Part shown: positions 1-64,000 of the stretch, piece after piece
Position numbering within the stretch: position 1 is the stretch's first letter
Layout of the letters: each line of letters starts with the position of its first letter
Origin: a virus
IMG/VR virus record: IMGVR_UViG_3300025030_000060
Location: 32,555 to 96,554 of that record
Length of the DNA: 64,000 nt
Direction: 5' to 3' (one strand)
The notes under the pieces: model-generated
What the model saw: only the letters and a program-made list of their open reading frames with translations
Databases searched by the model: none
Told to the model about the DNA's origin: nothing
Position numbers and translations under genes: made by a program

Positions 1-34
1 TTGATACGCTCATGTGGTTCCATGCCGCCCGCCC

Positions 35-298
35 CTATTTGGCTTCCGATCCTGGCCCTTTCACGGATTCATAGACTTTGCCGAGTGAAGCGACACCCGC
101 AGCCCAAACCGCCCCCAGCGGCCCCCGGTTGTCAACCTTGACCTTGATGTCGCCCTGCGTGAAATCAACCACGCCGTCGCTCTGGCAGCGCACCCTGATT
201 ATCCGGCCATCGGGGAGGGTGACAGATGATTCCCTGGAGCCAAGGCCGACGCAGCCGGGGAGCATTAGAACCACAAGAATGAGGCTAAAATGCTTCAT
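35..298 (-). CDS. Small lipoprotein (possible outer spanin / lysis accessory)
   Basis: N-terminal hydrophobic stretch ending in lipobox-like LPG-C; downstream of endolysin. Confidence 0.6.
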   Translation of the reverse strand: MKHFSLILVVLMLPGCVGLGSRESSVTLPDGRIIRVRCQSDGVVDFTQGDIKVKVDNRGPLGAVWAAGVASLGKVYESVKGPGSEAK

Positions 299-599
299 CT
301 ATCAACTCGTTCTGCAACTCTTCGCAGCGATCCGACCAATACCTATGGTTTTTCTTGGCAACATCATACATAAAGTCATCCAAGGTCATGCCATCTTTTA
401 TATTTGATAGAACATTGCGATGAGCACACGCCACTTTTGCACTGTTTTCAAGTATCTTGATCCGCAGTTCCCGCTTAAACTCCGGCTTGCTTTGATGGCT
501 GAGCCCCCACATCCCACCCGTGCAGTCGCAGCAGTCGTGAGCAAGGGCCGGTGTGACGATAAGGGTCGCTATGATGGCTAGTATGGCGGGGTATTTCAT
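285..599 (-). CDS. Secreted Cys-rich hypothetical protein
   Basis: ATG at 599 overlaps the endolysin stop; signal peptide MKYPAILAIIATLIVTPALA then HDCCDC. Confidence 0.65.
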   Translation of the reverse strand: MKYPAILAIIATLIVTPALAHDCCDCTGGMWGLSHQSKPEFKRELRIKILENSAKVACAHRNVLSNIKDGMTLDDFMYDVAKKNHRYWSDRCEELQNELIDEAF

Positions 600-1285
600 C
601 GTTTCGACCTCGCCGCGTCGTGCCCGTGAACGGTCATAATCCCGTTTTCTGCCCACCTGAAGGCCCATGTCCGCATGTATTTTGCTTTTACTGGGTTGGC
701 CCGCACTACCTTCTCGTAAAGCCCATAGCCCACCCCGAAAAAATGGACTATGGAAAGCTTTTGGTTTACCTCGTTGATCCGCTGCACTGTCGCCGGACCA
801 ACCTTGCCATCTACGACGATAGGGGGCTTGGGCCATGCCGCACGGTTTGCCGCCTCCTGTACTACCTTGGCAGCGGCGAAAGGTCCCGCGTTGACGGCCA
901 GTTCAAAGAATAGGTTTGCGGCGAGTTGGTTCTTCCATTCGCTGCACCGGCCAGCATCCCAGTACCACTGGTAGACCGGCACCGTGTCTTCGACGGTGAT
1001 GTCCTTCATCTGCTTCCCGCGCTTGGCGAAGTAGTCAGCATGCTCTTTCCCGGCAAGCCCGTACTTAGTCCCAACGTTGACACCGTTGTACCAGTTGCCC
1101 GAATCGTCAGGGTCACTCTGGAACCCCCCCTCGTGCCCGAATGTGTTGGTGAGCGCGGGGGCGATAGCTGCCGCATGGCTTTGCGTGAATGCCACAGGAA
1201 CCGGCACAGACATAGAGGGCATTCGCGGCGACAATGGAATCGCCAAGCCTAAAAGCACCCACAGTGCGACAAGAAATCTTTTCAT
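596..1285 (-). CDS. Endolysin, glycosyl hydrolase family 108 with peptidoglycan-binding domain and N-terminal signal/SAR-like segment
   Basis: HEGG..DPDD.G...TKYG catalytic motif, VDGKVGP.T PG-binding motif, AGGAG RBS. Confidence 0.85.
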   Translation of the reverse strand: MKRFLVALWVLLGLAIPLSPRMPSMSVPVPVAFTQSHAAAIAPALTNTFGHEGGFQSDPDDSGNWYNGVNVGTKYGLAGKEHADYFAKRGKQMKDITVEDTVPVYQWYWDAGRCSEWKNQLAANLFFELAVNAGPFAAAKVVQEAANRAAWPKPPIVVDGKVGPATVQRINEVNQKLSIVHFFGVGYGLYEKVVRANPVKAKYMRTWAFRWAENGIMTVHGHDAARSKR

Positions 1286-1483
1286 TTTGATTCTCCTGTT
1301 CTGTTGGAGAGAACTGTTGCCCTCTCCAACTCTTGGTCTATGATATGGTATCCCGTGACGGCAACAGTCGCCGCCAAGGCCCTTGTTTTGGCCTGCACGT
1401 CAGGACTCAGACTTTCATTCTTCAAGCCCTGCTACCTGCACAAAAGCATGTTTGCAAACCGTGCAGCTCATGGTCTCTCCCCG

Positions 1484-1852
1484 CTACGGCTTCCCCGTCA
1501 GGACGTGCCAGAGATACACCCAGTTGATCTTCTCGAATATCCACTTGCCGAACCATCCCAGTATTGCCAGAGTCATCAAGCCGAGAGCGTTCAGCGCCCA
1601 TCTGCGTTCTTTCACCATGTCCTTCATGTCCCGGAAGGTCCCAGGCGGGATGTCCCGGATCGCCGACATCTGGCGTTCTGTCAGGCCAATGGAGCAGCCT
1701 TGGTTTGTCACCGCAACCTTTATCATGTTGGAGATGATTACCACATCGCTTCTGGTAAGCGCGTGTTTCCGCTTGGTCTGGCCGTCAGTCTCGGGCGGCA
1801 GGGAATCAAGGATAATTTGCAGGCTGGCGTCGAGTTCAGGTGTAGTTGTCAT
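1484..1852 (-). CDS. Putative holin (single C-terminal TM helix)
   Basis: Hydrophobic ALNALGLMTLAILGWFG segment; lies between pro and the endolysin. Confidence 0.45.
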   Translation of the reverse strand: MTTTPELDASLQIILDSLPPETDGQTKRKHALTRSDVVIISNMIKVAVTNQGCSIGLTERQMSAIRDIPPGTFRDMKDMVKERRWALNALGLMTLAILGWFGKWIFEKINWVYLWHVLTGKP

Positions 1853-1876
1853 GGCATCTCCGGTGGACGTAGTTTT

Positions 1877-2893
1877 TTAGATGTAAGACTGACCCTCAAA
1901 TTCAGGGGCAGCGGCGGCGTCGCCGTATCCCGGTTCCGCCCTGAAAGAGGGCTTGTTGGCTATCACGGTTTTTTGGTGAATTCCCAAGGGGAGCATGCTT
2001 ATGTTCACACCCTTTGCTTTCTCGAAAAAGGCCACCACATTTTGGAACTGCTCGCCGGTACTCATGTTGAGCATGTCGTGGATGACAGCATCCGGGATAG
2101 CAATAATGGACTTCCCCGCTGCTTCGAGAATCGCCGTTCTTGCCATCGCCCTTTCTGCCTCTTCGCGCTCGATTCGCGCCGTGGCCGATTCGAGCAAGGC
2201 AGTTTTGCCCTCCAGTTCCTCACGGAGGGAATCGCCGAAGATGGCCGCTTCGATGATCTGCTCCTGAAGCTCGGCATTTTCGAGGATGGCCGAAGCGGTC
2301 CAGTGCTTCATCCACTTTTCTACGTCTTTGTCGTCCATGCCAGTTGCCCTGGCGACGCTTTCGAGGATCATGTCGCTGTTGCCTGCCGACTCAAGGATGT
2401 AGCCCCGGTTCGAGGCGAAGCCGGGGTTCATCACGTAGTCCATCCCGTGGAAGTCGGCGATTTTGGTCGCACCCATCGGGCCGCCGTTCACCCCGCCGCA
2501 GGCCCACGAGAAGCCACCGACGCCGGAAGCGTTGAGGGCGGAAACGATCTTTCCCGGCGCGGTCTCCAGGATCTGCTGGGAATGGTTCACCTCGCCGTCC
2601 TTGCCGACCTCGAACGCCACCGTGATGTTGCTGGGGATGTTCTCAACGATCATGCTGGAACCGTCCGGGAGTTTTATGGTGCCGACTTCCGGGATAGCGA
2701 GCTTGCCGTGCAGTTCGCGCCGTCCGTGGCCGAAATAGCCCAAGGCTTCGCGGAGCTTCATGCGCTCGCGGGTCGCGGGGCTGTAGCAGGTTGCGATGGC
2801 CGACTCCAGAATGTAGTTCCGGTGATGGCCGGAGTATTTGCGCCCCTCGTTGAACAGGTTAAAACTGCATTGAACTATTTCGGGTGTTGCCAT
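1877..2893 (-). CDS. pro: Prohead protease with C-terminal scaffold-like coiled coil (P1 Pro-like)
   Basis: GYFGH.RR, GGFSWA, FHGMDYV..PGF motifs; directly downstream of the portal as in P1. Confidence 0.85.
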   Translation of the reverse strand: MATPEIVQCSFNLFNEGRKYSGHHRNYILESAIATCYSPATRERMKLREALGYFGHGRRELHGKLAIPEVGTIKLPDGSSMIVENIPSNITVAFEVGKDGEVNHSQQILETAPGKIVSALNASGVGGFSWACGGVNGGPMGATKIADFHGMDYVMNPGFASNRGYILESAGNSDMILESVARATGMDDKDVEKWMKHWTASAILENAELQEQIIEAAIFGDSLREELEGKTALLESATARIEREEAERAMARTAILEAAGKSIIAIPDAVIHDMLNMSTGEQFQNVVAFFEKAKGVNISMLPLGIHQKTVIANKPSFRAEPGYGDAAAAPEFEGQSYI

Positions 2894-2907
2894 GGCTGGC
2901 TCTCCTT

Positions 2908-4569
2908 TTAACTGTAAAAGCTGTCGATGTAGCCCTGAATTGATCGCGCCGACTCCATCAAGGCTTCACCGCCACCACTTTTCTCCTTCTCCTTGGCGGC
3001 GGCTTCCTCGGTAGCCTTCTTGGCGGCGGCTTCGGCAAGCTTCTTTGGGAACATGATCTTGAACTTCGCTTCATCCACTTTCATGATGTCGGTGAACAGG
3101 AAGTTCTCGAAGGCGTTTTTGTCGACTCCCAGCCATTCCTGATCCATCAGGCCCACGAGCTGCGCCATGCCGGTTGCGAGTTGGACGCGTCCCTCGCGGT
3201 TCTCCATCTCTTCGCGCTCCATGGCGGTCGAGACGCTGTTGAACACGATGCGGTAGGGCTTCTCGCCGGGGAGGAATGCCTTCTTGAATTTGTAGGCGAT
3301 ATGGATGTCGCAAAGCTGTTCGACGCCCGTCTGTATGGCATGCCGCAGCATCTGCGCCTTCATGGCAGCCATGACAGAAACACGGAAGAACCCGCCATCG
3401 CCAAGCCCCCCGGAAAGGTTCTCGCCAAAACCCAGCAGGGAAGGGTCGACGCCCAAGGCCCCGCATAGACGGTTGATGTGAAAGGTGATGTCGTTGATCG
3501 CTTCGATGTTCGGCGTGCCCTCGATAGTCGAGATGTCCAGCCGCGCCCGTCCGTCGCCGAAAATGGGGATCAGGTGGTTGATGACGGTCTGGATGAACCC
3601 CTTCTTGAGGCTTCTTTTTGCGTTGGCGGTATCCACCCGCTGCATCTGGCCTGCGACGATGTTCAGATACTGTGCCGCCTTCTGGGGGGAGAGCTTGCCG
3701 GTGTTGATGCCGATCATGCGCTCCATCCGGGATGCGTTTTTCCTGGACATGTTCAGGGAGAGGATCGCGTTGTTCAGGTCCATCCATGGCCCGTAGGATG
3801 TCTCCAACAGGCTCGTCCCGTAATTCTGGGATTCCGTGATGGAGTCGTCCTCGTAGTTGTCCACGGATAGGTCGAAGATCGAAGCGTCAACGCGGATAGG
3901 CTCCAGCAGGGACGGTTTCCACATGGGAATGCGGAACGGCACCATCTTCCACGGCTCCATAAGCTGAATGCCGCCCGTTTCCGGCTGTTGGTGCGCCGAG
4001 ACGTAGCCCGCCACGCCCCCGGCCTGCTCGTACATATTGACGAATTGGGGGTGAGTGTAGTAGTCGGAACGGACCTGCTTGATTCCTACGCCGTCCTCAC
4101 CGTAGACGCGGGCGAACCAGATGCCGTTGATCCCGGCGTTGTAGGCCCAGAACTGGCACTGGTCGTTGACTATTTTCTGAATGTTGTTGCGAAGGTCCAG
4201 GGTTATCGGGTCGGTTTCATCCCCGATACTCTCGATGGAGATGATCTCTCCGGTATCGGCCTTGGGGGAAAGCGCATGCGAGATATGCATCTTAATGGCT
4301 GAATCAATCGTCGGGTCCGTCGCCATGGTTCGGTAGACGTTGTAGCGGGCGAGGCGGGCCAAGGGAAGGTCTGTGATCTCCAGTTCGCCATCTTCGCCGG
4401 ACTCGGAGACCCCGCCAAGTTGAGACCCATCTTCGGCGAAATTCTCATAGATTGCGGAACCGGGAGGAAGTGCCAGCCCCCCCAAGTTCCTCGAATCAAC
4501 CTGTTGGGAACTGGGGAAGAGCTGCTTCCAAAATGGCTTCTTCGAGTTTTTATCTTCGGATGCGGCCAT
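2908..4569 (-). CDS. prt: Portal protein (P1 Prt-like)
   Basis: D..FH...LC.ALG.DPSLLGF...LSGGLGDGGFFR.S motif; start placed at MAASEDK (GGAG RBS, downstream of the predicted -10). Confidence 0.85.
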   Translation of the reverse strand: MAASEDKNSKKPFWKQLFPSSQQVDSRNLGGLALPPGSAIYENFAEDGSQLGGVSESGEDGELEITDLPLARLARYNVYRTMATDPTIDSAIKMHISHALSPKADTGEIISIESIGDETDPITLDLRNNIQKIVNDQCQFWAYNAGINGIWFARVYGEDGVGIKQVRSDYYTHPQFVNMYEQAGGVAGYVSAHQQPETGGIQLMEPWKMVPFRIPMWKPSLLEPIRVDASIFDLSVDNYEDDSITESQNYGTSLLETSYGPWMDLNNAILSLNMSRKNASRMERMIGINTGKLSPQKAAQYLNIVAGQMQRVDTANAKRSLKKGFIQTVINHLIPIFGDGRARLDISTIEGTPNIEAINDITFHINRLCGALGVDPSLLGFGENLSGGLGDGGFFRVSVMAAMKAQMLRHAIQTGVEQLCDIHIAYKFKKAFLPGEKPYRIVFNSVSTAMEREEMENREGRVQLATGMAQLVGLMDQEWLGVDKNAFENFLFTDIMKVDEAKFKIMFPKKLAEAAAKKATEEAAAKEKEKSGGGEALMESARSIQGYIDSFYS

Positions 4570-4602
4570 ATACACGGGCTCCATGGTATAGTTTCGCGCC
4601 AC

Positions 4603-4652
4603 AGCCTACTTGTACTAGCAGAGTTTAGAAAGGGTACTTTTAGGTATTATTG
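4603..4652 (-). promoter_or_regulatory. Putative late promoter of the portal operon
   Basis: CAATAATACC-N6-TACCCTTTCTAA-N16-TAGGCT; same element precedes the capsid gene. Confidence 0.65.
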
Positions 4653-4678
4653 GGTAATGCTGAGGAGTTGCGATGTGT

Positions 4679-4716
4679 AAAAATAAAAGCGCCCCTTCTT
4701 GAGAAAGGACGCTTTT
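4679..4716 (-). terminator. Rho-independent terminator
   Basis: AAAAGCG...CGCTTTT inverted repeat followed by a U-rich tract on the minus strand. Confidence 0.75.
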
Positions 4717-4840
4717 GTTGTGATCTCGCCGCGCACCCCTTCGTTTGCAGGCTATTGCGCTAATCACTCTCGCCATTCGGCATTATCCAGTACGGCCCTG
4801 ACGGCACTATTGCCGCTGCGGCTCCGGGGTATTTGGAGGG
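4680..4840 (-). ncRNA. Candidate structured small RNA (about 150 nt)
   Basis: No credible ORF; TTGACA-N18-TATATA upstream, terminator downstream; several GC-rich stems. Confidence 0.4.
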
Positions 4841-4870
4841 TATATACACCTAAAGTGACATAACTGTCAA
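4841..4870 (-). promoter_or_regulatory. Sigma70-type promoter with TGACA-N4-TGTCA palindrome over the -35
   Basis: Minus strand TTGACAGTTATGTCACTTTAGGTGTATATA. Confidence 0.55.
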
Positions 4871-4992
4871 GTGCGGCAGCATTTGCGTTTTCATTATCCC
4901 AACCAAACAGCTACAATCACTGAGCAATCCCGTTGATCGCCCTCGCGTGTTATGCCGCCGGTTGGCGAGATAATAACTAGTTAAACCGACCT

Positions 4993-5178
4993 TTATTCGT
5001 CTACCTTCGTCGGCTTCAGGGTTTCAGCTATATCCCGGAACCGCTGTAGTTCGCGCTGTACCGCCACCTTCGCCCTGTGCCCTAATTGGTTGCGTGGGTC
5101 GCTCAAGAGGTACGCAAGCTCGTTTGCCTCGTCCTTGAGCAAGACTACTGCCTGATCAATTGCTTCCTTTCTGGTCAT
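4993..5178 (-). CDS. Hypothetical protein (cassette 1)
   Basis: ORF with GAGG RBS, ATGA coupling to the upstream gene. Confidence 0.65.
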   Translation of the reverse strand: MTRKEAIDQAVVLLKDEANELAYLLSDPRNQLGHRAKVAVQRELQRFRDIAETLKPTKVDE

Positions 5179-5426
5179 GGCCGCACCGCCTCTGCCGCCT
5201 TATAGCCGTCGTTTCGACCCTGCCAGTAGTCGCTGTTTTCGTATTCTGCGACGAGCAACCGCAGTTCCTCATTTTCAGCCGTCAGCCGCTCCACCTCGTG
5301 GCTAAGATATGCAGTCCCGCCAGAGGGAGCATCCAGGTACGACCGCAGCCGCTCCACCTCGGTAATGATCGCCATGACTGTTGGAAAATCTCTGAATATA
5401 ATCTTCTGTCTTTGCAAGTCCATCAT
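5175..5426 (-). CDS. Hypothetical coiled-coil protein (cassette 1)
   Basis: GGGAGG RBS directly after the attC core. Confidence 0.7.
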   Translation of the reverse strand: MMDLQRQKIIFRDFPTVMAIITEVERLRSYLDAPSGGTAYLSHEVERLTAENEELRLLVAEYENSDYWQGRNDGYKAAEAVRP

Positions 5427-5436
5427 CCCTCCCAGG

Positions 5437-5487
5437 GTTTAACCCCTCGCTCGTCCGCTGGCGCGGCCAGCTCGCAAACCGTTATCC
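5437..5487 (+). repeat. attC site 1
   Basis: GTTTAAC ccctc GCTCGTCC ... GGCCAGC tcgcaaacc GTTATCC. Confidence 0.75.
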
Positions 5488-6003
5488 CTCGAACTCCGGG
5501 TTAAAATTCGGACAGGAAAAATCGCCGTGGGTCTGAACCGATCCTTTGCCACTACCAAACGTGATGTTTAGCCGGAACATTGGCACGGTGTCTTTCCCAA
5601 ACTCACCGAAAAGGTCGATCATGCAAGTCCGATACTCGCCTGTCAGCTCTTTAACGTAGTGCATCCCCTGTGAACCCCAGGCTTTGCACTGCCGGCACTT
5701 GCCGGTTGCCTCTTCGAGGCCCTCACCGTTGAGGCAACGGGGGATCTCCGCGCCGATGGTATCCGGTACCCGCCCGCCGCCCTGATCCTCCTGGAAGCAC
5801 ATCACCCTCTCAACCAGCAGTTCGATACTCTTGATATGCTCCGGGTTAGCACCCAACTCAATGCATTTGTACTTATACGTTTGAAGGGCGGCAGGGACAG
5901 CAGCGTCCTTTGCGCAGAGCAGGAGCGAGTCGACCTCTGTGTACTTCTTGCCGTTCACCGGGTTAAAGGCATGAATCTGGAATTTGCGGTCAATTACGCT
6001 CAT
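5482..6003 (-). CDS. Hypothetical phage protein with C-terminal Cys motif (cassette 2)
   Basis: LL.AKD.A.P.AL..Y phage motif; CRQC...C...FSC; stop TAA lies in the attC core. Confidence 0.75.
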   Translation of the reverse strand: MSVIDRKFQIHAFNPVNGKKYTEVDSLLLCAKDAAVPAALQTYKYKCIELGANPEHIKSIELLVERVMCFQEDQGGGRVPDTIGAEIPRCLNGEGLEEATGKCRQCKAWGSQGMHYVKELTGEYRTCMIDLFGEFGKDTVPMFRLNITFGSGKGSVQTHGDFSCPNFNPEFEG

Positions 6004-6029
6004 GAATTTTCTCCGTTTTATAGTGCCAG

Positions 6030-6078
6030 GGATAACCCGGCGCTGGTCCGCTGCGCGGGCAGCTTGGTTGCGTTAAAC
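6030..6078 (+). repeat. attC site 2
   Basis: GGATAAC ccggc GCTGGTCC ... GGGCAGC ttggttgc GTTAAAC. Confidence 0.75.
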
Positions 6079-6345
6079 CAGAATGATTTCTCTTGCGTTA
6101 ATGGAACAGTTATCGGATATCGGAGAAGTCCCATACCAGCGCAGGTACCACTTACCGTTGACGCCCTTGGCTTTCCACATCTTCCCCTCGTAAACTCCCG
6201 ATGGTATAGACGACGAATACTCGGCCAGAAAATTAAATGTCTTTTCGGACATCAGCGCGTGAGTGCCGTCAATCTCGATTGCAGACCGATGCGGTTGATT
6301 CCAGTACGCGCCCAGAGGGTCTGTCATTGCAGGTATCTCGCTCAT
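6073..6345 (-). CDS. Conserved hypothetical phage protein (cassette 3)
   Basis: DPLG.YW.QP...L.EYS.S.PSGVY.GKMWK motif typical of small phage proteins. Confidence 0.75.
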   Translation of the reverse strand: MSEIPAMTDPLGAYWNQPHRSAIEIDGTHALMSEKTFNFLAEYSSSIPSGVYEGKMWKAKGVNGKWYLRWYGTSPISDNCSINAREIILV

Positions 6346-6623
6346 AGCCGCACCGCCTCTGCTTTAGCCATGTCCAGAAGTTCAATGAGCTTTTCGTCAG
6401 AGACATCGGCCTTTGCTGCCAAAACTGCAACTACGGCGTGCAGCGCATCCCTCTGGACAGTGACCCGCTCCACCTCACCAGAGAGTGAGTTGACCATAGA
6501 CCGTAACTCCCCGATCTCGCCTTTGAGATCATCACACGCGCCGTGAGGGCATACCTTCGGAAGCGCTGCCTCAGCCGTTGACCTACCTCTACCTTGATAC
6601 ATGTACCCTTTAGCGTCACCCAT
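6342..6623 (-). CDS. Hypothetical coiled-coil protein (cassette 3)
   Basis: GGAGG RBS after the attC core. Confidence 0.7.
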   Translation of the reverse strand: MGDAKGYMYQGRGRSTAEAALPKVCPHGACDDLKGEIGELRSMVNSLSGEVERVTVQRDALHAVVAVLAAKADVSDEKLIELLDMAKAEAVRL

Positions 6624-6640
6624 CTCTTCATCCCTCCAAA

Positions 6641-6728
6641 GTTTAACCAGCAGGTCGAGGCGACCGAGCCGGTGGTAGTGAGCAGGAGTTGGCGAGAGTT
6701 CCCGCGCCTCACCTGCGGTCCGTTAAAC
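6641..6728 (+). repeat. attC site 3
   Basis: GTTTAAC cagca GGTCGAGG ... CCTCACC tgcggtcc GTTAAAC; extrahelical C at L'' position 4 as in canonical attC. Confidence 0.85.
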
Positions 6729-6884
6729 CGGCTCCTGGAACCTTGCTTTTTTTGCAGTCTCTTTGACTACTTCAACGTCCCAAGAGGCACCATCTTCCCC
6801 AATTTTACGGATTGCATCCTCTTTCGATTCAGCCTCTATGCAGGCGGTCTCTTTTATCGTCCTGGTGACTTGATACCAGTTCAT
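6723..6884 (-). CDS. Small hypothetical protein (cassette 4)
   Basis: Start MNWYQV at the junction repeat; IEAES.EDA phage motif. Confidence 0.65.
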   Translation of the reverse strand: MNWYQVTRTIKETACIEAESKEDAIRKIGEDGASWDVEVVKETAKKARFQEPV

Positions 6885-7237
6885 AGCCGCACCGCCTCTG
6901 CCTTGCGAGCGTTTTGCATGGTGCTCGCGAAGCAACTGGCTGTCGCAGCCGTGTTTTCGTAGTGGGTTTGCATGGAGCGCAATGCCCTAGCCAGGGTGCC
7001 GTCTTCCGATGTCGAGTGCCACGGCGTTTTCTTGCCGTAGCCGGAGATTTTCACTTCGTACTTGGCTTTGCCGTCCTTCTCCCTCCTCTCCACCTGGAGG
7101 GTCGAAAGCCTGTTGAATCCACTGCTCTGTATCCCGGTGGCGCGTAGGTACCCTTCGGGGTTGGACGACTTGTGCACCGTCCAATCGTAGCCGGGCATGA
7201 TCTTGACCAGTTCTTTTCTGAAATCTGCTGGACTCAT
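6881..7237 (-). CDS. Hypothetical phage protein (cassette 4)
   Basis: GGAGG RBS after the attC core. Confidence 0.75.
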   Translation of the reverse strand: MSPADFRKELVKIMPGYDWTVHKSSNPEGYLRATGIQSSGFNRLSTLQVERREKDGKAKYEVKISGYGKKTPWHSTSEDGTLARALRSMQTHYENTAATASCFASTMQNARKAEAVRL

Positions 7238-7252
7238 TGTTTACCTCCCAGG

Positions 7253-7300
7253 GTTTAACCAATCGCCGCAGCCATCCGGCTGGGCTCAAAAGCGTTAGGC
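7253..7300 (+). repeat. attC site 4
   Basis: GTTTAAC caatc GCCGCAGC ... GCTGGGC tcaaaagc GTTAGGC. Confidence 0.85.
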
Positions 7301-7477
7301 CTTTATGTCCTTCACTGTCCCGATAATCTTAATTTTTGAGTGCTCGCCCCAGCGTGACGTAGCAGTTCCGGTTTCCAACATTTGAGTTCTGATACGAAAC
7401 GCCTCCCATCGTCTACCAAGACTGAATACGATAAGCAGCACGCCAATTACCGCTAAAACAAGTATTGTTGTAATCAA
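7295..7477 (-). CDS. Small membrane protein (cassette 5)
   Basis: N-terminal TM helix; GGAGG RBS. Confidence 0.65.
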   Translation of the reverse strand: MITTILVLAVIGVLLIVFSLGRRWEAFRIRTQMLETGTATSRWGEHSKIKIIGTVKDIKA

Positions 7478-7505
7478 CTTTCCCTCCTCCTAGCCCACTG
7501 AAGGG

Positions 7506-7572
7506 CAATAACCAGTGCTCGGACGCCGACCGGCAAACAACGTCGGACGGGTCAAGCACATGGCCGTTAACC
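7506..7572 (+). repeat. attC site 5 (more degenerate)
   Basis: CAATAAC cagtg CTCGGACG ccgac...gtcgg ... GGTCAAG cacatggcc GTTAACC. Confidence 0.6.
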
Positions 7573-7812
7573 CGATTTTGCCGCCCTCTTCAGCGTCTTC
7601 GCCACCTTCGAGGTGATCGCTTCGCGCATGAATTCGGTTTCACCCTCTCCGGTGATCTCTCGCGCCTTGCTAATTCCCTCATACTCGCCGCAGGTAAAGC
7701 GTATCCCTTTGCTGACCTTCAGCGGGTTCTCTTTCCTGTAGTCCTTCTTTCGGCCCGCTCCCGGTTTTGCACCTCCAAGAGGTTTCCCGTTGGCATTAAA
7801 TCCTTTTGGCAT
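7567..7812 (-). CDS. Small DNA-binding protein (GGA.PGAGRK segment plus ribbon-helix-helix-like domain)
   Basis: GGAKPGAGRKK followed by beta-strand and two helices; AGGAG RBS. Confidence 0.6.
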   Translation of the reverse strand: MPKGFNANGKPLGGAKPGAGRKKDYRKENPLKVSKGIRFTCGEYEGISKAREITGEGETEFMREAITSKVAKTLKRAAKSG

Positions 7813-7864
7813 CGCTGTCTCTCCTATGTATTGGGCTCATGGCCTTCGAAGATATCTGTCAACA

Positions 7865-8005
7865 TTAAGCATTCCCAGCTCCGCATGTCGCGCAAGAAAA
7901 ACCCGCGCTGCCGTGAGCCTGCGCCCACTCGCCGACATGAATAACCCTTTTGCACTGATTGCACGTCTTAGGGTCGGTGATCTTAACCACCACGACACGG
8001 CTCAT
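7865..8005 (-). CDS. 46-aa zinc-ribbon protein (not in ORF track)
   Basis: MSRVVVVKITDPKTCNQC...CATC; ATGA overlap with the upstream stop, AAGGAG RBS. Confidence 0.5.
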   Translation of the reverse strand: MSRVVVVKITDPKTCNQCKRVIHVGEWAQAHGSAGFSCATCGAGNA

Positions 8006-9156
8006 TTTAACTCCTTCAGTTCCACAAGTACGCCATATGCTTCGTCATGGTGCAACGTCCCGTAGGCGCTTTCGCTTACCTTTTCGATAAACCCGCACAT
8101 GAGGGCGAAGGCTTTTTCAATCCGCTCCGCGTTCTGGAGTGCAGCCATGAACAGTACCGCCAGGGCCTCGCTCTCGGCGTCCCCTTGCGGGCCAAAAGGG
8201 GCTACGAGCGCATGCGGGGTGAAGACTGCGACATGGGGTCCGGGATAGGTCGAGCCAGAGAGCTTGCCGTGAATCTCCCCCTCCCATATGCCTACCCCCA
8301 GCAAACCACCCCCGAACTTTTCAGCCAGCATCTTCATGGCGTGGACTGTCTGGATGACGTTCATGTCCTTAAGCGCGACGCAGTTCTCCGGGGGTGTATC
8401 CTCTTCAGCCATCAGTTTCACTGGGGGGGCAATGCGATCCCCCCTTCGGTTAAATGTGGCTCCAGGTTCCGCATCAAAATCGTGCTCTTCTTCGGCGCGA
8501 CAACGGGCACACGTCGGGTTTTTGTCCCCGTTCGGGTCCTCATCCATCACACTCAACTCATCTCCGCAACCAAGGCAAGGTGCAAGAGCCTCATAGACCT
8601 CCCGCGAGATATAGGAGTCTTCATCGACCAGGACCAACTTCTTCGTGTGGTGCCCGCCATGTTTAGGGTCTATCACGATGTTGTCGGCAGATGGCGCGTA
8701 TTCAGGCGCGTGAAGTCCGTCGCAGCGATCCCCAGTAATGCAGCAGTCGGGGCCGCACTCGCTATGGTTCCCCGGTACAGGGGTCCCGGAGATATCAAGG
8801 GAGTGATGCACCCCAGCATGGCCGTAGCAGTCGCGCACGTAATCCGCGCCCTCCTTGGCGGTGATGTTCCCGTTACATCGCGAACAAAGCCCGTAGCCGG
8901 TATCCTGATTGAACCATTGCTTGAAGGCCGGGGCATCTTCCCCGCAGCAGGCGCAGTGCAGATGGAAGACGCGGCACTTGAGCGAAGACTCAAGGTACTT
9001 TGCCAGTTTCGCGCCCTGCTCGGTCCACTCCATGCCGAAGCCTACGATACGGACCCACCCTATGGTGCAAGCGGCCACGAGAATTGCGGTATCCGTGGGG
9101 TTGTTGGGGAGGGTTCCAGTAGCCACCAGTTTTCTGACATCCACGATGGTAATCAT
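8002..9156 (-). CDS. Mosaic hypothetical protein with several Cys/Zn motifs
   Basis: Start MITIVDV coupled to the upstream stop; CACCG...W.N.D.GYGLC..C motif. Confidence 0.7.
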   Translation of the reverse strand: MITIVDVRKLVATGTLPNNPTDTAILVAACTIGWVRIVGFGMEWTEQGAKLAKYLESSLKCRVFHLHCACCGEDAPAFKQWFNQDTGYGLCSRCNGNITAKEGADYVRDCYGHAGVHHSLDISGTPVPGNHSECGPDCCITGDRCDGLHAPEYAPSADNIVIDPKHGGHHTKKLVLVDEDSYISREVYEALAPCLGCGDELSVMDEDPNGDKNPTCARCRAEEEHDFDAEPGATFNRRGDRIAPPVKLMAEEDTPPENCVALKDMNVIQTVHAMKMLAEKFGGGLLGVGIWEGEIHGKLSGSTYPGPHVAVFTPHALVAPFGPQGDAESEALAVLFMAALQNAERIEKAFALMCGFIEKVSESAYGTLHHDEAYGVLVELKELK

Positions 9157-10079
9157 GCCCTGTTCTCCTGCATCCTTTTGATGACTTCGGCAGCCCTGCC
9201 GTTCTGTTCCACGAGGTAGTCGTAGCATCCCATGTCAAAACTGCCGCCGTCGTCATCTTGGAACTCTCCATCTCCGACGTACTGGCAGATTAACCCGTCG
9301 CGGTCATCGTCATCGAAGCCGCAGTACCACTTGCCCACGGTCGGCTCCTTCAACTCAGGCTTATTGGTAGCGGGGTTGAGTATCGGGAACATGTGCGCCC
9401 CTTCCAGAACGGCCTTGTGAATGGCGGTGCCGATCTCCAAAGCGGTCTTGCTGGCCAGTTTGCGGCCTTCGCCAAGTGGCGAATAGCGGCACATGCCGAT
9501 CTGCTCCGGCATTTCTCCGATGATCTCGATATCCCACCCGTCAGAGTTGCCGCGATTCCTCCTGTGTTGCAGTTCGAAGCCTCGGCGCTGCATGATGGCG
9601 TCCACGGCTGCCTCTATAGCCGCTTTCGCATCGGACTCGCTACCGTTGCCCAAAGCAAGGGTGACATTCTTCCATTCGTGCCGGTTCGGCTCGCTGTTCA
9701 GCCAACGGGTGTGAAACATATCGGCCACGGCTTCCATCGTCAGCGGCGATAAAACCCCTTTGGCATAGGCGCGGGCCTCTTCTACGTCCTGCTGCATCCC
9801 GGCGCTCATCCGGTGTCCGCCCTGCATCCTCATCAGTATCTCTCCGAGGTTGTAGTGGCAGTGTTCCGCAAGATACAGGTATACCAGTTGCTGACGAGCC
9901 TCGGCCCGAATCTCTTCCGGGGTGATGACGGCCATCTCCGCTTCCAGCAGACCCGCTTCGGAGCGGTTGCCCAAAATCACCATCGCTTGGCTCAGAATCA
10001 GGGCTCGGCTGTTGTCGAACCTAGCCGAAATCTCATTTGATACTGTGACTCGGATTCTTGAGTTCTCATATACTGGCAT
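9153..10079 (-). CDS. Hypothetical protein, first gene of the accessory operon
   Basis: GGAGG RBS before MPVYEN; promoter upstream. Confidence 0.7.
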   Translation of the reverse strand: MPVYENSRIRVTVSNEISARFDNSRALILSQAMVILGNRSEAGLLEAEMAVITPEEIRAEARQQLVYLYLAEHCHYNLGEILMRMQGGHRMSAGMQQDVEEARAYAKGVLSPLTMEAVADMFHTRWLNSEPNRHEWKNVTLALGNGSESDAKAAIEAAVDAIMQRRGFELQHRRNRGNSDGWDIEIIGEMPEQIGMCRYSPLGEGRKLASKTALEIGTAIHKAVLEGAHMFPILNPATNKPELKEPTVGKWYCGFDDDDRDGLICQYVGDGEFQDDDGGSFDMGCYDYLVEQNGRAAEVIKRMQENRA

Positions 10080-10145
10080 GTCTGTTACCTCCCTGGCGCT
10101 GGCCGCCACCCGCGTTGCGCCATCCAGGCGCTATGTCATGGCCCT

Positions 10146-10177
10146 AAATATACACTCTTTGGATTATGTGTCAAACA
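10146..10177 (-). promoter_or_regulatory. Sigma70-type promoter with overlapping repeated operator
   Basis: TGTTTGACACATAAT; TTGACA-N16-TATATT. Confidence 0.65.
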
Positions 10178-10189
10178 AATAATGCACGC

Positions 10190-10221
10190 AAAAAAGGGGG
10201 CACGCTTTCACGCTCCCCCTT
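10190..10221 (-). terminator. Rho-independent terminator after ulx
   Basis: AAGGGGG/CCCCCTT stem and T-run on the minus strand. Confidence 0.6.
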
Positions 10222-10243
10222 CACTCCAGCTATTACCGCTCTT

Positions 10244-10648
10244 TTATGGCTTCTTGACTGCCGCCCTCTGCTCCATGTCCTCGTCGTTGGAGAAGAACTT
10301 GATCGGGTCTTCGTCCGTATCAAGGACGTGCTGCGCCTCGTGCATGATCCCCCGCCCTACCTGCGCGTCCTGATAGGCGAAGGCCGCCAGCAGGTCAAGG
10401 GTCTCGTCGCCATAGGTCATGGTCTCGGTCCACTCGTCTTCAATGGTCTGTCCAAAGGCAGCCTCATCACGTTTCAGGAATGCCGCCTTCACCAGCCACC
10501 ACCACGGGCCAAAACTACGATAGCGCAGCGGGTCCTTGAGAAGAACACGCTTGACCACTGCGAGGAATCCTTCAGCCCACATGTCTCGGGCTTGGCCCGA
10601 TTCGGCCAGCATGGCGTTCAATTCTTCGGCTTTCGGTTTATAGATCAT
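10244..10648 (-). CDS. ulx: Ulx-like protein (DarB incorporation helper)
   Basis: LLKDP..YRSFGP.W motif resembling P1 Ulx; immediately downstream of darB. Confidence 0.75.
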   Translation of the reverse strand: MIYKPKAEELNAMLAESGQARDMWAEGFLAVVKRVLLKDPLRYRSFGPWWWLVKAAFLKRDEAAFGQTIEDEWTETMTYGDETLDLLAAFAYQDAQVGRGIMHEAQHVLDTDEDPIKFFSNDEDMEQRAAVKKP

Positions 10649-10669
10649 ATCTGCATCCCCCTTGTCGCA

Positions 10670-10700
10670 AATTTATCATTTTTTGTTTATCTGTCAAACA
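10670..10700 (-). promoter_or_regulatory. Promoter/operator upstream of ulx
   Basis: TGTTTGACAGATAA then TG-A-TAAATT extended -10. Confidence 0.6.
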
Positions 10701-10705
10701 GATTA

Positions 10706-13700
10706 TTACGCCATCAGTTTGTAGACCTCGGCAAGGTCGGTGGAAATCGGAACATACCACCACGCCCCGTTGAAGTCGCCGCCCGTCTCGGAGAAGAACT
10801 GCGCGGTCCATCGGGTTTTCATCATTGGGCTCACTCTTCTCAGTACCCCGTTGAATCCGTTCTTGTCCTGGAAGAACCAGCTCGTGAAGGGGGCATGGCT
10901 CTTTGCCGGACGCCCCTTATAGCCGGGGATGACCACGTTGGTGTTGTTGGTCTTGACGGTGATCCCCAAGGCGAGGAAAGCGGCTTTCACCTGTTCAGGG
11001 ACTTCTTTGAAGTTGGGGTCGTTCCTGATGGCCTCCAGTGCTGCACGTTCAGCCTCAGCCTTGGCCTGCGCCTCCTTGGCCCGTATATCCTCCTTGAGCC
11101 GGTTCAGGTACTGGTCGGCGATACGGGTAATCTCGCTCGTGTTATCGCCAAGGGCCTGTGCTGCCGTCTTAATCTCCCCGGCTGCCAAGTCCACGCTTCG
11201 CCCAACGACTACCCCGCCAAGGCTTACCTGCTTTTCCATAGCAGCCTTCCATGCCGTGGCGCATGCCGTCAATATCTCTACTTCAGTCGCCTTCCTGCCG
11301 TACTCGCTGGCTATAGCGTCGTAGCCGCTCCCGAATACCAGCCGCATGACACTGTTGGCATCGTAAGCGCGGCCCGCCCGCTTCAGGCTTAGGTATGCCT
11401 CGCATACTTCTTTTTTCCACGTCTCGTTGTCCACATCGGGGTAATTCACAGTCAAGCCCGTCTGGGGCTTGCCGAACATCACCCCCTGCGCCCCTCTCAG
11501 CACGAAACCGTCGTAGCTGTAAAAACGGATTTTGTCGTAATGCTCGGTGAAGGTTTCCCTGTCGAGGTCGCCCCGGAGCAGGTCGGCATAGCGCCACTCC
11601 TGGCTGAGAAGTTTCTGGAGAGCCATTTCCTTTTCGGAGTAGGAGACCTTGACCGGAGAGCGGTCGGCAATGAAGTCCTGCACGTCGTACCACTCATTGT
11701 CCGACTGTTTGGGTATAGAATTCCAGTTGAGCTGGCCCATCAAGGCGTCGGCCTTGAACCCCCTCGAAGCGGAGTTCACTTCGATGACCTTGATGACAAT
11801 CGTACCGGAGTAGCTGTCCTTAAACTCATACATGTCGCCCACGGTGAGCACCACACCCTTGGGAGTCACCACACAGTTGCCGGGGTTGTCGATCAGCTTC
11901 TCATCAAAGGGAAGTTCCCCTTTCTGTGCCCTTACCCTCAGTTCAAGGGTGATCTTGTTGATGCGGGCCTGCACTTCGGCCTTTTTGTTGTTGTAGCGCG
12001 TGTCGAGGCTGTCCAGCTTCCATTGGGTCCTCTCCAGCGCGTCCTGTTTCTTCTGAATGGACTTGGAGATGTTTTTGCGCTCTTCGCTCCCCTCTTCCGT
12101 CCTCAAGCCCCGGTAGCGCAGATTCTCGATCTGCCTGTTCATGTCGGAGATGTCTTCGGCAAGATTGGTGCGCTCGGCCTCTTTTTCCTGCTCCAGTCTC
12201 GGCAGCACGGAAGCATTGGACGCCAGCACCTGGAGCTGGTTCACGAGTCGGGCCTTGGCCTGCGCCTTGGCCTTTTCCGCCTTCTTGGCTTCGGCTTCCA
12301 TGTACTTCCGCTTGGCCTCTTCCGGGTTATCCTCGAACATGAACCGGATTTCGTCGGCGCTTGCAGCATTGGCGTTGGCTGCGGTCGCTGAGTCGGAGCG
12401 GAAGATGTCACCGATCCATCCCGCCTTCTTGCTTATCAGGTGCAGGCGGTAGGCGTCGAAGGAACCCTTGCCTTGATAGTAGTAAATCTTGATATTGTCG
12501 GCCTCGTTGCCTTGCCGGACTCCGCGCCCGTTGCGCTGCTGGATGCTGGAAGGGGTCCACGGGAAGGTCAGGTGATGGATTGCGCGGGTCCCCTTCTGTA
12601 GGTTGACGCCCACTTCGGCCTTCTGGTTGCAGATGACCATCGAGTATTCCCCGGAGTTGTAGCGGTCGCTGATCCGCTGAAGCTCGGAACCCTTCGCCTC
12701 GTCGGCGTTGATGATGCCGATCTTGCCCCGGAGCATCGGCAGGTAGTGGGTAAGGATGCGCGCCACCTTTTGATGTTGGGCCTTTTCATCGCTGAAAATG
12801 ATCTGCTTGCCGCCCAGTTCGTGGATCTTCTGCACCCTGTCCACCATCAGTGCGTACTTCGGAGTCAGCGGGTGCCCCACGGTGCCCACGTCGAGTTTCA
12901 CGTCCCGGAGCTTCTTGGCGTCCATCAGGAACGGCTCGAAGGCGTCGGCAAGGCGCACGATGAAGGCATCCCCCTTCATGCTGGTCTCCAGCGAATCCAA
13001 GAGGCGGTAAGTACGGTTTACCGGTTTCTGCGGTTCGCCCATTTCGGCCCGTTCAAGGTCATACTCCGGGTCGCCAACGCGGGGAGTAACCCGGACGGTG
13101 ACTTCAGGCGGTATGATCTTCAAAAGCTGCGTTACCTTCCCCTGGTCCCCCTTTGCAAAGTGAAATGTCATTCTCCCGTGGAAGATGTCCGGGTCCATGG
13201 AAACCTGCTCCATGTCGCGGATGATGGAAAAGACGGGGCGGGGCTTGCCGCTGAATGTCGAACTGTCATCCTTGGTCGCGGCCTTGGCCTCTTCCCTCAG
13301 TTCGTCGTAGATATCCTGCTGCTCGTCGGTAAGGATGGCTTCCTCATGGAATTCCTCACTGGGAGGAAGGTCGAGATTCACGTCCTTTGCCGTGCGAAGC
13401 AGGCAGTATTTGTGGAAGATGTTGCGGAGCCCGTCGAGGTTCTGGAAGCCAACAAGCCCTTCCGTCGCCTTGGTCTCGTTGGCGATGGTCATCTTGTCCA
13501 CGATGTCCTTCTGTCCGAAAACCCGGATGAAGTCGTCGGGGGTGAAGACGCCGAACCGCTCGAATTCCTCCAGCGGCATGACGTAGGCCAGCATGTTGAA
13601 GATTTCCACCGGGGAGTTGGTGACGGGCGTCGCCGTGAGCCCGTAAGAGCCCCGGTCGTTGTTGTTTGCCCGGATGTGCCCCATTTTCATCTGCATGTCG

Positions 13701-16700
13701 AGCCCGCGCTGTGACGCCGGGGCGGTAGAGACGTAGGCAAGGCGGCTGGCCTCTTCGCCCGCCTCGAAGCTGTTCTTGTAGGAGTGGAATTCGTCTGTGA
13801 TTACGTCGGTGAAACCCATGTCCTCAAAGTACGGCAGTTCCCCTTTTTTGGCCCCGGTGTCGGCAAATTTCCCCTCGGCGCGCTCTACCTGCTTGACCTC
13901 GTTGTAGTTCAGGGACTTCTCGTCGCCTACCTCGTCGTCCTTCCCCTCGGAGTTGGCTTTGATGGCCTGCTTAGAGAGCAGGCCGCGCTGGCTCCATTTG
14001 TCGATGAACCCCTGCTTCGTGTCAGGCCGGAGCGGGATGCTCTTGAACTTCTCGTAGGTCATCACCACGAGTTTCACGTTGCTCTGCGGAATCTGCCACA
14101 TGTCATCGTATACTTCCGTGGCGTCAAACTCCCCGGATGCAATCTTGTCCTGCCACATGGCCTCTTTGGTGTACTTGTTGATTTTCTGGTTCCCCTCCTC
14201 GTCAAGAACCGGCTCCTGAAGAATTGCCCCTTCCTTGGCGCGGTCAAAGCGCATCCCCACGAACAGGGCGTCGTCCATGCCCTCGTAGTAGTTCCGTGCC
14301 TCGTGGTACCAGTTGGAAAAGACCGCCTTGGGGACCACGATACAGGTCTTCTTGCTGCGCCCCATCTGGAGGTTGTACTTCACCAAAGCGAGCGTTTGCA
14401 AGGTTTTACCAAGCCCTACGTCGTCGGCGAGGATGCCGCGCCCTTCCTCGGAAAAACGCCGGATGGCCGCGTTCTGGTAGCCGTGCAGCACGATTTTCTT
14501 ACTGACCCCCTGAAGCCCCAAGTCGGTCATCTCGTACTCCGGGGGAAGGAAAGCGTTGAACTTCATGTTGTACTGTTCCGCCAGTTCGTCAATGTTGGGC
14601 TGCTGCTGCATCCACATATTGAAGGTTTCGCGGAAGTTTTTGATGTTGTCGTAATACTGTTTTTTTAGGTCGCCGTCGTCGTCGCCCTTACCACCCCGGA
14701 TGGCATTGCCGTTCATGTAGTTCTCGAACTGGAGGTCGAAGCCTGCGGGTTTCTTGCCCCCCAGAATGCGGAAGGAGCCGAAGGGATTCTCCGGGTCCTC
14801 CGTCCACTCCTTCGCGGTACGCATCTTGCCGGAGTAGGGATCTTCTTTTTGAACTTCCTGGTCGGAACCATAGGTGACGTTGGGGTAGCCGTTCTCCTTC
14901 AGGAAGTCCAGCACGTACTGCTTCGAGTACCACTTGTGGTTGAAGTCGAACATGATATCGGCAGGGTTCGTTCGCTTGCGCTTCCCGTCGATGATCCCGA
15001 TCATCTGCATGTACTTCTGCTTGATCCGCTCGTCGGTCTCGTCGGCCATGGCGGCGTAGAGGGCCTGAAGTTTGGGGTAGATGTCGCCGGAGCAGTAGCG
15101 GGACATCGGGTAGATGATGCCGTCCGGGGAGATGGCTACGTTATCAAAGGCGGCGAGGTCGCCCAGTGTCGCCACCGGCATGCCCCCGGTGTAAAGCTTC
15201 TGCACGTCGTCAAGTTCGATGGTCTGAATGCCTTCCCGGATGAACAGGTGTTCCACGAGTGCCTGCACGTTGGTGGAATCGTATTGAAGATGCCGCCCCG
15301 ATTCTTCCAGCGTCCCGTTCAGGAGGTCGGAGAAGTTCCCCTTTGCGTCGAGCGCATTGGAGAAAAGCCCGAACATCTTGGAAGACTCCCCGGTGAGCAT
15401 GATGCCCCGGTTGTTCTTCGGGTGCCCGAAGCGGTCAATCTCGTTTGCCACAAGGTCCTGGAGTGCAAGCCGTTCGCTGTCATCCGCGTTGCCGTCGTTG
15501 AACCGATCCTGGTAGCGGGCAATCATGCCACCGATGATGGAGCCCCTGTAGAGCTGTTCCGCTAGTTCTTCCTTGGGCTGGCTCATGGCGAACTCAATAG
15601 CCGCACTGGCAAGGGCCGGTAGAAGGTCGGGATAGGTCTTGAAAATGGCGAAAAGCTGGTAGACGGTGAAGGAAAGGCACCCCTTGGGAGAGCCAAGGCG
15701 GGCCTTCAGCTCTTCGATGCTGGATGCGCCGTACTTGGCTGGGTCAATCGCTTCTTTGGCATCCACGGAGGCGACACGGACCCATGCGCCATGCTGCATC
15801 TCACACTCGATGCCGTTTATCATCTTGCGGTCGCCGTCCACGTAATTGCGCGTAACAGGTTCCGCCACGGAGAGCGCGGCCCAGTCGATCCGGGAGACGA
15901 ACTTTGAGGCCAGCTTCGCCTTCAGGCCCGCGTCGTCAACGTCGCCGTCCACGGCTTCCCGGCTGAACCTGTCGCCTGCAATCTTCGGGACCCACTTGCC
16001 CATGATGAAGGGCCGCCCCTCGCCCAGCCAGTAGCGCCCCGCTATGAACTCGTCAAAGATGACGTTGGTGCTTATCAGGGTCTCGAAGGTGAGGTCGTTC
16101 ACGACGTCCAGAAGGCTTTGCGGGTGCTTGCGAAAGACAACCACGTCAACGACGGTATCGGTGCCCTGCGCTGCGAAGGTTTTGGAGGGGAGCTTGTGAG
16201 CGCCAAGGAACTCGGCCTTGCGGGAAACGGAGTTGCGCCACTTGGCCCAGTCGGTCGAGCCCTTGGCCCCCACGATGTCGGTCGGCACGATCAGGACGGC
16301 GAGCCCCCCAGGCTTGATCTTGTCCAGAATCCGGGAGATGAAGTACCGCTGAATCTTCCCCTCGTTCTTGTAGGGCGGGTCGTCGAACTTGTAGGCCCCA
16401 CGGGCGTCGCCGAAGGGCACGTTGGTGCAGCAGCCGTCGAAGGAGTTGTCCGGGGTGTCGGAGCAGAACTTCTCGAAGCTCTTGTTGGTGATGGAGTCGC
16501 CCGCGTTGAGAAGCTGCGCCACCTTCGAGGCGGTCGGGTCGAGGTCGCAGCCGGTGATGACGATGCCCCCCGGTTTTGTCGCCGAAAACATGCCGTGGCC
16601 GGTGCTGGGGTCCAGGATGTTGCCATTGGCTAGGCCGTTGGCAACAAGGCCACTCCAGACGCCTTCAGCGACGTGCTGAGGGGTGTAGTATTCGTACTGG

Positions 16701-17023
16701 GAGTTGTCGGAGAGCCCCCCCTTGCCGGAATACTGCTTCAGGGTCGCCCTTTCCTCTTCGGTGAGGTCTCCGGGGTTGTTGACGCGGGAAAGGATCTCCT
16801 TGGCCGCTTTGTTCAGCTTCTCACGGGCCTTCTTGCCGCGAACCAGTAGCCCGTAGTCGCTGTTCTCGTTCTTGTAGTCGTTGGGGTCCTTCGGCGGGTC
16901 CTGTCCGGGGATGCTGATCTTGAAGAGGGTTGCGAAGACCTTGGCAAAATCAAGGAATGATGTGGCTTGCGAAATACTGAGTTTCGCAAAACCAAGGGCG
17001 GTAGTACCGGGGTTGACTCGCAT
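10706..17023 (-). CDS. darB: DarB antirestriction protein (N6-adenine methyltransferase plus SNF2-type helicase)
   Basis: EYYTP, LDPSTG.G, NVPF methylase motifs; DDVGLGKT, DEFH, TATP, QRNGRGVRQGN helicase motifs; start at MRVNPG with AAGGAG RBS. Confidence 0.92.
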   Translation of the reverse strand: MRVNPGTTALGFAKLSISQATSFLDFAKVFATLFKISIPGQDPPKDPNDYKNENSDYGLLVRGKKAREKLNKAAKEILSRVNNPGDLTEEERATLKQYSGKGGLSDNSQYEYYTPQHVAEGVWSGLVANGLANGNILDPSTGHGMFSATKPGGIVITGCDLDPTASKVAQLLNAGDSITNKSFEKFCSDTPDNSFDGCCTNVPFGDARGAYKFDDPPYKNEGKIQRYFISRILDKIKPGGLAVLIVPTDIVGAKGSTDWAKWRNSVSRKAEFLGAHKLPSKTFAAQGTDTVVDVVVFRKHPQSLLDVVNDLTFETLISTNVIFDEFIAGRYWLGEGRPFIMGKWVPKIAGDRFSREAVDGDVDDAGLKAKLASKFVSRIDWAALSVAEPVTRNYVDGDRKMINGIECEMQHGAWVRVASVDAKEAIDPAKYGASSIEELKARLGSPKGCLSFTVYQLFAIFKTYPDLLPALASAAIEFAMSQPKEELAEQLYRGSIIGGMIARYQDRFNDGNADDSERLALQDLVANEIDRFGHPKNNRGIMLTGESSKMFGLFSNALDAKGNFSDLLNGTLEESGRHLQYDSTNVQALVEHLFIREGIQTIELDDVQKLYTGGMPVATLGDLAAFDNVAISPDGIIYPMSRYCSGDIYPKLQALYAAMADETDERIKQKYMQMIGIIDGKRKRTNPADIMFDFNHKWYSKQYVLDFLKENGYPNVTYGSDQEVQKEDPYSGKMRTAKEWTEDPENPFGSFRILGGKKPAGFDLQFENYMNGNAIRGGKGDDDGDLKKQYYDNIKNFRETFNMWMQQQPNIDELAEQYNMKFNAFLPPEYEMTDLGLQGVSKKIVLHGYQNAAIRRFSEEGRGILADDVGLGKTLQTLALVKYNLQMGRSKKTCIVVPKAVFSNWYHEARNYYEGMDDALFVGMRFDRAKEGAILQEPVLDEEGNQKINKYTKEAMWQDKIASGEFDATEVYDDMWQIPQSNVKLVVMTYEKFKSIPLRPDTKQGFIDKWSQRGLLSKQAIKANSEGKDDEVGDEKSLNYNEVKQVERAEGKFADTGAKKGELPYFEDMGFTDVITDEFHSYKNSFEAGEEASRLAYVSTAPASQRGLDMQMKMGHIRANNNDRGSYGLTATPVTNSPVEIFNMLAYVMPLEEFERFGVFTPDDFIRVFGQKDIVDKMTIANETKATEGLVGFQNLDGLRNIFHKYCLLRTAKDVNLDLPPSEEFHEEAILTDEQQDIYDELREEAKAATKDDSSTFSGKPRPVFSIIRDMEQVSMDPDIFHGRMTFHFAKGDQGKVTQLLKIIPPEVTVRVTPRVGDPEYDLERAEMGEPQKPVNRTYRLLDSLETSMKGDAFIVRLADAFEPFLMDAKKLRDVKLDVGTVGHPLTPKYALMVDRVQKIHELGGKQIIFSDEKAQHQKVARILTHYLPMLRGKIGIINADEAKGSELQRISDRYNSGEYSMVICNQKAEVGVNLQKGTRAIHHLTFPWTPSSIQQRNGRGVRQGNEADNIKIYYYQGKGSFDAYRLHLISKKAGWIGDIFRSDSATAANANAASADEIRFMFEDNPEEAKRKYMEAEAKKAEKAKAQAKARLVNQLQVLASNASVLPRLEQEKEAERTNLAEDISDMNRQIENLRYRGLRTEEGSEERKNISKSIQKKQDALERTQWKLDSLDTRYNNKKAEVQARINKITLELRVRAQKGELPFDEKLIDNPGNCVVTPKGVVLTVGDMYEFKDSYSGTIVIKVIEVNSASRGFKADALMGQLNWNSIPKQSDNEWYDVQDFIADRSPVKVSYSEKEMALQKLLSQEWRYADLLRGDLDRETFTEHYDKIRFYSYDGFVLRGAQGVMFGKPQTGLTVNYPDVDNETWKKEVCEAYLSLKRAGRAYDANSVMRLVFGSGYDAIASEYGRKATEVEILTACATAWKAAMEKQVSLGGVVVGRSVDLAAGEIKTAAQALGDNTSEITRIADQYLNRLKEDIRAKEAQAKAEAERAALEAIRNDPNFKEVPEQVKAAFLALGITVKTNNTNVVIPGYKGRPAKSHAPFTSWFFQDKNGFNGVLRRVSPMMKTRWTAQFFSETGGDFNGAWWYVPISTDLAEVYKLMA

Positions 17024-17045
17024 GGATGCTCCTTGAAGGGGAGTT

Positions 17046-17090
17046 AAAAAAACATTCGCGGCGGCATTTGACATATAATGCCGCCGCGAA
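17046..17090 (-). terminator. Terminator between the polyvalent gene and darB
   Basis: Perfect 14-bp stem TTCGCGGCGGCATT/AATGCCGCCGCGAA followed by TGTTTTTTT. Confidence 0.7.
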
Positions 17091-17117
17091 GTCCATGCTT
17101 ATTACTGTTTGCTCAGG

Positions 17118-20100
17118 CTATTCCCCTGATTTATCCTCTGTGATGCCGAATTCCTTCTGCATCTTGGCTGCGGAGGGCACCGGCATTCTCTCTCCGCTGG
17201 CAAGAACGACATCATGGAAGGTAGTCGGGTAGCGGGCAAATACCTTGCCGTTGACACTGGTAGAGATGACCTGCTGGGTGCGAACCTGAAAGCCTGACTT
17301 GTCCGGGAAGGTCATGCGTATGGCGTGATCCCGGACGTTGCCGAAGAGGGCCACGTCGCCGCCGCCCTTGCGCTCCAGCACGTCGCCCAGCTTCCATGCC
17401 ATCTTGTTCTCGAACTGCTCGATGTAGAAGTCGGCGGAATCACTCGCCAGCTTCGCCATGACATTCTGCCAGTTCGGGTTGAGCTTGCGGGTCGGGACCA
17501 TGAGAGGGGCCAACTCTTCGCTTACCCTCGCATAGGTCTGGTTCTCCCACTGGTTCCCACTGCGTCCGGGACGTAGCAGGTTGAAGTCGCCATCGGTGAA
17601 ATAACGCTCAACCATGACGGTGAATCTCGTGGTGATCGACTGTACGATCTCGGTGCGGAAGTCGGCGGAAATGAGGTCGAGGACCTTTTTCAGCTCCGGG
17701 CGCTCCTTGTGGCGCTTCAGGGTCGCGTCCTCCTGCTCCTTCTTTACGGTCTTCTCCTGCTCCTTCTCCAACTTGGCGGTCTGCGCCTCTTCCTTCAGAC
17801 GCTTGTTGATTTCCCGCTCCTTCTGGTCGCGCAGGTCGGCGACGGTCCAATAGAGGTCAAGGTCCCCTATCTGCTCCTTGGAACCGCGTAGGCTGGGTAT
17901 CAACTCGAACTTGTCATTATCCAGATTCTCCATCTCGCGTTTGGTAGTAACTGCATCCATCCGGGCCAGATAGTCCTGCATGCCGGGGATACCAGCGGCT
18001 ATGGAGCGCAGCACGGCTACACGCTGGGGTCCCGTTTTGGGGTTCTTGGGAATGGCAGGGGCGGGCTGCATCGACTGGATTGATTTAGCCAGCGCCCGCG
18101 CCTCTTCCATCTGGTCCGGGGCGAAGGTGGTAGTGCCCCCCGACTCACGGGCGTCGAACTTCACCACGTCGTAAACGGTAAGGGTCCCGGCCTCGCCCGC
18201 CCAATCAAGGTGCGCTTCGGCGCTGTGCCACTCCTTGCCTGCGGCTACCATCGCGGTCATACTGTCGCGCCCCTGCGGGACGTACCAGAACACGTTGAGC
18301 CCGTTTCTTAGCAGTGCTTCGGTATGCTCGGCAACCGTGGCGCTCATGGTGCCCTTAACGATAGCGTCTCCGAAGGAACCGTCTTTACCGCGCTCCGTAC
18401 TGACCTTGAACTCGTCCCGCTTGATCCCGGAACGGAGCATGGCGTCAATGAGGCGGGACGCCTGCATGGTCGGTGCGCCCTTGCGGTTCAGGGACTGTTC
18501 CCACTCCTTGTACGTGGCGTCGGGGTCAGTAGTAGCCGGGGTAGGCTCCGTCTCTTTCACGTCTGCATCCCTGCTCACCTGATAGTAATACCCGTGGCCG
18601 CGCTTCTCATCGTCAAAACTGAACTCGCAAATTTCGTTGAACACGCTTCCGTCGAGGTTATGGATGTAACACTGGTAGTCGTAGGGCTGGATACGGACGG
18701 TTTCAGCCTTTGCAGGGGCATCGGAGCCATCAGACTCGCGGGTAGGCTCCCCTTTGCCATATCGGGCATGTTTGACTCCATTCGTGACGGAGTAGGTATC
18801 GTCGCTCGGACGGGACGGGTTTTCAAAGGTTTCCCGGTCGAGGTCAAAGGCCAGCCCCTTCTTCTCGCAAGCAGCCTTTATGGCTCTGAAGAACTCAGCC
18901 ACGGTCACATTTTGCCGGGATACTTCTACTTCGGATTTCATGGCACCCTCCTTATCGGTAGATGCCACAACCTTAAACCCGTCTTGATTATTTGTCAAAC
19001 GGTTAATCACTCCGGCAGCTTCTTTTGCCTTCATGATAGCCGTTTCTAGGTCCGGATAGATGTTGGCAACCGGCACGACCTCCCCGGAGTCGAGGTCTTT
19101 GAGGGTGACGGAGTAGCCCTTTTCCACCTTGGCAACCCGTGCCTCGGTTCCGTCCTCTTCGTTGCGGAAGGTCTCGATGATCTTGGAGGTAGAGGGCGGG
19201 TCGATGAACCCCGGCCACTTCTGCGCGAAAGCCGCTTGTATGTCGTCAAAGGATACTGCGTCAAGGATTCGGGCTTTCCATGCGAGCGGGGAGCGTTGCG
19301 CCCATTCTCGTAAATCGGACTCTGTGAAAGCCGCTTCCAGTATTACATCAGAGAGCGGCTTTGTGGTGTCACCGGCTGAAAGCCATTCCTTGAAGTCGGG
19401 CATGTGCATGGCGGTCATGGCCCCCAGGCGCTTCGCCCCCTTGCCGTCAGAGAAACCGGCTATGTATAGGTCGCGGGCCTCCTTCTGCGACAACGTGCCA
19501 AGGTAGACTTTTGCTTCGTCGTAGCGGCCCGTTTTGGCGTCCACTTGGTCCACGATGAAAACAAGTTCGCTCTCGGGGTGATCGCCTATGTAGCAGTCAA
19601 CATGATCCCCGTCTTTTGCAAGAGTGCCCTTGAAAAATCCGTAAGTGGCGGCCATGGTCACTTCCCACGGTGTACCATCCGGGTCAATGCCGCTTCTCTT
19701 GCTCCCCTTCGGGTTCTCTATGGAGATACGGAGACCGTGCATGGTGATGTGACCGTGGCGGTAATTACCGGCTTCAAGCTGCGCCTGCGTCGGGTGCGGC
19801 AGGTCGTTCAGGTGAGAGGTGGCGGCCTCATGCGCGGCTGCGTGGACCTCTTCGGCGGTGGCGGATTCGAGGATGGGCTTGACAGGCTTGTCGTCTTTTG
19901 ATACGGTTGGACCTGAACCCGCTTCTTGCTTGCGACTTTCGGAAAGGCCCTCCGATTTGCCACCACTTTCATCCGTGGGAGGAACATGAGGGATATTTAC
20001 GGTCGCCCCTCCGTGAGCAAGGATGCGGGCTTTTTCTTGCCTAAATTTTGACAGATACTTGTTCGCCTTGGGTCCTGACAACTTCCAGAAGTTCCATACT

Positions 20101-20705
20101 ATGTTGGTGCCGTCTTTCGGACCTATCTCTACTATCGTCAGATAGTCTTTCGCAGCATCCCGATATATAAAAAGAACGCTTTTCTCTCTATGCTGTGTAA
20201 GAAAACTCGTGCCTACGTTGGGAAGAATCTCAGTCGGGTGCGTTACGGCCAGTCTCAGGTATTTTTCGTCGTCCTTAGTGAGCTGATTGCCATGTCGATT
20301 GCGGATATAAACGATGGTACTGCCATCTATCGCTATCACGCTCTCTTCAGTGTCAAACCCTAGCGCCCTGACTTCCTGCAAGGCTTTACCTTGCAAGCGT
20401 CCCAATACGCTCGGCTTGAGACGCCACTCAGCATCAGCCGATTCCGTAATAAACCCATCTTCGGCCATGGCTGCGTAAAGCTCATCGCGCCATACACCGC
20501 CGTGTTGTACCGCACTTTCCATAACCGCCCCGATCCCCATGGATTTTTTGAAGACGCCCGTGACGTACTTCCAGAAGCCTTCCCCATCCGACTCTTTGAG
20601 GCCGTTCTCCCCGGCTATCACCTTCGCCTGTTTCCAGCGTTTATCCGCTTCGGCAAGGTCGATGCCAGAATCATCCGCTATGGATTTTACAAGAGCTGCG
20701 GGCAT
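17118..20705 (-). CDS. Large polyvalent head protein (PBECR-type RNase domain, inorganic pyrophosphatase-like domain, further unknown domains)
   Basis: PT.AQ.EAGNY..GH...GL.ISIENP.GS.RSG...DGDHVD...DE.KV.LG InPase motif; YIRNRH...P..I PBECR-like segment. Confidence 0.8.
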   Translation of the reverse strand: MPAALVKSIADDSGIDLAEADKRWKQAKVIAGENGLKESDGEGFWKYVTGVFKKSMGIGAVMESAVQHGGVWRDELYAAMAEDGFITESADAEWRLKPSVLGRLQGKALQEVRALGFDTEESVIAIDGSTIVYIRNRHGNQLTKDDEKYLRLAVTHPTEILPNVGTSFLTQHREKSVLFIYRDAAKDYLTIVEIGPKDGTNIVWNFWKLSGPKANKYLSKFRQEKARILAHGGATVNIPHVPPTDESGGKSEGLSESRKQEAGSGPTVSKDDKPVKPILESATAEEVHAAAHEAATSHLNDLPHPTQAQLEAGNYRHGHITMHGLRISIENPKGSKRSGIDPDGTPWEVTMAATYGFFKGTLAKDGDHVDCYIGDHPESELVFIVDQVDAKTGRYDEAKVYLGTLSQKEARDLYIAGFSDGKGAKRLGAMTAMHMPDFKEWLSAGDTTKPLSDVILEAAFTESDLREWAQRSPLAWKARILDAVSFDDIQAAFAQKWPGFIDPPSTSKIIETFRNEEDGTEARVAKVEKGYSVTLKDLDSGEVVPVANIYPDLETAIMKAKEAAGVINRLTNNQDGFKVVASTDKEGAMKSEVEVSRQNVTVAEFFRAIKAACEKKGLAFDLDRETFENPSRPSDDTYSVTNGVKHARYGKGEPTRESDGSDAPAKAETVRIQPYDYQCYIHNLDGSVFNEICEFSFDDEKRGHGYYYQVSRDADVKETEPTPATTDPDATYKEWEQSLNRKGAPTMQASRLIDAMLRSGIKRDEFKVSTERGKDGSFGDAIVKGTMSATVAEHTEALLRNGLNVFWYVPQGRDSMTAMVAAGKEWHSAEAHLDWAGEAGTLTVYDVVKFDARESGGTTTFAPDQMEEARALAKSIQSMQPAPAIPKNPKTGPQRVAVLRSIAAGIPGMQDYLARMDAVTTKREMENLDNDKFELIPSLRGSKEQIGDLDLYWTVADLRDQKEREINKRLKEEAQTAKLEKEQEKTVKKEQEDATLKRHKERPELKKVLDLISADFRTEIVQSITTRFTVMVERYFTDGDFNLLRPGRSGNQWENQTYARVSEELAPLMVPTRKLNPNWQNVMAKLASDSADFYIEQFENKMAWKLGDVLERKGGGDVALFGNVRDHAIRMTFPDKSGFQVRTQQVISTSVNGKVFARYPTTFHDVVLASGERMPVPSAAKMQKEFGITEDKSGE

Positions 20706-20875
20706 GGTTTCCCCTCTTTAATTAAATTGGTGTGCTCACCGAGACACTTCGGGCAGTAGAAATGGTCGTGAGGGAGGTCAAGGCGGATGGAGTTTACCAG
20801 CCCACAGTCCCCGGCCTCATGATAGTAACCTCTGACATCGTTGCCGCAACAAATGTGCTCAGTCGTCGCCATCAT
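20687..20875 (-). CDS. Small Cys-rich hypothetical protein
   Basis: Fills the gap between hxr and the polyvalent gene; CC..., CPKC. Confidence 0.35.
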   Translation of the reverse strand: MMATTEHICCGNDVRGYYHEAGDCGLVNSIRLDLPHDHFYCPKCLGEHTNLIKEGKPCPQLL

Positions 20876-21215
20876 CGTCATCGTCGGCCCACCGGCTGTC
20901 ATCCTCGGCGTCCGGGTTCTGCTCCGGCACAAAGCCGATGATGTCGTAGGAACTGATACGGCGGTCGTGGTGCGTCGTCTGGTTCATCAGAAGGGCATGG
21001 TCAAGGTCCATAGGGGAGACGGCCTCCAGGGTGAAAAGCTGGCCCCTGAAGCCTATGCCGTGATCCCGGAGGTAGTCCGTCAAGGGTGCCGCGCCGGGGC
21101 CTGTCACTTCCGGGACCGCTGCGACATCCCATTGGGTATCCGGGAAGCTGATCTTCACGGAGCCTGTCAGGGTCATAACCGCAAAGAGGTAGGGGAGTGG
21201 GAGGAAGTATGTCAT
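20859..21215 (-). CDS. Hxr-like protein (positional homolog)
   Basis: Size and position directly after ddrB as in the P1 darA operon. Confidence 0.5.
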   Translation of the reverse strand: MTYFLPLPYLFAVMTLTGSVKISFPDTQWDVAAVPEVTGPGAAPLTDYLRDHGIGFRGQLFTLEAVSPMDLDHALLMNQTTHHDRRISSYDIIGFVPEQNPDAEDDSRWADDDDDGDD

Positions 21216-23405
21216 AGCGCCCCCTTGATGGTCGGGTCCTGCGCGAATTCTTTGGAAATGGTGATCTTCTTTTGGTTGAAAACGTCCCCGGTGAGCCTGT
21301 TGATAGAGTACGCCCCGCTTTCAGGCTTACCCGCCGCGAGGAAGAGCCAGAGCGCCCGCTTCGCGTTCTTCTCGCCCTTCACGTTCCAGGATGACCTAAG
21401 CCTCCCGGAACCGTCCTCGTGAGGCCATACCACGGACCACTTATTTCGGTAGGAGTTGTACAGCGAGTACCCAGTGCCCTCCCAGAAGTCCCCTGCCTTG
21501 GCAATCTTCTTGTCCAGCGCCTTCAGGAAGTCCTCGGAGGTCTGCACGGCGTCTTTCTGGTCCGTCATGGCCGATTGCTGCGCGGCCACTCTTGTTTTGT
21601 CGATCCTCGCCGGGGTCGCCATGTACCCCACCATGAAGTTGAAATGGTCCGGGTCCTTTTCAAGGAGCGTTGCCATGGCTTCCGGGGAGTTGAAATATTG
21701 CATGCCCATGGAAAAGACTTCGGTGATGCCGTTACGGTAATATTTCCCCACATAGGGGTCTATGAAGGAGTCAGCATAAGCTACCTCATCACGCCCGTAC
21801 CGCGTGTTTCCGGTGAGCTGGGAAAGCCTCGTGACTTGCTTATTTTCCACCCTGCCTGTGCGCTGGTCAAGAAAGCGGTTGGAGATGGCCTTCGTTCTCT
21901 CGTCGTCTTCCAGGATGTGGGCGAGTTCGTGGAAAAAGGTAGTCTTGCCAAATGCACCCGCCACATAGACCACGCCAGTCAACGGCTGTGCCGCAGCCCT
22001 CCCACCCCCTTTGGTCTCGAAGCTGATCCGGGAAAGCCTGCCGCCCGTGAGCCGGTGGAACTCAGTCATGTCTTGCTTCAACGTAGTCATGTCGTAGCCG
22101 CGCTTCTTCAGGTTGGTCTGCATGTTCTTGGTGACAAGAACCATTTCGTCAAACCACGCATCGGCGGCCTCTTTGGAAATGGGGGAAGCGGCTATGACGT
22201 GATCCTTGATCTTGCCGATCTCTGTGCGGGCGGTGGCAATCGCGGCCTTCTGCGCTTCGGTGATCGCCTTATACTCTACCGTTATCTGCTCCATCTCGGC
22301 GTTGAGGTCCCCGGCTTCCTTTTTCGGCTTGCTCGTAAAGGGTCTGCATCTCCTGCCGCACGGCCTTCACGGCGTCGTTCTGCTCATCCCAAAGGCCCTG
22401 CATCTTTGCTGACCATGCCTCATACTTTTGGATGTATTCCGCTTGGGTTTGGAAATTATCTCTGGCGTAGGAGTAATCGGCAGGTTTTTCTATTGCCAAA
22501 TTATCCCGGAGCATCTGGTATCCCTTGCCAAGGTTGACGATCTCCAGTTTCTTCCCCTCGTAGCCGTTCTTTTCCAGGGCTGCGGTTCGCCGCTGGTCGT
22601 AAGCGAAGATGATCGGACTGGCCTTGGTGTTCAGCTCTTCCATGGCACGGGTGATCTCGTCGTTGGCCGCTTTGATTCGCCTGATGGCCGCCATGGGGGC
22701 CACGCCTGCGCGGGCGCACACGTTCTGTGCCTCGTCCCGGTATGCTGCGAGCTTCATGTCGGTGTAGGCCGTCGCCTCTATCGGGTTCTTGAGCTGCGCC
22801 GTAGGGACCCCCGTCACTCTCGTGATGGTATCCTTGTAGATAAATACCCCGTTGTCGAGCTGAATGTTGTAGTTGCTCACGATGTTATTGAAATCCCGCG
22901 TCGCCTCCAGGCGGTCGTCAACGTTGGCGTTCTCGTCGTAGGACACCGCCATGAGGGCCTTTAACTTTATGCCCAAAGCCATAATGGCGTCCATGTTCTG
23001 TGCCGCATCCGAAAGGCCGGGGTAGTTGCCAGCAGGCCCGTTGTAGTCGAAGGCATGGGCGAACCATGAAGCCAGCGAAGCGAAGTCGGGAGACGCCTGA
23101 ATTCCTTTGATGGCAGAGACGCGGGCCGTTCCCGCTGCGCTGCCTTCCAATTCGGCAACCTGGATTCCTTCAAACTTGGCGTCATGCTCGGCGATGTCGT
23201 TGCGGAGATGGTCGGCATCCCAGTTGCCGCTAAGGATGTATCCCCTTATCTCGTCCTTCGTGTACCCCTCGTCCTCGTACTGGGGCCAGATTTTGCCCCA
23301 CCACTCGTTAAGCAGGTCGTCGTCCGGGGTGATGGCACCCTCAAAGATGTGCTTCAGTGCCTGCCAGTCGCCGGAACTCGCGGCTTCAAGGATATGCTGC
23401 ATCAC
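21212..23405 (-). CDS. ddrB: DdrB-like protein with C-terminal HExxH metallopeptidase domain, split by a 1-nt frameshift at about 22320
   Basis: FFHELAH and YVGKYY...TEVFSM motifs; ORFs 22269-23405 and 21212-22294 fuse into one coiled coil if one A is removed from GAAAAAG. Confidence 0.7.
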
Positions 23406-24364
23406 CCCTCCAGAAGTTTAGCGAGTTTCGGGTTTTCCATAAACCGCTTTCTCAGCATGGGGTTCTTGGTCTCGATGATGGTTTTCATGTCGAAATCGCC
23501 CAACTGCTCGGCATACTTTGCCGCCTTTTCGGGATCGTCATACTTCTGGCTTTTGAAGTGGGTATCCCCGAATTCGTCAACCTTGCCAGCCTCGTACTGC
23601 TTGCGAAAAAGCTCCACCTGATACTGGTAGCCAGTTTGGGGATGCTCGCCGCGCCAGGCATTCCGGTTGCCCTGTTTCTTCCAGTGCCAAGCAGGGGAGC
23701 CGATGGTAGCTGGTGCCTTGGCCGCTTCGAGAATTGTTGATCCGTTCCAGAGCTTCCCAAATGCCTCCTGCATGGCGCTTTCCATGATGGAAGTCACCTT
23801 GTCGGAGTTCTTCTCGATGTAGGCGATGGCCGGACCCTTCAGGGACTCGATATCCTTGATCTCGTCGGCAATCTCTTTCAGTTTGCCAAGGAAGGCCAGC
23901 GGGTCGAGGCTGTCGAACTTGCCTGCTATCAGGTCGGCGAGGTTCTGGTTAGCCGGTGCAACCTCTTCACCCTTGGATGGGGTGTATTTAAGCGCCATCG
24001 CTAAAACAGCATCAAGCGGGATGTCTCCGGTCCTTTCTCCAACATACCCATTGTAAACCCCTTCCCCGTTCACGCGAATGCGGTAGGCCCCAGCGTCTGT
24101 CTCCCCCGGCTGTCTGACGTAAACCTGCGTGATGCCGTTGGCGTGGCTGTAAACGTCGTCTCCTGTACCTACGCGCTTTGTCCATCCAGCAGGCATAACT
24201 TCGGCGGGGATGTCCACCTTGGCGTTCAGCTTCGCCATGGCGTCCGTCAACTCTCTTTGCAGTCGCCGCTTGTCGGTGAATGAGATACCCCCCGCCGCGA
24301 GGGCGGCGAGGTTCGTCTTTACTATTTTCTGGAGTGCTCTCTTCTCGGCAAATGAAAGGGCCAT
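23402..24364 (-). CDS. ddrA: DdrA-like protein with inserted and C-terminal extra domains
   Basis: MALS N-terminal helices and LADLIAGKF...AFLGKL...AYI..N segment resembling P1 DdrA; position after darA. Confidence 0.65.
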   Translation of the reverse strand: MALSFAEKRALQKIVKTNLAALAAGGISFTDKRRLQRELTDAMAKLNAKVDIPAEVMPAGWTKRVGTGDDVYSHANGITQVYVRQPGETDAGAYRIRVNGEGVYNGYVGERTGDIPLDAVLAMALKYTPSKGEEVAPANQNLADLIAGKFDSLDPLAFLGKLKEIADEIKDIESLKGPAIAYIEKNSDKVTSIMESAMQEAFGKLWNGSTILEAAKAPATIGSPAWHWKKQGNRNAWRGEHPQTGYQYQVELFRKQYEAGKVDEFGDTHFKSQKYDDPEKAAKYAEQLGDFDMKTIIETKNPMLRKRFMENPKLAKLLEG

Positions 24365-24366
24365 GA

Positions 24367-26466
24367 CTACACCCCCGCCGCTTCGTCAGCCAATTTCTGA
24401 CTGAGCGCGTCCGCAGCGGTGTTGAGCCTTTCGTCGTACAGCTCAAGCATGTTCATGCCCTCCAGCATGGAGGCGGCTTCGTCAAGGGCCGCGTCCATTT
24501 CGGCAGACGTGGCATACTCCCCGGCGATGATCGAGTTGAGGATGGTAACAGCCGCGTTCTCTTCGGCACGGTCGGGGTTGGTGTCGCCGGGGTCTGCGGT
24601 CGTAGTCGTTTCAGGCGAAGCGACAGAAGGGATAGCCCCATTGATCTTAGCTGCAAACTCTTCAGGGGTGCCCGTCAGGTCATCAGGGATGAGCATTTCG
24701 TCACCTACCTTCGACTCTTCGCCCGAAATAGTTATTGACTGTATTCTTGCGGTGACACCTACGACATTTGCCCCAGCCCCAACCTGAACGTAGTCGTTGT
24801 CCACAATGAAAGTTGTCTCGCCCACGGTCTTTTGAAACGCATAGGCGAGCTTGGGGTTTTTATCCTTGGAAAGCCAGTCGAGCCCCCTAAGCGCATTGCG
24901 CACTGCGACAATGCGGTCCTGAAAGAAGGCATCCAGCACATCCTGATACTTGAGCTGTAGTTCAGGGTCGGCTATGATGAGCGCGTACCCGCTGGGGGAT
25001 GTCGCGTCAATGGCCGGGGCCGTCATTGGCACAATCCCCCCGTCGCTGAGATAGCCTTGCAGTTTGTCATAACGCACGTTCATAGTAGTGCTATCGGTCC
25101 TGAACTCAATAGCCGGGAGGTTGGACCCGCCAAATTCGCTGGACTCAAGGCTGGAGACTGCGTAGCCGTCCATGTAACTGTCTTTCTCGAAACTCTTGGA
25201 GACGAAATCCTGTCTGCTCATGCGGTAGGTGTCCCCGACGTGGAACTGCGACACTACGGCGGCGTATTTGGCCGCCCACTGCGCCACCGTCTCCCTTCCG
25301 CTGATCTGGTCCTGAAGAACGGCTACGGCCTTATCGAAGGCATTGACGGCGGTAGCCCTGCTCTTCGCTTTGAATTTCTGTTTGTCGGCATTTACGACGA
25401 TGCTCCCACTCTCCCCGTCCTCATAGAAGTTGGTCGACACTTCCTCAAGTCGGGGCTTTGCATCGGTGCCGCCTATGAGTAAGAGTTTGAAGGAACCTTC
25501 CTCTTTAGCATCAAAACCCATGCCGACAAGCACATTGGTGAACTCTGCCACGGCTGCGGCGTAGCCATCCCCGCCCCCAGTGCCCCCCTTCCCCTTGTTC
25601 CCGGCGATGGTCGCCGCCAAGGAATCGACCTGCGACTGAAGCTCTGCGTTGAACTCCTGAACCTTGGTGAGCTGCGCGGTGGCCGCCTGGATGTCAGAAT
25701 CGAGTTTTTCCGCCTGCGCCTGCGTTTCGGTGAGCGTGGCGAGCAAGGTCTGGTTGTTGACCTGCTCGGCTTCTACTTGCCCCCTCACGGTCTCCAGGGA
25801 TGCTTTCTGCTCGGCGATATCCTTCGACTTGGTGGCAAACGCCTTGGCGTTCTTTCCCACCAGCATGGCGACGCGCTTGCCTACCTCTTCCAGGGAGACA
25901 TCGGCCTCCCCCTCGGGCGAGACGGCCACGGTGATGTCCCGCTTGTTGAGAAGCCAGCGAAAGGCCAGGATCTCGTCGGCTGCGGTGATCTTCATCTTGT
26001 TGTTGTCCGGGGAGTGGAAGACGATGGTGATCGTCTGTCCGTCCGAAACAGGGAACTGCACCGTCACCGTGGCGAACATGCCGGACTGCCGGGGCTTGCC
26101 GATGTTGGCCTCCCCTACCGTCAGCCCCTTGTCGGCCATGTACCGGTTCAGGGACTTGGCGAGGGCCATCATGGTCTGCGCCGTCCGGGAGAAGGAACGA
26201 ACCCGCACCGCCTCTAGAACCATCCCGTCGTCCCGCGTGTTACCGCAGCCTGCGCAGTTGCCAGAGCATCCGTCGCAGGTCTGCTCTTCGCCGCCGTACT
26301 CCGCGTCCATGTCGGCCATGTCGGCGCACTCCAGAATCAGCAGCGCCTGTTTCGGGTCACAGGTGAGGCGGTAGTGGGCATCGGTCAGTTGCTCCGGGGT
26401 AAACCCTTTGGCAAACGGGTCAAAGGTAAGTCTGATCTTCCTTGCGTCCTGCATGCGGTATAACAT
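24367..26466 (-). CDS. darA: DarA antirestriction/head morphogenesis protein
   Basis: SDGQT..I.FHSP...LAFRWLLNKRDIT..V.P (DarA_N) and YQD.LD.FFQ.R..AVRNALR.L.W (DarA_C); start MLYRMQ with GGAGG. Confidence 0.9.
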   Translation of the reverse strand: MLYRMQDARKIRLTFDPFAKGFTPEQLTDAHYRLTCDPKQALLILECADMADMDAEYGGEEQTCDGCSGNCAGCGNTRDDGMVLEAVRVRSFSRTAQTMMALAKSLNRYMADKGLTVGEANIGKPRQSGMFATVTVQFPVSDGQTITIVFHSPDNNKMKITAADEILAFRWLLNKRDITVAVSPEGEADVSLEEVGKRVAMLVGKNAKAFATKSKDIAEQKASLETVRGQVEAEQVNNQTLLATLTETQAQAEKLDSDIQAATAQLTKVQEFNAELQSQVDSLAATIAGNKGKGGTGGGDGYAAAVAEFTNVLVGMGFDAKEEGSFKLLLIGGTDAKPRLEEVSTNFYEDGESGSIVVNADKQKFKAKSRATAVNAFDKAVAVLQDQISGRETVAQWAAKYAAVVSQFHVGDTYRMSRQDFVSKSFEKDSYMDGYAVSSLESSEFGGSNLPAIEFRTDSTTMNVRYDKLQGYLSDGGIVPMTAPAIDATSPSGYALIIADPELQLKYQDVLDAFFQDRIVAVRNALRGLDWLSKDKNPKLAYAFQKTVGETTFIVDNDYVQVGAGANVVGVTARIQSITISGEESKVGDEMLIPDDLTGTPEEFAAKINGAIPSVASPETTTTADPGDTNPDRAEENAAVTILNSIIAGEYATSAEMDAALDEAASMLEGMNMLELYDERLNTAADALSQKLADEAAGV

Positions 26467-26495
26467 TGGTGTCCCTCCCTCCGGGAAATTGATGG

Positions 26496-28313
26496 CTATT
26501 CGTATTGCTCGGGGAAATCGTTGGCCGGAAGCGGCTTGTTGGCGGCCTCCCAGGTCTTCCTGTCCTGAGCGGCCATCGGGTACTGCCGGTGGCAGTTGAT
26601 GCAGACTTCTTCCTGCACGTCTGCTCCGCACCACGGGCAAGGCTTGTGGGTCGTCGCGCCCTGATCGTGCTCGGGGTCGTCAATATGCAGCGGGTCGTCA
26701 ATGTCGTGTTCCCCGCTCCTGTCGATCTCCAGCCCGATGCCTTCGAGGATCATCGCGGGCGCTATGCCCCGGTAGATCATCCCTTCGTGCTGGACCTTGT
26801 AGAACGGGCCTTGCGCGGTAGGCACAGACTCAAGAATCATGACCTTCTTTCCTGCGAGCGCATCGCCTTCAGCACGGTGCCCCTTGAGGGTCACTTCGGT
26901 GCCTGCCCCGAAAGGCTCGGCGCTCTCCATGACCATTCCTTCCCCGTCAATCTTGCAGCCCTGCGAGGGGCACTCATAGCCCCCCTCGCAGGGCTCCGTG
27001 CTGGCACCGCACTTTGGGCAGTCGCCACAGGAACCGCTGGTTGCAACGACAGGAGCCGGATAGGTGAAGGGGGAAAGGATCGTGGTGTCCTGGAAAACCG
27101 CCCAGCCGGTAGACTCGGAGCGTTCGGCATAGGTAGCGCGCCCATCGGGAACGCCGACAATCTCGGCAGGGGAACCTGTTTCAACACCATTATCCGGGTT
27201 GCCGTTGTTGTCGCTGCCCCACTCCAGAATCATCGCCCGCCCCGGCATGTCCTGCTCTTCCTGATGCGCGTTGAACAGGTCGATGGCTTCAAGGATTGCG
27301 GTCTCTTCCGGGGCCTTGATCCAGTTCAGGAAATACGCCTTGGAGAGATTGGCAATCTTCCCCTCGGCCTTGAGCTGCACAGACTCGAAGATGTTCTCTT
27401 CCTCCTTCAGGAACCCCATCAACTCGTCGTCGGTGAAACTTTCGATGAAGGCAATGGCGTCATTGATCTCGCAGGAGTTGTTGAACCCCTCGACAAAGGC
27501 GGCGGTGAGCTTCGGGTGTCTTGCTCTGCCGTGCAGCAGATCCTGCGCGATGCGGGTACGGTCGATCTGCACCGGGGCGGTGCCTGCGGCTTCGAGGATG
27601 GCTCCCGTGCCGTCGATTTGACAACCGCATGCGGGGCATTTTTTGCCGCCTTCGCAATCGTCCATCACTGCTCCACACTTGGGGCACTGCGTTTCCATGA
27701 GTTGCCCATCGTTGGCGCTCTCCATGATGCCGCTCTTCAGGTTTTCGAGCTGTTTTTGAAGATCGGTAGACTTGTTGTTTTCCTCTTCGATCTGTGCCTG
27801 GAGTCTCAGCAGGTTCCTGTCCTTTTCTACCACAACGGGCTGGAGTGCCGCAATCTGCTCCTGCACGGCCCCGTTCTGCCCTCTGAATTCCTCCAGAGAT
27901 GCGGTGTAGGTGTGGATCTGCTCGGCAGTGCTGGTATTGACCGCCTTGACCTTGGGGGCGACGACCTTCACCCGCGAAAGCTGCTTTTCCTTCTGCTTCG
28001 CGTAGGCGGGCTCATTCTCCTTGACGTAGGCCAGGACCTCATCGGTGAAGGTGTCCGGCTTGATGTAGTTCTTGATCGCCAGGACCTTGCCGTTCAGCTT
28101 CGCCTGATAGAGACTCCCCCCGGCCTTGATCTTCAGCACGAGGGTCTGACCGCTCTCGAAGGTGAGCGTTGCCGTCTTGATGGCATAGCCGTTCTCGCGC
28201 TTACTCTTGTTGTCGGCCACGGTCTCCTTTACCGGGAACCCCGCCTTATCGAACTTCTGGAGGAGCGACTTGAGCCCCTTTTTGGTGTAGTCCTCAAACT
28301 CTATCGTTACCAT
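26496..28313 (-). CDS. hdf: Hdf-like protein with long C-terminal extension (zinc ribbons)
   Basis: N-terminal F......L..L...F...K...L.FESGQ.L...KLNGK domain plus coiled coil; first gene before darA; start MVTIEF with AGGAGG. Confidence 0.75.
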   Translation of the reverse strand: MVTIEFEDYTKKGLKSLLQKFDKAGFPVKETVADNKSKRENGYAIKTATLTFESGQTLVLKIKAGGSLYQAKLNGKVLAIKNYIKPDTFTDEVLAYVKENEPAYAKQKEKQLSRVKVVAPKVKAVNTSTAEQIHTYTASLEEFRGQNGAVQEQIAALQPVVVEKDRNLLRLQAQIEEENNKSTDLQKQLENLKSGIMESANDGQLMETQCPKCGAVMDDCEGGKKCPACGCQIDGTGAILEAAGTAPVQIDRTRIAQDLLHGRARHPKLTAAFVEGFNNSCEINDAIAFIESFTDDELMGFLKEEENIFESVQLKAEGKIANLSKAYFLNWIKAPEETAILEAIDLFNAHQEEQDMPGRAMILEWGSDNNGNPDNGVETGSPAEIVGVPDGRATYAERSESTGWAVFQDTTILSPFTYPAPVVATSGSCGDCPKCGASTEPCEGGYECPSQGCKIDGEGMVMESAEPFGAGTEVTLKGHRAEGDALAGKKVMILESVPTAQGPFYKVQHEGMIYRGIAPAMILEGIGLEIDRSGEHDIDDPLHIDDPEHDQGATTHKPCPWCGADVQEEVCINCHRQYPMAAQDRKTWEAANKPLPANDFPEQYE

Positions 28314-28402
28314 GCCGCTCCTCCTGTTTTTTGCCCCACAAGATACTTGATTAATTGACAATTCACAATATTTTTATTGGAAGCCCTTTTTGTTGCATTA
28401 TT

Positions 28403-28433
28403 TGTTTGACAGATAATCTAAAAAGAGTATAAA
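28403..28433 (+). promoter_or_regulatory. Promoter/operator of the plus-strand moron
   Basis: TGTTTGACAGATAAT; TTGACA-N16-TATAAA. Confidence 0.6.
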
Positions 28434-28468
28434 TGGAGCAACCATACCTTTCTAAAAAGGAGCCACAA

Positions 28469-28942
28469 ATGACAAATTTAAAGCTGATCCTGATCGCTGT
28501 TATCCTCTCCGTATCGGCTACCCCGGCGATTGCGGGTGACATATTCACCAAGGGGGATACTGTCTGGACGACCACTGACACTGTTTTGCAGGTTGCGATG
28601 CTTGTGCTGCTTGAAGTAGACCGCGAGCAAACCATCTATATCTCTAAACACTCTAAAGGGGACATATATGGCGATGCTGAGACATACCCTGTAGGCACGG
28701 TTCCAATCCCAACATACTATGAACGAAACCAGGGGATCGGCCAAGAGGCGTCCACTGCCAAAATAACCTCCTACTTTATCGCTTACGCGGCAGGCCATAC
28801 GTTGATCTCTTATGGCCTGCGGAAGTCTGGATGGACCATAATGGGCACCCCCGTAGTAACTTTATGGCAAGCTGGCTACATTGTTTACGAGGCGGATGTT
28901 GTACTAAAAAACTATAAGCTAGGCATAAAAATGCAGTTCTAG
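28469..28942 (+). CDS. Exported/membrane moron protein
   Basis: Only plus-strand gene; lower GC; AAGGAG RBS; signal peptide ending PAIA; C-terminal YKLGIKMQF. Confidence 0.75.
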   Translation: MTNLKLILIAVILSVSATPAIAGDIFTKGDTVWTTTDTVLQVAMLVLLEVDREQTIYISKHSKGDIYGDAETYPVGTVPIPTYYERNQGIGQEASTAKITSYFIAYAAGHTLISYGLRKSGWTIMGTPVVTLWQAGYIVYEADVVLKNYKLGIKMQF

Positions 28943-28962
28943 GCCCCCTAACCCCAATATGG

Positions 28963-31900
28963 TTATTCCCACGAGTTGTTACCGTAATAGAAGGTATCGC
29001 CACCGGCTGCCCCTGTGCAAACGTAGAGAAAACTATTCCCTGTTGAACTGGTCCCGTCCGTAACACCCGTTACGGTATACCAACCGTTATCGGTATCCCC
29101 ACCGACAGGTCGGTAATTTCGCGTGGACCTATTGACCGCACGCACCGAATACGTGCGGTACGCATTGACCGCACCCCCCGATATTTCCAGGGCGACCACG
29201 CATGTGCTGGCTGTTCCTACGGCTATGCTGCCGGTGGTTGCACCCGAGGGAGTAAGGTTCTTGATATACAGGTTGCTACCATCCCACCTTAGACTATTAA
29301 ACGAGGTGCTTCCAATGTTGAACTTCCCTACCCCGCTTGAATTGCCGAGCCAATAGCCCGCTGTACTGTAATCCGTGTAACCAGTTTTGCCTGAGCTGAT
29401 ATTAACCGCCCCCGCTGCGAAATTAATCAGACTCCCCAGCGTACTATCCGAGAAAAGCCCGATCCCTGCTACCTTCCCGTTTGCGTCTACCTTGAGGGTG
29501 TACTGAGCGGAATACTGGTTCGCCGCCGTATCGGCTTCGCTGGCGCTGGTCGCCGCACTTGTCGCGTACCCGGAAGCGTTGCTTGCGTGAGTCCCTGCCG
29601 TGGTAGCTGCACTCGAAGCTGTACTGGATGACGACGCTGCGCTATTCGAGTAGGAAAGGGCATTTCCTTCTGACGTACTTGCAGCCGTGGCGCTGTTACT
29701 TGCAGCCGTGGCGCTGGCAGAGGCATTACCCGCCGAAGTAGATGCACTGCTTGCCTGCGATGACGCAGTGCTGGCAGAGGCGCTGGCATTGCTTGCACTG
29801 GTTCCCGCTGCGGTCTCACTGGTCGCCGCATTGCCCGCTGACGTAGAAGCCTGAGAAGCGTAGGTACTGGCACTGCCCGCCGACGTGTTGGCAGCCGTTG
29901 CACTCGCCGCCGCCGCTGTCGCCGACGTGCCAGCCGCCCCCGCCGAGGTTGATGCACTACTGGCCGAGGTTGATGCCGCACTCGCCGACGTGCTTGCGCC
30001 TGCGGCCTCTGATGCTGCGGTAACGGCGCTTGCAGCCGCTGCCGTTGCAGAGTTCCCGGCGTTGGTCGCTTGCGTCGATGCCGTGGTGGCGCTGGAAGCT
30101 GCCGCCGTGGCGCTGCCTCCCGCTGCCGTCTCGCTAGCTGCCGCTGCCGTTGCGCTAGCTGCCGCTGCCGTTGCTGATCCTGAAGCATTGGACGCCTGAG
30201 TAGACGCCGTGCCCGCCGATCCTGCTGCGTTCGTGGCATTGGTTCCGGCAGTCGTGGCGCTGGACGCCGCATTGTCTGCTGAAGTGCTGGCTTGGCTAGC
30301 GTAGGTGCTGGCACTACCTGCTGAAGTGGACGCTGCCGTCGCACTGGCCGCCGCTGCGCTTGCGCTTGTCCCTGCGTTGCCTTCGCTCGTTGAGGCGCTG
30401 CTCGCTGATGTTGCCGCAGCACTCGCTGCCGTAGTCGCATCAGCGGCTTTTGATGTAGCCGTTACCGCGCTTGCCGCCGCTGATGTTGCTGACGTTCCCG
30501 CATTGGTCGCACTGGTTCCAGCAGAACTGGCGCTGGTCGCTGCCGCTGTTGCCGATCCTCCCGCCGAGACAGACTCAGTTATATCCTCACAACTCAACTG
30601 TGCTATTTCATAAGTCGAGGTGGTCCCTGAAGGATAGTTCAATATTGCCATTGGTCGCACGGCCACGATGCCAGTACCAGTACCGACAATTGAGCTGCCC
30701 GGTAATGTAAGAGTATAGGTCTGCCACCCTTGGGCTACTTGTAGATCAGTAGGCCCAGTTAAAACGTACTGATATGCGGCAGAGGGGTACGTTACGTTGG
30801 CGTAACTAGCATCCAACGCTGCATATCCAGCGTACAGGTCTCCTCCCGCCTGGTCAACAGTCCTCCTCGCTACTATGGTAAATCTGTATGTCCTTAATGG
30901 AGATACTGGATACAATTTTCTCGTGAAAATATTCACTAAACCCGTGCGAGATAGTGCAAGGGGTCCACCATTGCCCGAGGTATTAGCCACATTGTAGGCA
31001 TTTGCGTCAGCGGTGATCGGAGGGTTGCTGAGGGTATAGGCATAGGACAGTTCGTTTAGAGGGTCGCTGAAAAGTACACTGGAACTTGCTGCAACAGTCT
31101 CACCGTAACTAGACGCAGCAGATACCGAGGAAGCCGCCGCCGCCGTGGCAGAGTTACCCGCGTTCGTCGCACTCGTTGATGCGCTACTGGCACTGGTCGC
31201 CGCCGCGCTGGCGCTTCCCCCTGCCGTCGTGGCGCTATTCGCCGCGTTGGTTGCACTGGTAGCCGCTGCCGACTCTGCCGACTCCGCTGAGTTCTTCGCT
31301 GTGACCGCTGCCGTCTGTGCCGATTGAGCTGCTGACTGCGCCGTTTCGGCGGCGAGCTTCGATGTGTTCGCGGCACTGGCACTCGTAGATGCGGCACCGG
31401 CAGAAGAACTTGCGTTGCTCGCACTCGTTGCCGCTGCTGAAGCAGACGTACCCGCCGCTGTGTTGGCCGCTTCCGCCGCTACCTTGGCACTCGTCGCCGC
31501 CGTGCTGGCTGTTTCTGCGGCGGTTTTGTAGGTGTCGGCGGAACTTGCAGATGTCGCCGCAGCCGTGGCTGAAGTGCTGGCGTCCGCCGCCTTGGTTGTC
31601 GCTGTGGTGGCGCTGGTGGCCGCAGCACTGGCGCTGGTCCCAGCCTGACCCGCCGAAGTGCTGGCTTGCGAAGCGGAGGTGTTGGCGGCATCTGCAAACC
31701 CTGAAGCTGAAGTGCTCGAAGTAGCGGCATCCGTGGCTGACGTTTCCGCCGCCGTCGCATCTCCATCGGCTTCATTTGCGGCGAAAACTGCATTAGCTTC
31801 CGAAATGGCTGCCGCCGCTGCTGCCGCTGCCGCCCCCTCGACATCCATTACTATGCTGCCTGCGGTCTCCACCATAGCTGATGCCGTCGCCGCTGCGTTG

Positions 31901-32358
31901 ACTGCATTTGACTGCGCCAGTACAGCATTCGCCTGCGCCTGTATGGCTGCCGCTCTTGCTGACGAGGCGTCCGTTGCAGATTGAGCCGCTGCGGCTGCGG
32001 CAGTGTTGGCCAAAGTGGACTTATTGAAGGCCGCTATCGCATCATTCATCGCCGATGTGGCAGAGGCATTTGAGGCATTTGCTGCCGCTGTTGCCTGATT
32101 TACCAAGTTCGTGAGGTCCGTACCGCCCGATGTCCCGATAGTCAGACTTTTCCCCGTTCGATCCGTGGTGAGAGTAATACCCCCCGCGCCGATCAGTTTC
32201 AGCGTGTTGCCGATCTGCGTTGACCGCAATGTTTCCTGGCCCGCAGTGGATAGGTTCATGTAACTGGGGCCGATAATTGTTGCGGCCTGCGCGGAACTGC
32301 TGATAATGACCGCGCTTGCAAATATGACCGCCAGTAACAGTTTAATTCTCGATATCAT
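28963..32358 (-). CDS. Long Ala/Ser/Thr-rich fibre (Stf-like shaft, carbohydrate-binding-like insert, J-like C-terminal domain) with signal peptide
   Basis: ASAAATSA repeats; YTLKVDANGKVAGIGL and GYWLG...KFNIG...LRWDG motifs; N-terminus MISRIKLLLAVIFASAVIISSSAQA. Confidence 0.75.
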   Translation of the reverse strand: MISRIKLLLAVIFASAVIISSSAQAATIIGPSYMNLSTAGQETLRSTQIGNTLKLIGAGGITLTTDRTGKSLTIGTSGGTDLTNLVNQATAAANASNASATSAMNDAIAAFNKSTLANTAAAAAAQSATDASSARAAAIQAQANAVLAQSNAVNAAATASAMVETAGSIVMDVEGAAAAAAAAAISEANAVFAANEADGDATAAETSATDAATSSTSASGFADAANTSASQASTSAGQAGTSASAAATSATTATTKAADASTSATAAATSASSADTYKTAAETASTAATSAKVAAEAANTAAGTSASAAATSASNASSSAGAASTSASAANTSKLAAETAQSAAQSAQTAAVTAKNSAESAESAAATSATNAANSATTAGGSASAAATSASSASTSATNAGNSATAAAASSVSAASSYGETVAASSSVLFSDPLNELSYAYTLSNPPITADANAYNVANTSGNGGPLALSRTGLVNIFTRKLYPVSPLRTYRFTIVARRTVDQAGGDLYAGYAALDASYANVTYPSAAYQYVLTGPTDLQVAQGWQTYTLTLPGSSIVGTGTGIVAVRPMAILNYPSGTTSTYEIAQLSCEDITESVSAGGSATAAATSASSAGTSATNAGTSATSAAASAVTATSKAADATTAASAAATSASSASTSEGNAGTSASAAAASATAASTSAGSASTYASQASTSADNAASSATTAGTNATNAAGSAGTASTQASNASGSATAAAASATAAAASETAAGGSATAAASSATTASTQATNAGNSATAAAASAVTAASEAAGASTSASAASTSASSASTSAGAAGTSATAAAASATAANTSAGSASTYASQASTSAGNAATSETAAGTSASNASASASTASSQASSASTSAGNASASATAASNSATAASTSEGNALSYSNSAASSSSTASSAATTAGTHASNASGYATSAATSASEADTAANQYSAQYTLKVDANGKVAGIGLFSDSTLGSLINFAAGAVNISSGKTGYTDYSTAGYWLGNSSGVGKFNIGSTSFNSLRWDGSNLYIKNLTPSGATTGSIAVGTASTCVVALEISGGAVNAYRTYSVRAVNRSTRNYRPVGGDTDNGWYTVTGVTDGTSSTGNSFLYVCTGAAGGDTFYYGNNSWE

Positions 32359-32382
32359 ATGGATGTCTCCGTTTGCCAGGGT

Positions 32383-33138
32383 TTAAGGTTTGATGCAGTA
32401 CGGAAGTGCTATGTTGCGCGGTCGGGTCTCTGTGCCCCCGGTACTGCTTGTCAAAGCCCCGCTTTCTCCAGCAGCCACGCCCGCATTGACTCGATAGGAC
32501 ATGCTTGATGTCCCGGCATAATCTGCAACTGCGTGGTTATGGCTCTTAAACGCATCAGCCTGATAGCTGCCCAATGCACGCCCCGTATCGATCCCTCTGC
32601 CGCCATCCAAACCCCTGATGAACTCACCCCGTAAGTCGGGCAGGTTGTAGGTTGTCGTCCCATCCCCTGTACCGTAGGTAGTCCCTATTATCCCGTAAAG
32701 AACGGCATACGTTGCCCTGCTTACCGCCGTCCCGTTTGCCGCCAGCCACCCTGTCGGGCAACTGGAACCCGCAAATGCGATTACGGTCCCGGAAGGTGCG
32801 GCCCTGTCGGCAGTCAGACCTTGAGCTGCCGTGGCAAAGTCGGCGGCATGGAGTCCGTCTACCGTGTCGGCATCCCCGGTAATGCTCCCAGGCACCTTGC
32901 CGCTCCCGTTACGCACCGGAATGGTATTCGCTACCGTCCCGGCATTTGCGGCGTAGCCTACCCCGCCTAATGCGATCTGCCCTACGGTGGCTTTCCTCGA
33001 TGCACTCCCCTGAACCACGTTCACGAGGTCTGATGCTGCGACGCTGCTCGCCGCTGGCATCTGCGTGATTTTCAGGTCTGCTGCAAAAACGATGCTCGGT
33101 AACAACATCAAAGCCAGTAAATATCTAAGCGTTTTCAT
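32383..33138 (-). CDS. Short tail fibre with tail-collar domain and signal peptide
   Basis: PSGTVIAFAG...PTGWL.ANG...NLPDLRGEFIRG.D.GRG.D and ETRPRNIAL.YCIK. Confidence 0.85.
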   Translation of the reverse strand: MKTLRYLLALMLLPSIVFAADLKITQMPAASSVAASDLVNVVQGSASRKATVGQIALGGVGYAANAGTVANTIPVRNGSGKVPGSITGDADTVDGLHAADFATAAQGLTADRAAPSGTVIAFAGSSCPTGWLAANGTAVSRATYAVLYGIIGTTYGTGDGTTTYNLPDLRGEFIRGLDGGRGIDTGRALGSYQADAFKSHNHAVADYAGTSSMSYRVNAGVAAGESGALTSSTGGTETRPRNIALPYCIKP

Positions 33139-33152
33139 TGAAGCCCCTCCTG

Positions 33153-34178
33153 TTAAGTGACTATATTGTCTCCATCCTCGGTGAGGATGTGCTCTCCGTC
33201 TTCGGTAATGAGATTGAAAGATTGAGAGAAATCTGTTCCTATGAAAATCATGCCGTCATAGACGATATGCAAAGGCTTGATCTTTTTCACTAAAGTGTCA
33301 ATACGCGTCAAGGCGTCTTGGTCGATTGCGCCCAGGTCTGCCAAAATAACCCCTCTCGAAGTCAGGTAAGCCCCATCAGGTATGCCTGTGGCATCATTGT
33401 AAAACTTGGAACCATACTCTCCGTCTGCCTCTAACGCCCACAATGGCAACCACTCAACCGCACCGCTGATGATGTATTCGCTCTCCCCAGGCGTGAGCAT
33501 CCAGCTATCGCCGCCTTCGCCGTCAACGCCCTCAATGCTCGCCTTTACCAACACTGATTTGCGTGTGCCGTTCGCATCTTTGAGCCAAAGGTCTGGGGAC
33601 GGTATGCCGTCTACGCTGGCGACGGTAGCGAACCAGACATCATTCCCCTCGTCATCGGCTCCAACAATCTGCGCCTGAATTGCTCCAAGTTTCCCGGACC
33701 CGTTTTGATCGGCTAGAAGAATGTCTGCGCTCGGGACTCCCGAACTCGTGCTTATCTCGATTTGCCAGTTTGCACCCTTATCCCACCTTGCTTGGAGTTC
33801 TCCGACTTTCCCGCTCCCCCCTGTGTCTAGCAGAAGCACTGAAGGTGCACTCACTGTTGACCCCTCCAGCCCTATGCGCTGTATCGCGGAGCGGATAGGA
33901 TAATCCGTGTCCTTCATGGCAAGTTCCAGCTTCCGCATGGCGACAGATATAGGAATGGACACTTCCGCCTGATCGGGTTCGAAGTAATCCCCTAGATCGG
34001 CGACTATTCGGCGCTGTCCGTCTGCATCCGCCGTATAGATGGAGTTCATGCGACGGATTTTTTCCAGTTCTGGGTCGAAGCCCGTTTCCCAAAAGGTCTG
34101 TATGGCTGCCCCTAGTTCCGTCCATCTCGCAACCCCCCGTTTGGCCGGGGTCAGCCTTTTTACCAGCCAGTCAAGCAT
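33153..34178 (-). CDS. gp16: Baseplate wedge protein (P1 gp16-like) with repeat insertion
   Basis: WL..RLTPAK, W.PLWA, YLTSRG, PLHIVYDG motifs; follows bplA. Confidence 0.75.
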   Translation of the reverse strand: MLDWLVKRLTPAKRGVARWTELGAAIQTFWETGFDPELEKIRRMNSIYTADADGQRRIVADLGDYFEPDQAEVSIPISVAMRKLELAMKDTDYPIRSAIQRIGLEGSTVSAPSVLLLDTGGSGKVGELQARWDKGANWQIEISTSSGVPSADILLADQNGSGKLGAIQAQIVGADDEGNDVWFATVASVDGIPSPDLWLKDANGTRKSVLVKASIEGVDGEGGDSWMLTPGESEYIISGAVEWLPLWALEADGEYGSKFYNDATGIPDGAYLTSRGVILADLGAIDQDALTRIDTLVKKIKPLHIVYDGMIFIGTDFSQSFNLITEDGEHILTEDGDNIVT

Positions 34179-34190
34179 GATGATTCCTTA

Positions 34191-35597
34191 TTACGGGTAG
34201 GTAAGGGCGAACGTGCTGCCGAGAATGTCAATGGAAACCGCTTCTTTTAGCTGGCTAGGGGATGTGATCCCCGCTACGTTTATCTCATAGTAGGCTCCGG
34301 GCGCTTTAAAGTACCCTGTGTCTTTGACCCGTTTGTACAGGTCGGAAATCCGCACAGAATCAAGCCTTGTGGTCGAGTCAATGCCGTAGTCCTCACTCAG
34401 GAGGTCCTTGAGGTTGCTGACAGCCGTGGGTATGTCTACATCACGACCTATCTTCCCTGTGATGGTGACAGTAAAGGCCGACATTACCGGAACCTCCCAT
34501 TCGAACTTGCGGTTCAGGAGGGGGACTTCGCCAAGTGCCGCAAGTACTTCCGTCGAAAGGGTAACGCTTTCGGGCGCGTAGGCCGAAACGAATATCTTGT
34601 TTATGTTCTGGACGTCAAAGCCACTTTCCTGCTCTTGCTCCTGCTCTCCCCAGCACTTTATCCAAGTAATGCCTGCAATCTTGCTTTTGATATAGAAGGC
34701 GTAGTCGTCATCCCATACCAGCTTTCGATTGTAGCGAGGCCAGTAGTGAAGATTTTTCCTCATTTCTGTGATGCTTTCCGCTGCCCCACCGCCGTCTATG
34801 CTCTCCAGGCTGATTATGCTTAGATTTGCTGGTTCCCCTGCCATATCCAGCACCTCTGAAAGTAGCTGCAACTGCTGTCCTGATACCAGTACGGTTTGCC
34901 CCTCCGAGGTCCAGTAATTGACCTTTATCGCCGCACCGAATGGCGGGATCATTCCAAATATGCCATTGCCGAAACGTATACCGGTTTGACTCATGTGGCT
35001 ATAGAACTCATCGTAAACGGTGGCATCTGCGGCACTGTTCTGGAACAGGGGGGCATAGGTCCACGGTACAAAGCCGTCCCCGGTGTCCACCAACACCTCG
35101 AAGGATACAAGCTTACCGCTCACATCCTTGGGGAAGATGATCTCAAGAAAAGGCGACTCTTCGGAGATGGCGGCCAGTATCGGTTCATGCACAGTGAGCT
35201 GTGAGAATTCCACATCTACATATCCTCCGGGCAGTATGGCTGCCGCGCTTCTCAGCAAATACTCGACCTGCGCGGTGGATATGAACGCCGTATTGTCCGG
35301 GAGGGGAACCGAACTGGCTCCGTTATTGGTGATCCGCACAGTCCCTTTCGAGGGCGTTGTTTTGCGTGGAACATACTCTCTTCCTTCAGCGTGCGCCCTA
35401 ACGGACGAATCGTTGATGGCAGTGGCGAGAAAGAATTCCTGCTTCGCTCTCTCGACCTTCCAGAGTGCATCCCGCAAAGCCCAACTCTGGAAGATCGCTA
35501 TCTGGTCCACAAACTGGCTTTTCGCCAGCCGAACCCACGATGCGCCTGTGCCAATGATCGCTTTGAACTGGTCTATGGCGTCCTGCACAGAAATCAT
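34191..35597 (-). CDS. bplA: Baseplate wedge protein BplA
   Basis: EFFL.TA...SS, IRFGNG.FG.IPP, WGEQEQE motifs; synteny. Confidence 0.85.
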   Translation of the reverse strand: MISVQDAIDQFKAIIGTGASWVRLAKSQFVDQIAIFQSWALRDALWKVERAKQEFFLATAINDSSVRAHAEGREYVPRKTTPSKGTVRITNNGASSVPLPDNTAFISTAQVEYLLRSAAAILPGGYVDVEFSQLTVHEPILAAISEESPFLEIIFPKDVSGKLVSFEVLVDTGDGFVPWTYAPLFQNSAADATVYDEFYSHMSQTGIRFGNGIFGMIPPFGAAIKVNYWTSEGQTVLVSGQQLQLLSEVLDMAGEPANLSIISLESIDGGGAAESITEMRKNLHYWPRYNRKLVWDDDYAFYIKSKIAGITWIKCWGEQEQEQESGFDVQNINKIFVSAYAPESVTLSTEVLAALGEVPLLNRKFEWEVPVMSAFTVTITGKIGRDVDIPTAVSNLKDLLSEDYGIDSTTRLDSVRISDLYKRVKDTGYFKAPGAYYEINVAGITSPSQLKEAVSIDILGSTFALTYP

Positions 35598-35941
35598 AGC
35601 TTAACATCCCCCTCAAAGGCTCCAAAGCCGAAATCAATGACCACATACATGAGGTCTATCTCCTTAAATTCCACAAGGACGCCTTTTAGTACCATATCCT
35701 TGACATCAAGGGAAAGCTTTTCAGCGATGAGCATTTCCGCCATCACGTTTGTATCAGGCCCAGATGGCTCGAACTTCAGCCTTGAAAGCCTGTGCCCCCA
35801 TCCGGGTTTGTCTGCGACAGTCCCTTCAGGCGTCGCAAGCCACTCATAGATGCGCTCTTGCATAGCATGCTCGTCGGGCACAGTAATCACGCCGGATTCA
35901 TCCAATTCCATAATAAAACTGTACTCTTCAATTTGAGCCAT
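35594..35941 (-). CDS. pmgA: Baseplate protein PmgA (gp25-like)
   Basis: R..EWL.TP.G....P.WG motif; synteny. Confidence 0.8.
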   Translation of the reverse strand: MAQIEEYSFIMELDESGVITVPDEHAMQERIYEWLATPEGTVADKPGWGHRLSRLKFEPSGPDTNVMAEMLIAEKLSLDVKDMVLKGVLVEFKEIDLMYVVIDFGFGAFEGDVKL

Positions 35942-35944
35942 GGC

Positions 35945-37813
35945 TTAAATCCTGTCGTGGGTCATGAGGTTCAGAATCGTGTCATCATAATGCACTTTGA
36001 TCGGGGCCAGTGTCGCCGTTTCCTTTTTGGGTGCATTTTGCTTGTTCAGTGCCGATATGAGCTTTTCGGTCCCCATCAAAGTTGCAGTCAGGGGTGCAGT
36101 GCCCGCATCCTTCAGAGATGTCGGCTGGGACACCTCCTTGATTTGCGTCTTTGCCGGGACGATAGCCCCCCGCTCATATGCTGACTTGTTGCGCTGAACT
36201 TTGCCGGGATAGTTGACGGTCTCCAGCGGCATCGCTTGCCCCTTCGCCCCCCGTCCCGTTTTTAGGTAAGCGTCCATGTTTCCTTCGCCCCAGTTGTATG
36301 CCTGGAGCGCATGGGTTTCATTTCCGCCATATTTCTTCATGAGCCTGCCAAGGTGCGCGGTCCCACCTTTTATGTTTGCCTTCGGGTCGCGGCGGTCGGT
36401 AACGCCAAGGTCTCTTGCTGTTCGAGGCATGAGTTGCATAAGCCCCACAGCTCCGGCCTTCGACTTAGCATTAGGGTTTCCTTGGCTTTCCGTGCTGATT
36501 ACTCCCTTAATAAGGTTCGAATTCAGCCCGTTCTTTTTGCTGGATTTTTCTATTTGCTCACTGGCCGATTGCGGCAGTACGTCCCCGGTGACAGGGTTGT
36601 ACTCTAAGGGCTTTTTCCCCTGTTTGACCCTCTCCTTGTTCATGCTCTCAACATAGGCGACGCTCTTGCGGTTCACCGCCTGCTGGTCAGAGTTGTCGCT
36701 GACGCTTGGCAACCCCGTCTTCTTATACAGGTCGTTGATCGGGTTGCTTCCACCCATGAAGAGGGATTTCAGCGCAGACCCTCCAGCCAGCACGGCGGCT
36801 GCTCCCGCAAGTACCGTCCCGCTGGCGAGCACCCCCAGCACCGGACCTGCTTTTGCCAGGACCTTGGCCGCGATGCTCGCCCCAGGAATCTTGCTCAAGA
36901 GTTTGATTCCTGTTGCTCCGGTGATCCCCCCGCCGATGGCTTCGGCAATACCAGCCCCGGCACCGCCCCCCCCGCCGCCATGCCCTCCGCTCTCTATGGT
37001 CTGGATCAGTTCACGGTGCCGACGCTGTTCGGTTCCTTCGGTCGGCGCGGCGTTGCGTCCTGTGGCAAGTCGCGTCTTCCGGCCCAGGAACTTGAATGCT
37101 TTCCCTAACAGGGTCTTGTCGTCCTGAAGTTTTTCCTTCAGTTCGCCGACAGCGCCTTGCATCTCCTTAGCGGCCTCCCAAATCGGCCCGCCAACGGCCT
37201 TTCCTGCCGCATCCTCTATGTCTCCTCCTTTATCCTTCCCCTTACCAATGACGGCACCAATGGCGGCTTTGAACCATCCCTTCATCCCCTTGACAGGTTC
37301 TTGGCTCTGCTGCTTTTCCCTCTCCAGTTCCCCTGCCGATTTAAACCGTCCGTTTTTGGCGCGTTCGGGCTGATTGATGGCTGTTGTGGCGCGGGAAGTG
37401 GCCGCTCGTGCGGAGCGAGGCATGGCGGGGATAGGGGTGACAACTGGCGTAGGCACTACCGGTGTAGGGAGCACCGGAGAAGCGTTCCGGGTGACGGTCC
37501 TGGCTGTCGCCGCTTGCGCTATCCGGGCCGCGACCGCCGAAGGGCGCACGGAGACGGGGCCGGATGTCGCCTTCAGCCGCTCGGTGGATTGCCGCAGGGG
37601 CTTTTCGATCTTGGCGAAATCCCGCACGTACATGTGCGCGGCCTTGGTCCCCTTGGCGACAGTCAGGGCTCGTAGCAGGGTCGGCAGCACGGCGGTGTTG
37701 CGCTCGATTTTCTTGAGAAGGGGGCGGTTCTCGAACTTTTCGAGGATTTCGGAAAGAGCCTCTATCGGGTCCTTCTCTTCGGCCTTCTGGGTTTTGACGG
37801 TTTCTTCGAACAT
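35945..37813 (-). CDS. sit: Tape-measure/injection transglycosylase Sit
   Basis: SLT motifs ESQG, A.GLMQLMP.TA, AYN.G; GGP.W motif; position between pmgB and pmgA. Confidence 0.8.
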   Translation of the reverse strand: MFEETVKTQKAEEKDPIEALSEILEKFENRPLLKKIERNTAVLPTLLRALTVAKGTKAAHMYVRDFAKIEKPLRQSTERLKATSGPVSVRPSAVAARIAQAATARTVTRNASPVLPTPVVPTPVVTPIPAMPRSARAATSRATTAINQPERAKNGRFKSAGELEREKQQSQEPVKGMKGWFKAAIGAVIGKGKDKGGDIEDAAGKAVGGPIWEAAKEMQGAVGELKEKLQDDKTLLGKAFKFLGRKTRLATGRNAAPTEGTEQRRHRELIQTIESGGHGGGGGGAGAGIAEAIGGGITGATGIKLLSKIPGASIAAKVLAKAGPVLGVLASGTVLAGAAAVLAGGSALKSLFMGGSNPINDLYKKTGLPSVSDNSDQQAVNRKSVAYVESMNKERVKQGKKPLEYNPVTGDVLPQSASEQIEKSSKKNGLNSNLIKGVISTESQGNPNAKSKAGAVGLMQLMPRTARDLGVTDRRDPKANIKGGTAHLGRLMKKYGGNETHALQAYNWGEGNMDAYLKTGRGAKGQAMPLETVNYPGKVQRNKSAYERGAIVPAKTQIKEVSQPTSLKDAGTAPLTATLMGTEKLISALNKQNAPKKETATLAPIKVHYDDTILNLMTHDRI

Positions 37814-37819
37814 AGGCCC

Positions 37820-37984
37820 CTACTTTTTTAATCGTCGCAGCATGGAGTTATAGGAGGAAAGGACGTGGCTCTTTTCGGTCTGGAGCATGCTGCCCTTATC
37901 CTGATGCCAGAAAAAGCAGAGGTCGTTCAGGACGATGTGCCAGGACGCCTCAGTGTAGTCTTGGAATGTAGTCGCTATTCCGAA
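37820..37984 (-). CDS. Putative +1 frameshift extension of PmgB (G-T-like tail chaperone)
   Basis: 55-codon open +1 frame starting at ACC TTT CGG and filling the gap to sit. Confidence 0.55.
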   Translation of the reverse strand, partial: FGIATTFQDYTEASWHIVLNDLCFFWHQDKGSMLQTEKSHVLSSYNSMLRRLKK

Positions 37985-38804
37985 AGGTGACCCGGATTCG
38001 GGTCGTTGCCTCCTTGTCGTCCTTCTTTTTGGGGCACTGGTGCGGCGGGGTGATGAGAAAGACTTTGCCCCCCTCGTAAATCGAATTCAGCCCGTGCTCC
38101 ATCTCCAGCAGCTTCTCCACGACCAGTCCCGCAAACTGCTCAAACTTGCCGTAGGACATGGACATGAGCTTCTTGCGCTTTGCCGCCCGGAGTTCGGCGG
38201 CCTTGGCCTTTCCTTCCGCTTCGAGATCCTTCTTGCTCTTCAGCTTGTCGGCGATGCGGTTCGCCCAATTGCCGGGATCGGCAAAACTGACAGCCAGTTC
38301 AAACCGAGTGAAGCGCATAAGGGCGGCCTGTCTCTGGTACTCCCCGCTGTTCTCGTCCCCGATTTCATCCAGCACGAGTTGCATTTCTTCCAGCTCTTCC
38401 ATGCCGTAGCCATCCACTGGCCTTACGATGACCTTCTCGCCTTCCCATTCCAGTTCTCGCTCTGGTAGTCCCTGAATCGGCTTATAGGTCTCGTCCAGCT
38501 TGCGGTAGTCCTGAAGGAAGTGGTGCAGTTCCCCGCAGTGCTGACACTCGTAGGAGAGCGGGCCGTCCTTGTCGCCGGGGGTGTTGCTGTAGTACCAGTA
38601 CAGCGCATACCTGCGGTCTTCCGCCGTCCACGTCCGGCAGTCTACGAAACTTGCTTTATCTTGGACGGTGTTGAGGAAAAGGGTTGTCACCTCTTCCTCG
38701 TGGCCGACGCTCACCCCGGCAAAGTCCAGGGTTTCGGCGACGGTCGCCTCCCGCAGGGTGATCAGGGTGTCCGGTCTGGATGGCAGTGAAAAACGTGGCA
38801 GCAT
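37950..38804 (-). CDS. pmgB: Tail assembly chaperone PmgB
   Basis: F.LPS.P, WTA.DRR.AL.W, Y.C.HCG..H, FR..D.IP; precedes the tape measure. Confidence 0.8.
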   Translation of the reverse strand: MLPRFSLPSRPDTLITLREATVAETLDFAGVSVGHEEEVTTLFLNTVQDKASFVDCRTWTAEDRRYALYWYYSNTPGDKDGPLSYECQHCGELHHFLQDYRKLDETYKPIQGLPERELEWEGEKVIVRPVDGYGMEELEEMQLVLDEIGDENSGEYQRQAALMRFTRFELAVSFADPGNWANRIADKLKSKKDLEAEGKAKAAELRAAKRKKLMSMSYGKFEQFAGLVVEKLLEMEHGLNSIYEGGKVFLITPPHQCPKKKDDKEATTRIRVTFRNSDYIPRLH

Positions 38805-38810
38805 AGGCTT

Positions 38811-39680
38811 TTAACCTTTCATGAGCGTGTTGATGGTGGCGTACTTGGCGGCGAGGTCTTCGGCCCCTGCTGCAACGGCGATAAAGACGAATCCGGCGCT
38901 ATATAGCTCGGAGTCAGCAGGCGGTGCCCCGGCTTCTGCTTGGAGGCGGTCGAGGTACCCCCCCGCCCCAGGTGGCAGCATAATAGAGTAAACTCCTGTC
39001 GCTTGCAAGCCCGTCATGAAGTCCTGTGCCGCTGTCAAGCCTTTATCCAAAGCGGAGGTTATCTTCCCTACGTGGTTCGCTGTCGCCAGCAGTTCCTTAA
39101 CCCCTTTATTCAGGTCTGCCGACGCTGTGCCTATGCCGGACATGGCTCCGCCGAAAACATCCCCCAATTTAGCCGATTCCCATTGCCCTGAAGGGTAAAG
39201 AATATCCCAGTCTGGCAATTCGACGGGGGGGAAGTCTTCATAAACCGGGGCATCGGGCACGAAGTCGGAAAAGTCGGTTTGGTCTATGAATTTGTTCGCG
39301 TCGTCTATCGGCTTGAGCATCGCCGTCTTGACCTTGGCATAGGCGTTTGTGACGACGGCAGGATCAGCGGAGATAATAAGGTTTGCCGTCCCGGAACAGA
39401 AGCCGCTGTTGGGCGGCTCGTTTAATGCTCCGGCCAGTCTGGCGCTCCAAGAACCGACTTCTGGTGCGAGGGTTATCATGTAGAAGCCGGACTCTGCCAG
39501 CTTGTCGAGCATCGTCTTGTTGTCGGTCGCCGCGTCGAGCATGGCGGTCAGCCTGGACTGCATAGCTGCGGTCTGGCTGTTGAGTGCTGCGAGTGCTGTC
39601 TGTGCCGTGGCGATGGCTGCATTAGCCTTCGCGGTCATGCCTGCCACAGAATCGGCCAGTGTTGCGTTTAACCAAGCCAT
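38811..39680 (-). CDS. Hypothetical virion/baseplate-region protein with internal duplication
   Basis: Two copies of G.Y.I.L.P..G....RL.....PP; inserted between tub and pmgB. Confidence 0.7.
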   Translation of the reverse strand: MAWLNATLADSVAGMTAKANAAIATAQTALAALNSQTAAMQSRLTAMLDAATDNKTMLDKLAESGFYMITLAPEVGSWSARLAGALNEPPNSGFCSGTANLIISADPAVVTNAYAKVKTAMLKPIDDANKFIDQTDFSDFVPDAPVYEDFPPVELPDWDILYPSGQWESAKLGDVFGGAMSGIGTASADLNKGVKELLATANHVGKITSALDKGLTAAQDFMTGLQATGVYSIMLPPGAGGYLDRLQAEAGAPPADSELYSAGFVFIAVAAGAEDLAAKYATINTLMKG

Positions 39681-40201
39681 CAGGTCCCCCAAGAGCGGAA
39701 TTGCACCATCGTTACAGGCGTTTCAAGAAATCCATCTGCCTCTACCGACTCGGTGACGTCTCCGATCTTCGTTGGCAGCATGTACCACGTCTCAATGTCT
39801 TTAGGGTCGGAGAGAGATATTCGCTGAACCTTCTTCAGATATTGGGTCGGGAGGTTGAAGGTGCCGTTGGGGTTCGCTACCTTTGAAGCCCACTCGTCCC
39901 GGAACCACCGATAGAACGGACGGGTTTTGAAATCCCTGATCGTCATCGTCATAGTGACGGGTTCGGTGCCCACGGGGAAGGTCAGCGTGATCCCCCCGGC
40001 CTTTATCGCCTCAGTCTCGACGGTGATCGAGCCATAGGAGATATCCTTGACCAGCAAATCGAAGTCACTCACGCCATCGGTGCGCCTGGAGAGACTTTCG
40101 GGCATGCCGCTGATCTCTAGGCGGAACTCCCAAGGGTGTTGGAACGGGGCATGAACCAGCCGCCTGGAAATACGCTTCAGTCTGTTGAAGTCTTCGGCCA
40201 T
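39680..40201 (-). CDS. tub: Tube-like baseplate protein Tub
   Basis: W.F..E..G, KDISY, WF.....V.NPNGT.N.P.QYL motifs. Confidence 0.8.
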   Translation of the reverse strand: MAEDFNRLKRISRRLVHAPFQHPWEFRLEISGMPESLSRRTDGVSDFDLLVKDISYGSITVETEAIKAGGITLTFPVGTEPVTMTMTIRDFKTRPFYRWFRDEWASKVANPNGTFNLPTQYLKKVQRISLSDPKDIETWYMLPTKIGDVTESVEADGFLETPVTMVQFRSWGT

Positions 40202-40863
40202 TAGAATACCGCCGCTGAAGGGATGATGGCCGCCGACTCTTCCATGTCGGTCTCGATGAGGTCTTTGCGCTGCTTCAGTTCTTCATCGCTTGGAAGCTCG
40301 ACCTGCATGCCCGTGGTGCTGGCAACCTCACGAGACCTCTTGTTGTTCGGAATCTCCAAACGTATGTAGAGGTACTCATAAAGATACGATTGGACAAGCG
40401 GCGGTAGCTCTTCGCACTGCGCCAAGTCGATAAAGTAGAAGATCCTGAAGGGTTTCACGGCCTTGGTGCTCGCAACTCGGCCAGCCCCGTAAAAGCCGTT
40501 TCGGTTGCCGACTGTGAGCGCCACTTCCAGGGGGGAAAGCACGGGGGGGTCGACAGGGACCTGCCCCACGATCTGGAGTTTGTCCGTTGCGGCAACGGCG
40601 GGGTCTGTTTCGGTCTCGGGGATCGCTGCGGTTTTGACCCTTACCACGTCCTGCCAGCGCCCGTTGGCGTCCATAGCGGAAGCCACAGAGAGAAAATCAG
40701 CGGGGGTGTCCACGGTGCCATCACAGGTGATCTCGGTGAAAGGTCCCATCTTGGCCTGACAGACCCGGAGAACCTGCGCGAGAATGGACGCCTGCGCCTC
40801 CGGCGACAGAAGCATGACCTGAAATTGGGCGACGACTTGTTCTAGGAGGTCTTCGGCTGTCAA
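40201..40863 (-). CDS. pmgC: Head-tail adaptor PmgC
   Basis: MT...LLE.V...F start, IPN..R.R, L.QRK...E..M....AIIP end. Confidence 0.75.
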   Translation of the reverse strand: MTAEDLLEQVVAQFQVMLLSPEAQASILAQVLRVCQAKMGPFTEITCDGTVDTPADFLSVASAMDANGRWQDVVRVKTAAIPETETDPAVAATDKLQIVGQVPVDPPVLSPLEVALTVGNRNGFYGAGRVASTKAVKPFRIFYFIDLAQCEELPPLVQSYLYEYLYIRLEIPNNKRSREVASTTGMQVELPSDEELKQRKDLIETDMEESAAIIPSAAVF

Positions 40864-40900
40864 GGTGGCTCCTTGGGGATCATCAGAGTAGTTGTGAATG

Positions 40901-40930
40901 GCCGGTATGGCGGGAAAACACCATACCGGC
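40901..40930. other. 10-bp hairpin after the tail tube gene (mRNA stabiliser or weak terminator)
   Basis: GCCGGTATGG-N10-CCATACCGGC. Confidence 0.5.
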
Positions 40931-40946
40931 TACAGCAGGGAGGGGG

Positions 40947-41474
40947 TTACTTCCAACTCAAGGTTTCCTGGCCGTCGTCCAGCCAGCTTACCCAGTTGAC
41001 ATGCAGCGTCCCGGAGGGCTTCACCAGCACGGCACCGTCGTCAACGGAGAGGTCGGTCCCGTCGATCTCGATCCACGAATCCTCGTACGTGACGGTATTG
41101 TACGCATTGGATTGCGGCTGCGACTCGGAAATCTGAGCCAGTAGGCAGGTGATGTACTTTTTGTTCTTCACCCAGTCGATCAGGAACTCCCGTTCTTTGC
41201 CGGAAATGACCGACTTGAAGGTGATCGGCACGTCCACTGCGTTCTTGAAATTGCCCTGTTGGTTGAACATGACGCCATGCGGACCTTTGCCCTCGATCAT
41301 CTCCCGTGCCATGGCCGCAAGCTGGCTTGACTGAACCAAAAACTCAAGATCGTGATACGCCTTGAACGTCATGCGGAAGTCAGCGCCATTCGCACCCTCG
41401 CCAAGGGCAAGCATGTTTTTGTAACTCTGCTTCACGCGTGCGATGTTCTCTTTGTTGCCTGCGAGGTTCGACAT
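40947..41474 (-). CDS. bplB: Tail tube protein BplB
   Basis: LV.SSQ...M.RE..E..GP.GV.FNQ.G motif. Confidence 0.8.
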   Translation of the reverse strand: MSNLAGNKENIARVKQSYKNMLALGEGANGADFRMTFKAYHDLEFLVQSSQLAAMAREMIEGKGPHGVMFNQQGNFKNAVDVPITFKSVISGKEREFLIDWVKNKKYITCLLAQISESQPQSNAYNTVTYEDSWIEIDGTDLSVDDGAVLVKPSGTLHVNWVSWLDDGQETLSWK

Positions 41475-41484
41475 TTAAGTTCTC

Positions 41485-42063
41485 CTAAACGCGCCAGGTT
41501 CTGGGTATATCTGAGGCGTTGTACATGTTTTTGGTCTGGAGTGTGATGTTGACTTCCGCCTTCAGGAGGCGGCCTTCGCTGTCCTTTGGACCGTCGAGCG
41601 GAGATGGGATGCTCTCTATGACCATTTCGGTAAAAAGACTGACCCTTCCGATGTTCAAAGTCACGGTCTGCGGTATCCTCCCCCCAGGGGCCAAGGCTTT
41701 GACTTGTGGCGACGCCATGCTTTCGAGCGCAGCCAGTGCCTGCATAACCTCCTTGACGGGGTCGGTGAGCGCGTAGAAGATCAGAACGAGGTTGGCGCTT
41801 TCCGGTCTGTTGCCGTCCCAAATTTGTTCGCCGTTGATGTGGGATACGGAGGTGAGCCCCGTCATCTGCTGGACCAACCCCGCCGTTTTTTCATAGGCAC
41901 TGCCGACACTGGACTGCTCGAAGGGAGAGTTCCAATTCGACTGGAGCTGCCGGGATGTGCCGGGGCCGATAAGGCCGACTACGCCAGAATCTGAACCTGT
42001 CGGCTTGATCCACGCCTTCAGATACTCGCTTACTCGGTTATCGGCGTTCCCGACAAATCCCAT
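41485..42063 (-). CDS. pmgG: Tube initiator PmgG
   Basis: NW.SPF, GGRIP..VTLNIGR, LD.P.DS.G motifs. Confidence 0.8.
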   Translation of the reverse strand: MGFVGNADNRVSEYLKAWIKPTGSDSGVVGLIGPGTSRQLQSNWNSPFEQSSVGSAYEKTAGLVQQMTGLTSVSHINGEQIWDGNRPESANLVLIFYALTDPVKEVMQALAALESMASPQVKALAPGGRIPQTVTLNIGRVSLFTEMVIESIPSPLDGPKDSEGRLLKAEVNITLQTKNMYNASDIPRTWRV

Positions 42064-42066
42064 TTG

Positions 42067-42747
42067 CTACATCCCTCTCTGCTTTCTGATCTTCATCGAC
42101 TTGGCGCGGTGGACCTTCGCCGCCCCGGTGAAGGCCCTCATGCGGGCTTTCTTCAAGCCCGCCCGCTGGATCGCGGTGATCTTCTTCGGCCTGCCGATGC
42201 GCTTGCGCTTCAGCACGACTTTGCCGGATCGGACGACCTTGACGATGGACTCCAGAACCATGTCGCCGCCGACCGCGTAGTTGGCGATGATCTCGTCGTC
42301 GTCCATGGTCGTGCCACTCATCTTCTCGGAGAGGAACGCCCCGAGGGTCGCCCCTGCGGCGTCGTCTTCGTCGTCAACGAAGGATGCGACGTTGCCGGAG
42401 TCGGCACCCAGGGAGATGAAAGCGTCGGCCACGCCCTGGAGCAGTTCGTTCAGGAAGTCCTGCTCGTCGTCGGAGATGTCCTGATCCTCATCGGCATCGG
42501 CCATCAGGAAAGCGCCCGCTTCGAGAGCGGCATAACTGAAGTCGCCTCCCTCGACAAACGCCAGAGCAAGAGCCATTGCCGCGCTACGGGTCTGACTCCC
42601 CGAAAAGTCCCCCATCAGGGAGTTGTCGGGCGCGGCGGCTTCAAGAATGGTCGTTCCCGGTCTCAGTGCCATCGACCCTACCCCCAGGAAGGATTCCTCT
42701 TCGTGCGGCTGGTGTGCGTAATAGTTGAATTCTGCGCGTTCGCTCAT
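42067..42747 (-). CDS. gp21: P1 gp21-like protein (acidic N-half, basic C-tail; prohead-core-like)
   Basis: KKAR.RA.TGAAK..R.KSMK.R tail; two ILE/VLE motifs. Confidence 0.7.
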   Translation of the reverse strand: MSERAEFNYYAHQPHEEESFLGVGSMALRPGTTILEAAAPDNSLMGDFSGSQTRSAAMALALAFVEGGDFSYAALEAGAFLMADADEDQDISDDEQDFLNELLQGVADAFISLGADSGNVASFVDDEDDAAGATLGAFLSEKMSGTTMDDDEIIANYAVGGDMVLESIVKVVRSGKVVLKRKRIGRPKKITAIQRAGLKKARMRAFTGAAKVHRAKSMKIRKQRGM

Positions 42748-42783
42748 CTTATCTATCCTCCTGCGGGAAGGTCATGGGTTGGC

Positions 42784-43257
42784 TTAGACTGCTGCGGGCA
42801 GCACGATGGTGGAAACCGATATGGCCCCGGTACCTGCGCCCACGGCAGCGGTCAGGGTGACAAGCAGCGCCTTGGCTGCCGTTAAGGTCCCGGCGAGGAC
42901 GAAGACCGAACCGGCTGCCGCATCCACGAGCAGGGTATTCGCCGCGAACTTGTTGGCAGTGTCCGTCTCTCCGACGATGACTACCGGTTGATTGCCGCCA
43001 GCGTCCGCGAACGCTTCGGTGACGGTGATGATGATGAGCGCCACGCGGGCGTCGTCGGCGTCGGCGGCGAGCAGGGTTTTGGCTCCGTTGTCGGTCTTGA
43101 TGTAGGCGGCGGAAGCCCCCAGGCCAGCAGTCAGCAGCAGGGCAACTCCGGCACTGTTCATATCCATGATCCCCTGCATCTCCACGACCGCCGAATTCAG
43201 TTCTGCGACGTCAAGAGGGTAGGGAAGTGCGTTGCCTCCGGTAATCAGTTTTTCCAT
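42784..43257 (-). CDS. Putative capsid decoration protein
   Basis: Beta-rich V.EAF......V.VG pattern; inserted in the structural operon. Confidence 0.5.
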   Translation of the reverse strand: MEKLITGGNALPYPLDVAELNSAVVEMQGIMDMNSAGVALLLTAGLGASAAYIKTDNGAKTLLAADADDARVALIIITVTEAFADAGGNQPVVIVGETDTANKFAANTLLVDAAAGSVFVLAGTLTAAKALLVTLTAAVGAGTGAISVSTIVLPAAV

Positions 43258-43296
43258 TGTCCTTCTCCTTTAAAGTTGAATTCGTGTTTTACACGG

Positions 43297-45006
43297 TTAT
43301 TTGATGTAGCGCGGCTGACCGGCGATTCTGCGGGCGCTGCCGGTGGGGCAGATGTACCACGTTACCAGCCAAAGGTCTATCTCGATCTGCTCCACGGTGA
43401 GGACGTACTCCTTGTCGCCGTCTTCGGGGTCGCGGGGTTTCACGAGCGCCCCGGAAGTGACCATCTCGTCAAGAATCTCCTTGGTCATGGATGTCAGGCC
43501 GGAGAAGGTAAGTCCGTCCGGTTCAAACTTCAGTGCTGCGGCTCCCTGGTAGAACCTGTGGGCGATGTAGTTGTCGATGTCCACAACCCAGGCAAACCGG
43601 CTGTAGTCCTCTTTGAAGTACAGGGAAAGGTCGTCGTCTATGACCGCCCCTCCAGATCCCCCCGCGACTACCGGATTGATCCTCGCGCTGTAAAGCGCAT
43701 CCCGGTCGGGCGCGTCTTCCTCGTGCAGGGGCTTCACACCCGTGCGGGTGAGCATGGCGCGATTCGCACCTGCCGCTGCGAAGTGGACACCCGGAGTCGA
43801 CCCGGAGAAGATCGCTTCCCCCCGGCACTTGGCCGCTACCTTGTCGCCGGAAACACCCCATACCATCGGCCCGCCATAGGTCGGGTCGTTGGCTTCGAAC
43901 GGCGAGTAGGTGACGCGGGCATTGCGGCTGGCAAGCCCTGTGCCTTTCAACCACTCGATTGCTTGAGCGGAGGTGAGTGCCGGGGATACGTCGAAGTAGC
44001 AGGCGGACCGCCTTTTGTCGGCAACGTCGATCATGTTGGCGAGTGCATCGGCGTCGTAGAGCCCCGCAGCAAACATGTGGTTCGCTGCGAAGGTCTCGTT
44101 CCTGAACAGGTCCCAGGCTGCATTCCAGTCGGCGGTGACGGGCTCGCCGCCGTTGGTGCCACCGGTGAACGTGGTCTTGGTGATCCCTTTCAGACCGGTG
44201 AGAACCGTAGCCCATGTCTCGTCCTCATCGAAGTTCGCCCTGAAGCGCGTGGACTGCTGCTCAAGAACGGTTTCGATATAGGCCGGGAGCCCCATGTCAT
44301 CCCTGTCGAAGGGGTCCACGCCGACAAGGTAGGTTTCAAGCAGGTACTCGGTGCCGTCCTTGTCCTCGTCGTAGAAGTTGATGGTGAATCGCTCATCGTA
44401 CTGGCCGTCGTAGACTTTCCAGCGGACGGTCGGGATTGCCAAGGTCGGGTCGGCATCGGTGGCAATGTGCGCGGCGATGCAGATCAGGCGTCCCCCAGCG
44501 ACTGTGACGATATCGTTGACCGCGTAGACCACTGCGGTATCGTATGCGCCCTTGTCCGTCACCACATTGGCAACCTCGAAGGAACGGTTGACGGAGGGGT
44601 CGCCGTCCACCGGCCAAACCTGGAGAAAATTGCCCGCCCCGATGGACAATACGGTGTTGTGGGTATTGGCCGCCGTGGTGTCCGCCCCGTCAACCGTAGC
44701 GAAAGCCAGCGACGGGAACCGGTAATCCTCGTTGACGACCCGGACCACGTTGCAGTAAAGCAGTTCTTTTAGCGCGTCGTTGACGTGCCGGAGCCCTTCG
44801 GCCCCTGCCGCTTTCTTGGGGAGCGCCTTGCCGAACAATTTTTCCAGGGTAGATGCCAGCGTGCGAATGACCGTGAAGGGCTTCCCCTTGCTCGCCATTA
44901 CAGCCGATGCTCCGTTGGAGATAGGCCCGCCCCCTGTTTTCGTGGTCGCGCTGGCATCGGTACGCAGAATGGTGATGTCTGCGGCATTGGTTATGACTTG
45001 CTTCAT
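43297..45006 (-). CDS. gp22: Tail sheath protein (P1 gp22-like) with CBM5/12-like insertion
   Basis: ARINPV....G..IDD.L, K.EPDG.T...L, GALV.PRDP.DG, CPTG.ARRI.G.P. Confidence 0.88.
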   Translation of the reverse strand: MKQVITNAADITILRTDASATTKTGGGPISNGASAVMASKGKPFTVIRTLASTLEKLFGKALPKKAAGAEGLRHVNDALKELLYCNVVRVVNEDYRFPSLAFATVDGADTTAANTHNTVLSIGAGNFLQVWPVDGDPSVNRSFEVANVVTDKGAYDTAVVYAVNDIVTVAGGRLICIAAHIATDADPTLAIPTVRWKVYDGQYDERFTINFYDEDKDGTEYLLETYLVGVDPFDRDDMGLPAYIETVLEQQSTRFRANFDEDETWATVLTGLKGITKTTFTGGTNGGEPVTADWNAAWDLFRNETFAANHMFAAGLYDADALANMIDVADKRRSACYFDVSPALTSAQAIEWLKGTGLASRNARVTYSPFEANDPTYGGPMVWGVSGDKVAAKCRGEAIFSGSTPGVHFAAAGANRAMLTRTGVKPLHEEDAPDRDALYSARINPVVAGGSGGAVIDDDLSLYFKEDYSRFAWVVDIDNYIAHRFYQGAAALKFEPDGLTFSGLTSMTKEILDEMVTSGALVKPRDPEDGDKEYVLTVEQIEIDLWLVTWYICPTGSARRIAGQPRYIK

Positions 45007-45491
45007 TTCTTGCCTCCGGGAGTTTTGGCAGGCTTATCAGCTTTCTTCGCCGGGATCAGGTTGCCGCCGCCCTTTTTGGCCGGTTTGGGTGTTTCCGGTG
45101 CCGCCTGCTGTGCCGGTACTTCGGCAACTTCGGCAACGATGGGGGCCTCTTCGACGGCGGGGGCATCCGAGAGCAGCCCGATGGAGCGCAGATGCTGTTC
45201 GATGGTGATGCTCGGCGCTTCGGTCTCCTGATCGTCCACGTTGATATCCAGAACCGTCTTGTCCGTGATGGTCGCCGCGACGCTTGAGGCTGCCGGGGCT
45301 GGCCCCGCATCAGCCGCATCTTTCACCATCACTACGGCGGGATGGTGCGTGCGGAGATAGCGTTCCACGTTGTCCACAAGCGAATCCGGGACCAGCAGCG
45401 TGGTTTCTTTATTGCCGGGGAGGTCCAGTTCGAACCGCGAGTAAAGCCGACGTAGCCTGCTGCAACTGTTGTTGGTGAAAGCGACCTTCAT
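45003..45491 (-). CDS. Hypothetical protein (Ala/Pro/Lys-rich tail)
   Basis: AGGAG RBS; between capsid and sheath genes. Confidence 0.7.
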   Translation of the reverse strand: MKVAFTNNSCSRLRRLYSRFELDLPGNKETTLLVPDSLVDNVERYLRTHHPAVVMVKDAADAGPAPAASSVAATITDKTVLDINVDDQETEAPSITIEQHLRSIGLLSDAPAVEEAPIVAEVAEVPAQQAAPETPKPAKKGGGNLIPAKKADKPAKTPGGKK

Positions 45492-45503
45492 GGAAGCTCC
45501 TTT

Positions 45504-45535
45504 AAAGAGAGGGCGGCCCTTTCAGACCGCCCCTT
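45504..45535 (-). terminator. Terminator after the major capsid gene
   Basis: GGGCGG/CCGCCC stem followed by TCTCTTT. Confidence 0.6.
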
Positions 45536-45559
45536 CATTGTCCCGTTCCCGTGCCACGC

Positions 45560-47170
45560 TTACGCGGCAGGGATGAGTTTCAGTTCCATGATGTAATCGC
45601 GTCCGTTGAACTGCTGGAGGTCGCGGTAGGACAACTCCCAGAGGGTGTTGTTGTACTTCAGATCACCCAGGACGCCGTGCTTGAAGGCAATGGCCGGGAT
45701 CGCATCGCCGCCGATGTAGGCCGCTTCGCAGATGTTGCGCCCCTTGGCGAAGCAGAGGCTGGAGTAGTCGGCCCGCTGCGGATCTTCATAGAGGTCCCAC
45801 ATGCCGAACAGTCGCCCGACGTAGTGCGGCTGCGGGATCTGCGCGTAGCCGGGGGCCGGATCGAAGTGCGGGGAACGCATCGACTTCATGATGGCGCAGG
45901 TCTTCAGGTCGGCCACGATGCCGACAAGGCCGGAGACGCCGTTCGCGTTCAGCAGGGTCGAGGAGATGGTGAGAAGCGTGGTTCTCAGGGTCTCGTAGTA
46001 GTCCTGCATGTTGACGCCGGTTTCCGGGATGGTGTAGGTCCAGCTTTCGGACCCCTTCATGTAGAAGTACAGGTCGTGCAGATGCTTGCGGTCCTTGTCG
46101 GCGGCGAGCAGGTTCTTCATGGCAAGGGTCGCCATGTTGTCCACGTTCACATTGAACTCCCGGCGCATGCCCCAGAGTGCCTGGAGGGTCGTGCTCGCGG
46201 TGATCGCCGACTCGTGCGGGTAGACGGTGTAGCTGTCCATCTCGTGGTTGATCGACGGGATGAGCTGCGGGGCCTTCTCGATGTCCACGTCGAAGGCGAC
46301 ATGCACGGGGATCAGGTTGGCCGGTGCGACGCTGAAGACCGGATGGATGACGCCGTTGACATAATCCACGGTGCCGGACACGACTACGGCGGTCTCGCCG
46401 ACCTTGAAGTTGCCGGTCAGGTAGCCGTTGCCGTCGTCCTGGCCCACGGGGTTCCCGTCGTGCAGGATGCGAACCCGCTTTTTCTTCATCGGGTAGGCAC
46501 CGCCGAACTTGTCGGTGGAAACGAAATCGAATTCGTCGGCGAGGCCCCTCTTGGCACCGTCGCCCGCGATGGTCAGGTGGCGCTGGTCCATGGAACTGTA
46601 CTGGCCTGTGTAGTCCCACTGGATGCGGTCGCCCTTGGTGAGGTCGCCGAAGGTGGACCCTGCCGTCTTCCAAACGCGGAAGATTTCGGACTGGTTGAAC
46701 TGGCCGGGGATGTAGCCGATCATGTTGGAGGTGATCGACTGGAGCATGGTCGGCAGCACCAGGGCAATCATGCGGTTACGCATGAGCGACTGGTTGGAAT
46801 CCTGCGTGTTCATGGTCGCCGCGCTTTCGAGGATCAGGCCAGAACGGGACGTGTGCGCGGGCGCTCCCAAGACGTTCTGGATGGCGGTGTAGGCCGATGC
46901 CAGCAGATCATCCCCCGGCATGCGGTTGCGCTGCCTGCAAAATGCGCGGACTGCGTTGGAGGCGGTCGCCAGCACCATGCCTGCATCCGGGCCGCACCCT
47001 TCAAAAATGGTGTGCGGAACCGCTGCGTTGAGAGCGTCCGTCCTTGCGGCCTTCTCCAGGATGAATTTGCCGGTGCTTTCGTCAATCACCGGTTTGATGA
47101 GCGCATCCTTCATGTGCTGCGCTTTCTCGGTGACATCCGTCACCAGAGCTTGGTACGCTTCGGTACTCAT
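45560..47170 (-). CDS. gp23: Major capsid protein (P1 gp23-like)
   Basis: N-terminal propeptide to LILES; DIEK.P.LIP.INH, GDAIPA, N.TLW motifs; strongly biased codons. Confidence 0.88.
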   Translation of the reverse strand: MSTEAYQALVTDVTEKAQHMKDALIKPVIDESTGKFILEKAARTDALNAAVPHTIFEGCGPDAGMVLATASNAVRAFCRQRNRMPGDDLLASAYTAIQNVLGAPAHTSRSGLILESAATMNTQDSNQSLMRNRMIALVLPTMLQSITSNMIGYIPGQFNQSEIFRVWKTAGSTFGDLTKGDRIQWDYTGQYSSMDQRHLTIAGDGAKRGLADEFDFVSTDKFGGAYPMKKKRVRILHDGNPVGQDDGNGYLTGNFKVGETAVVVSGTVDYVNGVIHPVFSVAPANLIPVHVAFDVDIEKAPQLIPSINHEMDSYTVYPHESAITASTTLQALWGMRREFNVNVDNMATLAMKNLLAADKDRKHLHDLYFYMKGSESWTYTIPETGVNMQDYYETLRTTLLTISSTLLNANGVSGLVGIVADLKTCAIMKSMRSPHFDPAPGYAQIPQPHYVGRLFGMWDLYEDPQRADYSSLCFAKGRNICEAAYIGGDAIPAIAFKHGVLGDLKYNNTLWELSYRDLQQFNGRDYIMELKLIPAA

Positions 47171-47230
47171 GGGGCTCTCCTTTTTCCTTGTATTAGTGTT
47201 GTCGCATCAAAGCAGTAGATATTGGCGACA

Positions 47231-47280
47231 ACAATACGGAGAAAGGAAAAGCTTAGAAAGGGTATATAAGGGTATTATTG
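47231..47280 (-). promoter_or_regulatory. Putative late promoter of the capsid/tail operon
   Basis: CAATAATACC-N6-TACCCTTTCTAA-N16-TATTGT. Confidence 0.65.
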
Positions 47281-47463
47281 AGGATTTGGGGATTGATCTA
47301 GGAGGGATGTGGCTTTCTTGCTGACTTCGATGTCATAGAGGCGTGCCAGTTCTTCGCGCTTTGCTGCGCTCATAGGTTTTGATTTCCTGCCATGAACGGG
47401 GTTTCCTGTGTTCTGCTCCAGGCTTCTTCTGTAGGCATCGCGCCCTATGCCTTTATCTTGCAT
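47275..47463 (-). CDS. Small hypothetical protein
   Basis: ORF with AGGGG RBS after the spike genes. Confidence 0.45.
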   Translation of the reverse strand: MQDKGIGRDAYRRSLEQNTGNPVHGRKSKPMSAAKREELARLYDIEVSKKATSLLDQSPNPQ

Positions 47464-47471
47464 GGCACCCC

Positions 47472-47699
47472 CTATTTCACCTTGCCCGTGATTATGCCCG
47501 CTCCAGCTCCACCGGTGTCATGCGTTAGAGATACCAGTTCGGAATGCCCGACGATCTCGGCAACGATGGCGATGGAGTCGGCGAGAAGCAGGGCCTCCCG
47601 GTAGGCGATGGTGTTGGCGGGGTCACTGCTTTGCGGGGAGGGTACCGCATCCATAGCGGCCTGCCTCAGTTGTGCCAGTCGGTTTGCGTCGAGGGCCAT
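47472..47699 (-). CDS. Small spike-associated protein
   Basis: Directly after gp5; Gly-rich C-terminus GGAGAGIITGKVK. Confidence 0.6.
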   Translation of the reverse strand: MALDANRLAQLRQAAMDAVPSPQSSDPANTIAYREALLLADSIAIVAEIVGHSELVSLTHDTGGAGAGIITGKVK

Positions 47700-47708
47700 G
47701 CCTTGCTC

Positions 47709-48446
47709 CTACAGGGTTGATTTGACGTTGCTCGATACCATGGGGTGTGGTTGCCCGCTCCAGCAGCAAAGGCAGTACCCGTTGACGTTGCCTTTGGGGT
47801 CGCCCGTGCCGCCATCGTGGTCTATCCCTTCCATGGCCGTGGTCGTCTGCGCCCCTGTGATCCTCACGTCTTCCAGCCCGCTTGCTGATCGGTACACGTC
47901 GCCCTCAACATGGAAAATCATGTCACCGTCCTTGGTGATGGTGAATTCCGTGCCAGTAGCCTTCTGAACGACGTTATAGGAGCCGTCCTTATTGACCGCT
48001 ATCATGACCCCATGAAGGGTCGTAACGGCGTCTTCGCCGTAGACATGCGCGGGCTGCGCGGGCTCATCGCCGGTCCTGGCATGAACGTATGCATCCGGCC
48101 CTGCAAACGTCTCGTGGGGCAAGCTCGGCACATTCTCCGGGGCATAGTGGACGCTGCCGGTTATCCGGGGGCGGCGTGAATCGCCCATGTAAGGGAAGTC
48201 GACCCAAACAAGGTCGCCTTTCTTCACCGGGACGAATGAGCCGTCATTGGGTCGTGCGCCGATAGGCAGCTTATATTCCGCCCAAGGGAGGTCTTTGACG
48301 GGGGTGTTGTCGAAGATACCGTAGACCCGAACTTGGACCAAAAGCAGCTTTTTCGGGTCGTCCTTCCCTTCGGTTTCCACGATGCCGACGCACTCCCGGT
48401 ATATTCGATCGTTACGCTTCCCGTGGTCTCTCATGTCCCCGCTCAT
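47709..48446 (-). CDS. gp5: Baseplate spike (P1 gp5-like, OB-fold)
   Basis: DP......QVRV.G, LPWAEY.LP, GDLVWV.FPY.GDSR.P; C-terminal CCWSGQPH metal-binding tip. Confidence 0.85.
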   Translation of the reverse strand: MSGDMRDHGKRNDRIYRECVGIVETEGKDDPKKLLLVQVRVYGIFDNTPVKDLPWAEYKLPIGARPNDGSFVPVKKGDLVWVDFPYMGDSRRPRITGSVHYAPENVPSLPHETFAGPDAYVHARTGDEPAQPAHVYGEDAVTTLHGVMIAVNKDGSYNVVQKATGTEFTITKDGDMIFHVEGDVYRSASGLEDVRITGAQTTTAMEGIDHDGGTGDPKGNVNGYCLCCWSGQPHPMVSSNVKSTL

Positions 48447-48449
48447 AGT

Positions 48450-49442
48450 TTAATTCCTTATGCCGGAGACTTGGCAGAAGTATGACTGCGGACTCCATGA
48501 GTGCGCTACCATCCCTATGACGACCTTGGCCGGAAGGCTTTCGTCAATTGGCATGTCGGCGCGTTCGGTGTTCCACTCCAGCCCGAGAGTAAGGCCGGGG
48601 AGTAGCGCCCCGTTGCCAGCCGTACTGAAGTCGATGACGGGTTTTGAGATCTCAGTGAGGTTGTCGATGCTCGCCTTGGATGCCGACGTAAACTCGGTCG
48701 GGGCCTTCGGGAAACGGCTGGACTTCTGGAACCCCTCAACCATGTCCCATCCAACGTAGTTACGCTCGGTCAAATCCTGTATGATGCCTTCGGTGTTCGG
48801 CCTGGAGTATACGATGACCTTGTTCTCCTTGCGCGAATCGTTGTGGCTGTATACCATCTCTGGCGCTGCGCTGTAAAGCTCTTTCAGTTTCCTGAACACG
48901 ATCTGGCCCCTTTGCCAGAAGCAGACCGCACCATGTTCCTGCGCCATCTGCCGGAGCATCTTTGAAGGGCGCATGGCAGGCAAAAGGTGATAATCGTTCG
49001 TGGCAGGGAATGATCCCACGTCGTATTTAAGTCCAGGGGCGAGTTTTTGAAGGACTGCCGACACTGATTTATGGCTGAAAACAATCGCTTCGCGGGCCGG
49101 GAGCTTCAGTTTGTAAACGCTTGCCTCTATGCAGTTGAAGGTGATCCACCGGTCGTTGATCGGCATGGTCAGGATGACAAAGCGGATTATCTTGTCCAGG
49201 CCATCACGCTGGAATCGGTCTGAAAGCACAACCTCAAGGACGTCTTTTGGTTTTACTCCCAGCTCGTCCCGGATGATTCGGTAATAATCATCTATGACAA
49301 ACATCAAGCGAGGCCCGGAAAGATCCGACGTTTCCACATAGGTGAGTTCCTTTAGGAACGATCTATCAAGGGGTTCAAACGGCTTATTGTCCCGGATAAT
49401 GGTAATTTTTTGGACCAATATGTCTTCTTGGTTTGCTGACAT
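48450..49442 (-). CDS. gp6: Baseplate hub protein (P1 gp6-like)
   Basis: YVE..DL.GP.L, YHL.....PSK.LRQ.A...GA.C...RG, DES.P motifs. Confidence 0.8.
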   Translation of the reverse strand: MSANQEDILVQKITIIRDNKPFEPLDRSFLKELTYVETSDLSGPRLMFVIDDYYRIIRDELGVKPKDVLEVVLSDRFQRDGLDKIIRFVILTMPINDRWITFNCIEASVYKLKLPAREAIVFSHKSVSAVLQKLAPGLKYDVGSFPATNDYHLLPAMRPSKMLRQMAQEHGAVCFWQRGQIVFRKLKELYSAAPEMVYSHNDSRKENKVIVYSRPNTEGIIQDLTERNYVGWDMVEGFQKSSRFPKAPTEFTSASKASIDNLTEISKPVIDFSTAGNGALLPGLTLGLEWNTERADMPIDESLPAKVVIGMVAHSWSPQSYFCQVSGIRN

Positions 49443-49443
49443 G

Positions 49444-51024
49444 TCACCCCCTGACTAGTCGTTTACCTTTGACTTGCTTGCCAGTGATCTTCTTGCGCGA
49501 TTTTGCAACCACACTCAGGGTCACCGCCTCACTCACTACAGGGGTAGTGTCGCCAGATAGAGGGGTGATCCTGAGTTTGACCTGATATGTACCACTGGAT
49601 AACGCTGAGAGGTCAAGCGTGTGACTACCGGGGGATTCCGTGCCAACCGTTGTGTAGTTGGCTCCGTTGTCCGTTGAGTATGCTAGAGTGTAGTCGCGGT
49701 CTAACGTATCAACTGTGGTATATTCCACTATACCATTAACTGCAAAAGGGGTGGAGGTAAAACCAGTAAACGTCACAGGGGTGAGTGCTAAGGCCACAAT
49801 TGATGTCTTCCACTCATAGTACTGAAAGGGTTCATCATGATTCGCGTCGTTGTAGCTACCGTAATCCCACAGTGTCCAAGAACTCAGCGAATGCACTTCA
49901 GTTGGTCTTGATGACCCTGAAAAAGGCCAGAATGATACCGCCTCAACCGACGATTGCCCCGCGACTTCAGACATCATTGTAGATATACAAGCAGCATCAG
50001 CAGCGCTGGGAGCCTCAGACCATAATTCCCTGTAAAGCCCAAATTCGTCAATTCGTATTTTGGTTCCCGTACGTCCGGCGTTTGCAAGTGACGCGTTTAT
50101 TGTGGCGACGCCGGATACCACACTGTAAGTGCCTCCCGAAAGGTATGAGTGGGGCAAAATGTGCCCATCATAAATATTGTCCTTACCTTGTGTATGTAGG
50201 TAATCAATGAGGGCAGCAGCATTAGTGTAGGAGTGCGCGGATGTTAGGTCAACTTTGATATTATTCTGCCTTTCAGCAGGTAATGCGCCTTTGACTGCAT
50301 TGTAAACGAGTTCCTGCAACCGAGCAGTTTCAGCAATATAAGTAGTGTTCCCAAAAGCATCACCTTCATTCATCGGATCAATATGAATGTGCGAATAGTT
50401 CTGATAACGGTCAGCCAAAAATGCGGCTAATGGGGCGTTGAAGTAGTCCCAAACTGTCCCGCCGTAGCAAACCTCGGCCTGCAATAGTAAAGCATTTGCC
50501 GCCCATAAGTGGTTGAGGCTCATACTACCATAATCTATGTTGTAACTACCCCAATACCATGAAATGTACGGGATAGTCAGTACCAACTTTTGCCCGTAAT
50601 GCGCCGTGCGCTCAACAACTCGGTCCAGCACACTCCAATCGTAACTTTCGTCGGGTACAATCGGCCCTGTGTATGCTGTGCCATTACTAGGGGCGGACGT
50701 TATGAGCCGCATGAATTGGCCGGGAACCGCCCACTCACGAATCCATTTAATACCTAGTTCCGCGAATTTGCCATATGCCCAGTCAGTGTATCCGTTACCT
50801 AGTAACCACGGATACTGACGGCCCCATGTTGTCGCTAAAAGCCCTGCGTAACTATCGGGCTCATCGTCGTCATTGGTATAAGGAACTCCAGTTGCATATG
50901 ATTGCCCATACTGGTTTAAAAGAAATGTACCGTAACTGGTTGCATCCTCCATGCTTTCAGCATCGTTCTGACACATTTCCCCATAAGCGCGCGATCGTAA
51001 AAAATTTATTCCGAAATCCGCCAT
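49444..51024 (-). CDS. Clan GH-A glycoside hydrolase (TIM barrel plus Ig-like domain), possible virion depolymerase
   Basis: LG.KW.R, YDW..LD.VV, NE acid/base, HSY, EFG nucleophile motifs; low GC. Confidence 0.7.
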   Translation of the reverse strand: MADFGINFLRSRAYGEMCQNDAESMEDATSYGTFLLNQYGQSYATGVPYTNDDDEPDSYAGLLATTWGRQYPWLLGNGYTDWAYGKFAELGIKWIREWAVPGQFMRLITSAPSNGTAYTGPIVPDESYDWSVLDRVVERTAHYGQKLVLTIPYISWYWGSYNIDYGSMSLNHLWAANALLLQAEVCYGGTVWDYFNAPLAAFLADRYQNYSHIHIDPMNEGDAFGNTTYIAETARLQELVYNAVKGALPAERQNNIKVDLTSAHSYTNAAALIDYLHTQGKDNIYDGHILPHSYLSGGTYSVVSGVATINASLANAGRTGTKIRIDEFGLYRELWSEAPSAADAACISTMMSEVAGQSSVEAVSFWPFSGSSRPTEVHSLSSWTLWDYGSYNDANHDEPFQYYEWKTSIVALALTPVTFTGFTSTPFAVNGIVEYTTVDTLDRDYTLAYSTDNGANYTTVGTESPGSHTLDLSALSSGTYQVKLRITPLSGDTTPVVSEAVTLSVVAKSRKKITGKQVKGKRLVRG

Positions 51025-51956
51025 TACAGGTCACCCGCAGAAAAGTTATCAATACTGCCTGTATTCTCCAGTATAATCCCAGGCGAACCTGAGGTAATTG
51101 TTGAATCAGTTATTGATATAACGGAGTTAGCCCAACTGGTGCCATCATAGGTGTCGATAGTGATAGACGAACCAACAATATTTGCGCGGATTTGCGTGAT
51201 ACCTAAGAAGTACCCCCCCTCACCATCATCACCGGTAACATCAGTGGTAGCCAGAGTGCTGGCTGTACCCGCGACTATTTTGTTCAATAGCAGCATCCAT
51301 GTATCATTACCTGCAAAATATGCGTAGCATTGGTACCTTGTGAATAACGTGTCGCTGCCCCGAAGAATTACGCCCGAGGGTAGAGATACTAAATCTACCT
51401 GAACAGACTGGTTTGGTGCAAATGTTTCGTTATAAACAGCAGCGTAAACCCCCGTGCCTTGACCAGCGGCTACATTGGTGGATATCAGTGGTGCAGCCGA
51501 AGGCGAAGCAGTCAGCCAATTACTACCAAGAGCGCCATCCGCTCGGTTAAAGCTGTCTGTTACGGAAACAGGTACACTAGGAACCGCGTTAGCACTTGCA
51601 CTCAAGGCACTCTCTCCAATTGCGTTAACAGCCGTAACACAAAAGTAGTATGTCGTACCATCTGTCAGCCCTGTTATGGCCGTACCTGATGTTGTACCTG
51701 TGATTTTGGTCGCGCCGTCCGACCCGTCTTTGGCTGTCGGAGCAGACCCCGCCATCCAATACACGTTATACGAGGTAGCCCCTGATACCGCACTCCATGA
51801 CGGCGTTATGCTGCCGGATGCGGTTGCAAGGGTCGGCGCAGAGGGGGCGGCGGGAACGGAAGCAACAGCCTTCATGGCCGCCATGAACAGCAACTGAGGC
51901 GACGCCCACGCAGGGGAAACTATAAGCAGGGATAGAACCAGTAATCGCCATATCAT
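51024..51956 (-). CDS. Secreted fibronectin type III plus lectin-like protein
   Basis: Signal peptide ending AWA; WS.V.GA.SYNVY...GL..GT.YYF.VTAVN..GES FN3 motif; DSFNRADG.LG..W and IDNF beta-sandwich. Confidence 0.75.
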   Translation of the reverse strand: MIWRLLVLSLLIVSPAWASPQLLFMAAMKAVASVPAAPSAPTLATASGSITPSWSAVSGATSYNVYWMAGSAPTAKDGSDGATKITGTTSGTAITGLTDGTTYYFCVTAVNAIGESALSASANAVPSVPVSVTDSFNRADGALGSNWLTASPSAAPLISTNVAAGQGTGVYAAVYNETFAPNQSVQVDLVSLPSGVILRGSDTLFTRYQCYAYFAGNDTWMLLLNKIVAGTASTLATTDVTGDDGEGGYFLGITQIRANIVGSSITIDTYDGTSWANSVISITDSTITSGSPGIILENTGSIDNFSAGDL

Positions 51957-54900
51957 CAGTAATTCTCCTTGATCGCCGCACAATCAGCGGTGTTGGCCCC
52001 AGTCCCCTTGCATGCGAACCACGACTTAGTTGTAAGCGTAGCGGGCGTTCCCGTCACCCATGTTGGAGTCAGCGTGGTGATCGTCACGGTTCCAGTCCCA
52101 GTCAAGCTGAAATCGAAATACCTCCCGGCCACTACGTTGGTGATGGTGATGGAGTTGGAAGCGACAGAAGCACCTGCATAAGCGGTAGTATCAAATGTGG
52201 CCGATGTCGTTTGAGGGAAAACCCCGCCGCTGATCGTGGGATTAGTGCCAAAGACTGCGGCACCCGTGCCCGTCTCATCAGTCAACGCAGCGGCGAGATT
52301 GGCACTGGAAGGCGTTGCAAGCGCAGTCGCCACTCCTGTGCCCATCCCGCTGATGCCTGTCGCTACGGGAAGCCCTGTGGCATTGGTGAGCGTGGCACTG
52401 GTGGGCGTGCCAAGAACCGGTGTTGTCAGGGTGATTCCTGCGAGCGTAAGCCCTGCCGATGCTCGTGTCATGTCTACAGCGGTAGTTCCGATGTAGACAG
52501 AGGGGAGACGCGCAGCAGCTATGGTACCGGTCGCTATGTTGGTGGCACTGGTTGTGTCTGTGGTCGCCGACGTGGCCAACCCCGACACTCTCACCGCAGG
52601 AACCGTGCCTGTCGCTATGGTTCCCAGAGTGGTGATTGCCGTCGAGCCCGCCCATGTGGAAAGCGCGGTGTTCTCGACGCTGTTAAGCCCAAGGCTGCTT
52701 TTAAATGCGGCATAGTCCGTTGCCCCGAGCAGAGCTTGGACGTTCACACTTGGGGTGATCCCAGCAAACGTGGTCAAGTCGGCGTCGTAGGCTTGGACCG
52801 TAGACCCGAGAGTAAGCCCGTCCAATTTGGTTTTATCGGCTGCGCTCATACTGCCATCCGCGATGGTTGTCGCAGCGGATATGCTGATAGCTGGAGCTGT
52901 GCCGCCTGATGACACAATGGGCGCGGTGCCCGTTACAGCGGTAACAGTCCCCCCTCCTGCCCCTGGCGCGGAGATGATACCATTGCTGATGGTGACACTG
53001 GTTCCGTCGACCTTCACGCCGCCGAGTACCGTAGTCGATGCCGTGGGGAGCGTGTATTCAGTCCCTGCTGGAGTCCAACAGCCCTCTACCGCCCCGTACT
53101 GGTCCACCCCTAATGGTGATTGCCCTGCGGGACAGTTGGACCCGTTCGCGTAAAGGGCGGTCGCCGTGGGTGCATTGTCGGTTGTGACCGCCAGTGTCCC
53201 GGAGGAGGGAAAGACTACGCTGGACATGTCGGCACCGGCCCCGCCTCGGCTTTTCGCCAAGGTGCCTGTCCACCCAATGGTATGCGTACTCGTGTCGGAT
53301 GATACCGTCACATTGGTATCATTGGCGAAGGTTTGGGTAGTAGCTATCAAGCCCCCGAGAGAGGTAATCCCGCTGCCGCCTGCGCCGGTTTGGTCTCCGG
53401 TACAGGTAAACGCCCCCGTGGTTTCGTTGTAGGAGCTGATCTTGTCGGTCCCCGAACAGGTGATGGACGCGGCAAGCGCAGCCCCCGCCGTGGCATCGTT
53501 TTCCAGGTAAAATTGGTTCGGAGTTGTACCGCTGGTAGGCTTTACGTTGGTGGCAATCCACTCTGGCATGTCGATTTTGTTCTTGAATACCACTTCCCCG
53601 CCCGACGTGGACATGTTGTAAAATGTTGGTTTGCCCGTCGTATAGTTTCTGAAGGTGGTGTCAGATACCCCGCCCGACTGAGCTACCCACGAGCGAGATC
53701 CGGCGCTGGTCGATGACAGAACATACCCATCCGCGCCGGGGTTCCCAAGGGCGGCTTCCCGCGCCGTTGCGTCTACAGCGTTGATGGTTATGTTGGCGGA
53801 ACCGTTAAACCCGACGCCGTTGATGGTGCGGGAAGTGGTGAGCGTAGCCGCACTACCGGTAGTGTTCTGGTTCAACGTCGGCACGTCTGCCGTTACCAGT
53901 GAGCGGAAAAGCGGAGCCCCCGCCGATCCGTTCGGCGCGGCAAGGAAGTAGTTCGCCACCTGTGAACCATACGGGGCAATGTAATCCGTACCGGCAGCCG
54001 CAGCGGATACCGTGCCGCTCCCGTTGGCCTTCATGACCCCCGAGACAGTGCCCGCTCCCCCACGGGCCGCCGCGAGAGTGCCTGTGGTCAAGTTAGTCGC
54101 ATTGGTTGTGTCCGTCGTCGCCGAAGTAGCGAGCCCCAGCGACGAGCGGAACGCGGCATAGTCCGTCGCCCCGAGCAACGCCTGGACGTTCGCGCTTGGT
54201 GTGATCCCCGCGTAGGTCGTCAAGTCGGCATCGTAGGCTTGAACCGTGGTGCCTATGGTGAGCCCCAGCAACGATTTGAATGTGGCATAGTCGGCGGCCC
54301 CCAGCAACGATGTCACATTGACCGATGGCGACAGTGCCGCCGCTGTTCCAAGGCTTGACGTGCTGGCCTTGAGGTTTAGAGCTGCCTGAGTCGCAGTGGA
54401 TACCGGCTTGTTGGCGTCGCTGGTATTATCCACGCTCCCAAGGCCGAGGGATGTCTTTGTGACCGCCGCCGCCGCGCCCGCAACGTCATAGGCCGTTGAT
54501 GCGGTGAATGCCGCCGTACCTAGGCCGGAGGTCGCAGCCTTAGCGTCAAGGGCGGCCTGTAGCCCCGTAACCGTAGATATGGCCTGCGCCCCGGTATGGT
54601 TGGTTCGACTGAAGGCGTCTGCCGCAATGCTTTGAGGGTCGTATGTAACCGCAACCATGTCGCCGCTGCCCGCCCCTGACAGCCCCGTGTTACCTCTCGG
54701 AATGGTGAAATCCAGAACCGCATCGCTGGATGTCCCGGAGTTCGTCACGATTACATCCGTCCCAGCCGCCCCCGTTGTTACAGTCCCCACAGCCACGGTC
54801 GCTGCTGTCGCAGATGACATCTGACCCTGGACATACTGCCTGATCTGGTCCATGCTGGCAGTGTACGCCACGCCCTTCCCGTCGGCCAGACCGCTCGAAG

Positions 54901-55027
54901 GCCGCCCCAAGGGCACCTTATCGGTGGACAACACAGTTCCCGGCACGAGCGGAGTGTGCGAGATGTCGGCAGCAATCAGCGCCGTGGGTATCAGCAACAG
55001 CGCAAGCCAAAAATATACCTTGTTCAT
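51956..55027 (-). CDS. Mosaic fibre protein with signal peptide
   Basis: GLGSVDNTSD.NKPVS, VQAYDADL (x2), YTLP.AS...LGGVKV, LDFTIPRG fibre repeats; start MNKVYFWLALLLIPTALIA. Confidence 0.8.
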   Translation of the reverse strand: MNKVYFWLALLLIPTALIAADISHTPLVPGTVLSTDKVPLGRPSSGLADGKGVAYTASMDQIRQYVQGQMSSATAATVAVGTVTTGAAGTDVIVTNSGTSSDAVLDFTIPRGNTGLSGAGSGDMVAVTYDPQSIAADAFSRTNHTGAQAISTVTGLQAALDAKAATSGLGTAAFTASTAYDVAGAAAAVTKTSLGLGSVDNTSDANKPVSTATQAALNLKASTSSLGTAAALSPSVNVTSLLGAADYATFKSLLGLTIGTTVQAYDADLTTYAGITPSANVQALLGATDYAAFRSSLGLATSATTDTTNATNLTTGTLAAARGGAGTVSGVMKANGSGTVSAAAAGTDYIAPYGSQVANYFLAAPNGSAGAPLFRSLVTADVPTLNQNTTGSAATLTTSRTINGVGFNGSANITINAVDATAREAALGNPGADGYVLSSTSAGSRSWVAQSGGVSDTTFRNYTTGKPTFYNMSTSGGEVVFKNKIDMPEWIATNVKPTSGTTPNQFYLENDATAGAALAASITCSGTDKISSYNETTGAFTCTGDQTGAGGSGITSLGGLIATTQTFANDTNVTVSSDTSTHTIGWTGTLAKSRGGAGADMSSVVFPSSGTLAVTTDNAPTATALYANGSNCPAGQSPLGVDQYGAVEGCWTPAGTEYTLPTASTTVLGGVKVDGTSVTISNGIISAPGAGGGTVTAVTGTAPIVSSGGTAPAISISAATTIADGSMSAADKTKLDGLTLGSTVQAYDADLTTFAGITPSVNVQALLGATDYAAFKSSLGLNSVENTALSTWAGSTAITTLGTIATGTVPAVRVSGLATSATTDTTSATNIATGTIAAARLPSVYIGTTAVDMTRASAGLTLAGITLTTPVLGTPTSATLTNATGLPVATGISGMGTGVATALATPSSANLAAALTDETGTGAAVFGTNPTISGGVFPQTTSATFDTTAYAGASVASNSITITNVVAGRYFDFSLTGTGTVTITTLTPTWVTGTPATLTTKSWFACKGTGANTADCAAIKENY

Positions 55028-55032
55028 CCGTT

Positions 55033-56121
55033 TTACCCCCAAATCATAGATTGACCATTGTCATAGTCGATAATCCCGCCGTCATCGTAAAAACCATCCC
55101 CTTCAAATTCCCAATCCACCTCAATCCTGCCGTCGAGCGGCTGGAACGCCACGCTGACTACTCCCGCTGGATCGCTTCCAAAGTTCCCGGAGATGGTGCC
55201 GCTGTAGTAGTCCACGGTGCCGACAATAGGGATGACAACATCATTAAGCTCATAGCTGCCACTGACCGCACCTTTGCCGTCGTCGGTCGCTACGACCCTT
55301 GCCCCTACCATGAGCCTGACCGTACCCGGATTGATCGGTCTAGGGCCATCCTCCTTCGTTGCAGAGTCAAAATTAAACAGACCATCGACCAAAGCAAGAA
55401 CGTAACGCCGCTCTGCCTGTGGAACACTGCCGAAAATGACGCGAGAAGGGCCTGGAAGATCAATCTCCTTACCAAAAAGGATGTTGGTCATGATGGAGAC
55501 CGGAGTGGTTGCGGCATAGAGCCTTTTGCCGTCCACAACGTCTGAGGCGTTTTGCATGGCGATGTTCTTGTTGTCCATCAGAGAGACCCGGACGTCAAAA
55601 CTTTCGCCGCCGATCTCGAAAGGGGCCAAGAAGGCATCATGCGAAGAGACGTAGGCATACCATGCGAGGGAAATCTTGTCGAGGGCCAGTTTGTCCCATG
55701 CCAGCAACACCAGATTGTAGTCTAGCGCGACGGGAAGTTGCTGAAGGTTGAAAATCTTGTTGCCGTTCCATACACGCCCGCGTGAGCCCTTCTGGTCCTG
55801 CGTGTTAACCAGCCCCGGCTTGCGGAAGTAGTAGACAACAGGGAAAAGCGGTGCATTGATGAAGGTCTGCGATGTCACGACCCCCTCTACCAGTGTCGTG
55901 CTGACCGTCTCCTTCGCCTTCTGACTGGAAAGGAAGTCTCGCATGAACTGTTCCGGGGTATCGGCGTCATGCCGGAAAATCTGTTTATTCACCGGTCGCT
56001 TGATGAAGTCACGCCAGCCTTGCGGCCCCTTGTCGGCGTACCCCGCGAAAGCCCCAGCGAGAAACGCTCCAAAGGCAAAGTCGACGCTTTGCAGTTCCGA
56101 TAGTTCGTTCAGTTCTGTCAC
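55033..56121 (-). CDS. gp24: Tail terminator (P1 gp24-like) with C-terminal extension
   Basis: D.AFG.FL...F, F..RP...QIF motifs; synteny 6-24-7-25-26. Confidence 0.65.
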   Translation of the reverse strand: MTELNELSELQSVDFAFGAFLAGAFAGYADKGPQGWRDFIKRPVNKQIFRHDADTPEQFMRDFLSSQKAKETVSTTLVEGVVTSQTFINAPLFPVVYYFRKPGLVNTQDQKGSRGRVWNGNKIFNLQQLPVALDYNLVLLAWDKLALDKISLAWYAYVSSHDAFLAPFEIGGESFDVRVSLMDNKNIAMQNASDVVDGKRLYAATTPVSIMTNILFGKEIDLPGPSRVIFGSVPQAERRYVLALVDGLFNFDSATKEDGPRPINPGTVRLMVGARVVATDDGKGAVSGSYELNDVVIPIVGTVDYYSGTISGNFGSDPAGVVSVAFQPLDGRIEVDWEFEGDGFYDDGGIIDYDNGQSMIWG

Positions 56122-56597
56122 GGGGTCTCCCCTTCGATGCTTTTGAACGGGATGCAGTAGTGGCGCTCTTTGCCGCCTGGAATAGAGCCTATCAGGTCAC
56201 TCTTCACGACATAGACGCTCACCATTCTCCGGTCATCCTCGCCAATCATCTCTTCGTACTGGATGATGGACTGCTCCGGCACCGGCTCCAGATTTAGTAC
56301 CAGAACCAGCGGCTGATCGAGGTTGCCGTCAGGGCCGTCGCCCGCATTGGTGGCCGACTGGAAGAACGGGCCTTCCACGATCCGCATCGCCCGTGCTCCC
56401 ACGGGGTCCAGATAGGTGACGGCACGCTCCGAGGTCTCCATGGAGCCGACAACATCGGCGTTGCTGGCTACCGTTTCCGGGGCTGAGAAATCGGCCATGT
56501 AAAGCAGGCACTCAAAGCTATCCGGGTGATAGGTGATGGTGGCGTTTATGTCGGCGGTGAGGGCGTTGCCGGTAGCTCGATAGTCGCGGGGTATCAT
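56118..56597 (-). CDS. gp7: Neck protein (P1 gp7-like)
   Basis: DSF.C.LY, Y.DP, VP..S...YEE, YCIP motifs. Confidence 0.7.
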   Translation of the reverse strand: MIPRDYRATGNALTADINATITYHPDSFECLLYMADFSAPETVASNADVVGSMETSERAVTYLDPVGARAMRIVEGPFFQSATNAGDGPDGNLDQPLVLVLNLEPVPEQSIIQYEEMIGEDDRRMVSVYVVKSDLIGSIPGGKERHYCIPFKSIEGETP

Positions 56598-57787
56598 TTC
56601 AGCAAGCCCTCCTCCTTGGCAATTCGCATCAGCATGTCCTTATTCGCTCCGGTGTTCTTCGCCAGGGCTTCTATGGTTCCCTCCAGCGGGGTCCCGGTCA
56701 TAGCTAGCGTCTTCAGGGTCCCTGACCACTGCTTTTTCATGTCGGATTCCAGTTGACGACGAGCCGATATTTCCTTCTTCGCTATGGCCTCGGCGGCCTG
56801 CTTCTCTTGGATGATCTGTCTCATCGCGGCATCGTTCCTTTCCCGTAGCCCCGCTATAGCCTTCTTGGCCGCCGCGCTGTTCTGCTTCTCCTCGAAAGCA
56901 GCTTGTGCCTTCTTGAAAGCCTTGAACGCGGAGGTCATCTTCATCTTTTCCGACTGTGCCCGGAGCTTTTCGGCCTCATCGGCCTTAACGAACTTGCCCC
57001 GACCCTCTTCGAAGTTGGTCTTCTGTGCCTGTTTCTCCATCTCTGCGGCGATTCGTGTAAGCATCACCGGTCCCTGCATCGTCATGATCGTCTTCAGGGT
57101 ATGCTTGCAGCAGGCCCCCTTGAGCTTTGGGTTGCGGATTTTCGGGAATACCAGCTCTTCAGGCATCAGGTTAAAGCCGCCGATAGTGGCGAGGTAGCGG
57201 TACCAGTATTGATGCCGCCCACACGAGCAGTCGAAAGAGATGTTCCCCATGGCGGCCTTGATCGCCGCAGGGTAGTAGTTCTTGCCCTCCCCGCGCCTGA
57301 TCGCTGTGCCCCAGTCTTCGAGGCGAATCCTGACAACGTAATGCGAGGGTGCCCCTGGCGTTTCACCGCTTGATGCCGTCTGAAAGAACAGGGTGTTGCC
57401 TGCCACCTTGTAAAGGGCTGCGCTCCTGATCTTCTTTGACCGCGCCTTGTCTATCGCCAGAGAAGACCTTAACAAGTCGCCGACTTTCACCCCCCGGACG
57501 TTGGTGCCGAACTTGTCCTCGGCGGCGAAGAGCTTTTTCGCCATGGCATTCAACTCAGCGAGGGTGTACTCCACTTGGCCGGAAGAGCCGTACTGAAGCA
57601 CGAGGTTCTGCCTGCCGTTCTTAGTGAGGGATTTGCGGTCCCGGAGAAGCTCTTCGGTGAGGAACTTCTGAACGGGTTCCGTTTCGCGGGATTTGACAGT
57701 GCGGCTGTTCGCAGCCCGCCAGCGACGCTCGAATAAACGCAACTGACGGTCTTCTTCTGCCATTCGGGTAATCTGCTTTACGGGCAT
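56594..57787 (-). CDS. gp25: P1 gp25-like protein with SWIM zinc finger
   Basis: SFDC.CGRHQYWYRY.A...FPKIRNP.L.G..CKH. Confidence 0.85.
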   Translation of the reverse strand: MPVKQITRMAEEDRQLRLFERRWRAANSRTVKSRETEPVQKFLTEELLRDRKSLTKNGRQNLVLQYGSSGQVEYTLAELNAMAKKLFAAEDKFGTNVRGVKVGDLLRSSLAIDKARSKKIRSAALYKVAGNTLFFQTASSGETPGAPSHYVVRIRLEDWGTAIRRGEGKNYYPAAIKAAMGNISFDCSCGRHQYWYRYLATIGGFNLMPEELVFPKIRNPKLKGACCKHTLKTIMTMQGPVMLTRIAAEMEKQAQKTNFEEGRGKFVKADEAEKLRAQSEKMKMTSAFKAFKKAQAAFEEKQNSAAAKKAIAGLRERNDAAMRQIIQEKQAAEAIAKKEISARRQLESDMKKQWSGTLKTLAMTGTPLEGTIEALAKNTGANKDMLMRIAKEEGLLK

Positions 57788-57788
57788 C

Positions 57789-58091
57789 CTATACTGTCCT
57801 CAGAAAGCAGCGGAGCAATGCACTTTGCTCACATGGGATGTGCGTCCGATAACGACCTTTAGAGTCAATAGTGTATGTGACTTTTGCCAAAGCCTCCGCA
57901 ATTTCACTGGGGAATTGTACTGTGCGCTCAAAGGCTTTTATCCTGAGTGTGACAAGAAGCATATCCTGAACGGAGTAGTATCTTTTTGCATCCACCTCAT
58001 TTTCGGGAGGGAGCCGAAGCCACCTGTAATAGTCAGGGTCAGTCACTGACTCAAGAAAGGAATCGGGTACCAGACGGGTGCCAGTATTCAT
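57789..58091 (-). CDS. Hypothetical protein
   Basis: ATGA-coupled to gp26; start MNTGTR. Confidence 0.55.
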   Translation of the reverse strand: MNTGTRLVPDSFLESVTDPDYYRWLRLPPENEVDAKRYYSVQDMLLVTLRIKAFERTVQFPSEIAEALAKVTYTIDSKGRYRTHIPCEQSALLRCFLRTV

Positions 58092-58402
58092 GCGATATCT
58101 CCGGTGTAGTACTTGATCCTCTCCCTGATCCAGACGACAGGGGGGAGCTTTATCGTGCTGCCAGACTCCAATGCCTCGCGCATGTCGTCCAGCCCAGCGG
58201 CCACGAGGATGATCCACTTCGTCTCTACCGTCTGGTAGCGGCGGTATGCTATCAGTTCCGGCATCAGGATTTCATCGGGTTGTATCTCGTGAGGGAACCA
58301 GTCGTTATCCGCCGTCTGGCCGATGCGGATTTCCCGGTACAGGTCGGAACGAACAAGGTCATCGGGGATGTTATAGGGGGAGAGGCGGGAGATCGCGCTC
58401 AC
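58088..58402 (-). CDS. gp26: Baseplate protein (P1 gp26-like, LysM-like)
   Basis: SRL..YNI.D, I.PDE...P.L.AYR.Y, LPP..WIRE.I; GTG start overlapping the upstream stop. Confidence 0.8.
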   Translation of the reverse strand: MSAISRLSPYNIPDDLVRSDLYREIRIGQTADNDWFPHEIQPDEILMPELIAYRRYQTVETKWIILVAAGLDDMREALESGSTIKLPPVVWIRERIKYYTGDIA

Positions 58403-58896
58403 TTGGTCATCTCCTTGGGCTGGACGTCGTAGCCAATATACAGCGGGTGCCCTGGCTGCCCCCCTTTGGTGATTGTGAGGCAATGGAGCTTGAACCCGCG
58501 TTGATGAAGCATGCGGGCGACAAGCAGCCCCCGGTTCAGGTGCCCGCCGTGAGTGCCCCATCCACAGACAATCATGCCAGCCTGCTGTGCGGCCATCACA
58601 AGATAGGTGTCATTGTCCGGGCCGACAGGGTCATCCTGCGCCTTCATGACGCGGGGATCGGTAGCGCGGTAGGCGAAGATGTTGACCACTTCAAGCCCAC
58701 CGTACCCCATGGCACGGGCGCGACGTTCGCAGCGTTCCACGGTTGGATCGTTCACTGCCTCGTCGGCAGTAGACGGGTTGAGCATGCAGAAAAGCAGGCG
58801 GGGCTTGTCGTGGTCCCAGACTCTCCAGAGACGGTAGCGGTATTGCTTGCAGGGCGAGAACGTTGCGCCGGTAGTCTCGAAAAGCGGAATAGTCAT
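58399..58896 (-). CDS. DUF1643 family protein
   Basis: FS.C..YRY.L.R.W, MLNPSTAD...DPT, N.FA.RATDP, P.HPLY. Confidence 0.9.
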   Translation of the reverse strand: MTIPLFETTGATFSPCKQYRYRLWRVWDHDKPRLLFCMLNPSTADEAVNDPTVERCERRARAMGYGGLEVVNIFAYRATDPRVMKAQDDPVGPDNDTYLVMAAQQAGMIVCGWGTHGGHLNRGLLVARMLHQRGFKLHCLTITKGGQPGHPLYIGYDVQPKEMTK

Positions 58897-58953
58897 AGGC
58901 CCCTCATGTTTGCGGGCACTTTAACGCTTTTATTTTTGCTTGACAAGACAATT

Positions 58954-59127
58954 TTAAGCTCTGCCAACGAGTCTTACTGTCACATCCCTATGACAGCCAG
59001 GGCACTCTAGCAGCTTTGAGCCGTGAACGAAGACTGCTACCCATACTGACGCGCAGAACGGGCACCACACTGTTCCGGTTTTCCATGGCATTGCCACGGC
59101 CACGCTTTCGGGTGCTCCGTAACTCAA
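58954..59127 (-). CDS. 57-aa zinc-ribbon protein (not in ORF track)
   Basis: GGAGG RBS, TTG start, WCPFC...LECPGC. Confidence 0.55.
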   Translation of the reverse strand: MSYGAPESVAVAMPWKTGTVWCPFCASVWVAVFVHGSKLLECPGCHRDVTVRLVGRA

Positions 59128-59137
59128 TCTTGCCTCC

Positions 59138-59335
59138 CTATCCGGCCTTGGTCGCCGTTCGCTTGTCCCAAAGGGCCTTCAACCGCTTGTTCTCGTTGTC
59201 TACTCGGTCCAAACGGCGCTGCAACCTCACCAGAGGGTTGCGCTCTCCAAAGTAACAGCACCGGTCGAGGCATACGATGTTGATGGGGTGATCCTTCGAG
59301 CAAGTCGGCATACTACCCCCTGTCGTCTTCTCCAA
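59138..59335 (-). CDS. Small hypothetical protein
   Basis: ORF in a tightly packed minus-strand operon. Confidence 0.5.
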   Translation of the reverse strand: MEKTTGGSMPTCSKDHPINIVCLDRCCYFGERNPLVRLQRRLDRVDNENKRLKALWDKRTATKAG

Positions 59336-59627
59336 GATCGGGCGCGGGGGTCGGCTCGAATGCTATCTGTTCCAACTCCCAGTAAGCAGAACATCCCTCG
59401 TCGGCAGGCTCGTGAACCGCCTTGAAAAGATATGTGCCCTCTCCTTTCTCGAAAGCGGTGTATTCTGCGGGATCGGCTTCTTCCACCAGCATGGTTTCGA
59501 TCTCTTCGAGCACATTCGTAGTCGCGTGGCCGTCTACCCCGCAAATAAACGGGGGAGTGCCTACGCCTATATAGAATACCTCTACCAGCAGGTCTTTTCT
59601 GCGGCTCGGGAATTGGGTGTCCGTCAT
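59313..59627 (-). CDS. Acidic hypothetical protein
   Basis: ATGA coupling, GGAGG RBS. Confidence 0.65.
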   Translation of the reverse strand: MTDTQFPSRRKDLLVEVFYIGVGTPPFICGVDGHATTNVLEEIETMLVEEADPAEYTAFEKGEGTYLFKAVHEPADEGCSAYWELEQIAFEPTPAPDLGEDDRG

Positions 59628-60283
59628 GGCATTTCCTCCCTGATCTTCTCCAGTTCCTTCCCTTTCGACACGTTCATATCATGGATCAGCGCCCGCATCT
59701 TCAGCGCTGGGTTCGCTATGACGTGCGCCCGCTCGTCGGCCTGGAACATCACGTCAAGGAACCGCTCGGAAAGGGGTTCGTAGAGGGCTGCCACGACGCA
59801 CAGCAGGACGGCGCGAAAGCCCCCGTTGAACCGTTTCCAATCCACCTTGTAGACGCTCCGGCCCTTGTCGTCATTCTGCCGGTCGACCATGCCGCCCTCG
59901 CTGACGGCGTTAATGTTGAATTGAGCGCAGTCGGAATGGAACACTATGTTGCCGGTGTCGGCAAGCGCAAAGAACCAGTCGAGCGCGTCGAAATAGTTGG
60001 ACCGCCTGGAGCCCTCGTGATCGTCGTTCAGATCCTCAAGGAGGTACTGTGTTGCGTACTGAGATATGTAGTCCGTCTTTTCCTCGACAAGGACGATGTA
60101 CCCGTCTGCTTTTCTCTCTTCGATCTCCTTAATCAGGGGGGCCTTCCATTTGCCAAAGATCCCGGTCGCTTCGATCTGCTGGACCATCCCGATTACCAGT
60201 GTCTCTCCGTTATAGACAGCATGCGCCCGGAACTTCTTGAGGGAGGCGAGGCAGACCACGAAAATCTTGACGTTCTTGCTCAT
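59624..60283 (-). CDS. Conserved hypothetical protein of P1-like phages
   Basis: GGAGG RBS; N.G..AVLL.V.A motif recalled from a P1 pmg-region protein. Confidence 0.65.
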   Translation of the reverse strand: MSKNVKIFVVCLASLKKFRAHAVYNGETLVIGMVQQIEATGIFGKWKAPLIKEIEERKADGYIVLVEEKTDYISQYATQYLLEDLNDDHEGSRRSNYFDALDWFFALADTGNIVFHSDCAQFNINAVSEGGMVDRQNDDKGRSVYKVDWKRFNGGFRAVLLCVVAALYEPLSERFLDVMFQADERAHVIANPALKMRALIHDMNVSKGKELEKIREEMP

Positions 60284-60606
60284 TGGCTACCTCCGTTCCA
60301 GCTTCTTTCCGGGCGGGCATCCCAGCGGCAAAAGTCGAGGAAGGTGCCGAACATGTCGCCATACTCCAGCCATCTCCGGCCACGCGCCATGGAACGGGAG
60401 GGCTTGCGTACCTTCCCCATTTCGCCGTACTCTATGCCATCGGTCGGGTGATAGTTGTTGACCTCTCCCGGCTTGTCAGTATCCAGATTGACGCCGATGT
60501 AGTTCCCCCGGTCCTCGGCGATAATCCCCGGCTTGCCGTAGGCGATGACGCGCCTGCCGATGCAGGCAGGGACCCCGTAATAGTTTTGCACGTACTCACA
60601 GTCCAT
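60280..60606 (-). CDS. Conserved hypothetical phage protein
   Basis: Y...YYGVPA..G.RV...GK.G.I....HPT..I.Y motif. Confidence 0.75.
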   Translation of the reverse strand: MDCEYVQNYYGVPACIGRRVIAYGKPGIIAEDRGNYIGVNLDTDKPGEVNNYHPTDGIEYGEMGKVRKPSRSMARGRRWLEYGDMFGTFLDFCRWDARPERSWNGGSQ

Positions 60607-60608
60607 GT

Positions 60609-61412
60609 CTATTCGCTCCAGATGTGTCTGCACGGCAGGCAGAGATAGGTTGTGACGCCAACTTCTTGGCCGTCGCCCTGGACCCCGCTGGCGGTCTCGG
60701 TTGTGATGGTGCTGTCGGATCTGCATTCAGGGCAAATGCCGCCATCTTCCACCCCAAACTCTTCCTTGATCGCGGCTGCTATCCGCCACTGAATGCCAAG
60801 GGGATAGTAATCGTCGCTGAAGGTTGCCGCAAGCTCGGCGCACCTGACGGCGGTCTTCTCCTGCACGGCATGGCAGTCCTCGTGGAAGTTAATCTGCTGG
60901 CAGTCCTTACACTCCAGTTCCCTTGCTTTCGGGGAATGAAGGGCACTGTCGGTTTGCAGCGTCCCGATAGCCGCCAAGATGCCGCCTATATAGCCGAGGC
61001 TGTCATCGAATTGCAGCCTCAACTTGTGTTGGAGCATGCAGCGGTTGGTGTTGAGTTCGCCCTCCAGTTCCCCTATCCTTTGCTTCAGTTTCTCGATCTC
61101 CGCGTCGCGGTCGGCGCAGCCGGAGCAATCATCTTGCCCGTAGCGATGGAGCTTATAGTTGAGCAGTTCTTCCGCAAAGTTCCTCGCCATAGACATCAGG
61201 ACCCCGTTGCCTTTCGCATGATCGCTGGGGGCTATCCCGTCATCCCCTTTCACCTGTGCCATCAGGTGGCTTTCACCTCTGCGATAAGACGAAGAGCGGA
61301 AAACTGTAGCCACTTTCTGCTCGTTCCATTCACCTGGAGTTGTTCTTGCCAGTAAATTCTTCAATTCTTCAACATTGTGTCGCTTCACTATGCACCCTCC
61401 TATTCTTCTCAA
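60609..61412 (-). CDS. Mosaic hypothetical protein (TPG.W domain, coiled coil, C-terminal Zn ribbon)
   Basis: TTPGEW, CPEC...CLPC; start uncertain. Confidence 0.6.
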   Translation of the reverse strand: MRRIGGCIVKRHNVEELKNLLARTTPGEWNEQKVATVFRSSSYRRGESHLMAQVKGDDGIAPSDHAKGNGVLMSMARNFAEELLNYKLHRYGQDDCSGCADRDAEIEKLKQRIGELEGELNTNRCMLQHKLRLQFDDSLGYIGGILAAIGTLQTDSALHSPKARELECKDCQQINFHEDCHAVQEKTAVRCAELAATFSDDYYPLGIQWRIAAAIKEEFGVEDGGICPECRSDSTITTETASGVQGDGQEVGVTTYLCLPCRHIWSE

Positions 61413-61983
61413 TTTTCAATTGATCATACTCCGCGTTGAACTGCAAAATCTTCTTCTCCGAGTCGATGCCGTAGTGCTTCAGGAATGCGCGGCCCGTGAG
61501 CTTCACCAGCCCGTGGTAACTGCCGGGGAGTGCCGTGGTGCCCCCGCCCGTGTGATGGCAGATACAAAGCGGCAGGGCTCGCCGGTCGCTGCACTTGCCC
61601 CCCATGGCGCTGTCGCCTTCCGGGTTCTCGTGGTGCGACTCGGCCTTGTTCCGGCAACCGGGGATCATGCACGGCTGGGTACGAATCCACTTCAGATACC
61701 TCGGGTCATCCACCGGGATGACCTTGAAGAAACTCCCGGAGAACTGCCGGGGGGCCGCTTCGAGGAAGTTGCGCCTGAACCCCTCGCTGATCCGGGGGAC
61801 TGCCTTGTCTGTGGGGACCTCTATTCCGAAGCCACGCTTGGCCGGAGGATAGGTGTGATGCTTCCGCTTGCACTTGCTGCGGCAATAGCCACTTATCAGC
61901 CGCCTCTCGAACCTCCGCAGGGTTTCCCCTGGCTCGTGAACAATCGGACGCCCGCAAGGGCACACCTTGGCCGCCCCGCCCAC
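61369..61983 (-). CDS. DUF968-like HNH-type zinc-binding protein
   Basis: YL.W.RTQPC...C....E.HH....G.K.SD...LPLC..HH. Confidence 0.75.
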   Translation of the reverse strand: MGGAAKVCPCGRPIVHEPGETLRRFERRLISGYCRSKCKRKHHTYPPAKRGFGIEVPTDKAVPRISEGFRRNFLEAAPRQFSGSFFKVIPVDDPRYLKWIRTQPCMIPGCRNKAESHHENPEGDSAMGGKCSDRRALPLCICHHTGGGTTALPGSYHGLVKLTGRAFLKHYGIDSEKKILQFNAEYDQLKIEKNRRVHSEATQC

Positions 61984-62126
61984 TACGCGGCCTCCGCTGC
62001 CATGCTCTCCCGCGTCGGGCAAGACTTACCCTTCAGCTTGTGCTTGCAAGGGACATCCTTCACGCTGAACAGCGGGCACTGGCTACAGTGGACTTCGCCC
62101 CTCTCGTTAAACTGGTAAGGTTCAAT

Positions 62127-62393
62127 TCAAGCCTCCCTTTCTGCGGCCCGCCGTGCCGCATCCGTTTTCATTTTGTCGAGGGCCGTCGCGGTGGAATCGC
62201 CATACCCGAAGGCGATAGATTCCATCTTTTCAGCATCGGAGCTGATCGGTGATCGGTATGCGTGGGCTGTCCAACCGGAAAGCGGTTTGCCATCCACATC
62301 GTCGGTCTGCATGTGCTCACTCACCGCGACGGCGGCAGCCTCGGGGAACAGTTCTTTAACTTGATTATAGAAAGTCTCCAGTGCTTTGCTCAT
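62127..62393 (-). CDS. Hypothetical protein
   Basis: AGGAGG RBS. Confidence 0.65.
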   Translation of the reverse strand: MSKALETFYNQVKELFPEAAAVAVSEHMQTDDVDGKPLSGWTAHAYRSPISSDAEKMESIAFGYGDSTATALDKMKTDAARRAAEREA

Positions 62394-62396
62394 GGC

Positions 62397-62648
62397 CTAA
62401 CCTCCTTTATGGCTGGCAGTTGCCAACCGTGTAACTATCGACTCGATTAATTCCGGGAGAACCGCAGCTACGGCCTCAACTATGCGCTCGCGGGGGATGG
62501 TACCGTCAAGGGTGAGCAATTCCGCTTCAAACAGTTCCCAGGTGGTGAACCTGTGCCCGTTCCCGCACTCATGCCGCCGATACCGGCGCGTGGCGTGCTG
62601 TCGCGTGTTGATGACCTTGGTTGTTGTGCCGCAGTCCGGGCAGTTCAT
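62397..62648 (-). CDS. NrdR/Ogr-like zinc-ribbon regulator
   Basis: M.CP.CG..T.V..TR.....RR.EC.NGHRFTT.E. Confidence 0.7.
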   Translation of the reverse strand: MNCPDCGTTTKVINTRQHATRRYRRHECGNGHRFTTWELFEAELLTLDGTIPRERIVEAVAAVLPELIESIVTRLATASHKGG

Positions 62649-63019
62649 TGGGGTTTCACGGTGAAGACGCCCATCTGATCGTCATGCCTGATCGCAACTG
62701 CGGCACGGTCGCCCTTCATCGGAGGGTCAAACCCGACAGTAAACACGGGGGGATCTATGCCCGCCGTGACGCCGCCCGCCGCTACCGATGCCATCATCTT
62801 GTAGATGTCCTTCATGGTGTCCCAAGGGATTGCTACCTGCTGGGTCCACGTTCCCGTGCCCCCGCACTGCTCGCAAGCATCGTCATGGTCGCAGTCGCAC
62901 GAGTGCTCAACGGGGATGTTAAATTCACCGATGCAAACTGCTTTCATGGCCGAAGTGACAAGAGGCTTCCCGTTGCGCGGGTCGGCGGGGATCATCGTTA
63001 CGGTTTTGACGGTTTCCAT
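62645..63019 (-). CDS. Hypothetical phage protein with Zn-finger
   Basis: K...IGEF, C..CGGTG, IPW.T.K.IY. Confidence 0.7.
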   Translation of the reverse strand: METVKTVTMIPADPRNGKPLVTSAMKAVCIGEFNIPVEHSCDCDHDDACEQCGGTGTWTQQVAIPWDTMKDIYKMMASVAAGGVTAGIDPPVFTVGFDPPMKGDRAAVAIRHDDQMGVFTVKPQ

Positions 63020-63290
63020 GTCGGACTCCTTGCTGCATGTATTTTCGGTTGTCGTTACCTGTCAGCCAGTTCTGGAAGGCGTGGAACAGTATGTGACGCT
63101 CCGCTCCAGGGTGCGCGAAGTTGCCCTTGCCCCCATAGCGCGGGTCCGGGATGACGACCTCATAGGTGACGTGCTTCTTGCCCCTGCGGGTGTAGACCGA
63201 AAGCAGCTTGCGCTTTGCTCCAGTCTCCGGCTGCTCATAAACGGTGCCGACCTCGAAGTTGGTCCGCTGAATTTCCTCGAAAAGTCGCAT
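62925..63290 (-). CDS. Hypothetical protein
   Basis: GAGGA RBS, TAATG coupling; 3' part overlaps the next gene. Confidence 0.45.
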   Translation of the reverse strand: MRLFEEIQRTNFEVGTVYEQPETGAKRKLLSVYTRRGKKHVTYEVVIPDPRYGGKGNFAHPGAERHILFHAFQNWLTGNDNRKYMQQGVRHGNRQNRNDDPRRPAQREASCHFGHESSLHR

Positions 63291-63505
63291 TATTCCTCAT
63301 CCCCCTTGAATATCAGCCTGCCACCGCCGAACACATGAAGATGTTTAGCCTTCGAATAGGGAAGCCAGTACGTTTTCAGCCCACCAGGGAAGATGACTCG
63401 CCATTTGCCCCGCTCATCGGAGAATACTGACAAGAAGGCCCGTAGGTCGCGGAGTATGCGGCAGGCAAAACATCTCCTCATCAGCAATCCCTCTGGTATT
63501 CTCAT
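63290..63505 (-). CDS. Hypothetical protein
   Basis: ATGA coupling. Confidence 0.5.
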   Translation of the reverse strand: MRIPEGLLMRRCFACRILRDLRAFLSVFSDERGKWRVIFPGGLKTYWLPYSKAKHLHVFGGGRLIFKGDEE

Positions 63506-63726
63506 TCGTCATCCTTACCATACTGGCCGACTCCGCGCCCACCGTCTATCGGGTCAAGGGCCTGTTTCGGGGCCTTGCGGTCGAGCCATGCGTCAAGGGT
63601 CTCGTACTCGTTACCTGCATCGTCATAGCCTTCGCACTGCAAAAAGGCCATGTTTTCGGCTCTGAGCTGCTCTACCGTGATACCTTTAGACGCTGCATAC
63701 TCTGAGTTCGTCATCTTCTTGCTCAT
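63502..63726 (-). CDS. Hypothetical protein
   Basis: GGAGG RBS. Confidence 0.6.
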   Translation of the reverse strand: MSKKMTNSEYAASKGITVEQLRAENMAFLQCEGYDDAGNEYETLDAWLDRKAPKQALDPIDGGRGVGQYGKDDE

Positions 63727-63728
63727 GG

Positions 63729-63992
63729 CTACTTCCTCCAGTCTGCCAGCAGGCAGGATGCAATCGGGTTGCTCTTGGCGTCGGCCCCTATTCCGATGGT
63801 GAGCGTGTGACCGTTAGAGAACCATGCAAGGAACCCGTGCCGCCCGCTGGTCTCGCGCATGAAGTCGGCATGTCTTGATCCTTCGCAGGAAGCAACGATG
63901 CCTTTATGATTGAGCAGGGCGAGGGCTTCTTGCGGGGTGCATTCCACCTTTACGCACTTGTCCACGTACTCGCCGGAAAAGCCTACCTGCAT
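63729..63992 (-). CDS. Hypothetical protein (may extend beyond the window)
   Basis: ORF at the window edge. Confidence 0.45.
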   Translation of the reverse strand: MQVGFSGEYVDKCVKVECTPQEALALLNHKGIVASCEGSRHADFMRETSGRHGFLAWFSNGHTLTIGIGADAKSNPIASCLLADWRK

Positions 63993-64000
63993 GATGCAGG

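Follow-up and report, generated by a model that had tools for sequence, protein, structure and literature searches.

The locus described here raises the question of whether a phage operon that has no integrase gene can hold genuine integron gene cassettes and, if so, which enzyme would act on them. The phage (IMGVR_UViG_3300025030_000060) is an uncultivated groundwater phage with a 96.5-kb record that is 84% complete. A stretch of 64,000 nucleotides of this record was analysed, which is called the window below and to which all coordinates refer. No relative of the phage was found by a distant BLAST search against 50,697 GenBank phages. A preliminary description made from the letters alone had proposed that accessory genes between 4981 and 7572 are packaged as integron cassettes with five attC sites, inverted genes and no integrase. 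The region occupies the 3′ end of an operon of accessory genes and lies a short way upstream of the portal gene of this Dar-positive myovirus. Our analysis indicates that the segment from 4945 to 7300, perhaps extending to 7572, is very probably an integron cassette array with an attI site and without an integrase, i.e. a CALIN plus attI. It contains at least four integron gene cassettes and an attI docking site.

The cores quoted in the preliminary description were all found in place, with GTTAAAC at 4980, 6072 and 6722, GTTTAAC at 5437, 6641 and 7253, GTTATCC at 5481, GGATAAC at 6030 and, further, GTTAGGC at 7294. Five hairpins of attC architecture had been described. Four of these (S1–S4) have the proposed anatomy and are detected by covariance model R3, which was built solely from sites of other phage contigs, whereas the fifth (S5) is detected by no model. 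On the plus strand, S1–S4 are ordered as R″, 5 nt, L″ with one extra base, a variable hairpin, L′, 8–9 nt and R′. With R3, S1 (5437–5487; top strand from R″ GTTTAAC to R′ GTTATCC) scored 58.3 bits with an E-value of 3.9e-12, and S2 (6030–6078) scored 42.5 bits with an E-value of 3.7e-8. S3 (6641–6728), a site of the long type with a 42-nt variable terminal part, was found at 6.5e-4, and S4 (7253–7300; top strand from R″ GTTTAAC to R′ GTTAGGC) at 2.8e-7. The search of the 64 kb with R3 returned exactly these four sites, all on the minus strand, which is the bottom strand of S1, and the next match had an E-value of 1.3. Model R1 gave 32 sites in phage loci, and within the 96.5-kb genome it likewise gave only S1–S4, all on the minus strand. 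The S1 hairpin is 98% identical to one site in another contig (L014). S3, for which our detector reported an 8-nt spacer, 3 bp, a bulged G, 6 bp and a 5-nt spacer, has relatives in L006, G005, L011 and L001, among which the outer 3 bp change in a compensatory manner (GGT/ACC, TGT/ACA and CAT/ATG). The candidate site S5 (7506–7572, minus strand) consists of two boxes and an imperfect hairpin of the same geometry that can be drawn by hand, and gave no match at E≤10 with any covariance model.

A bacterial model was also applied. Model R2, built from nine attC sites of the Rhodanobacter lycopersici chromosomal integron (L097), ranked S4 first (22.2 bits, E 0.0011) and S3 second (14.5 bits, E 0.18) in the 64-kb window, with modest scores. 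In the reciprocal search, R1 matched at least 12 regularly spaced 57-nt repeats of the R. lycopersici integron, on the intI strand. The published attC bottom strand carries R′ (RYYYAAC) at its 5′ end, extrahelical bases near L″ and R″ (GTTRRRY) at its 3′ end (PMC5027507), and the geometry of S1–S4 agrees with this. Each L box contains 3 bp, one bulged G or C on the 3′ arm and a stem of 4–8 bp, followed by a 3′ spacer of 5 nt; the bulged base is C instead of G in some phage sites. TAAC and GTTA are present in all of S1–S4 and their columns are invariant across 19 sites, while several boxes, such as GGATAAC and GTTATCC, deviate from the strict R/Y consensus. Within the phage site family, the 5′ spacer ranges from 5 to 9 nt and the loops from 2 to 42 nt. 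The L′–R′ spacer had been described as longer than usual, and it is indeed 8–9 nt in the array against 6 nt in the bacterial control array.

Minimum-free-energy folds of single sites were weakly better than those of shuffled sequences (z from −0.3 to −2.5) and did not reproduce the R-box pairing. The structure of the sites was established by comparison instead. The L-box helix is 96% paired, with compensatory changes at six of the six pairs. Its covariation score of 0.348 exceeds that of shuffles (0.127; none of 500 as high) and the maximum of 0.109 obtained by sliding the partners. Owing to the variation among the sites, a rigid exact-pattern search gave no match. A loose geometric detector that required AAC and GTT only, tried for harvesting bacterial attC sites, was dropped, since it gave 383 hits against 319 in shuffled sequence. 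No Rfam family was found in 4400–10400, the array included. By sequence comparison, S1–S4 are real attC-type recombination sites.

In the direction of the genes, a cassette is ordered as C, 8–9 nt, the L box, a variable loop, 5 nt, GTTAxxC, a ribosome-binding site, one or two genes and finally xxxTAA. All the cassettes are carried on the minus strand. Cassette 1 (4981–5481) contains genes at 5175–5426 (83 aa) and 4993–5178 (61 aa) with S1, and its ends (GTTAAAC/GTTTAAC) are complementary. Cassette 2 (5482–6072) contains a gene at 5482–6003 (173 aa, Cys-rich, no family) with S2. Its complementary ends are TTATCC and GGATAA, neither of which matches the other box of its own site, and the same pair flanks a homologous gene in L004 (8019–8609); the homologue in L032 has degenerate flanks. 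Cassette 3 (6073–6722) contains genes at 6342–6623 (93 aa) and 6073–6345 (90 aa, phrog_24427) with S3. Cassette 4 (6723–7294) contains genes at 6881–7237 (118 aa, with a homologue inside a cassette of L005) and 6723–6884 (53 aa) with S4. Candidate cassette 5 (7295–7572) would consist of a gene at 7295–7477 (60 aa, membrane-like) and S5, whose box GTTATTG is not complementary to the cassette end. The two-gene cassettes contain a 21-nt repeat at the gene–gene junction (5175–5196, 6342–6362 and 6881–6901, minus strand), which encodes the C-terminus AEAVR(L/P), a ribosome-binding site and an overlapping ATGA. An exact 18-mer of this repeat is present in 26 IMG/VR contigs. L050, which encodes a relative (54% identity) of the 408-aa upstream gene product, has no attC-type sites.

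The proposal that cores pair within each cassette also held beyond this array. The ends were complementary in 22 of 27 cassettes, compared with 8 of 31 pairings within single sites. Among cassettes with variant boxes, 8 of 11 were complementary, a count that none of 200,000 shuffles reached (shuffle mean 0.8). In the present array the ends are perfectly complementary in four of five cassettes. Such complementarity between the start of a cassette and the inverse core at its far end is the signature of a hybrid R box. As had been noted, five minus-strand ORFs end at 5482, 6073, 6723, 7295 and 7567 with the TAA inside the core. The crossover (AA|C) would fall directly after the stop codon, and the two ends of a circular cassette would jointly form an R box.

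Next to cassette 1 we identified an attI-like docking site (4945–4986, minus strand), which is composed of a GTTAAAC box at 4980–4986 of the plus strand, with G|TT between 4980 and 4981, and a core of about 35 nt at 4945–4979. The core has a homologue (~81% over 44–52 nt) in G005/L131, where it separates the final cassette from the start codon of IntI. The same consensus, TACTnATTATC...CGGCGGnATA, is also present in L132, L134, L135, L001, L005, L011, L014 and L004. In four phage contigs (G005, L132, L134 and L135), the matching region lies just before the start codon of an integrase gene, so that intI adjoins attI and the array as in a complete integron. The IntI of G005 scores 362 bits on TIGR02249 (cut-off 265) and aligns over its full length to VchIntIA (2A3V; E 1e-67), the IntI-specific insertion included, and its start codon lies 47 nt beyond the last cassette. 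Homologues at 64–74% identity occur in L132, L134 and L135, with the same site family just upstream, and in L132 the terminase, portal and protease genes follow downstream. The relatives that carry IntI are all metagenomic contigs, and their backbones are unrelated to that of this phage. The best bacterial relatives of the phage IntI within the genome collection searched have at most 52% identity and are taxonomically scattered.

Such an arrangement is absent from our phage: four attC-type sites lie inside 1.9 kb with no intI nearby. As the preliminary description had stated, there is no integrase; the 96.5-kb record (84% complete) contains no match to TIGR02249 or PF00589, no tblastn trace of IntI and no other tyrosine recombinase. 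Activity of the array would therefore depend on an unseen partner. An attC array with an attI-matching flank and no tyrosine recombinase in the record represents a phage CALIN plus attI that is probably served in trans. The occurrence of the same site family and a homologous attI directly upstream of IntI genes in four contigs, the complementarity of the ends per cassette and the whole-cassette differences between related contigs indirectly suggest that an IntI acts on it. An IntI supplied in this way would excise cassettes and insert them at attI. Its source could be a host integron or another phage, co-infecting or resident, that belongs to the IntI-bearing lineage, and the phage-borne lineage is at least as likely a source as the host. 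The sites could instead be substrates of a recombinase other than IntI, for instance a small enzyme of the Xer-like kind known from other integron-like systems of phages. Ordinary tyrosine recombinases are indeed encoded in G001, G002 and G004, and G005 has two besides its IntI. However, the gene abutting attI is a bona fide IntI gene in four contigs and the other recombinases do not adjoin the arrays, and we regard this explanation as extremely improbable.

An IntI supplied in trans would meet cassettes whose genes run backwards. The canonical layout, in which ORFs lie on the attC top strand, point away from intI/attI and are transcribed from Pc, is not seen here. Bottom-strand anatomy of attC is found on the gene-bearing strand. 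Compared with bacterial cassettes the genes are therefore inverted, as had been claimed, and the bacterial control array shows the opposite arrangement. Of 36 phage sites, 31 have a same-strand ORF that terminates at the 5′ box and 35 have one that begins beyond the 3′ box, whereas the ORFs of the bacterial control lie on the opposite strand at all 12 sites. In such a backwards cassette the ORF would lie on the recombinogenic strand with its stop codon within the crossover box, and the whole array could therefore be transcribed as part of the phage operon. With the bottom strand as the coding strand, folding of the sites may be favoured during transcription or lagging-strand synthesis.

A sigma-70-like promoter, proposed earlier near 10150, was recognised at 10174–10147 (minus strand, 11 of 12 consensus matches) and heads the operon that runs through the array. 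The cassettes would be expressed by read-through from this putative promoter and not from Pc. Because transcription would start at this distant phage promoter, newly inserted cassettes would come to lie at the end of the array farthest from it. An intrinsic-terminator-like hairpin (4685–4716, minus strand; 14-bp stem and T run) follows directly on attI, ahead of the portal gene. Hairpin promoters of the N4 type and antitermination sites resembling nut were also considered and dropped, as this is a myovirus without a giant virion RNA polymerase and neither idea explains the box complementarity.

Each hairpin is read in the sense direction and separates a stop codon from the ribosome-binding site that follows; a conserved leader (CCTGGGAGG) comes after the 3′ box. 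These features would suit intercistronic RNA elements, i.e. mRNA stabilisers, processing sites or translational signals, rather than recombinase sites. They could also suit cassettes resembling PeSLs, the promoter-plus-stem-loop motifs that mediate modular shuffling in T4-type phages and are thought to act via homologous recombination (PMC2839356, PMC4122927). As with PeSLs, short conserved intergenic motifs here flank small accessory genes in a hyperplastic region, and relatives differ by whole modules. However, the attC-type sites were flagged for neither promoter hexamers nor terminator T runs, and unlike PeSLs they have attC geometry, an attI and, in relatives, an associated IntI. The complementarity of the boxes per cassette, the attI homology and adjacency to IntI genes, and the cross-matches with bacterial attC sites on the intI strand are likewise unexplained by an RNA or PeSL-like role, which is very improbable as the sole function. 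A secondary RNA effect of the hairpins beside a role in recombination is possible.

If the sites are recombined by IntI, related phages should differ by whole cassettes. This was seen in three contig comparisons, in which the breakpoints lie at the AAC box, as the preliminary description had expected. Between the window and L001 the breakpoint lies at attI, the backbone homology starting at 4983; L001 has 94–98% backbone identity and wholly different genes at the attI-proximal position of cassette 1. G005 and L006 are 99% identical over 239 nt beginning at the box, and the breakpoint between L016 and L028 also lies at an AAC box. A segment of L001 (1187–1324) was considered as a tRNA and rejected, as ARAGORN finds none.

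No excised circle or empty-site junction was seen among Logan assembled contigs from four metagenome runs placed on 4700–7900. The joints found there have sides of only 22–36 nt and involve the 21-nt junction repeat and the sites, and therefore probably derive from other phages. Logan contigs break at S1 and just past S5. One X1 contig departs from the attI region at 4963 into an L001-type first cassette, which is a weak hint.

These differences could also have arisen in a relic array, in which genuine attC sites inherited from an IntI-bearing ancestor are no longer recombined and relatives diverge by ordinary homologous recombination between phages at the conserved sites of 45–50 nt and their flanks. 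No IntI is encoded in this genome, the ends are mismatched and the site is degenerate in one cassette (S5), and a 3′ box in L005 stands alone with no hairpin. Hairpins from otherwise distinct cassettes share 95–98% identity and would provide homology for general recombination. On the other side, the L-box structure is intact and the ends are still perfectly complementary in all but one of the five cassettes, the gene replacement in L001 sits at the attI-proximal position, where IntI would insert new cassettes, and the IntI-bearing contigs come from the same IMG sample series as the relatives of the window. We therefore consider a relic unlikely.

The array resembles the sedentary chromosomal integrons and CALINs, such as that of R. 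lycopersici, in several respects. They share R′ and R″ boxes with conserved AAC/GTT, an L box in which 3 bp are followed by a base bulged out of the bottom strand's 3′ arm and then by more stem, a 5-nt L″–R″ spacer, a variable terminal part, sites that are homogeneous within a lineage, complementary ends in each cassette and, in the phage relatives, an attI beside the 5′ end of intI. Unlike in chromosomal integrons, the phage ORFs are all on the bottom strand and co-directional with intI, with the stop codon in the R′ box, and the R′–L′ spacer is 8–9 nt instead of 6. Moreover, the array is read from a distal phage promoter, carries phage accessory genes as cargo and lies in a virus beside head-morphogenesis genes. 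In the "inverted integrase" integrons, e.g. that of Treponema denticola, intI is flipped relative to attI and the usual order of ORF then attC is kept. The intI and cassette ORFs point in the same way in both systems, but in the phages intI, attI and attC are arranged canonically and it is the ORFs within the cassettes that are turned round.

Integron parts in phages have been published already (Qi et al. 2023, PMC9892861). That study reported integrase-less attC clusters in phage genomes and recombination of phage attC by IntI1, while its complete phage integrons are captured host pieces (from Vibrio and Shewanella, and a class 1 integron in a P1 phage). Our phages share with those cases attC clusters without an integrase and methyltransferase cargo, the latter in L134. 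Unlike in that paper, several phage contigs share a distinct IntI lineage that has an attI and an attC family of its own, and the cassettes are uniformly reversed, a layout absent from it. The reversed, phage-native layout is unpublished.

Taken together, we lean towards a joint reading in which a phage-native integron system exists, with phage genomes as hosts of a separate lineage of IntI that has both an attI and an attC family to itself. The genomic home of this lineage would be beside packaging and head genes. The backwards cassettes would be transcribed within the phage operon, phages that are unrelated but have hosts in common would use the system to exchange accessory genes and probable anti-defence genes (NADAR, methyltransferase and ThyX), and phages without an integrase would rely on one supplied in trans. 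Integrons are known as devices by which bacteria capture genes, and the published phage cases resemble stray pieces of host integrons. Here, the integron machinery appears to be adapted to phages, with its own integrase lineage and docking site, phage cargo and reversed cassettes. The reversed layout is a natural experiment on how strand choice, transcription and replication control attC folding, and it bears on the birth of cassettes, since the stop codon coincides with the crossover point. If the cassettes are mobile, they would allow site-specific exchange of small accessory genes between unrelated phage backbones, and possibly with bacterial integrons.

The window covers positions 32555-96554 of a linear IMG/VR virus record of 96.5 kb (completeness estimate 84%), and the phage is a myovirus, with tail sheath, baseplate, T4-like portal and GH108 lysin genes in the window. 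It also encodes a polyvalent protein of 1195 aa and anti-restriction proteins resembling DarB and Hdf. Every gene from 10109 down to 4993 is encoded on the minus strand. At the head of this unit is a sigma-70-like promoter (10174-10147, minus strand, 11/12 consensus matches), at its end a strong terminator-like hairpin (4716-4685, minus strand), and the portal gene (4602-2908, minus strand) comes next. Directly upstream of the operon, the region 10706-20705 encodes a 2122-aa DarB-like methyltransferase/helicase protein and the 1195-aa protein, which carries InPase and PBECR3 nuclease-like domains.

Within this unit, the preliminary description had placed five attC sites, at 5437-5487 (S1), 6030-6078 (S2), 6641-6728 (S3), 7253-7300 (S4) and 7506-7572 (S5), and its core and stop-codon positions were all exact on re-examination. 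Read on the minus strand, which is the gene direction, a site opens with xxxTAAC (TAA being the preceding gene's stop codon), followed by an 8-9 nt spacer, three base pairs, and an inner stem of 4-8 bp with a 2-42 nt loop. The 3′ arm has a single bulged base (G or sometimes C) and the second half of the three base pairs, and exactly 5 nt later comes GTTAxxC, followed by the ribosome-binding site and ATG of the next gene. A search of IMG/VR with two short motifs recovered more than ten further viral contigs with the same elements, and a covariance model of 19 phage sites (R1) found 32 sites across their loci. R1's only matches in the window's genome, each on the minus strand, were to S1, S2 and S4, plus a weak one to the long-type S3. 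A model trained solely on sites from other contigs (R3) also recovered S1 (E 3.9e-12), S2 (3.7e-8), S4 (2.8e-7) and S3 (6.5e-4), with E 1.3 for the best non-site match within 64 kb. The L-box helix was 96% paired with compensatory changes in 6/6 pairs, and its covariation score was 0.348, versus 0.127 in shuffles and at most 0.109 with the partners slid. S1-S4 thus belong to a family of sites that is real and structured. S5 was matched by none of the covariance models, and neither it nor its cassette fits the pattern, so that four of the five proposed sites stand and S5 is unconfirmed as an attC site.

In the published attC bottom strand, R′ (RYYYAAC, cut in AAC) is 5′, R″ (GTTRRRY) is 3′, and extrahelical bases lie near L″ (Nivina et al., PMC5027507); the window's minus strand shows this anatomy. 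As a control, bacterial loci surrounding relatives of an integron integrase were examined. In Rhodanobacter lycopersici, R1 matched at least 12 evenly spaced 57-nt repeats, arrayed upstream of intI. The matches fall on the strand of intI, the bottom strand in a canonical integron. This array shares the 3 bp, the bulged G and the 5-nt spacer with the phage sites but has a 5′ spacer of 6 nt instead of 8-9 nt, in line with the longer L′-R′ spacer noted earlier. A model built from the Rhodanobacter sites alone (R2) ranked S4 first in the window (22.2 bits, E 0.0011) and S3 second (E 0.18), with modest scores. ORFs ran opposite to the model-match strand at 12/12 Rhodanobacter sites, whereas at phage sites an ORF on the matched strand terminated in the 5′ box in 31/36 cases and one began no more than 45 nt from the 3′ box in 35/36. 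The cassette genes are therefore inverted in the phage, as had been proposed. On sequence grounds, S1-S4 are predicted to be attC sites with the coding strand as bottom strand.

The per-cassette pairing of cores reported for the window extends to its relatives. In the opening GTTAxxC, the three variable bases complemented the closing xxxTAAC of the same cassette in 22/27 cassettes, versus only 8/31 matches between the two boxes within one site. Among boxes other than the commonest, 8/11 were complementary per cassette (shuffle mean 0.8; 0 of 200,000 shuffles as high). The pair TTATCC/GGATAA flanks a 173-aa gene in both the window and L004, GTTAGGC...GCCTAAC is a cassette-end pair in L001, L011 and G005, and GTTATAG/CTATAAC is one in L006 (all compared contigs). 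Such complementarity is the classical hybrid-core signature, pointing to cassettes with a circular form. Comparison of relatives for variation at the cores placed breakpoints at or near the boxes. L001 is 98% identical to the window phage in the portal and 94% in the backbone, and the similarity ends entirely at 4983, inside the attI-side box, beyond which the genes differ. G005 and L006 have in common a NADAR-domain cassette (99% identity) starting exactly at the 5′ box, and the L016-L028 homology (90%) starts 2 nt ahead of one. In both pairs the hairpin moves together with its downstream gene, which fits coding-strand crossover at AA|C. These breakpoints agree with the box complementarity as signs of mobility.

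No TIGR02249 or PF00589 match and no tblastn trace of IntI was found in the whole record of the window, consistent with the absence of an integrase first described. The contig G005 (IMGVR_UViG_3300025013_000119) carries the site family, portal and terminase genes, and a protein of 388 aa that reaches 362 bits with the integron-integrase model TIGR02249 (cut-off 265). Its full-length alignment with VchIntIA (2A3V; E 1e-67) takes in both the insertion specific to IntI and the catalytic motifs. This intI shares the strand of the cassette genes, and its start codon lies 47 nt past the last cassette's AA|C; directly 3′ of its stop, AG is repeated about 30 times (L131:9170-9230). Three further viral contigs (L132, L134 and L135) encode homologues with 74, 71 and 64% identity, each with R1 sites immediately upstream of intI and on its strand. 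In L132, a ThyX cassette precedes the integrase and terminase, portal and head protease genes follow it; L134 has a DNA methyltransferase cassette. Among 185,579 species genomes, the closest bacterial IntI to a phage-contig integrase had 52% identity. The integrase-bearing relatives are metagenomic contigs whose backbones are unrelated to the window phage.

The stretch of about 35 nt that follows the final AA|C has the attI consensus TACTnATTATC...CGGCGGnATA, common to the IntI-bearing contigs and to integrase-less arrays (L001, L005, L011, L014, L004 and the window, 4945-4979). The window thus retains the docking site. In integrase-less arrays (window 4700-4945, L001, L005, L011, L014), a conserved stretch of non-coding DNA, GAGGGCGATCAAC ... 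GGATAATGAAAAYGCAAA, comes after attI; it occupies the place of the IntI gene in other contigs and in the window reaches the terminator preceding the portal gene.

The window array has at least four cassettes on the minus strand (4981-5481, 5482-6072, 6073-6722 and 6723-7294). Cargo in related phages includes a NADAR-domain protein (PF08719; L049:3793-4647 of G005, L006:13692-13885), an N6/N4-type DNA methyltransferase (L134:6623-7360) and a ThyX-like thymidylate synthase (L132:6911-7642), some of which may act in counter-defence or nucleotide metabolism. A 21-nt junction, GCAGAGGCGGTGCGGCYATGA, recurs almost unchanged at 5175-5196, 6342-6362 and 6881-6901, and in L001, L005 (three copies), L006, G005 and L134. 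It links both genes of otherwise unrelated two-gene cassettes, so that the first protein always ends in AEAVR(L/P/G/S) with identical codons. Its exact 18-mer was found in 26 IMG/VR contigs, and between contigs it forms a 26-47-nt identity island amid unrelated genes; it may serve in translational coupling, as a second recombination joint or as a tag on the C-terminus. One L001 cassette holds, between two small genes, a 138-nt tRNA-like element (L001:1187-1324) with an acceptor stem and a T arm ending in a CCA-like sequence; it scored 14.8 bits on the Rfam tmRNA model, under the threshold of 47, and ARAGORN returned no match. The first gene of one L001 cassette (N-terminus MGDNNGCG...) has a paralogue in the window phage's own genome, outside the window (L007:3845-4105), where early genes are tightly packed and no attC sites flank it.

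A previous screen of 10,705 phage genomes yielded 3 complete integrons, all resembling integrons captured from a host or plasmid, along with 17 CALINs (clusters of attC sites lacking an integrase), and phage attC sites were recombined by IntI1 (Qi et al. 2023, PMC9892861). Neither reversed cassettes nor a phage-specific IntI lineage was described in that study, and our literature search found no paper on either. Judged from its sequence, the window array is best described as a CALIN plus attI that comprises four or more cassettes and lies inside a phage operon. IntI provided in trans would excise and insert its cassettes, newcomers entering next to attI at the promoter-distal end, and expression would come by read-through from 10174-10147. 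With the bottom strand as the non-template strand, folding of the sites may be favoured; this strand would also serve as template for lagging-strand synthesis if genes and replication fork move in the same direction.

Follow-up and report, generated by a model that had tools for sequence, protein, structure and literature searches.

Described systems and the P1-like setting

Tailed-phage assembly is, by the textbook account, wholly cytoplasmic. The reference modules of phage P1 (Punavirus) are gp16-BplA-PmgA-Sit, the 26-25-7-24-6-5 operon, and the fibre genes R, S and U with the cin-invertible C segment; none of the fibre proteins of P1 has a signal peptide. Virion proteins with cleavable signal peptides and assembly outside the cytoplasm are known from the Inoviridae (pIII and pVIII, the receptor-binding protein included), which are tailless and extruded through the envelope without lysis. 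Small exported receptor-masking lipoproteins, Llp of T5 and Cor of phi80 and N15, are encoded beside the receptor-binding gene, and P1 Lyz is a SAR endolysin. A secretory endolysin, fOg44 Lys, has also been described (PMC8878798). A literature search found no precedent for a fibre or receptor-binding protein with an export signal of the kind reported below, and no published description of a route in which tailed-phage fibres carry export signals.

The four fibre-type proteins reported here resemble these systems in part. Cleavable-type signals are common to them and the Inoviridae proteins, whereas the particle here is a cytoplasm-built myovirus. The likeness to endolysins of the secretory and SAR kinds, such as P1 Lyz and fOg44 Lys, lies in late phage proteins with an N-terminal signal for crossing the inner membrane before lysis, but those are lysis enzymes and not virion parts. 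Llp and Cor are small lipoproteins, whereas the four proteins are of 251-1131 aa, with fibre-type domains and without a lipobox.

The window, i.e. the whole 64,000-nucleotide stretch of DNA that was analysed, is part of the record of an uncultured 96.5-kb phage-plasmid (IMG/VR record IMGVR_UViG_3300025030_000060) distantly related to P1. The BplA baseplate wedge homologue (34191..35597, minus strand; phrog_1369, E 8e-101), on which the synteny comparison and the search for relatives were anchored, was 30% identical to P1 BplA and 37% identical to those of Vibrio and Alteromonas P1-like plasmids. The tail and baseplate module followed the P1 order (gp16, BplA, PmgA, Sit, gp22, gp23, gp5, gp6, gp24, gp7 and gp25 homologues). 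Gene order and homologues of the gp23 capsid protein, gp22 sheath, tube, PmgB, PmgG, Sit, PmgA, BplA, gp16, gp25, gp7, gp24, gp6 and gp5 were common to both phages, and the Dar/Hdf antirestriction block was also present. P1 has R, S, U and cin, whereas this phage lacks all four, as the preliminary description had claimed: R, S and U of P1 gave no significant BLASTP match in the record, and neither a resolvase/invertase (PF00239) nor Caudo_TAP (PF02413) nor a Tfa/U chaperone was found in it. The R/S/U slot was occupied by two signal-bearing proteins, one a collar protein and the other a fibre, and a three-gene cassette between the gp24 and gp6 homologues was an insertion relative to P1. No fibre gene beyond this set was found in the 96.5-kb record, which is about 84% complete; its missing portion could contain a signal-less fibre. 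The clade sample consisted of two genomes and fragments, and the conservation reported below is shallow.

Start sites and signal-peptide anatomy

All four open reading frames were present on the minus strand, coding for a 1131-aa long fibre (28963..32358), a 251-aa tail-collar protein (32383..33138), a 1023-aa fibre-like protein (51956..55027) and a 310-aa fibronectin type III (FN3) protein (51024..51956). With a slash at the predicted cleavage site, their N-termini read MISRIKLLLAVIFASAVIISSSAQA/ATIIG, MKTLRYLLALMLLPSIVFA/ADLKI, MNKVYFWLALLLIPTALIA/ADISH and MIWRLLVLSLLIVSPAWA/SPQLL, respectively. The predicted signal peptides comprised residues 1-25 of the long fibre (nt 32284-32358), 1-19 of the collar protein (nt 33082-33138), 1-19 of the 1023-aa protein (nt 54971-55027) and 1-18 of the FN3 protein (nt 51903-51956).

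Signal peptides were called with a rule-based script that applied the classical n/h/c and -3/-1 rules, together with comparative evidence. The n-region was positive in all four proteins (R4/K6, K2/R5, K3 and R4, in the order above) and likewise in relatives. The Sec h-region was defined as an uncharged, hydrophobic stretch close to the N-terminus and about 10-17 residues long, and all four h-regions were uncharged and hydrophobic, with best 11-residue Kyte-Doolittle means of 2.6-3.0. The predicted cleavage sites (AQA/A in the long fibre, VFA/A in the collar protein, LIA/A in the 1023-aa protein and AWA/S in the FN3 protein) had small residues at -3 and -1 in every case, and relatives showed ARA, AFA, AIA and LFA. 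None of the four N-termini contained the RR pair of a Tat twin-arginine motif (S/T-R-R-x-F-L-K), and no cysteine lay near any of the cleavage sites, as a lipobox with Cys at +1 would have.

When the 123 minus-strand open reading frames of the whole record were ranked by N-terminal hydrophobicity, the four proteins were all within the top nine. Two small membrane proteins, one lipoprotein-like protein and the GH108 endolysin (596..1285, minus strand; Pfam PF05838, E 1.7e-12; phrog_315) were ranked there too. The endolysin, with an N-terminal hydrophobic signal like those of secretory and SAR endolysins, provided the genome's own positive control for export signals. High-scoring N-termini were found in 4 of 5 fibre-cassette proteins versus 5 of the remaining 118 (Fisher p = 7e-5). 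Low scores were obtained for sheath, tube, baseplate and capsid proteins, in agreement with the earlier claim that the core tail proteins are without signals.

The preliminary description had named true starts downstream of the hydrophobic segments as one finding that would speak against it. Such an annotation artefact could draw on in-frame Met codons further on (long fibre, residue 34; collar protein, residue 27; FN3 protein, residues 25 and 28), but it is scarcely credible in view of the upstream starts. A Shine-Dalgarno-like motif lay 6-11 nt before each upstream ATG (GGAG, AGGAGG for the collar gene, GGGGG, and AAGGAG for the FN3 gene), the genes were tightly packed in their operons (gaps of 14, 24 and 5 nt), and the FN3 gene start and the 1023-aa gene stop had one base in common (TGATG). 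The frames of relatives were open and hydrophobic even where the sequence differed, and a collar homologue (P0059) had Leu in place of the downstream Met of the collar protein.

Uncleaved signal-anchors or SAR-like segments could instead keep the fibres tethered to the inner membrane, on its periplasmic or cytoplasmic side, until depolarisation at lysis, thereby timing or localising fibre attachment. The SAR endolysin of a relative (P1 Lyz), the hydrophobic N-terminus of the phage's own endolysin and the fairly Ala/Ser-rich h-region of the long fibre (about 47%, yet strongly hydrophobic) are in keeping with this reading. It is nevertheless unlikely. A SAR sequence, i.e. a Gly/Ala/Ser/Thr-rich, weakly hydrophobic transmembrane segment with no cleavage site, was seen at none of the four N-termini, and three of the four h-regions were rich in Leu and Ile rather than Gly and Ala (2-3 small residues of 13-15). 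Small -3/-1 residues were found in all signal-bearing fibre proteins and their relatives with conserved mature sequence directly after, and a signal-less collar homologue (P0009) started at the residue aligned with the predicted mature N-terminus. Cleavable Sec signals, as first proposed for the four N-termini, thus gained support from the starts, the n/h/c anatomy and the relatives, and it is well supported that all four fibre-type proteins are Sec preproteins with predicted export. Since all four carry secretion signals, they are probably made outside the cytoplasm, the compartment in which the particle is built.

Collar protein and long fibre in the P1 fibre slot

Directly upstream of the collar gene was the P1 gp16 homologue (33153..34178, minus strand; BLASTP to P1 gp16, E 2e-9; phrog_2015), the C-terminus of which was an acidic Gly-rich tail (..ITEDGEHILTEDGDNIVT) that the P1 version lacks. 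The collar gene and the long-fibre gene occupied the P1 R/S slot after gp16 and were packed into late baseplate operons; P1 and the marine P1-like plasmids had no signals at this position.

The collar protein, a receptor-binding protein, resembled the tip of T4 gp12 and had a tail-collar domain (PF07484, E 1.7e-22; 79.6 bits against a gathering cut-off of 24). Its sequence matched short tail fibres in the PDB (9cuy, 1ocy) and also 8kec; relative to T4 gp12 and the solved PF07484 tips (1ocy, 1pdi, 9cuy, 8kec), the match covered the collar domain only, including the His-x-His motif region, and the 19-residue signal was a feature of the 251-aa protein of this phage. Among 79 collar-domain proteins on IMG/VR viral contigs, the only other signal was that of the sister phage G001, while 78 of the 79 had none. 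In G001 the collar signal was 47-53% identical, versus 79% over mature residues 20-80.

The collar protein had Cys127 and Cys248. The latter is family-wide, whereas at the position of its partner, Cys127, 9cuy and most relatives had Ala or Val. Cys127 occurred in 8 of 119 collar family members, all eight of them signal-bearing, and in none of the 106 signal-less members, 101 of which combined Ala127 with an unpaired Cys248. Neither cysteine was present in five further signal-bearing members, and a tree-corrected test of signal against Cys127 was underpowered, with only 2 supported independent pairs, so that the raw 8/8 overstates independence.

The long fibre, at the position of P1 gene S, matched PHROG tail-fibre families (phrog_38058, phrog_3279) and had a shaft rich in Ala, Ser and Thr, a domain inserted at ~427-598 and, at the C-terminus, a tip containing Cys1053 and Cys1114. 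The signal of its G001 orthologue was unrelated in sequence (..AGIAAALIFVVWAAMF..ARA/A), whereas the mature part was 68% identical and the alignment began at the cleavage site. The long fibre has three cysteines and the G001 orthologue none, so the need for disulfides is not general.

Fibre N-termini are often helical bundles, and the segments could be cytoplasmic hydrophobic helices for docking or trimerisation, with a coincidental likeness to signal peptides. This is very unlikely, as a docking helix should be conserved, yet the segment was the least conserved part and was replaced outright in the long fibre. It was also absent from homologues that keep the remaining N-terminus, the cysteine pattern tracked its presence, and a positive n-region and the -3/-1 rule held in every case. 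The signals are extensions placed in front of fibre N-termini that are otherwise ordinary, and relatives retain them with a drifting sequence. The earlier proposal that the fibres are exported was strengthened by this turnover of the signal beside a conserved mature part, by the homologue that begins at the cleavage site and by the cysteine patterns, which look typical of exported proteins.

The inserted cassette and a putative two-compartment assembly route

The cassette consisted of the 1023-aa and FN3 proteins, both signal-bearing, and a glycosidase-like protein that lacks a signal. Immediately upstream of the 1023-aa gene lay the P1 gp24 homologue (55033..56121, minus strand; phrog_1767; BLASTP to P1 gp24, E 1e-5), with a 140-aa C-terminal extension that ended in an acidic Gly-rich tail. 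The downstream border (47709..49442, minus strand) was formed by the homologues of gp6 (48450-49442; BLASTP to P1 gp6, E 3e-43) and the gp5 hub (47709-48446; BLASTP to P1 gp5, E 8e-29).

In the 1023-aa protein, a conserved N-terminal domain was followed by a widespread phage-fibre repeat module, with three tight cysteine pairs (524/542, 632/650, 1006/1016) against one pair in the G001 counterpart. The counterpart kept the signal and the first 119 residues (82% identity), with no significant match for the remainder, and another relative (P0292) had the same N-terminus, signal included. This conserved-N/variable-C build is that of attached fibres. The FN3 protein was identified by its Pfam fn3 domain (E 3.9e-8). 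No homologue sharing its N-terminus was found, and the AF2 single-sequence model of the protein was too poor for use (pLDDT 36).

The last cassette gene coded for the 526-aa protein without a signal peptide (49444..51024, minus strand). It probably belongs to the clan GH-A (GH5-like) glycosidases and has an Ig-like domain at its C-terminus. NEGD and IDEFG motifs were present, and the Atlas feature score of 0.89 and TM of 0.5-0.55 to cellulase-family clusters are a lead only; there was no Pfam or PHROG match. That a protein of the same cassette is without a signal was counted against the assembly route proposed next.

The reading we favour, with a probability of about one half, is that the collar protein, the long fibre and the 1023-aa protein, with the FN3 protein as a probable fourth, are made as Sec preproteins, exported, folded in the periplasm and docked at lysis. 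Its wider form is slightly more tentative: head, tail and baseplate would be cytoplasmic, and the entire Sec-exported host-recognition set (gp12-like short fibre, long fibre, side fibre and lectin-like protein) would dock when lysis merges the compartments. SecYEG would export the unfolded chains and signal peptidase I would cut after AQA, VFA, LIA and AWA; in the periplasm the fibres would fold, trimerise and form disulfides with no cytoplasmic Tfa/U-type chaperone, none being encoded in the record. Fibreless particles would meanwhile be built in the cytoplasm, and once lysis joins the compartments the fibres would dock on the baseplate, where the gp16-like and gp24-like proteins, whose genes lie immediately upstream, may provide the docking sites. 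Since lysis would dilute both fibres and particles, their joining afterwards presupposes a confined mixing phase, which is an assumption.

Virion membership and joining of the particle at or after lysis, as the preliminary description had proposed, are what we infer from the syntenic position, the packing of the operons, the conserved-N/variable-C build and a record without another fibre gene. The preliminary description had spoken of four virion fibre genes, which is too strong, since only the collar protein and the long fibre lie in the canonical fibre slot; the remaining two belong to the variable cassette that was inserted. Export of non-virion accessory factors, set free by lysis or retained in the envelope, would be an alternative, with roles as adhesins, lectins, matrix-binding or matrix-degrading helpers, receptor decoys on debris or superinfection blockers. 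The cassette is an insertion relative to P1 whose content differs between the sister phages (in G001 the FN3 and glycosidase-like proteins are replaced by two small proteins with signals), signal-bearing tail-collar proteins are also found as cellular secreted proteins, and a small exported protein adjoins the fibre gene. Against this, the collar protein and the long fibre fill the sole fibre slot of a P1-type baseplate in a record with no other fibre candidate, their mature N-termini show conservation of the kind seen in structural proteins, the late structural operons include these genes in translationally tight packing, and the 1023-aa protein joins a conserved N-terminal domain to a swapped C-terminus. 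Accessory factors are thus rather unlikely for the set as a whole; a secreted adhesin or receptor blocker, the alternative named in the preliminary description, is most conceivable for the FN3 protein.

If docking of exported fibres at lysis is true, phage assembly would gain a late extracytoplasmic step, disulfide bonds and periplasmic folding factors would be open to fibres, and fibre function would depend on the host Sec and Dsb systems. Such fibres might fold properly in expression hosts only when sent to the periplasm. The signal-bearing clade and the signal-less P1 and marine P1-like plasmids offer a clean comparison for testing the idea.

The small gene adjoining the 3' end of the long-fibre gene lay on the opposite strand (28469..28942, plus strand; RBS AAGGAG) and coded for a 157-aa protein predicted to be exported (MTNLKL..., AIA/G). 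At its place G001 had a lipoprotein version with an LTAC lipobox, and this gene and its G001 counterpart fit the Llp/Cor pattern.

Signal peptides on four minus-strand proteins

The presence of signal peptides on four proteins of the window was confirmed by their anatomy and by comparative sequence, and the coordinates and N-termini of the four ORFs agreed with the preliminary description. The four, all on the minus strand, are the 251-aa collar protein (32383-33138), the 1131-aa long fibre (28963-32358), a 1023-aa protein (51956-55027) and a 310-aa FN3 protein (51024-51956). Each ATG had a Shine-Dalgarno-like motif 6-11 nt upstream; for three of the genes the gap to the preceding gene was 14, 24 and 5 nt, and the start of the fourth overlapped the upstream stop by one base. 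All four N-termini showed a positive n-region, a hydrophobic core without charge and small residues at -3/-1, with predicted cleavage contexts AQA-A, VFA-A, LIA-A and AWA-S, and neither a twin arginine nor a lipobox was found in any of them.

When all 123 minus-strand ORFs were ranked by N-terminal hydrophobicity, the four fell within the top nine, together with two small membrane proteins, a lipoprotein-like protein and the GH108 endolysin, which are proteins expected to be membrane-targeted. The enrichment of the fibre cassettes among the high-scoring N-termini gave a Fisher p of 7e-5. Low scores were obtained for the sheath, tube and baseplate proteins, as expected from the earlier statement that the core tail proteins lack signals, and the capsid protein likewise scored low.

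Comparison was made with the sister phage G001 (IMGVR_UViG_3300025030_000126), whose BplA is 75% identical to that of the window and in which both genes of the fibre slot after gp16 also carry signals. The collar signal was 47-53% identical between the two phages, and the next 60 residues 79%. The long-fibre signal of G001 was a different sequence, ending in ARA, and the mature long fibres were 68% identical, aligning from the first residue past the predicted cut (ATIIGPSY in the window and ATVIGPSF in G001). Fast evolution with the n/h/c character kept is the behaviour of a signal peptide, the opposite of that of a docking helix or of non-coding DNA. Furthermore, the collar homologue P0009, which is full-length and signal-less, starts where the predicted mature N-terminus aligns, so that the signal is an addition to a fibre N-terminus of the ordinary kind. 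For the 1023-aa protein, the signal and first 119 residues were kept in G001 (82% identity) with no significant match beyond, and the homologue P0292 had the N-terminus in common, signal included. In a representative homologue search with the first 137 residues, matches to a repeat module dominated and P0292 was the sole informative relative. Export of the four proteins is well supported by comparative sequence evidence, to which the cysteine patterns below also belong.

Among the best 119 collar-family matches, Cys248 was almost universal, while its candidate partner Cys127 was present in 8 proteins, all 8 signal-bearing; 101 signal-less proteins had Ala127 and a lone Cys248, and five further signal-bearing proteins had neither cysteine. 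On the collar-domain tree there were few trait changes (8 for the signal and 5 for Cys127) and their support was poor, with only 2 supported independent pairs, and the tree-corrected test was underpowered. The six cysteines of the 1023-aa protein fell into three tight pairs (524/542, 632/650 and 1006/1016), and its G001 counterpart had one pair. A general need for disulfides is spoken against by the long fibre, since three cysteines are present in that of the window and none in the G001 orthologue.

A distant relative of phage P1

The IMG/VR record is 96.5 kb long and about 84% complete, and the window covers its bases 32555-96554, with the genuine genes on the minus strand. Judging from the PHROG, Pfam and tblastn results, the virus is a distant relative of phage P1. 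The BplA of the window showed 30% identity to that of P1 and 37% to those of P1-like plasmids of Vibrio, Photobacterium and Alteromonas. The gene order of P1 was retained, with capsid gp23 (45560-47170, minus strand), sheath gp22 (43297-45006, minus), gp21, PmgG, tube and PmgB, followed by the Sit transglycosylase (35945-37813, minus), PmgA, BplA (34191-35597, minus) and gp16 (33153-34178, minus), and with an Hdf/DarA/DdrA/DarB antirestriction block downstream. The remainder of the record encoded ParB, replication and recombination proteins and a small terminase, with which a phage-plasmid lifestyle fits. The Sit homologue (an SLT transglycosylase and putative tail ruler) is 622 aa long, compared with about 1140 aa for that of P1; should tail length be set by Sit, a tail much shorter than that of P1 would be expected.

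Megablast of 20 kb of window DNA against phages gave no match, and a profile search of genome contigs with BplA and sheath returned solely enterobacterial P1-like loci or nothing. Queries with BplA, the gp6-like protein and the collar protein recovered G001 and one fragment of it, and no other clade members.

The 251-aa and 1131-aa proteins directly follow gp16, in the slot occupied by R, S and U in P1. The tail-collar domain reported for the 251-aa protein was verified as PF07484, with matches to short tail fibres of solved structure, T4 gp12 among them, and the 1131-aa protein matched PHROG tail-fibre families. The P1 R/S/U/cin module was absent, as had been proposed: R, S and U had no significant match and the record held no invertase. 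The 96.5-kb record also had no Caudo_TAP chaperone. Unlike in the window, the proteins after gp16 in P1 and in the marine P1-like plasmids p0908 and pAMBAS45 carry no signal. Searching the fibre N-termini against cultured phages with tblastn gave no match in the N-terminal part, and a homologue search with residues 1-110 of the long fibre yielded no hits, the query protein included. Of the 79 collar-domain proteins from IMG/VR contigs, that of G001 alone carried a signal, and it also had the cysteine pair.

Proposed virion role and assembly route

We infer that the signal-bearing proteins are virion parts because two of their genes fill the sole fibre slot of a P1-type baseplate after gp16, with no other fibre-like genes seen in the 96.5 kb, and because of the packing of the genes within operons of late structural proteins. 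Two features of the 1023-aa protein point the same way: its conserved N-terminus and variable C-terminus, a pattern typical where a conserved baseplate anchors the fibres, and the repeat module in its mature N-terminal part, which is widespread among annotated phage tail fibres. A shared domain of the collar and 1023-aa N-termini was dropped, the BLASTP match being not significant (E 0.022 over a short piece).

What the sequences show is that the signals are present and how they behave; beyond this we infer the following route. The unfolded chains would be exported by the Sec system and cleaved by signal peptidase I; they would fold and trimerise in the periplasm, where the collar and 1023-aa proteins would form disulfides, and would dock onto particles built in the cytoplasm once lysis merges the two compartments. 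The main physical objection to docking at lysis is dilution, so that docking would need a phase during which the inner membrane has already given way and the contents are still enclosed by the outer one. Lysis by phage lambda includes such a phase. Two-compartment assembly is plausible but unproven. A full-text literature search found no description of a Sec-exported tail fibre of a tailed phage, and returned instead signal-bearing endolysins, spanins and the loading signals of contractile injection systems. The components here are known ones (a tail of the P1 type, fibres of the gp12 type and others, and signals for Sec export) in a new combination, which would amount to a new assembly route if experiments bear the two-compartment reading out.

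Neighbouring genes of the fibre cassettes, and the endolysin

In the second baseplate operon, the order 25-7-24-6-5 of P1 is replaced in the window by gp25-like, gp7-like, gp24-like, three extra genes, gp6-like and gp5-like. The extra genes encode the 1023-aa and FN3 proteins, both with signals, and a 526-aa protein without one (49444-51024, minus strand), which had no match in Pfam or PHROG. For the 526-aa protein, an atlas lead and sequence motifs point to a probable glycosidase of clan GH-A (GH5-type), ending in an Ig-like domain and a tail rich in Lys, and the protein may be a tail-associated depolymerase. In G001, two small signal-bearing proteins replace the FN3 and glycosidase-like proteins downstream of the 1023-aa counterpart; because cassette content differs between the sister phages, the FN3 protein may have an accessory and not a structural role. 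Its AF2 single-sequence model was too poor to use (pLDDT 36). G001 also contains a 348-aa ORF between the gp25-like and gp7-like genes (L005:7229-8275, a locus of G001) with no window counterpart, and this gene was therefore inserted within the baseplate operon.

Both the gp16-like and the gp24-like protein, each encoded on the minus strand just before a fibre gene with a signal, have an acidic C-terminal tail rich in Gly (33153-33215, ..ITEDGEHILTEDGDNIVT, and 55033-55110, ..EFEGDGFYDDGGIIDYDNGQSMIWG). The tails were kept in G001 and absent from P1 gp16, P1 gp24 and Vibrio p0908, and had no significant BLAST similarity to each other.

The interval that separates the long-fibre gene from the Hdf-like gene encodes, on the plus strand (28469-28942), a 157-aa exported protein (MTNLKL..AIA-G) with the RBS AAGGAG. 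At the corresponding spot G001 has a different small protein (locus L003, about 16450-16830, minus strand of the locus) with a lipobox (..SLTAC) and the same first six residues. The 157-aa protein, lying on the opposite strand beside a receptor-binding gene, is a moron-like envelope protein and recalls T5 Llp or phi80 Cor. A promoter and terminator scan around 28200-29100 gave nothing above chance.

The GH108 endolysin (596-1285, minus strand) carries a hydrophobic signal at its N-terminus (MKRFLVALWVLLGLAIPLS..) in addition to a PG_binding_3 domain, and a nearby 87-aa protein (35-298, minus strand) with a lipobox-like LPGC could be an outer-membrane spanin.

What the first reader, a model, noticed from the sequence alone, without database searches (positions are those of the whole stretch)
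32383..56121. Parallel docking logic: acidic DG-repeat tail on a structural protein followed by a fibre with a shared N-terminal domain
Seen: gp16 ends ...NLITEDGEHILTEDGDNIVT and the next gene's mature part starts ADLKITQMP...ASDLV.VVQ...KATVGQI. gp24 ends ...GFYDDGGIIDYDNGQSMIWG and the next gene's mature part starts ADISHTP...STDKVPL.R...TASMDQI. Inference: a peptide-tag/receptor-domain pair, possibly Ca-dependent, attaches exported fibres at two sites, baseplate and neck.
Basis: inference. Interest (0 to 1): 0.7.

Follow-up and report, generated by a model that had tools for sequence, protein, structure and literature searches.

The report
Plug-and-socket joints mounting phage fibres
Two structural proteins of this P1-like phage (a baseplate wedge protein and the tail terminator at the neck) each end in a short acidic, glycine-turn peptide, and each is followed by a fibre gene starting with a matching small cap domain. 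The same tail-then-cap pairing recurs in many unrelated phages, so it is probably a portable, so far undescribed connector that fixes fibres to the virus particle.

Summary
ORF 33153-34178(-) is a homologue of P1 gp16, the baseplate wedge protein BW2. ORF 55033-56121(-) is a homologue of P1 gp24 / T4 gp15, the tail terminator. They are the only two ORFs of the 96.5-kb contig that end in a double [DE][DN]G motif with 8-residue spacing. Each is followed at once by a fibre gene with a Sec-like leader and then an N-terminal cap.

The pairing generalises. In IMG/VR, TEDG-x4-TEDG lies at the extreme C-terminus in 58 of 81 matches. 36 of the 57 with room downstream (about 50 by eye) are followed by a gene starting with a 'KISxLP' cap. 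Fibre X matches that cap model at E=4e-11. The tails sit on at least 16 unrelated anchor families.

The cap of the second fibre ('DISHTPL' type) is a distant relative with an 8-residue insert (hhalign E=8e-4; 0 of 300 shuffles reach the score). Its YDDG-type tail and cap recur on a T4-gp15-like terminator in an unrelated 214-kb phage.

Binding, calcium dependence and export remain untested. No solved structure, Pfam family or searched paper describes the pair.

Earlier notes of this scan describe similar tag/cap joints on other DNA (e1-3278668, e1-5913376, e1-5930361).

Verdict: a real new variant of the known anchor-and-fibre docking principle.

The parts
33153..34178 (-). Gene W: baseplate wedge protein, homologue of P1 gp16 (BW2, triplex partner of BplA). 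It has an inserted middle region and a C-terminal tail.
   Evidence: phrog_2015 E=1.5e-23. BLASTP to P1 gp16 E=4e-11 for the N-terminal part and 4e-8 for the C-terminal core. AF2 model top Foldseek hits are the P1 baseplate chains 9vzk_k (E=1e-8) and 9ay5_a (E=1e-6). Gene order SLT tape measure, gp25-like, BplA-like, W, fibre matches P1.
33156..33215 (-). Tail 1 (plug): the last 20 residues of W. Three short hydrophobic strands are separated by two TEDG turns 8 residues apart.
   Evidence: Sequence. Kept, with substitutions, only in close relatives, while distant homologues carry other C-termini. pLDDT about 50, beyond the conserved core. Canonical member of the tail alignment A5.
32383..33138 (-). 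Gene X: 251-aa short fibre made of a Sec-like leader, a KISxLP-type cap, a glycine-rich stalk and a phage tail collar domain.
   Evidence: Pfam Collar PF07484 E=1.7e-22. phrog_523 tail collar fibre E=1e-46.
33082..33138 (-). Leader of X (residues 1-19): basic n-region, hydrophobic core and a V-F-A motif before the cap.
   Evidence: By inspection. Hydrophobic maximum 2.5 on the Kyte-Doolittle scale. No trained signal-peptide predictor was available.
32971..33081 (-). Cap 1 (socket): N-terminal domain of mature X, KISxLP type.
   Evidence: Scores E=4.4e-11 (40 bits) against an HMM built only from genes that follow TEDG-tail genes in other phages. Member of alignment A1.
55033..56121 (-). Gene C: tail terminator (P1 gp24 / T4 gp15 type) with an added C-terminal beta-sandwich and a tail.
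   Evidence: phrog_1767 E=2e-23 over residues 2-221. BLASTP to P1 gp24 E=2e-6. Foldseek hits: P1 tail chain 8jan_A E=8.8e-10, the T4 neck complex 9mkb and T4 gp15 4hud. Neighbours match P1 gp25, gp7, gp6 and gp5.
55117..55443 (-). Extra beta-sandwich domain of C (about residues 227-335), absent from P1 gp24.
   Evidence: In the AF2 model, strands 227-335 have pLDDT about 80 over residues 265-335. P1 gp24 is 261 aa and its alignment ends near residue 214 of C.
55036..55095 (-). Tail 2 (plug): the last 20 residues of C, with YDDG and YDNG turns 8 residues apart. It has the same register and the same distance to the C-terminus as tail 1.
   Evidence: Sequence. Conserved in close relatives (P0040, P0041, L245) but not in distant homologues. 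pLDDT below 40 and no secondary structure. The same tail type is found on an unrelated terminator in L243 and L246.
51956..55027 (-). Gene D: 1023-aa long fibre (ATG at 55027) with a Sec-like leader and then a DISHTPL-type cap. It is inserted between the gp24-like and gp6-like genes relative to P1.
   Evidence: Start site. The relative L003 keeps the first 75 or so residues but has a different distal part. P1 has gene 6 directly after gene 24.
54971..55027 (-). Leader of D (residues 1-19).
   Evidence: By inspection. 16 of 17 family members have such a leader directly before the cap, and one (P0065) starts directly with the cap.
54833..54970 (-). Cap 2 (socket): N-terminal domain of mature D, DISHTPL type. 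It is a distant relative of cap 1 with an 8-residue insertion.
   Evidence: The exhaustive search gave 19 cluster representatives, almost all with the match at residues about 20-75. Family profile against A1: hhalign E=8e-4 over 43 columns. Observed score 18.3 against a column-shuffled null of 6.95 +/- 1.48, reached by 0 of 300 shuffles.

Best explanation
The window encodes two copies of one kind of connector. The plug is a C-terminal peptide of about 20 residues on a protein already built into the particle. It has three short hydrophobic strands separated by two acidic glycine turns, with an 8-residue period. The socket is a cap domain of about 40 residues at the extreme mature N-terminus of a trimeric fibre. 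Shown here: homology and location of the anchors, the position and conservation of tails and caps, and their co-occurrence and co-variation across unrelated phages. Inferred: direct binding with one tail per fibre trimer, each of the three pseudo-repeats of the tail contacting one subunit. Also inferred: because both fibres carry Sec-like leaders placed exactly in front of the cap, the fibres may be exported and join finished particles late.
For: Within the genome: only W and C carry the tail, only X and D carry the caps, and each tail gene is directly followed by its cap gene.
Tail-first scan of IMG/VR: TEDG-x4-TEDG lies within 13 residues of the C-terminus in 58 of 81 matches. 36 of the 57 with room downstream are followed within a few bases by an HMM-positive cap gene, against 39 of 2660 ORFs overall, and by eye the figure is about 50 of 57.
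The tail-bearing proteins fall into at least 16 BLAST-unrelated families. These include baseplate wedge subunits, T4 gp15-like terminators, siphophage J-like tail proteins, fibre proteins and small proteins.
The cap always starts at residue 3-6 or directly after a hydrophobic leader.
Co-variation: YDDG-type tails pair only with DISHTPL caps, seen in 5 loci of 2 lineages on two unrelated terminator families, phrog_1767 and phrog_227. The 214-kb phage also has a TEDG-type tail followed by a KISxLP fibre.
Both tails are low-confidence, exposed extensions in the AF2 models.
Literature: P1 fibres are anchored on gp16 (PMC12810830), and its unmodelled C-terminus is proposed as the fibre contact (bioRxiv 10.1101/2025.07.21.665459). 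In JBD30 the hub C-terminus docks on the axis of the RBP trimer (PMC11445458).
Cultured example: Cronobacter phage S13 gp094 followed by gp093.
Against: No binding was measured or modelled, because only single-chain prediction was available. Similarity between the two cap types appears only at profile level (HHsearch probability 24%), and BLASTP, the KISxLP HMM and single-sequence hhalign all fail. The cap HMM was built from the genes downstream of tails, so part of the enrichment figure is circular; X and the background ORFs are independent of it. In the fibre-first scan, only about 9 of 76 upstream genes had a period-8 tail. About 55 had a different Asn/Gly-rich tail from one protein family, and about 10 had none. 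Adjacency is not universal (KPP23, ZPAH14, L251).
Confidence: 0.7

Rival explanations
1. Tail and cap travel together only because wedge or terminator genes and fibre genes are old neighbours. The tail serves the anchor protein's own folding or ring assembly, and the cap binds some other virion surface.
For: Gene order wedge then fibre is conserved in P1, P2 and Mu-type phages. Several large subsets are single protein families, such as the ILLG-ending wedge proteins and the Cys-rich 113-aa proteins, so many counts are not independent.
Against: The tail sits on at least 16 unrelated bodies of quite different virion location, and the next gene still starts with the cap. Distant homologues of W and C lack the tail while keeping the body. 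Tail subtype follows cap subtype, not body family.
Confidence: 0.14
2. The tail is a transient assembly aid, for example a template that nucleates trimerisation of the next protein's N-terminus, and not the permanent attachment point.
For: Three pseudo-repeats in one peptide would suit templating of a trimer. Fibre genes are often followed or preceded by chaperones (P1 R and U).
Against: The tails are on major structural proteins with fixed places in the particle. Small dedicated chaperones would not need that. In P1 the fibres are seen anchored on gp16 (PMC12810830).
Confidence: 0.08
3. The leader-bearing 'fibres' are not virion parts. They are exported envelope proteins (surface modification or superinfection exclusion), and their place after W and C is incidental.
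For: All four fibre-like genes of the module have Sec-like leaders, whereas tailed-phage particles assemble in the cytoplasm.
Against: X sits exactly where P1 has its fibre genes, and neither cap profile matched any other ORF of the 96.5-kb contig. Leaderless and leader-bearing caps are homologous and both follow tail genes. The relative of D keeps the cap while swapping the distal part, which is typical of receptor-binding proteins.
Confidence: 0.08

Closest known systems
Phage P1 baseplate: wedge protein gp16 (BW2) as fibre anchor (PMC12810830; bioRxiv 10.1101/2025.07.21.665459)
   Same: W is a sequence and fold homologue of gp16 in the same gene order. In P1 six fibres are anchored on gp16, and its unmodelled C-terminal part is proposed as the contact.
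   Different: P1 gp16 has a different C-terminus. P1 has the extra protein R between gp16 and fibre S. S has no KISxLP cap and no leader. The P1 interface itself is unresolved.
Tail terminators P1 gp24 and T4 gp15 (PMC9024508, PMC12810830; PDB 8jan, 4hud)
   Same: The N-terminal 220 residues of C share sequence and fold with them.
   Different: P1 gp24 and T4 gp15 lack the added beta-sandwich and the acidic tail, and are not followed by a fibre gene. From my own knowledge, T4 whiskers (fibritin) hang on the gp13/gp14 collar, not on gp15.
Pseudomonas siphophage JBD30: C-terminus of hub gp53 docks into the centre of the receptor-binding-protein trimer (PMC11445458)
   Same: One C-terminal peptide of a virion protein is inserted on the threefold axis of the N-terminal domain of a trimeric RBP encoded by the next gene. 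Some J-like homologues of gp53 carry the TEDG tail (L060, KPP23).
   Different: The sequences differ at both ends in a JBD30-like phage. The JBD30 socket is described as an alpha-helical bundle, whereas the present cap is short and likely beta-rich.
Conserved N-terminal anchor domains or peptides of tailspikes and fibres (T7 gp17, P22 tailspike, KP32/KP34-type branched RBPs with T4gp10-like domains; crAss001 gp22 residues 1-26 in the THA2-THB hub, PMC10172136)
   Same: A constant N-terminal module fixes exchangeable receptor-binding parts to the particle. crAss001 gp22 gives the only PDB hit of the cap profile, and it is weak (E=0.0015).
   Different: The partner here is a short linear C-terminal peptide that moves between unrelated anchor proteins. 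No Pfam family covers the cap and no PDB chain carries the tail. The T7, P22 and Klebsiella examples are from my own knowledge and were not tested here.
Bdellovibrio MAT fibres (PMC10769870)
   Same: Signal peptide, then a conserved N-terminal anchor domain, then a variable trimeric fibre. The anchor partner is unknown.
   Different: These are cellular surface fibres, and their N-domain is about 130 residues. Homology to the cap was not tested because no sequences were at hand.

Membership tests
P1 gp16 / BW2 baseplate wedge protein (T4 gp7-like triplex member) | Sequence homology to P1 gp16 | tested here: met
   phrog_2015 E=1.5e-23. BLASTP E=4e-11 and 4e-8 in two segments.
P1 gp16 / BW2 baseplate wedge protein (T4 gp7-like triplex member) | Fold like gp16 in solved P1 baseplates | tested here: met
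   Foldseek 9vzk_k E=1e-8 and 9ay5_a E=1e-6. The model is only moderately confident (mean pLDDT 60).
P1 gp16 / BW2 baseplate wedge protein (T4 gp7-like triplex member) | Encoded after the gp25-like and gp6-like (BplA) wedge genes | tested here: met
   phrog_1896/43 and phrog_1369/219 lie directly upstream.
Tail terminator (P1 gp24 / T4 gp15) | Sequence homology | tested here: met
   phrog_1767 E=2e-23. BLASTP to P1 gp24 E=2e-6.
Tail terminator (P1 gp24 / T4 gp15) | Terminator fold | tested here: met
   Foldseek 8jan_A E=8.8e-10, 9mkb_AB E=9e-5, 4hud_A E=8e-4, and further terminators.
Tail terminator (P1 gp24 / T4 gp15) | Hexameric ring at the head-proximal end of the tail | not testable with these tools
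   Needs a virion structure.
Acidic Gly-turn tail / KISxLP-type cap connector (defined here; no published family found) | Tail at the extreme C-terminus: two [DE][DN]G turns 8 residues apart, with 3-9 residues to the end | tested here: met
   Both W and C have it, and they are the only two ORFs of the contig that do. In IMG/VR 58 of 81 matches are terminal.
Acidic Gly-turn tail / KISxLP-type cap connector (defined here; no published family found) | The next gene starts with the cap at its mature N-terminus | tested here: met
   X scores E=4.4e-11 to the cap HMM. D belongs to the DISHTPL subfamily, related at profile level.
Acidic Gly-turn tail / KISxLP-type cap connector (defined here; no published family found) | Physical binding of tail to cap trimer | not testable with these tools
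   Only single-chain structure prediction was available.
Sec signal peptide (type I) | Basic n-region, hydrophobic h-region, small residues at -3/-1, and cleavage | tested here: inconclusive
   The features are present by inspection in X and D and in 16 of 17 D-family members. No trained predictor or experiment was available. Cys content does not differ between leader-bearing and leaderless cap fibres.
Mtd_N beta-prism cap (PF18454), named in earlier scan notes for other tag/cap joints | Match to the Pfam model | tested here: not met
   No Pfam match for X, D or any of the 32 caps at E up to 1.
JBD30-type hub C-terminus / RBP socket | Same terminal sequences as JBD30-like gp53/gp54 | tested here: not met
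   A JBD30-like phage (vB_Pae_U4) has an unrelated hub C-terminus and RBP N-terminus. The analogy is of principle only.
Phage tail collar domain (PF07484) | Pfam match above the gathering score | tested here: met
   X residues 117-174, E=1.7e-22, 79.6 bits against a cut-off of 24.

The most novel reading that the evidence does not exclude
The acidic Gly-turn tail and the KISxLP-type cap form a general, orthogonally addressable connector of tailed phages that can hang a fibre on any virion protein (baseplate wedge, tail terminator, siphophage tip, another fibre). In this phage and others the cap-bearing fibres are exported by Sec, lose their leader exactly at the cap, and are mounted on finished particles only after the inner membrane is breached. 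That would be a step of virion assembly outside the cytoplasm.
Probability: 0.25. Interest if true: 0.9.

Novelty: new variant of a known kind. Interest (0 to 1): 0.7.

Why it matters
If the pairing is a true connector, the place of a fibre on the particle could be read from sequence: find the gene whose product ends in the matching tail. That would help to annotate the many fibre genes of uncultured phages. It would explain how receptor-binding modules move between unrelated phages without losing their mount. It would also give a small, defined handle for mounting chosen fibres on phage or tailocin scaffolds in laboratory strains.

The terminator-borne version implies neck fibres attached in a way not seen in T4 or P1. 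The Sec-like leaders placed exactly in front of the cap raise the open question of whether some tailed phages finish their particles outside the cytoplasm.

Tried and rejected
BLASTP of X against D aligned only the leaders (E=6e-4).

The KISxLP HMM did not detect D even with filters off. Single-sequence hhalign of the D cap against A1 was not significant. Only the family profile gave a signal.

Pfam gave nothing for W, C, D or the caps.

tblastn of W and C against cultured phages found nothing.

The ESM Atlas look-up of the X N-terminus gave only unnamed viral clusters below the lead threshold.

The DISHTPL DNA pattern found nothing in the representative bacterial genomes.

The PDB holds no chain with the tail and only a weak cap hit.

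I considered that leaders mark disulfide-rich fibres. This got no support, because Cys density is the same with and without a leader.

Literature searches for the motif and for exported tail fibres found no description.

Calcium dependence could not be tested.
Full report
WHAT THE WINDOW IS. The window is the last 64 kb of a 96.5-kb IMG/VR viral contig. Its structural genes lie on the minus strand and are distantly P1-like. The sheath is 31% identical to P1 gp22. The PHROG matches and gene order follow the P1 blocks sit-pmgA-bplA-16-fibre and 25-7-24-6-5.

THE OBSERVATION. One search shows all four quoted sequences.
- W (33153-34178, 341 aa) ends in a 20-residue tail with two TEDG turns 8 residues apart.
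- The next gene, X (32383-33138, 251 aa), has a 19-residue hydrophobic leader, the quoted N-terminus and a Pfam tail-collar domain.
- C (55033-56121, 362 aa) ends in a 20-residue tail with YDDG and YDNG turns, also 8 apart and at the same distance from the end.
- The next gene, D, starts most likely at the ATG at 55027. It has a 19-residue leader and then the quoted N-terminus.

On the whole contig, only W and C among 613 ORFs end in the double acid-Gly motif. The motif occurs nowhere else in the coding-strand ORFs. X and D are the only hits of the two cap profiles.

WHAT THE ANCHOR PROTEINS ARE.
- W is a homologue of P1 gp16, and its AF2 model finds the gp16 chains of two solved P1 baseplates. 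Published P1 structures describe gp16 as wedge protein BW2. Six fibres are anchored on it, and its C-terminal part is unmodelled and proposed as the fibre contact (PMC12810830; bioRxiv 10.1101/2025.07.21.665459).
- The first 220 residues of C are a tail terminator. Support comes from phrog_1767, BLASTP to P1 gp24 and Foldseek hits to P1 8jan_A, the T4 neck complex and T4 gp15. P1 gp24 is the terminator at the head end of the tail (PMC9024508, PMC12810830).
- C adds a beta-sandwich (pLDDT about 80) and then the tail, which the model leaves unstructured at pLDDT below 40.
- Relative to P1, genes D, E and F are an insertion between the gp24-like and gp6-like genes.
- Distant homologues of W and C keep the body but have other C-termini. 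The tails are therefore add-on modules.

DOES THE PAIRING OCCUR ELSEWHERE? TAIL-FIRST TEST. In the 80 loci returned:
- 58 of 81 matches lie within 13 residues of the C-terminus of an ORF.
- Of the 57 with room downstream, 36 are followed within a few bases by a gene that matches an HMM of a small N-terminal domain with consensus near KISELP...ELVPIVQ.G.TKK. By eye about 50 of 57 are followed by such a gene.
- Only 39 of 2660 ORFs in the same DNA match that HMM, and 36 of the 38 in these loci follow a tail gene.
- X, which was not used to build the model, scores E=4.4e-11.
- The domain always begins at residue 3-6 or directly after a hydrophobic leader.
- The tail-bearing proteins fall into at least 16 BLAST-unrelated families. 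These include baseplate wedge subunits that follow a gp6-like gene, T4 gp15-like terminators, siphophage J-like tail proteins, fibre proteins and very small proteins.

FIBRE-FIRST TEST. A pattern for the cap core (ELVPIVQ.G) hit 80 places, 78 of them at the extreme N-terminus of long ORFs.
- About 9 upstream genes ended in clear period-8 acid-Gly tails.
- About 55 belonged to one family of Cys-rich proteins of about 113 aa ending in a related Asn/Gly-rich tail.
- About 10 had none.

Adjacency is thus frequent but not universal. KPP23 has the tail without a following fibre. ZPAH14 has a tail-like end on the gene after the fibre. One fibre of the 214-kb phage follows an unrelated gene.

THE SECOND PAIR. 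BLASTP, the KISxLP HMM and single-sequence hhalign do not link the caps of D and X. An exhaustive search with the D cap found 19 cluster representatives, almost all with the match at residues about 20-75. Of the 17 that carry the cap at the N-terminus, 16 have a classical leader before it and one starts directly with the cap.

The profile of this family aligns end to end with the KISxLP alignment, with one 8-residue insertion (hhalign E=8e-4). The score of 18.3 was reached by none of 300 column-shuffled controls (mean 6.95, SD 1.48). I read this as distant homology.

Genomic context was available for five loci of two lineages.
- Relatives of this phage.
- An unrelated, AT-rich 214-kb T4-like phage. 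There a gp15-like terminator (phrog_227, E=1e-31), encoded after a gp14-like neck gene, ends in the same YDDG-type tail. It is followed at once by a leader-bearing DISHTPL fibre.

That phage also has a TEDG-type tail followed by a KISxLP fibre. So both connector types occur together in a second, unrelated phage, and tail subtype follows cap subtype rather than the family of the anchor.

MECHANISM. Shown: the location of the anchors, the terminal position and modularity of tails and caps, and their co-occurrence and co-variation.

Inferred: the tail is the plug and the cap trimer is the socket. The tail reads as three pseudo-repeats (a hydrophobic pair, usually Thr, then acid-acid-Gly). That would let one peptide meet the three subunits of a fibre trimer. 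It would solve the one-to-three symmetry mismatch as the JBD30 hub C-terminus does on the axis of its RBP trimer (PMC11445458).

With six wedges and a hexameric terminator, the particle would carry six short collar-domain fibres at the baseplate and six long fibres at the neck.

The leaders stand exactly in front of the cap, and leaderless homologues start at the same point. This fits real cleavage and late mounting of exported fibres. It is untested, and Cys content gives no support for a disulfide rationale. Nothing bears on calcium.

COMPARISON WITH WHAT IS KNOWN. The principle of a constant N-terminal anchor on exchangeable fibres is established. Docking of a hub C-terminus into an RBP trimer has been seen in JBD30. 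What I could not find described is this particular pair.
- No Pfam family covers the cap.
- The only PDB hit of the cap profile is a weak match to the crAss001 tail fibre gp22 (E=0.0015). Residues 1-26 of that protein sit in a docking hub (PMC10172136).
- No PDB chain carries the tail.
- Text searches found nothing.

A cultured carrier exists. In Cronobacter phage S13, gp094 ends in the canonical tail and gp093 starts with the cap. Both are encoded between wac and gp13.

EARLIER NOTES OF THIS SCAN. These are unchecked AI notes that describe similar tag/cap joints on other DNA: e1-3278668, e1-5913376 and e1-5930361. The Mtd_N cap they name does not match here. Other notes report leader-bearing fibres in other phages (e1-3445941, e1-5796865) and in this same stretch (e1-5984903).

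VERDICT. The reading as a tag/receptor pair at the baseplate and the neck is supported by comparative evidence. Binding, calcium dependence and export remain to be shown. I rate it a new variant of a known kind of system, of fairly high interest.

Noticed in passing
window 28963-32358 (-): A third fibre gene, Y (1131 aa, alanine-rich repeats), directly follows X. It also has a Sec-like leader but a different mature N-terminus, with no match to either cap profile. X has no acid-Gly tail, so Y's attachment point is unknown.
   Followed up: partly
window 49444-51983 (-): Two more genes lie in the insertion between the gp24-like and gp6-like genes. E (about 311 aa) has a leader and an FN3 domain. 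F (526 aa) matches no family and has a basic C-terminus. They may be accessory parts of the neck-fibre module.
   Followed up: no
window 33465-33863 (-), residues about 106-238 of W: W carries an insertion absent from P1 gp16. By eye it consists of about three repeats of roughly 35 residues. It is modelled with low confidence.
   Followed up: no
L243 4949-6142 (+) (IMGVR_UViG_3300025012_000028): In the 214-kb T4-like phage, the gene two places after the DISHTPL fibre also starts with a Sec-like leader. So leader-bearing genes cluster behind the terminator there too.
   Followed up: no
loci L126-L203, e.g. L150:7420-7758:-: A large family of Cys-rich proteins of about 113 aa (CxxC...C...C) ends in an Asn/Gly-rich tail and directly precedes ITQLP-type cap fibres. 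The only cultured relatives found were Caulobacter phages.
   Followed up: partly
L250 2573-4702 (Pseudomonas phage KPP23 ORF006): A J-like tail protein of a cultured Pseudomonas phage ends in a period-8 TE[SA]G tail, but the next genes are small membrane proteins rather than a fibre. Its partner, if any, is encoded elsewhere.
   Followed up: no
L255 2489-4312 (Klebsiella phage vB_Kpn_K54_rec4 gene 101): A capsule depolymerase ('colanic acid degradation protein') of a 142-kb Klebsiella phage starts with a KISELP-type cap. No tail-bearing gene lies directly upstream.
   Followed up: no
window 28433-28942 (+): A 169-aa ORF on the opposite strand, just after the fibre block, has an N-terminal hydrophobic leader and further hydrophobic stretches. 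It may be an envelope protein.
   Followed up: no
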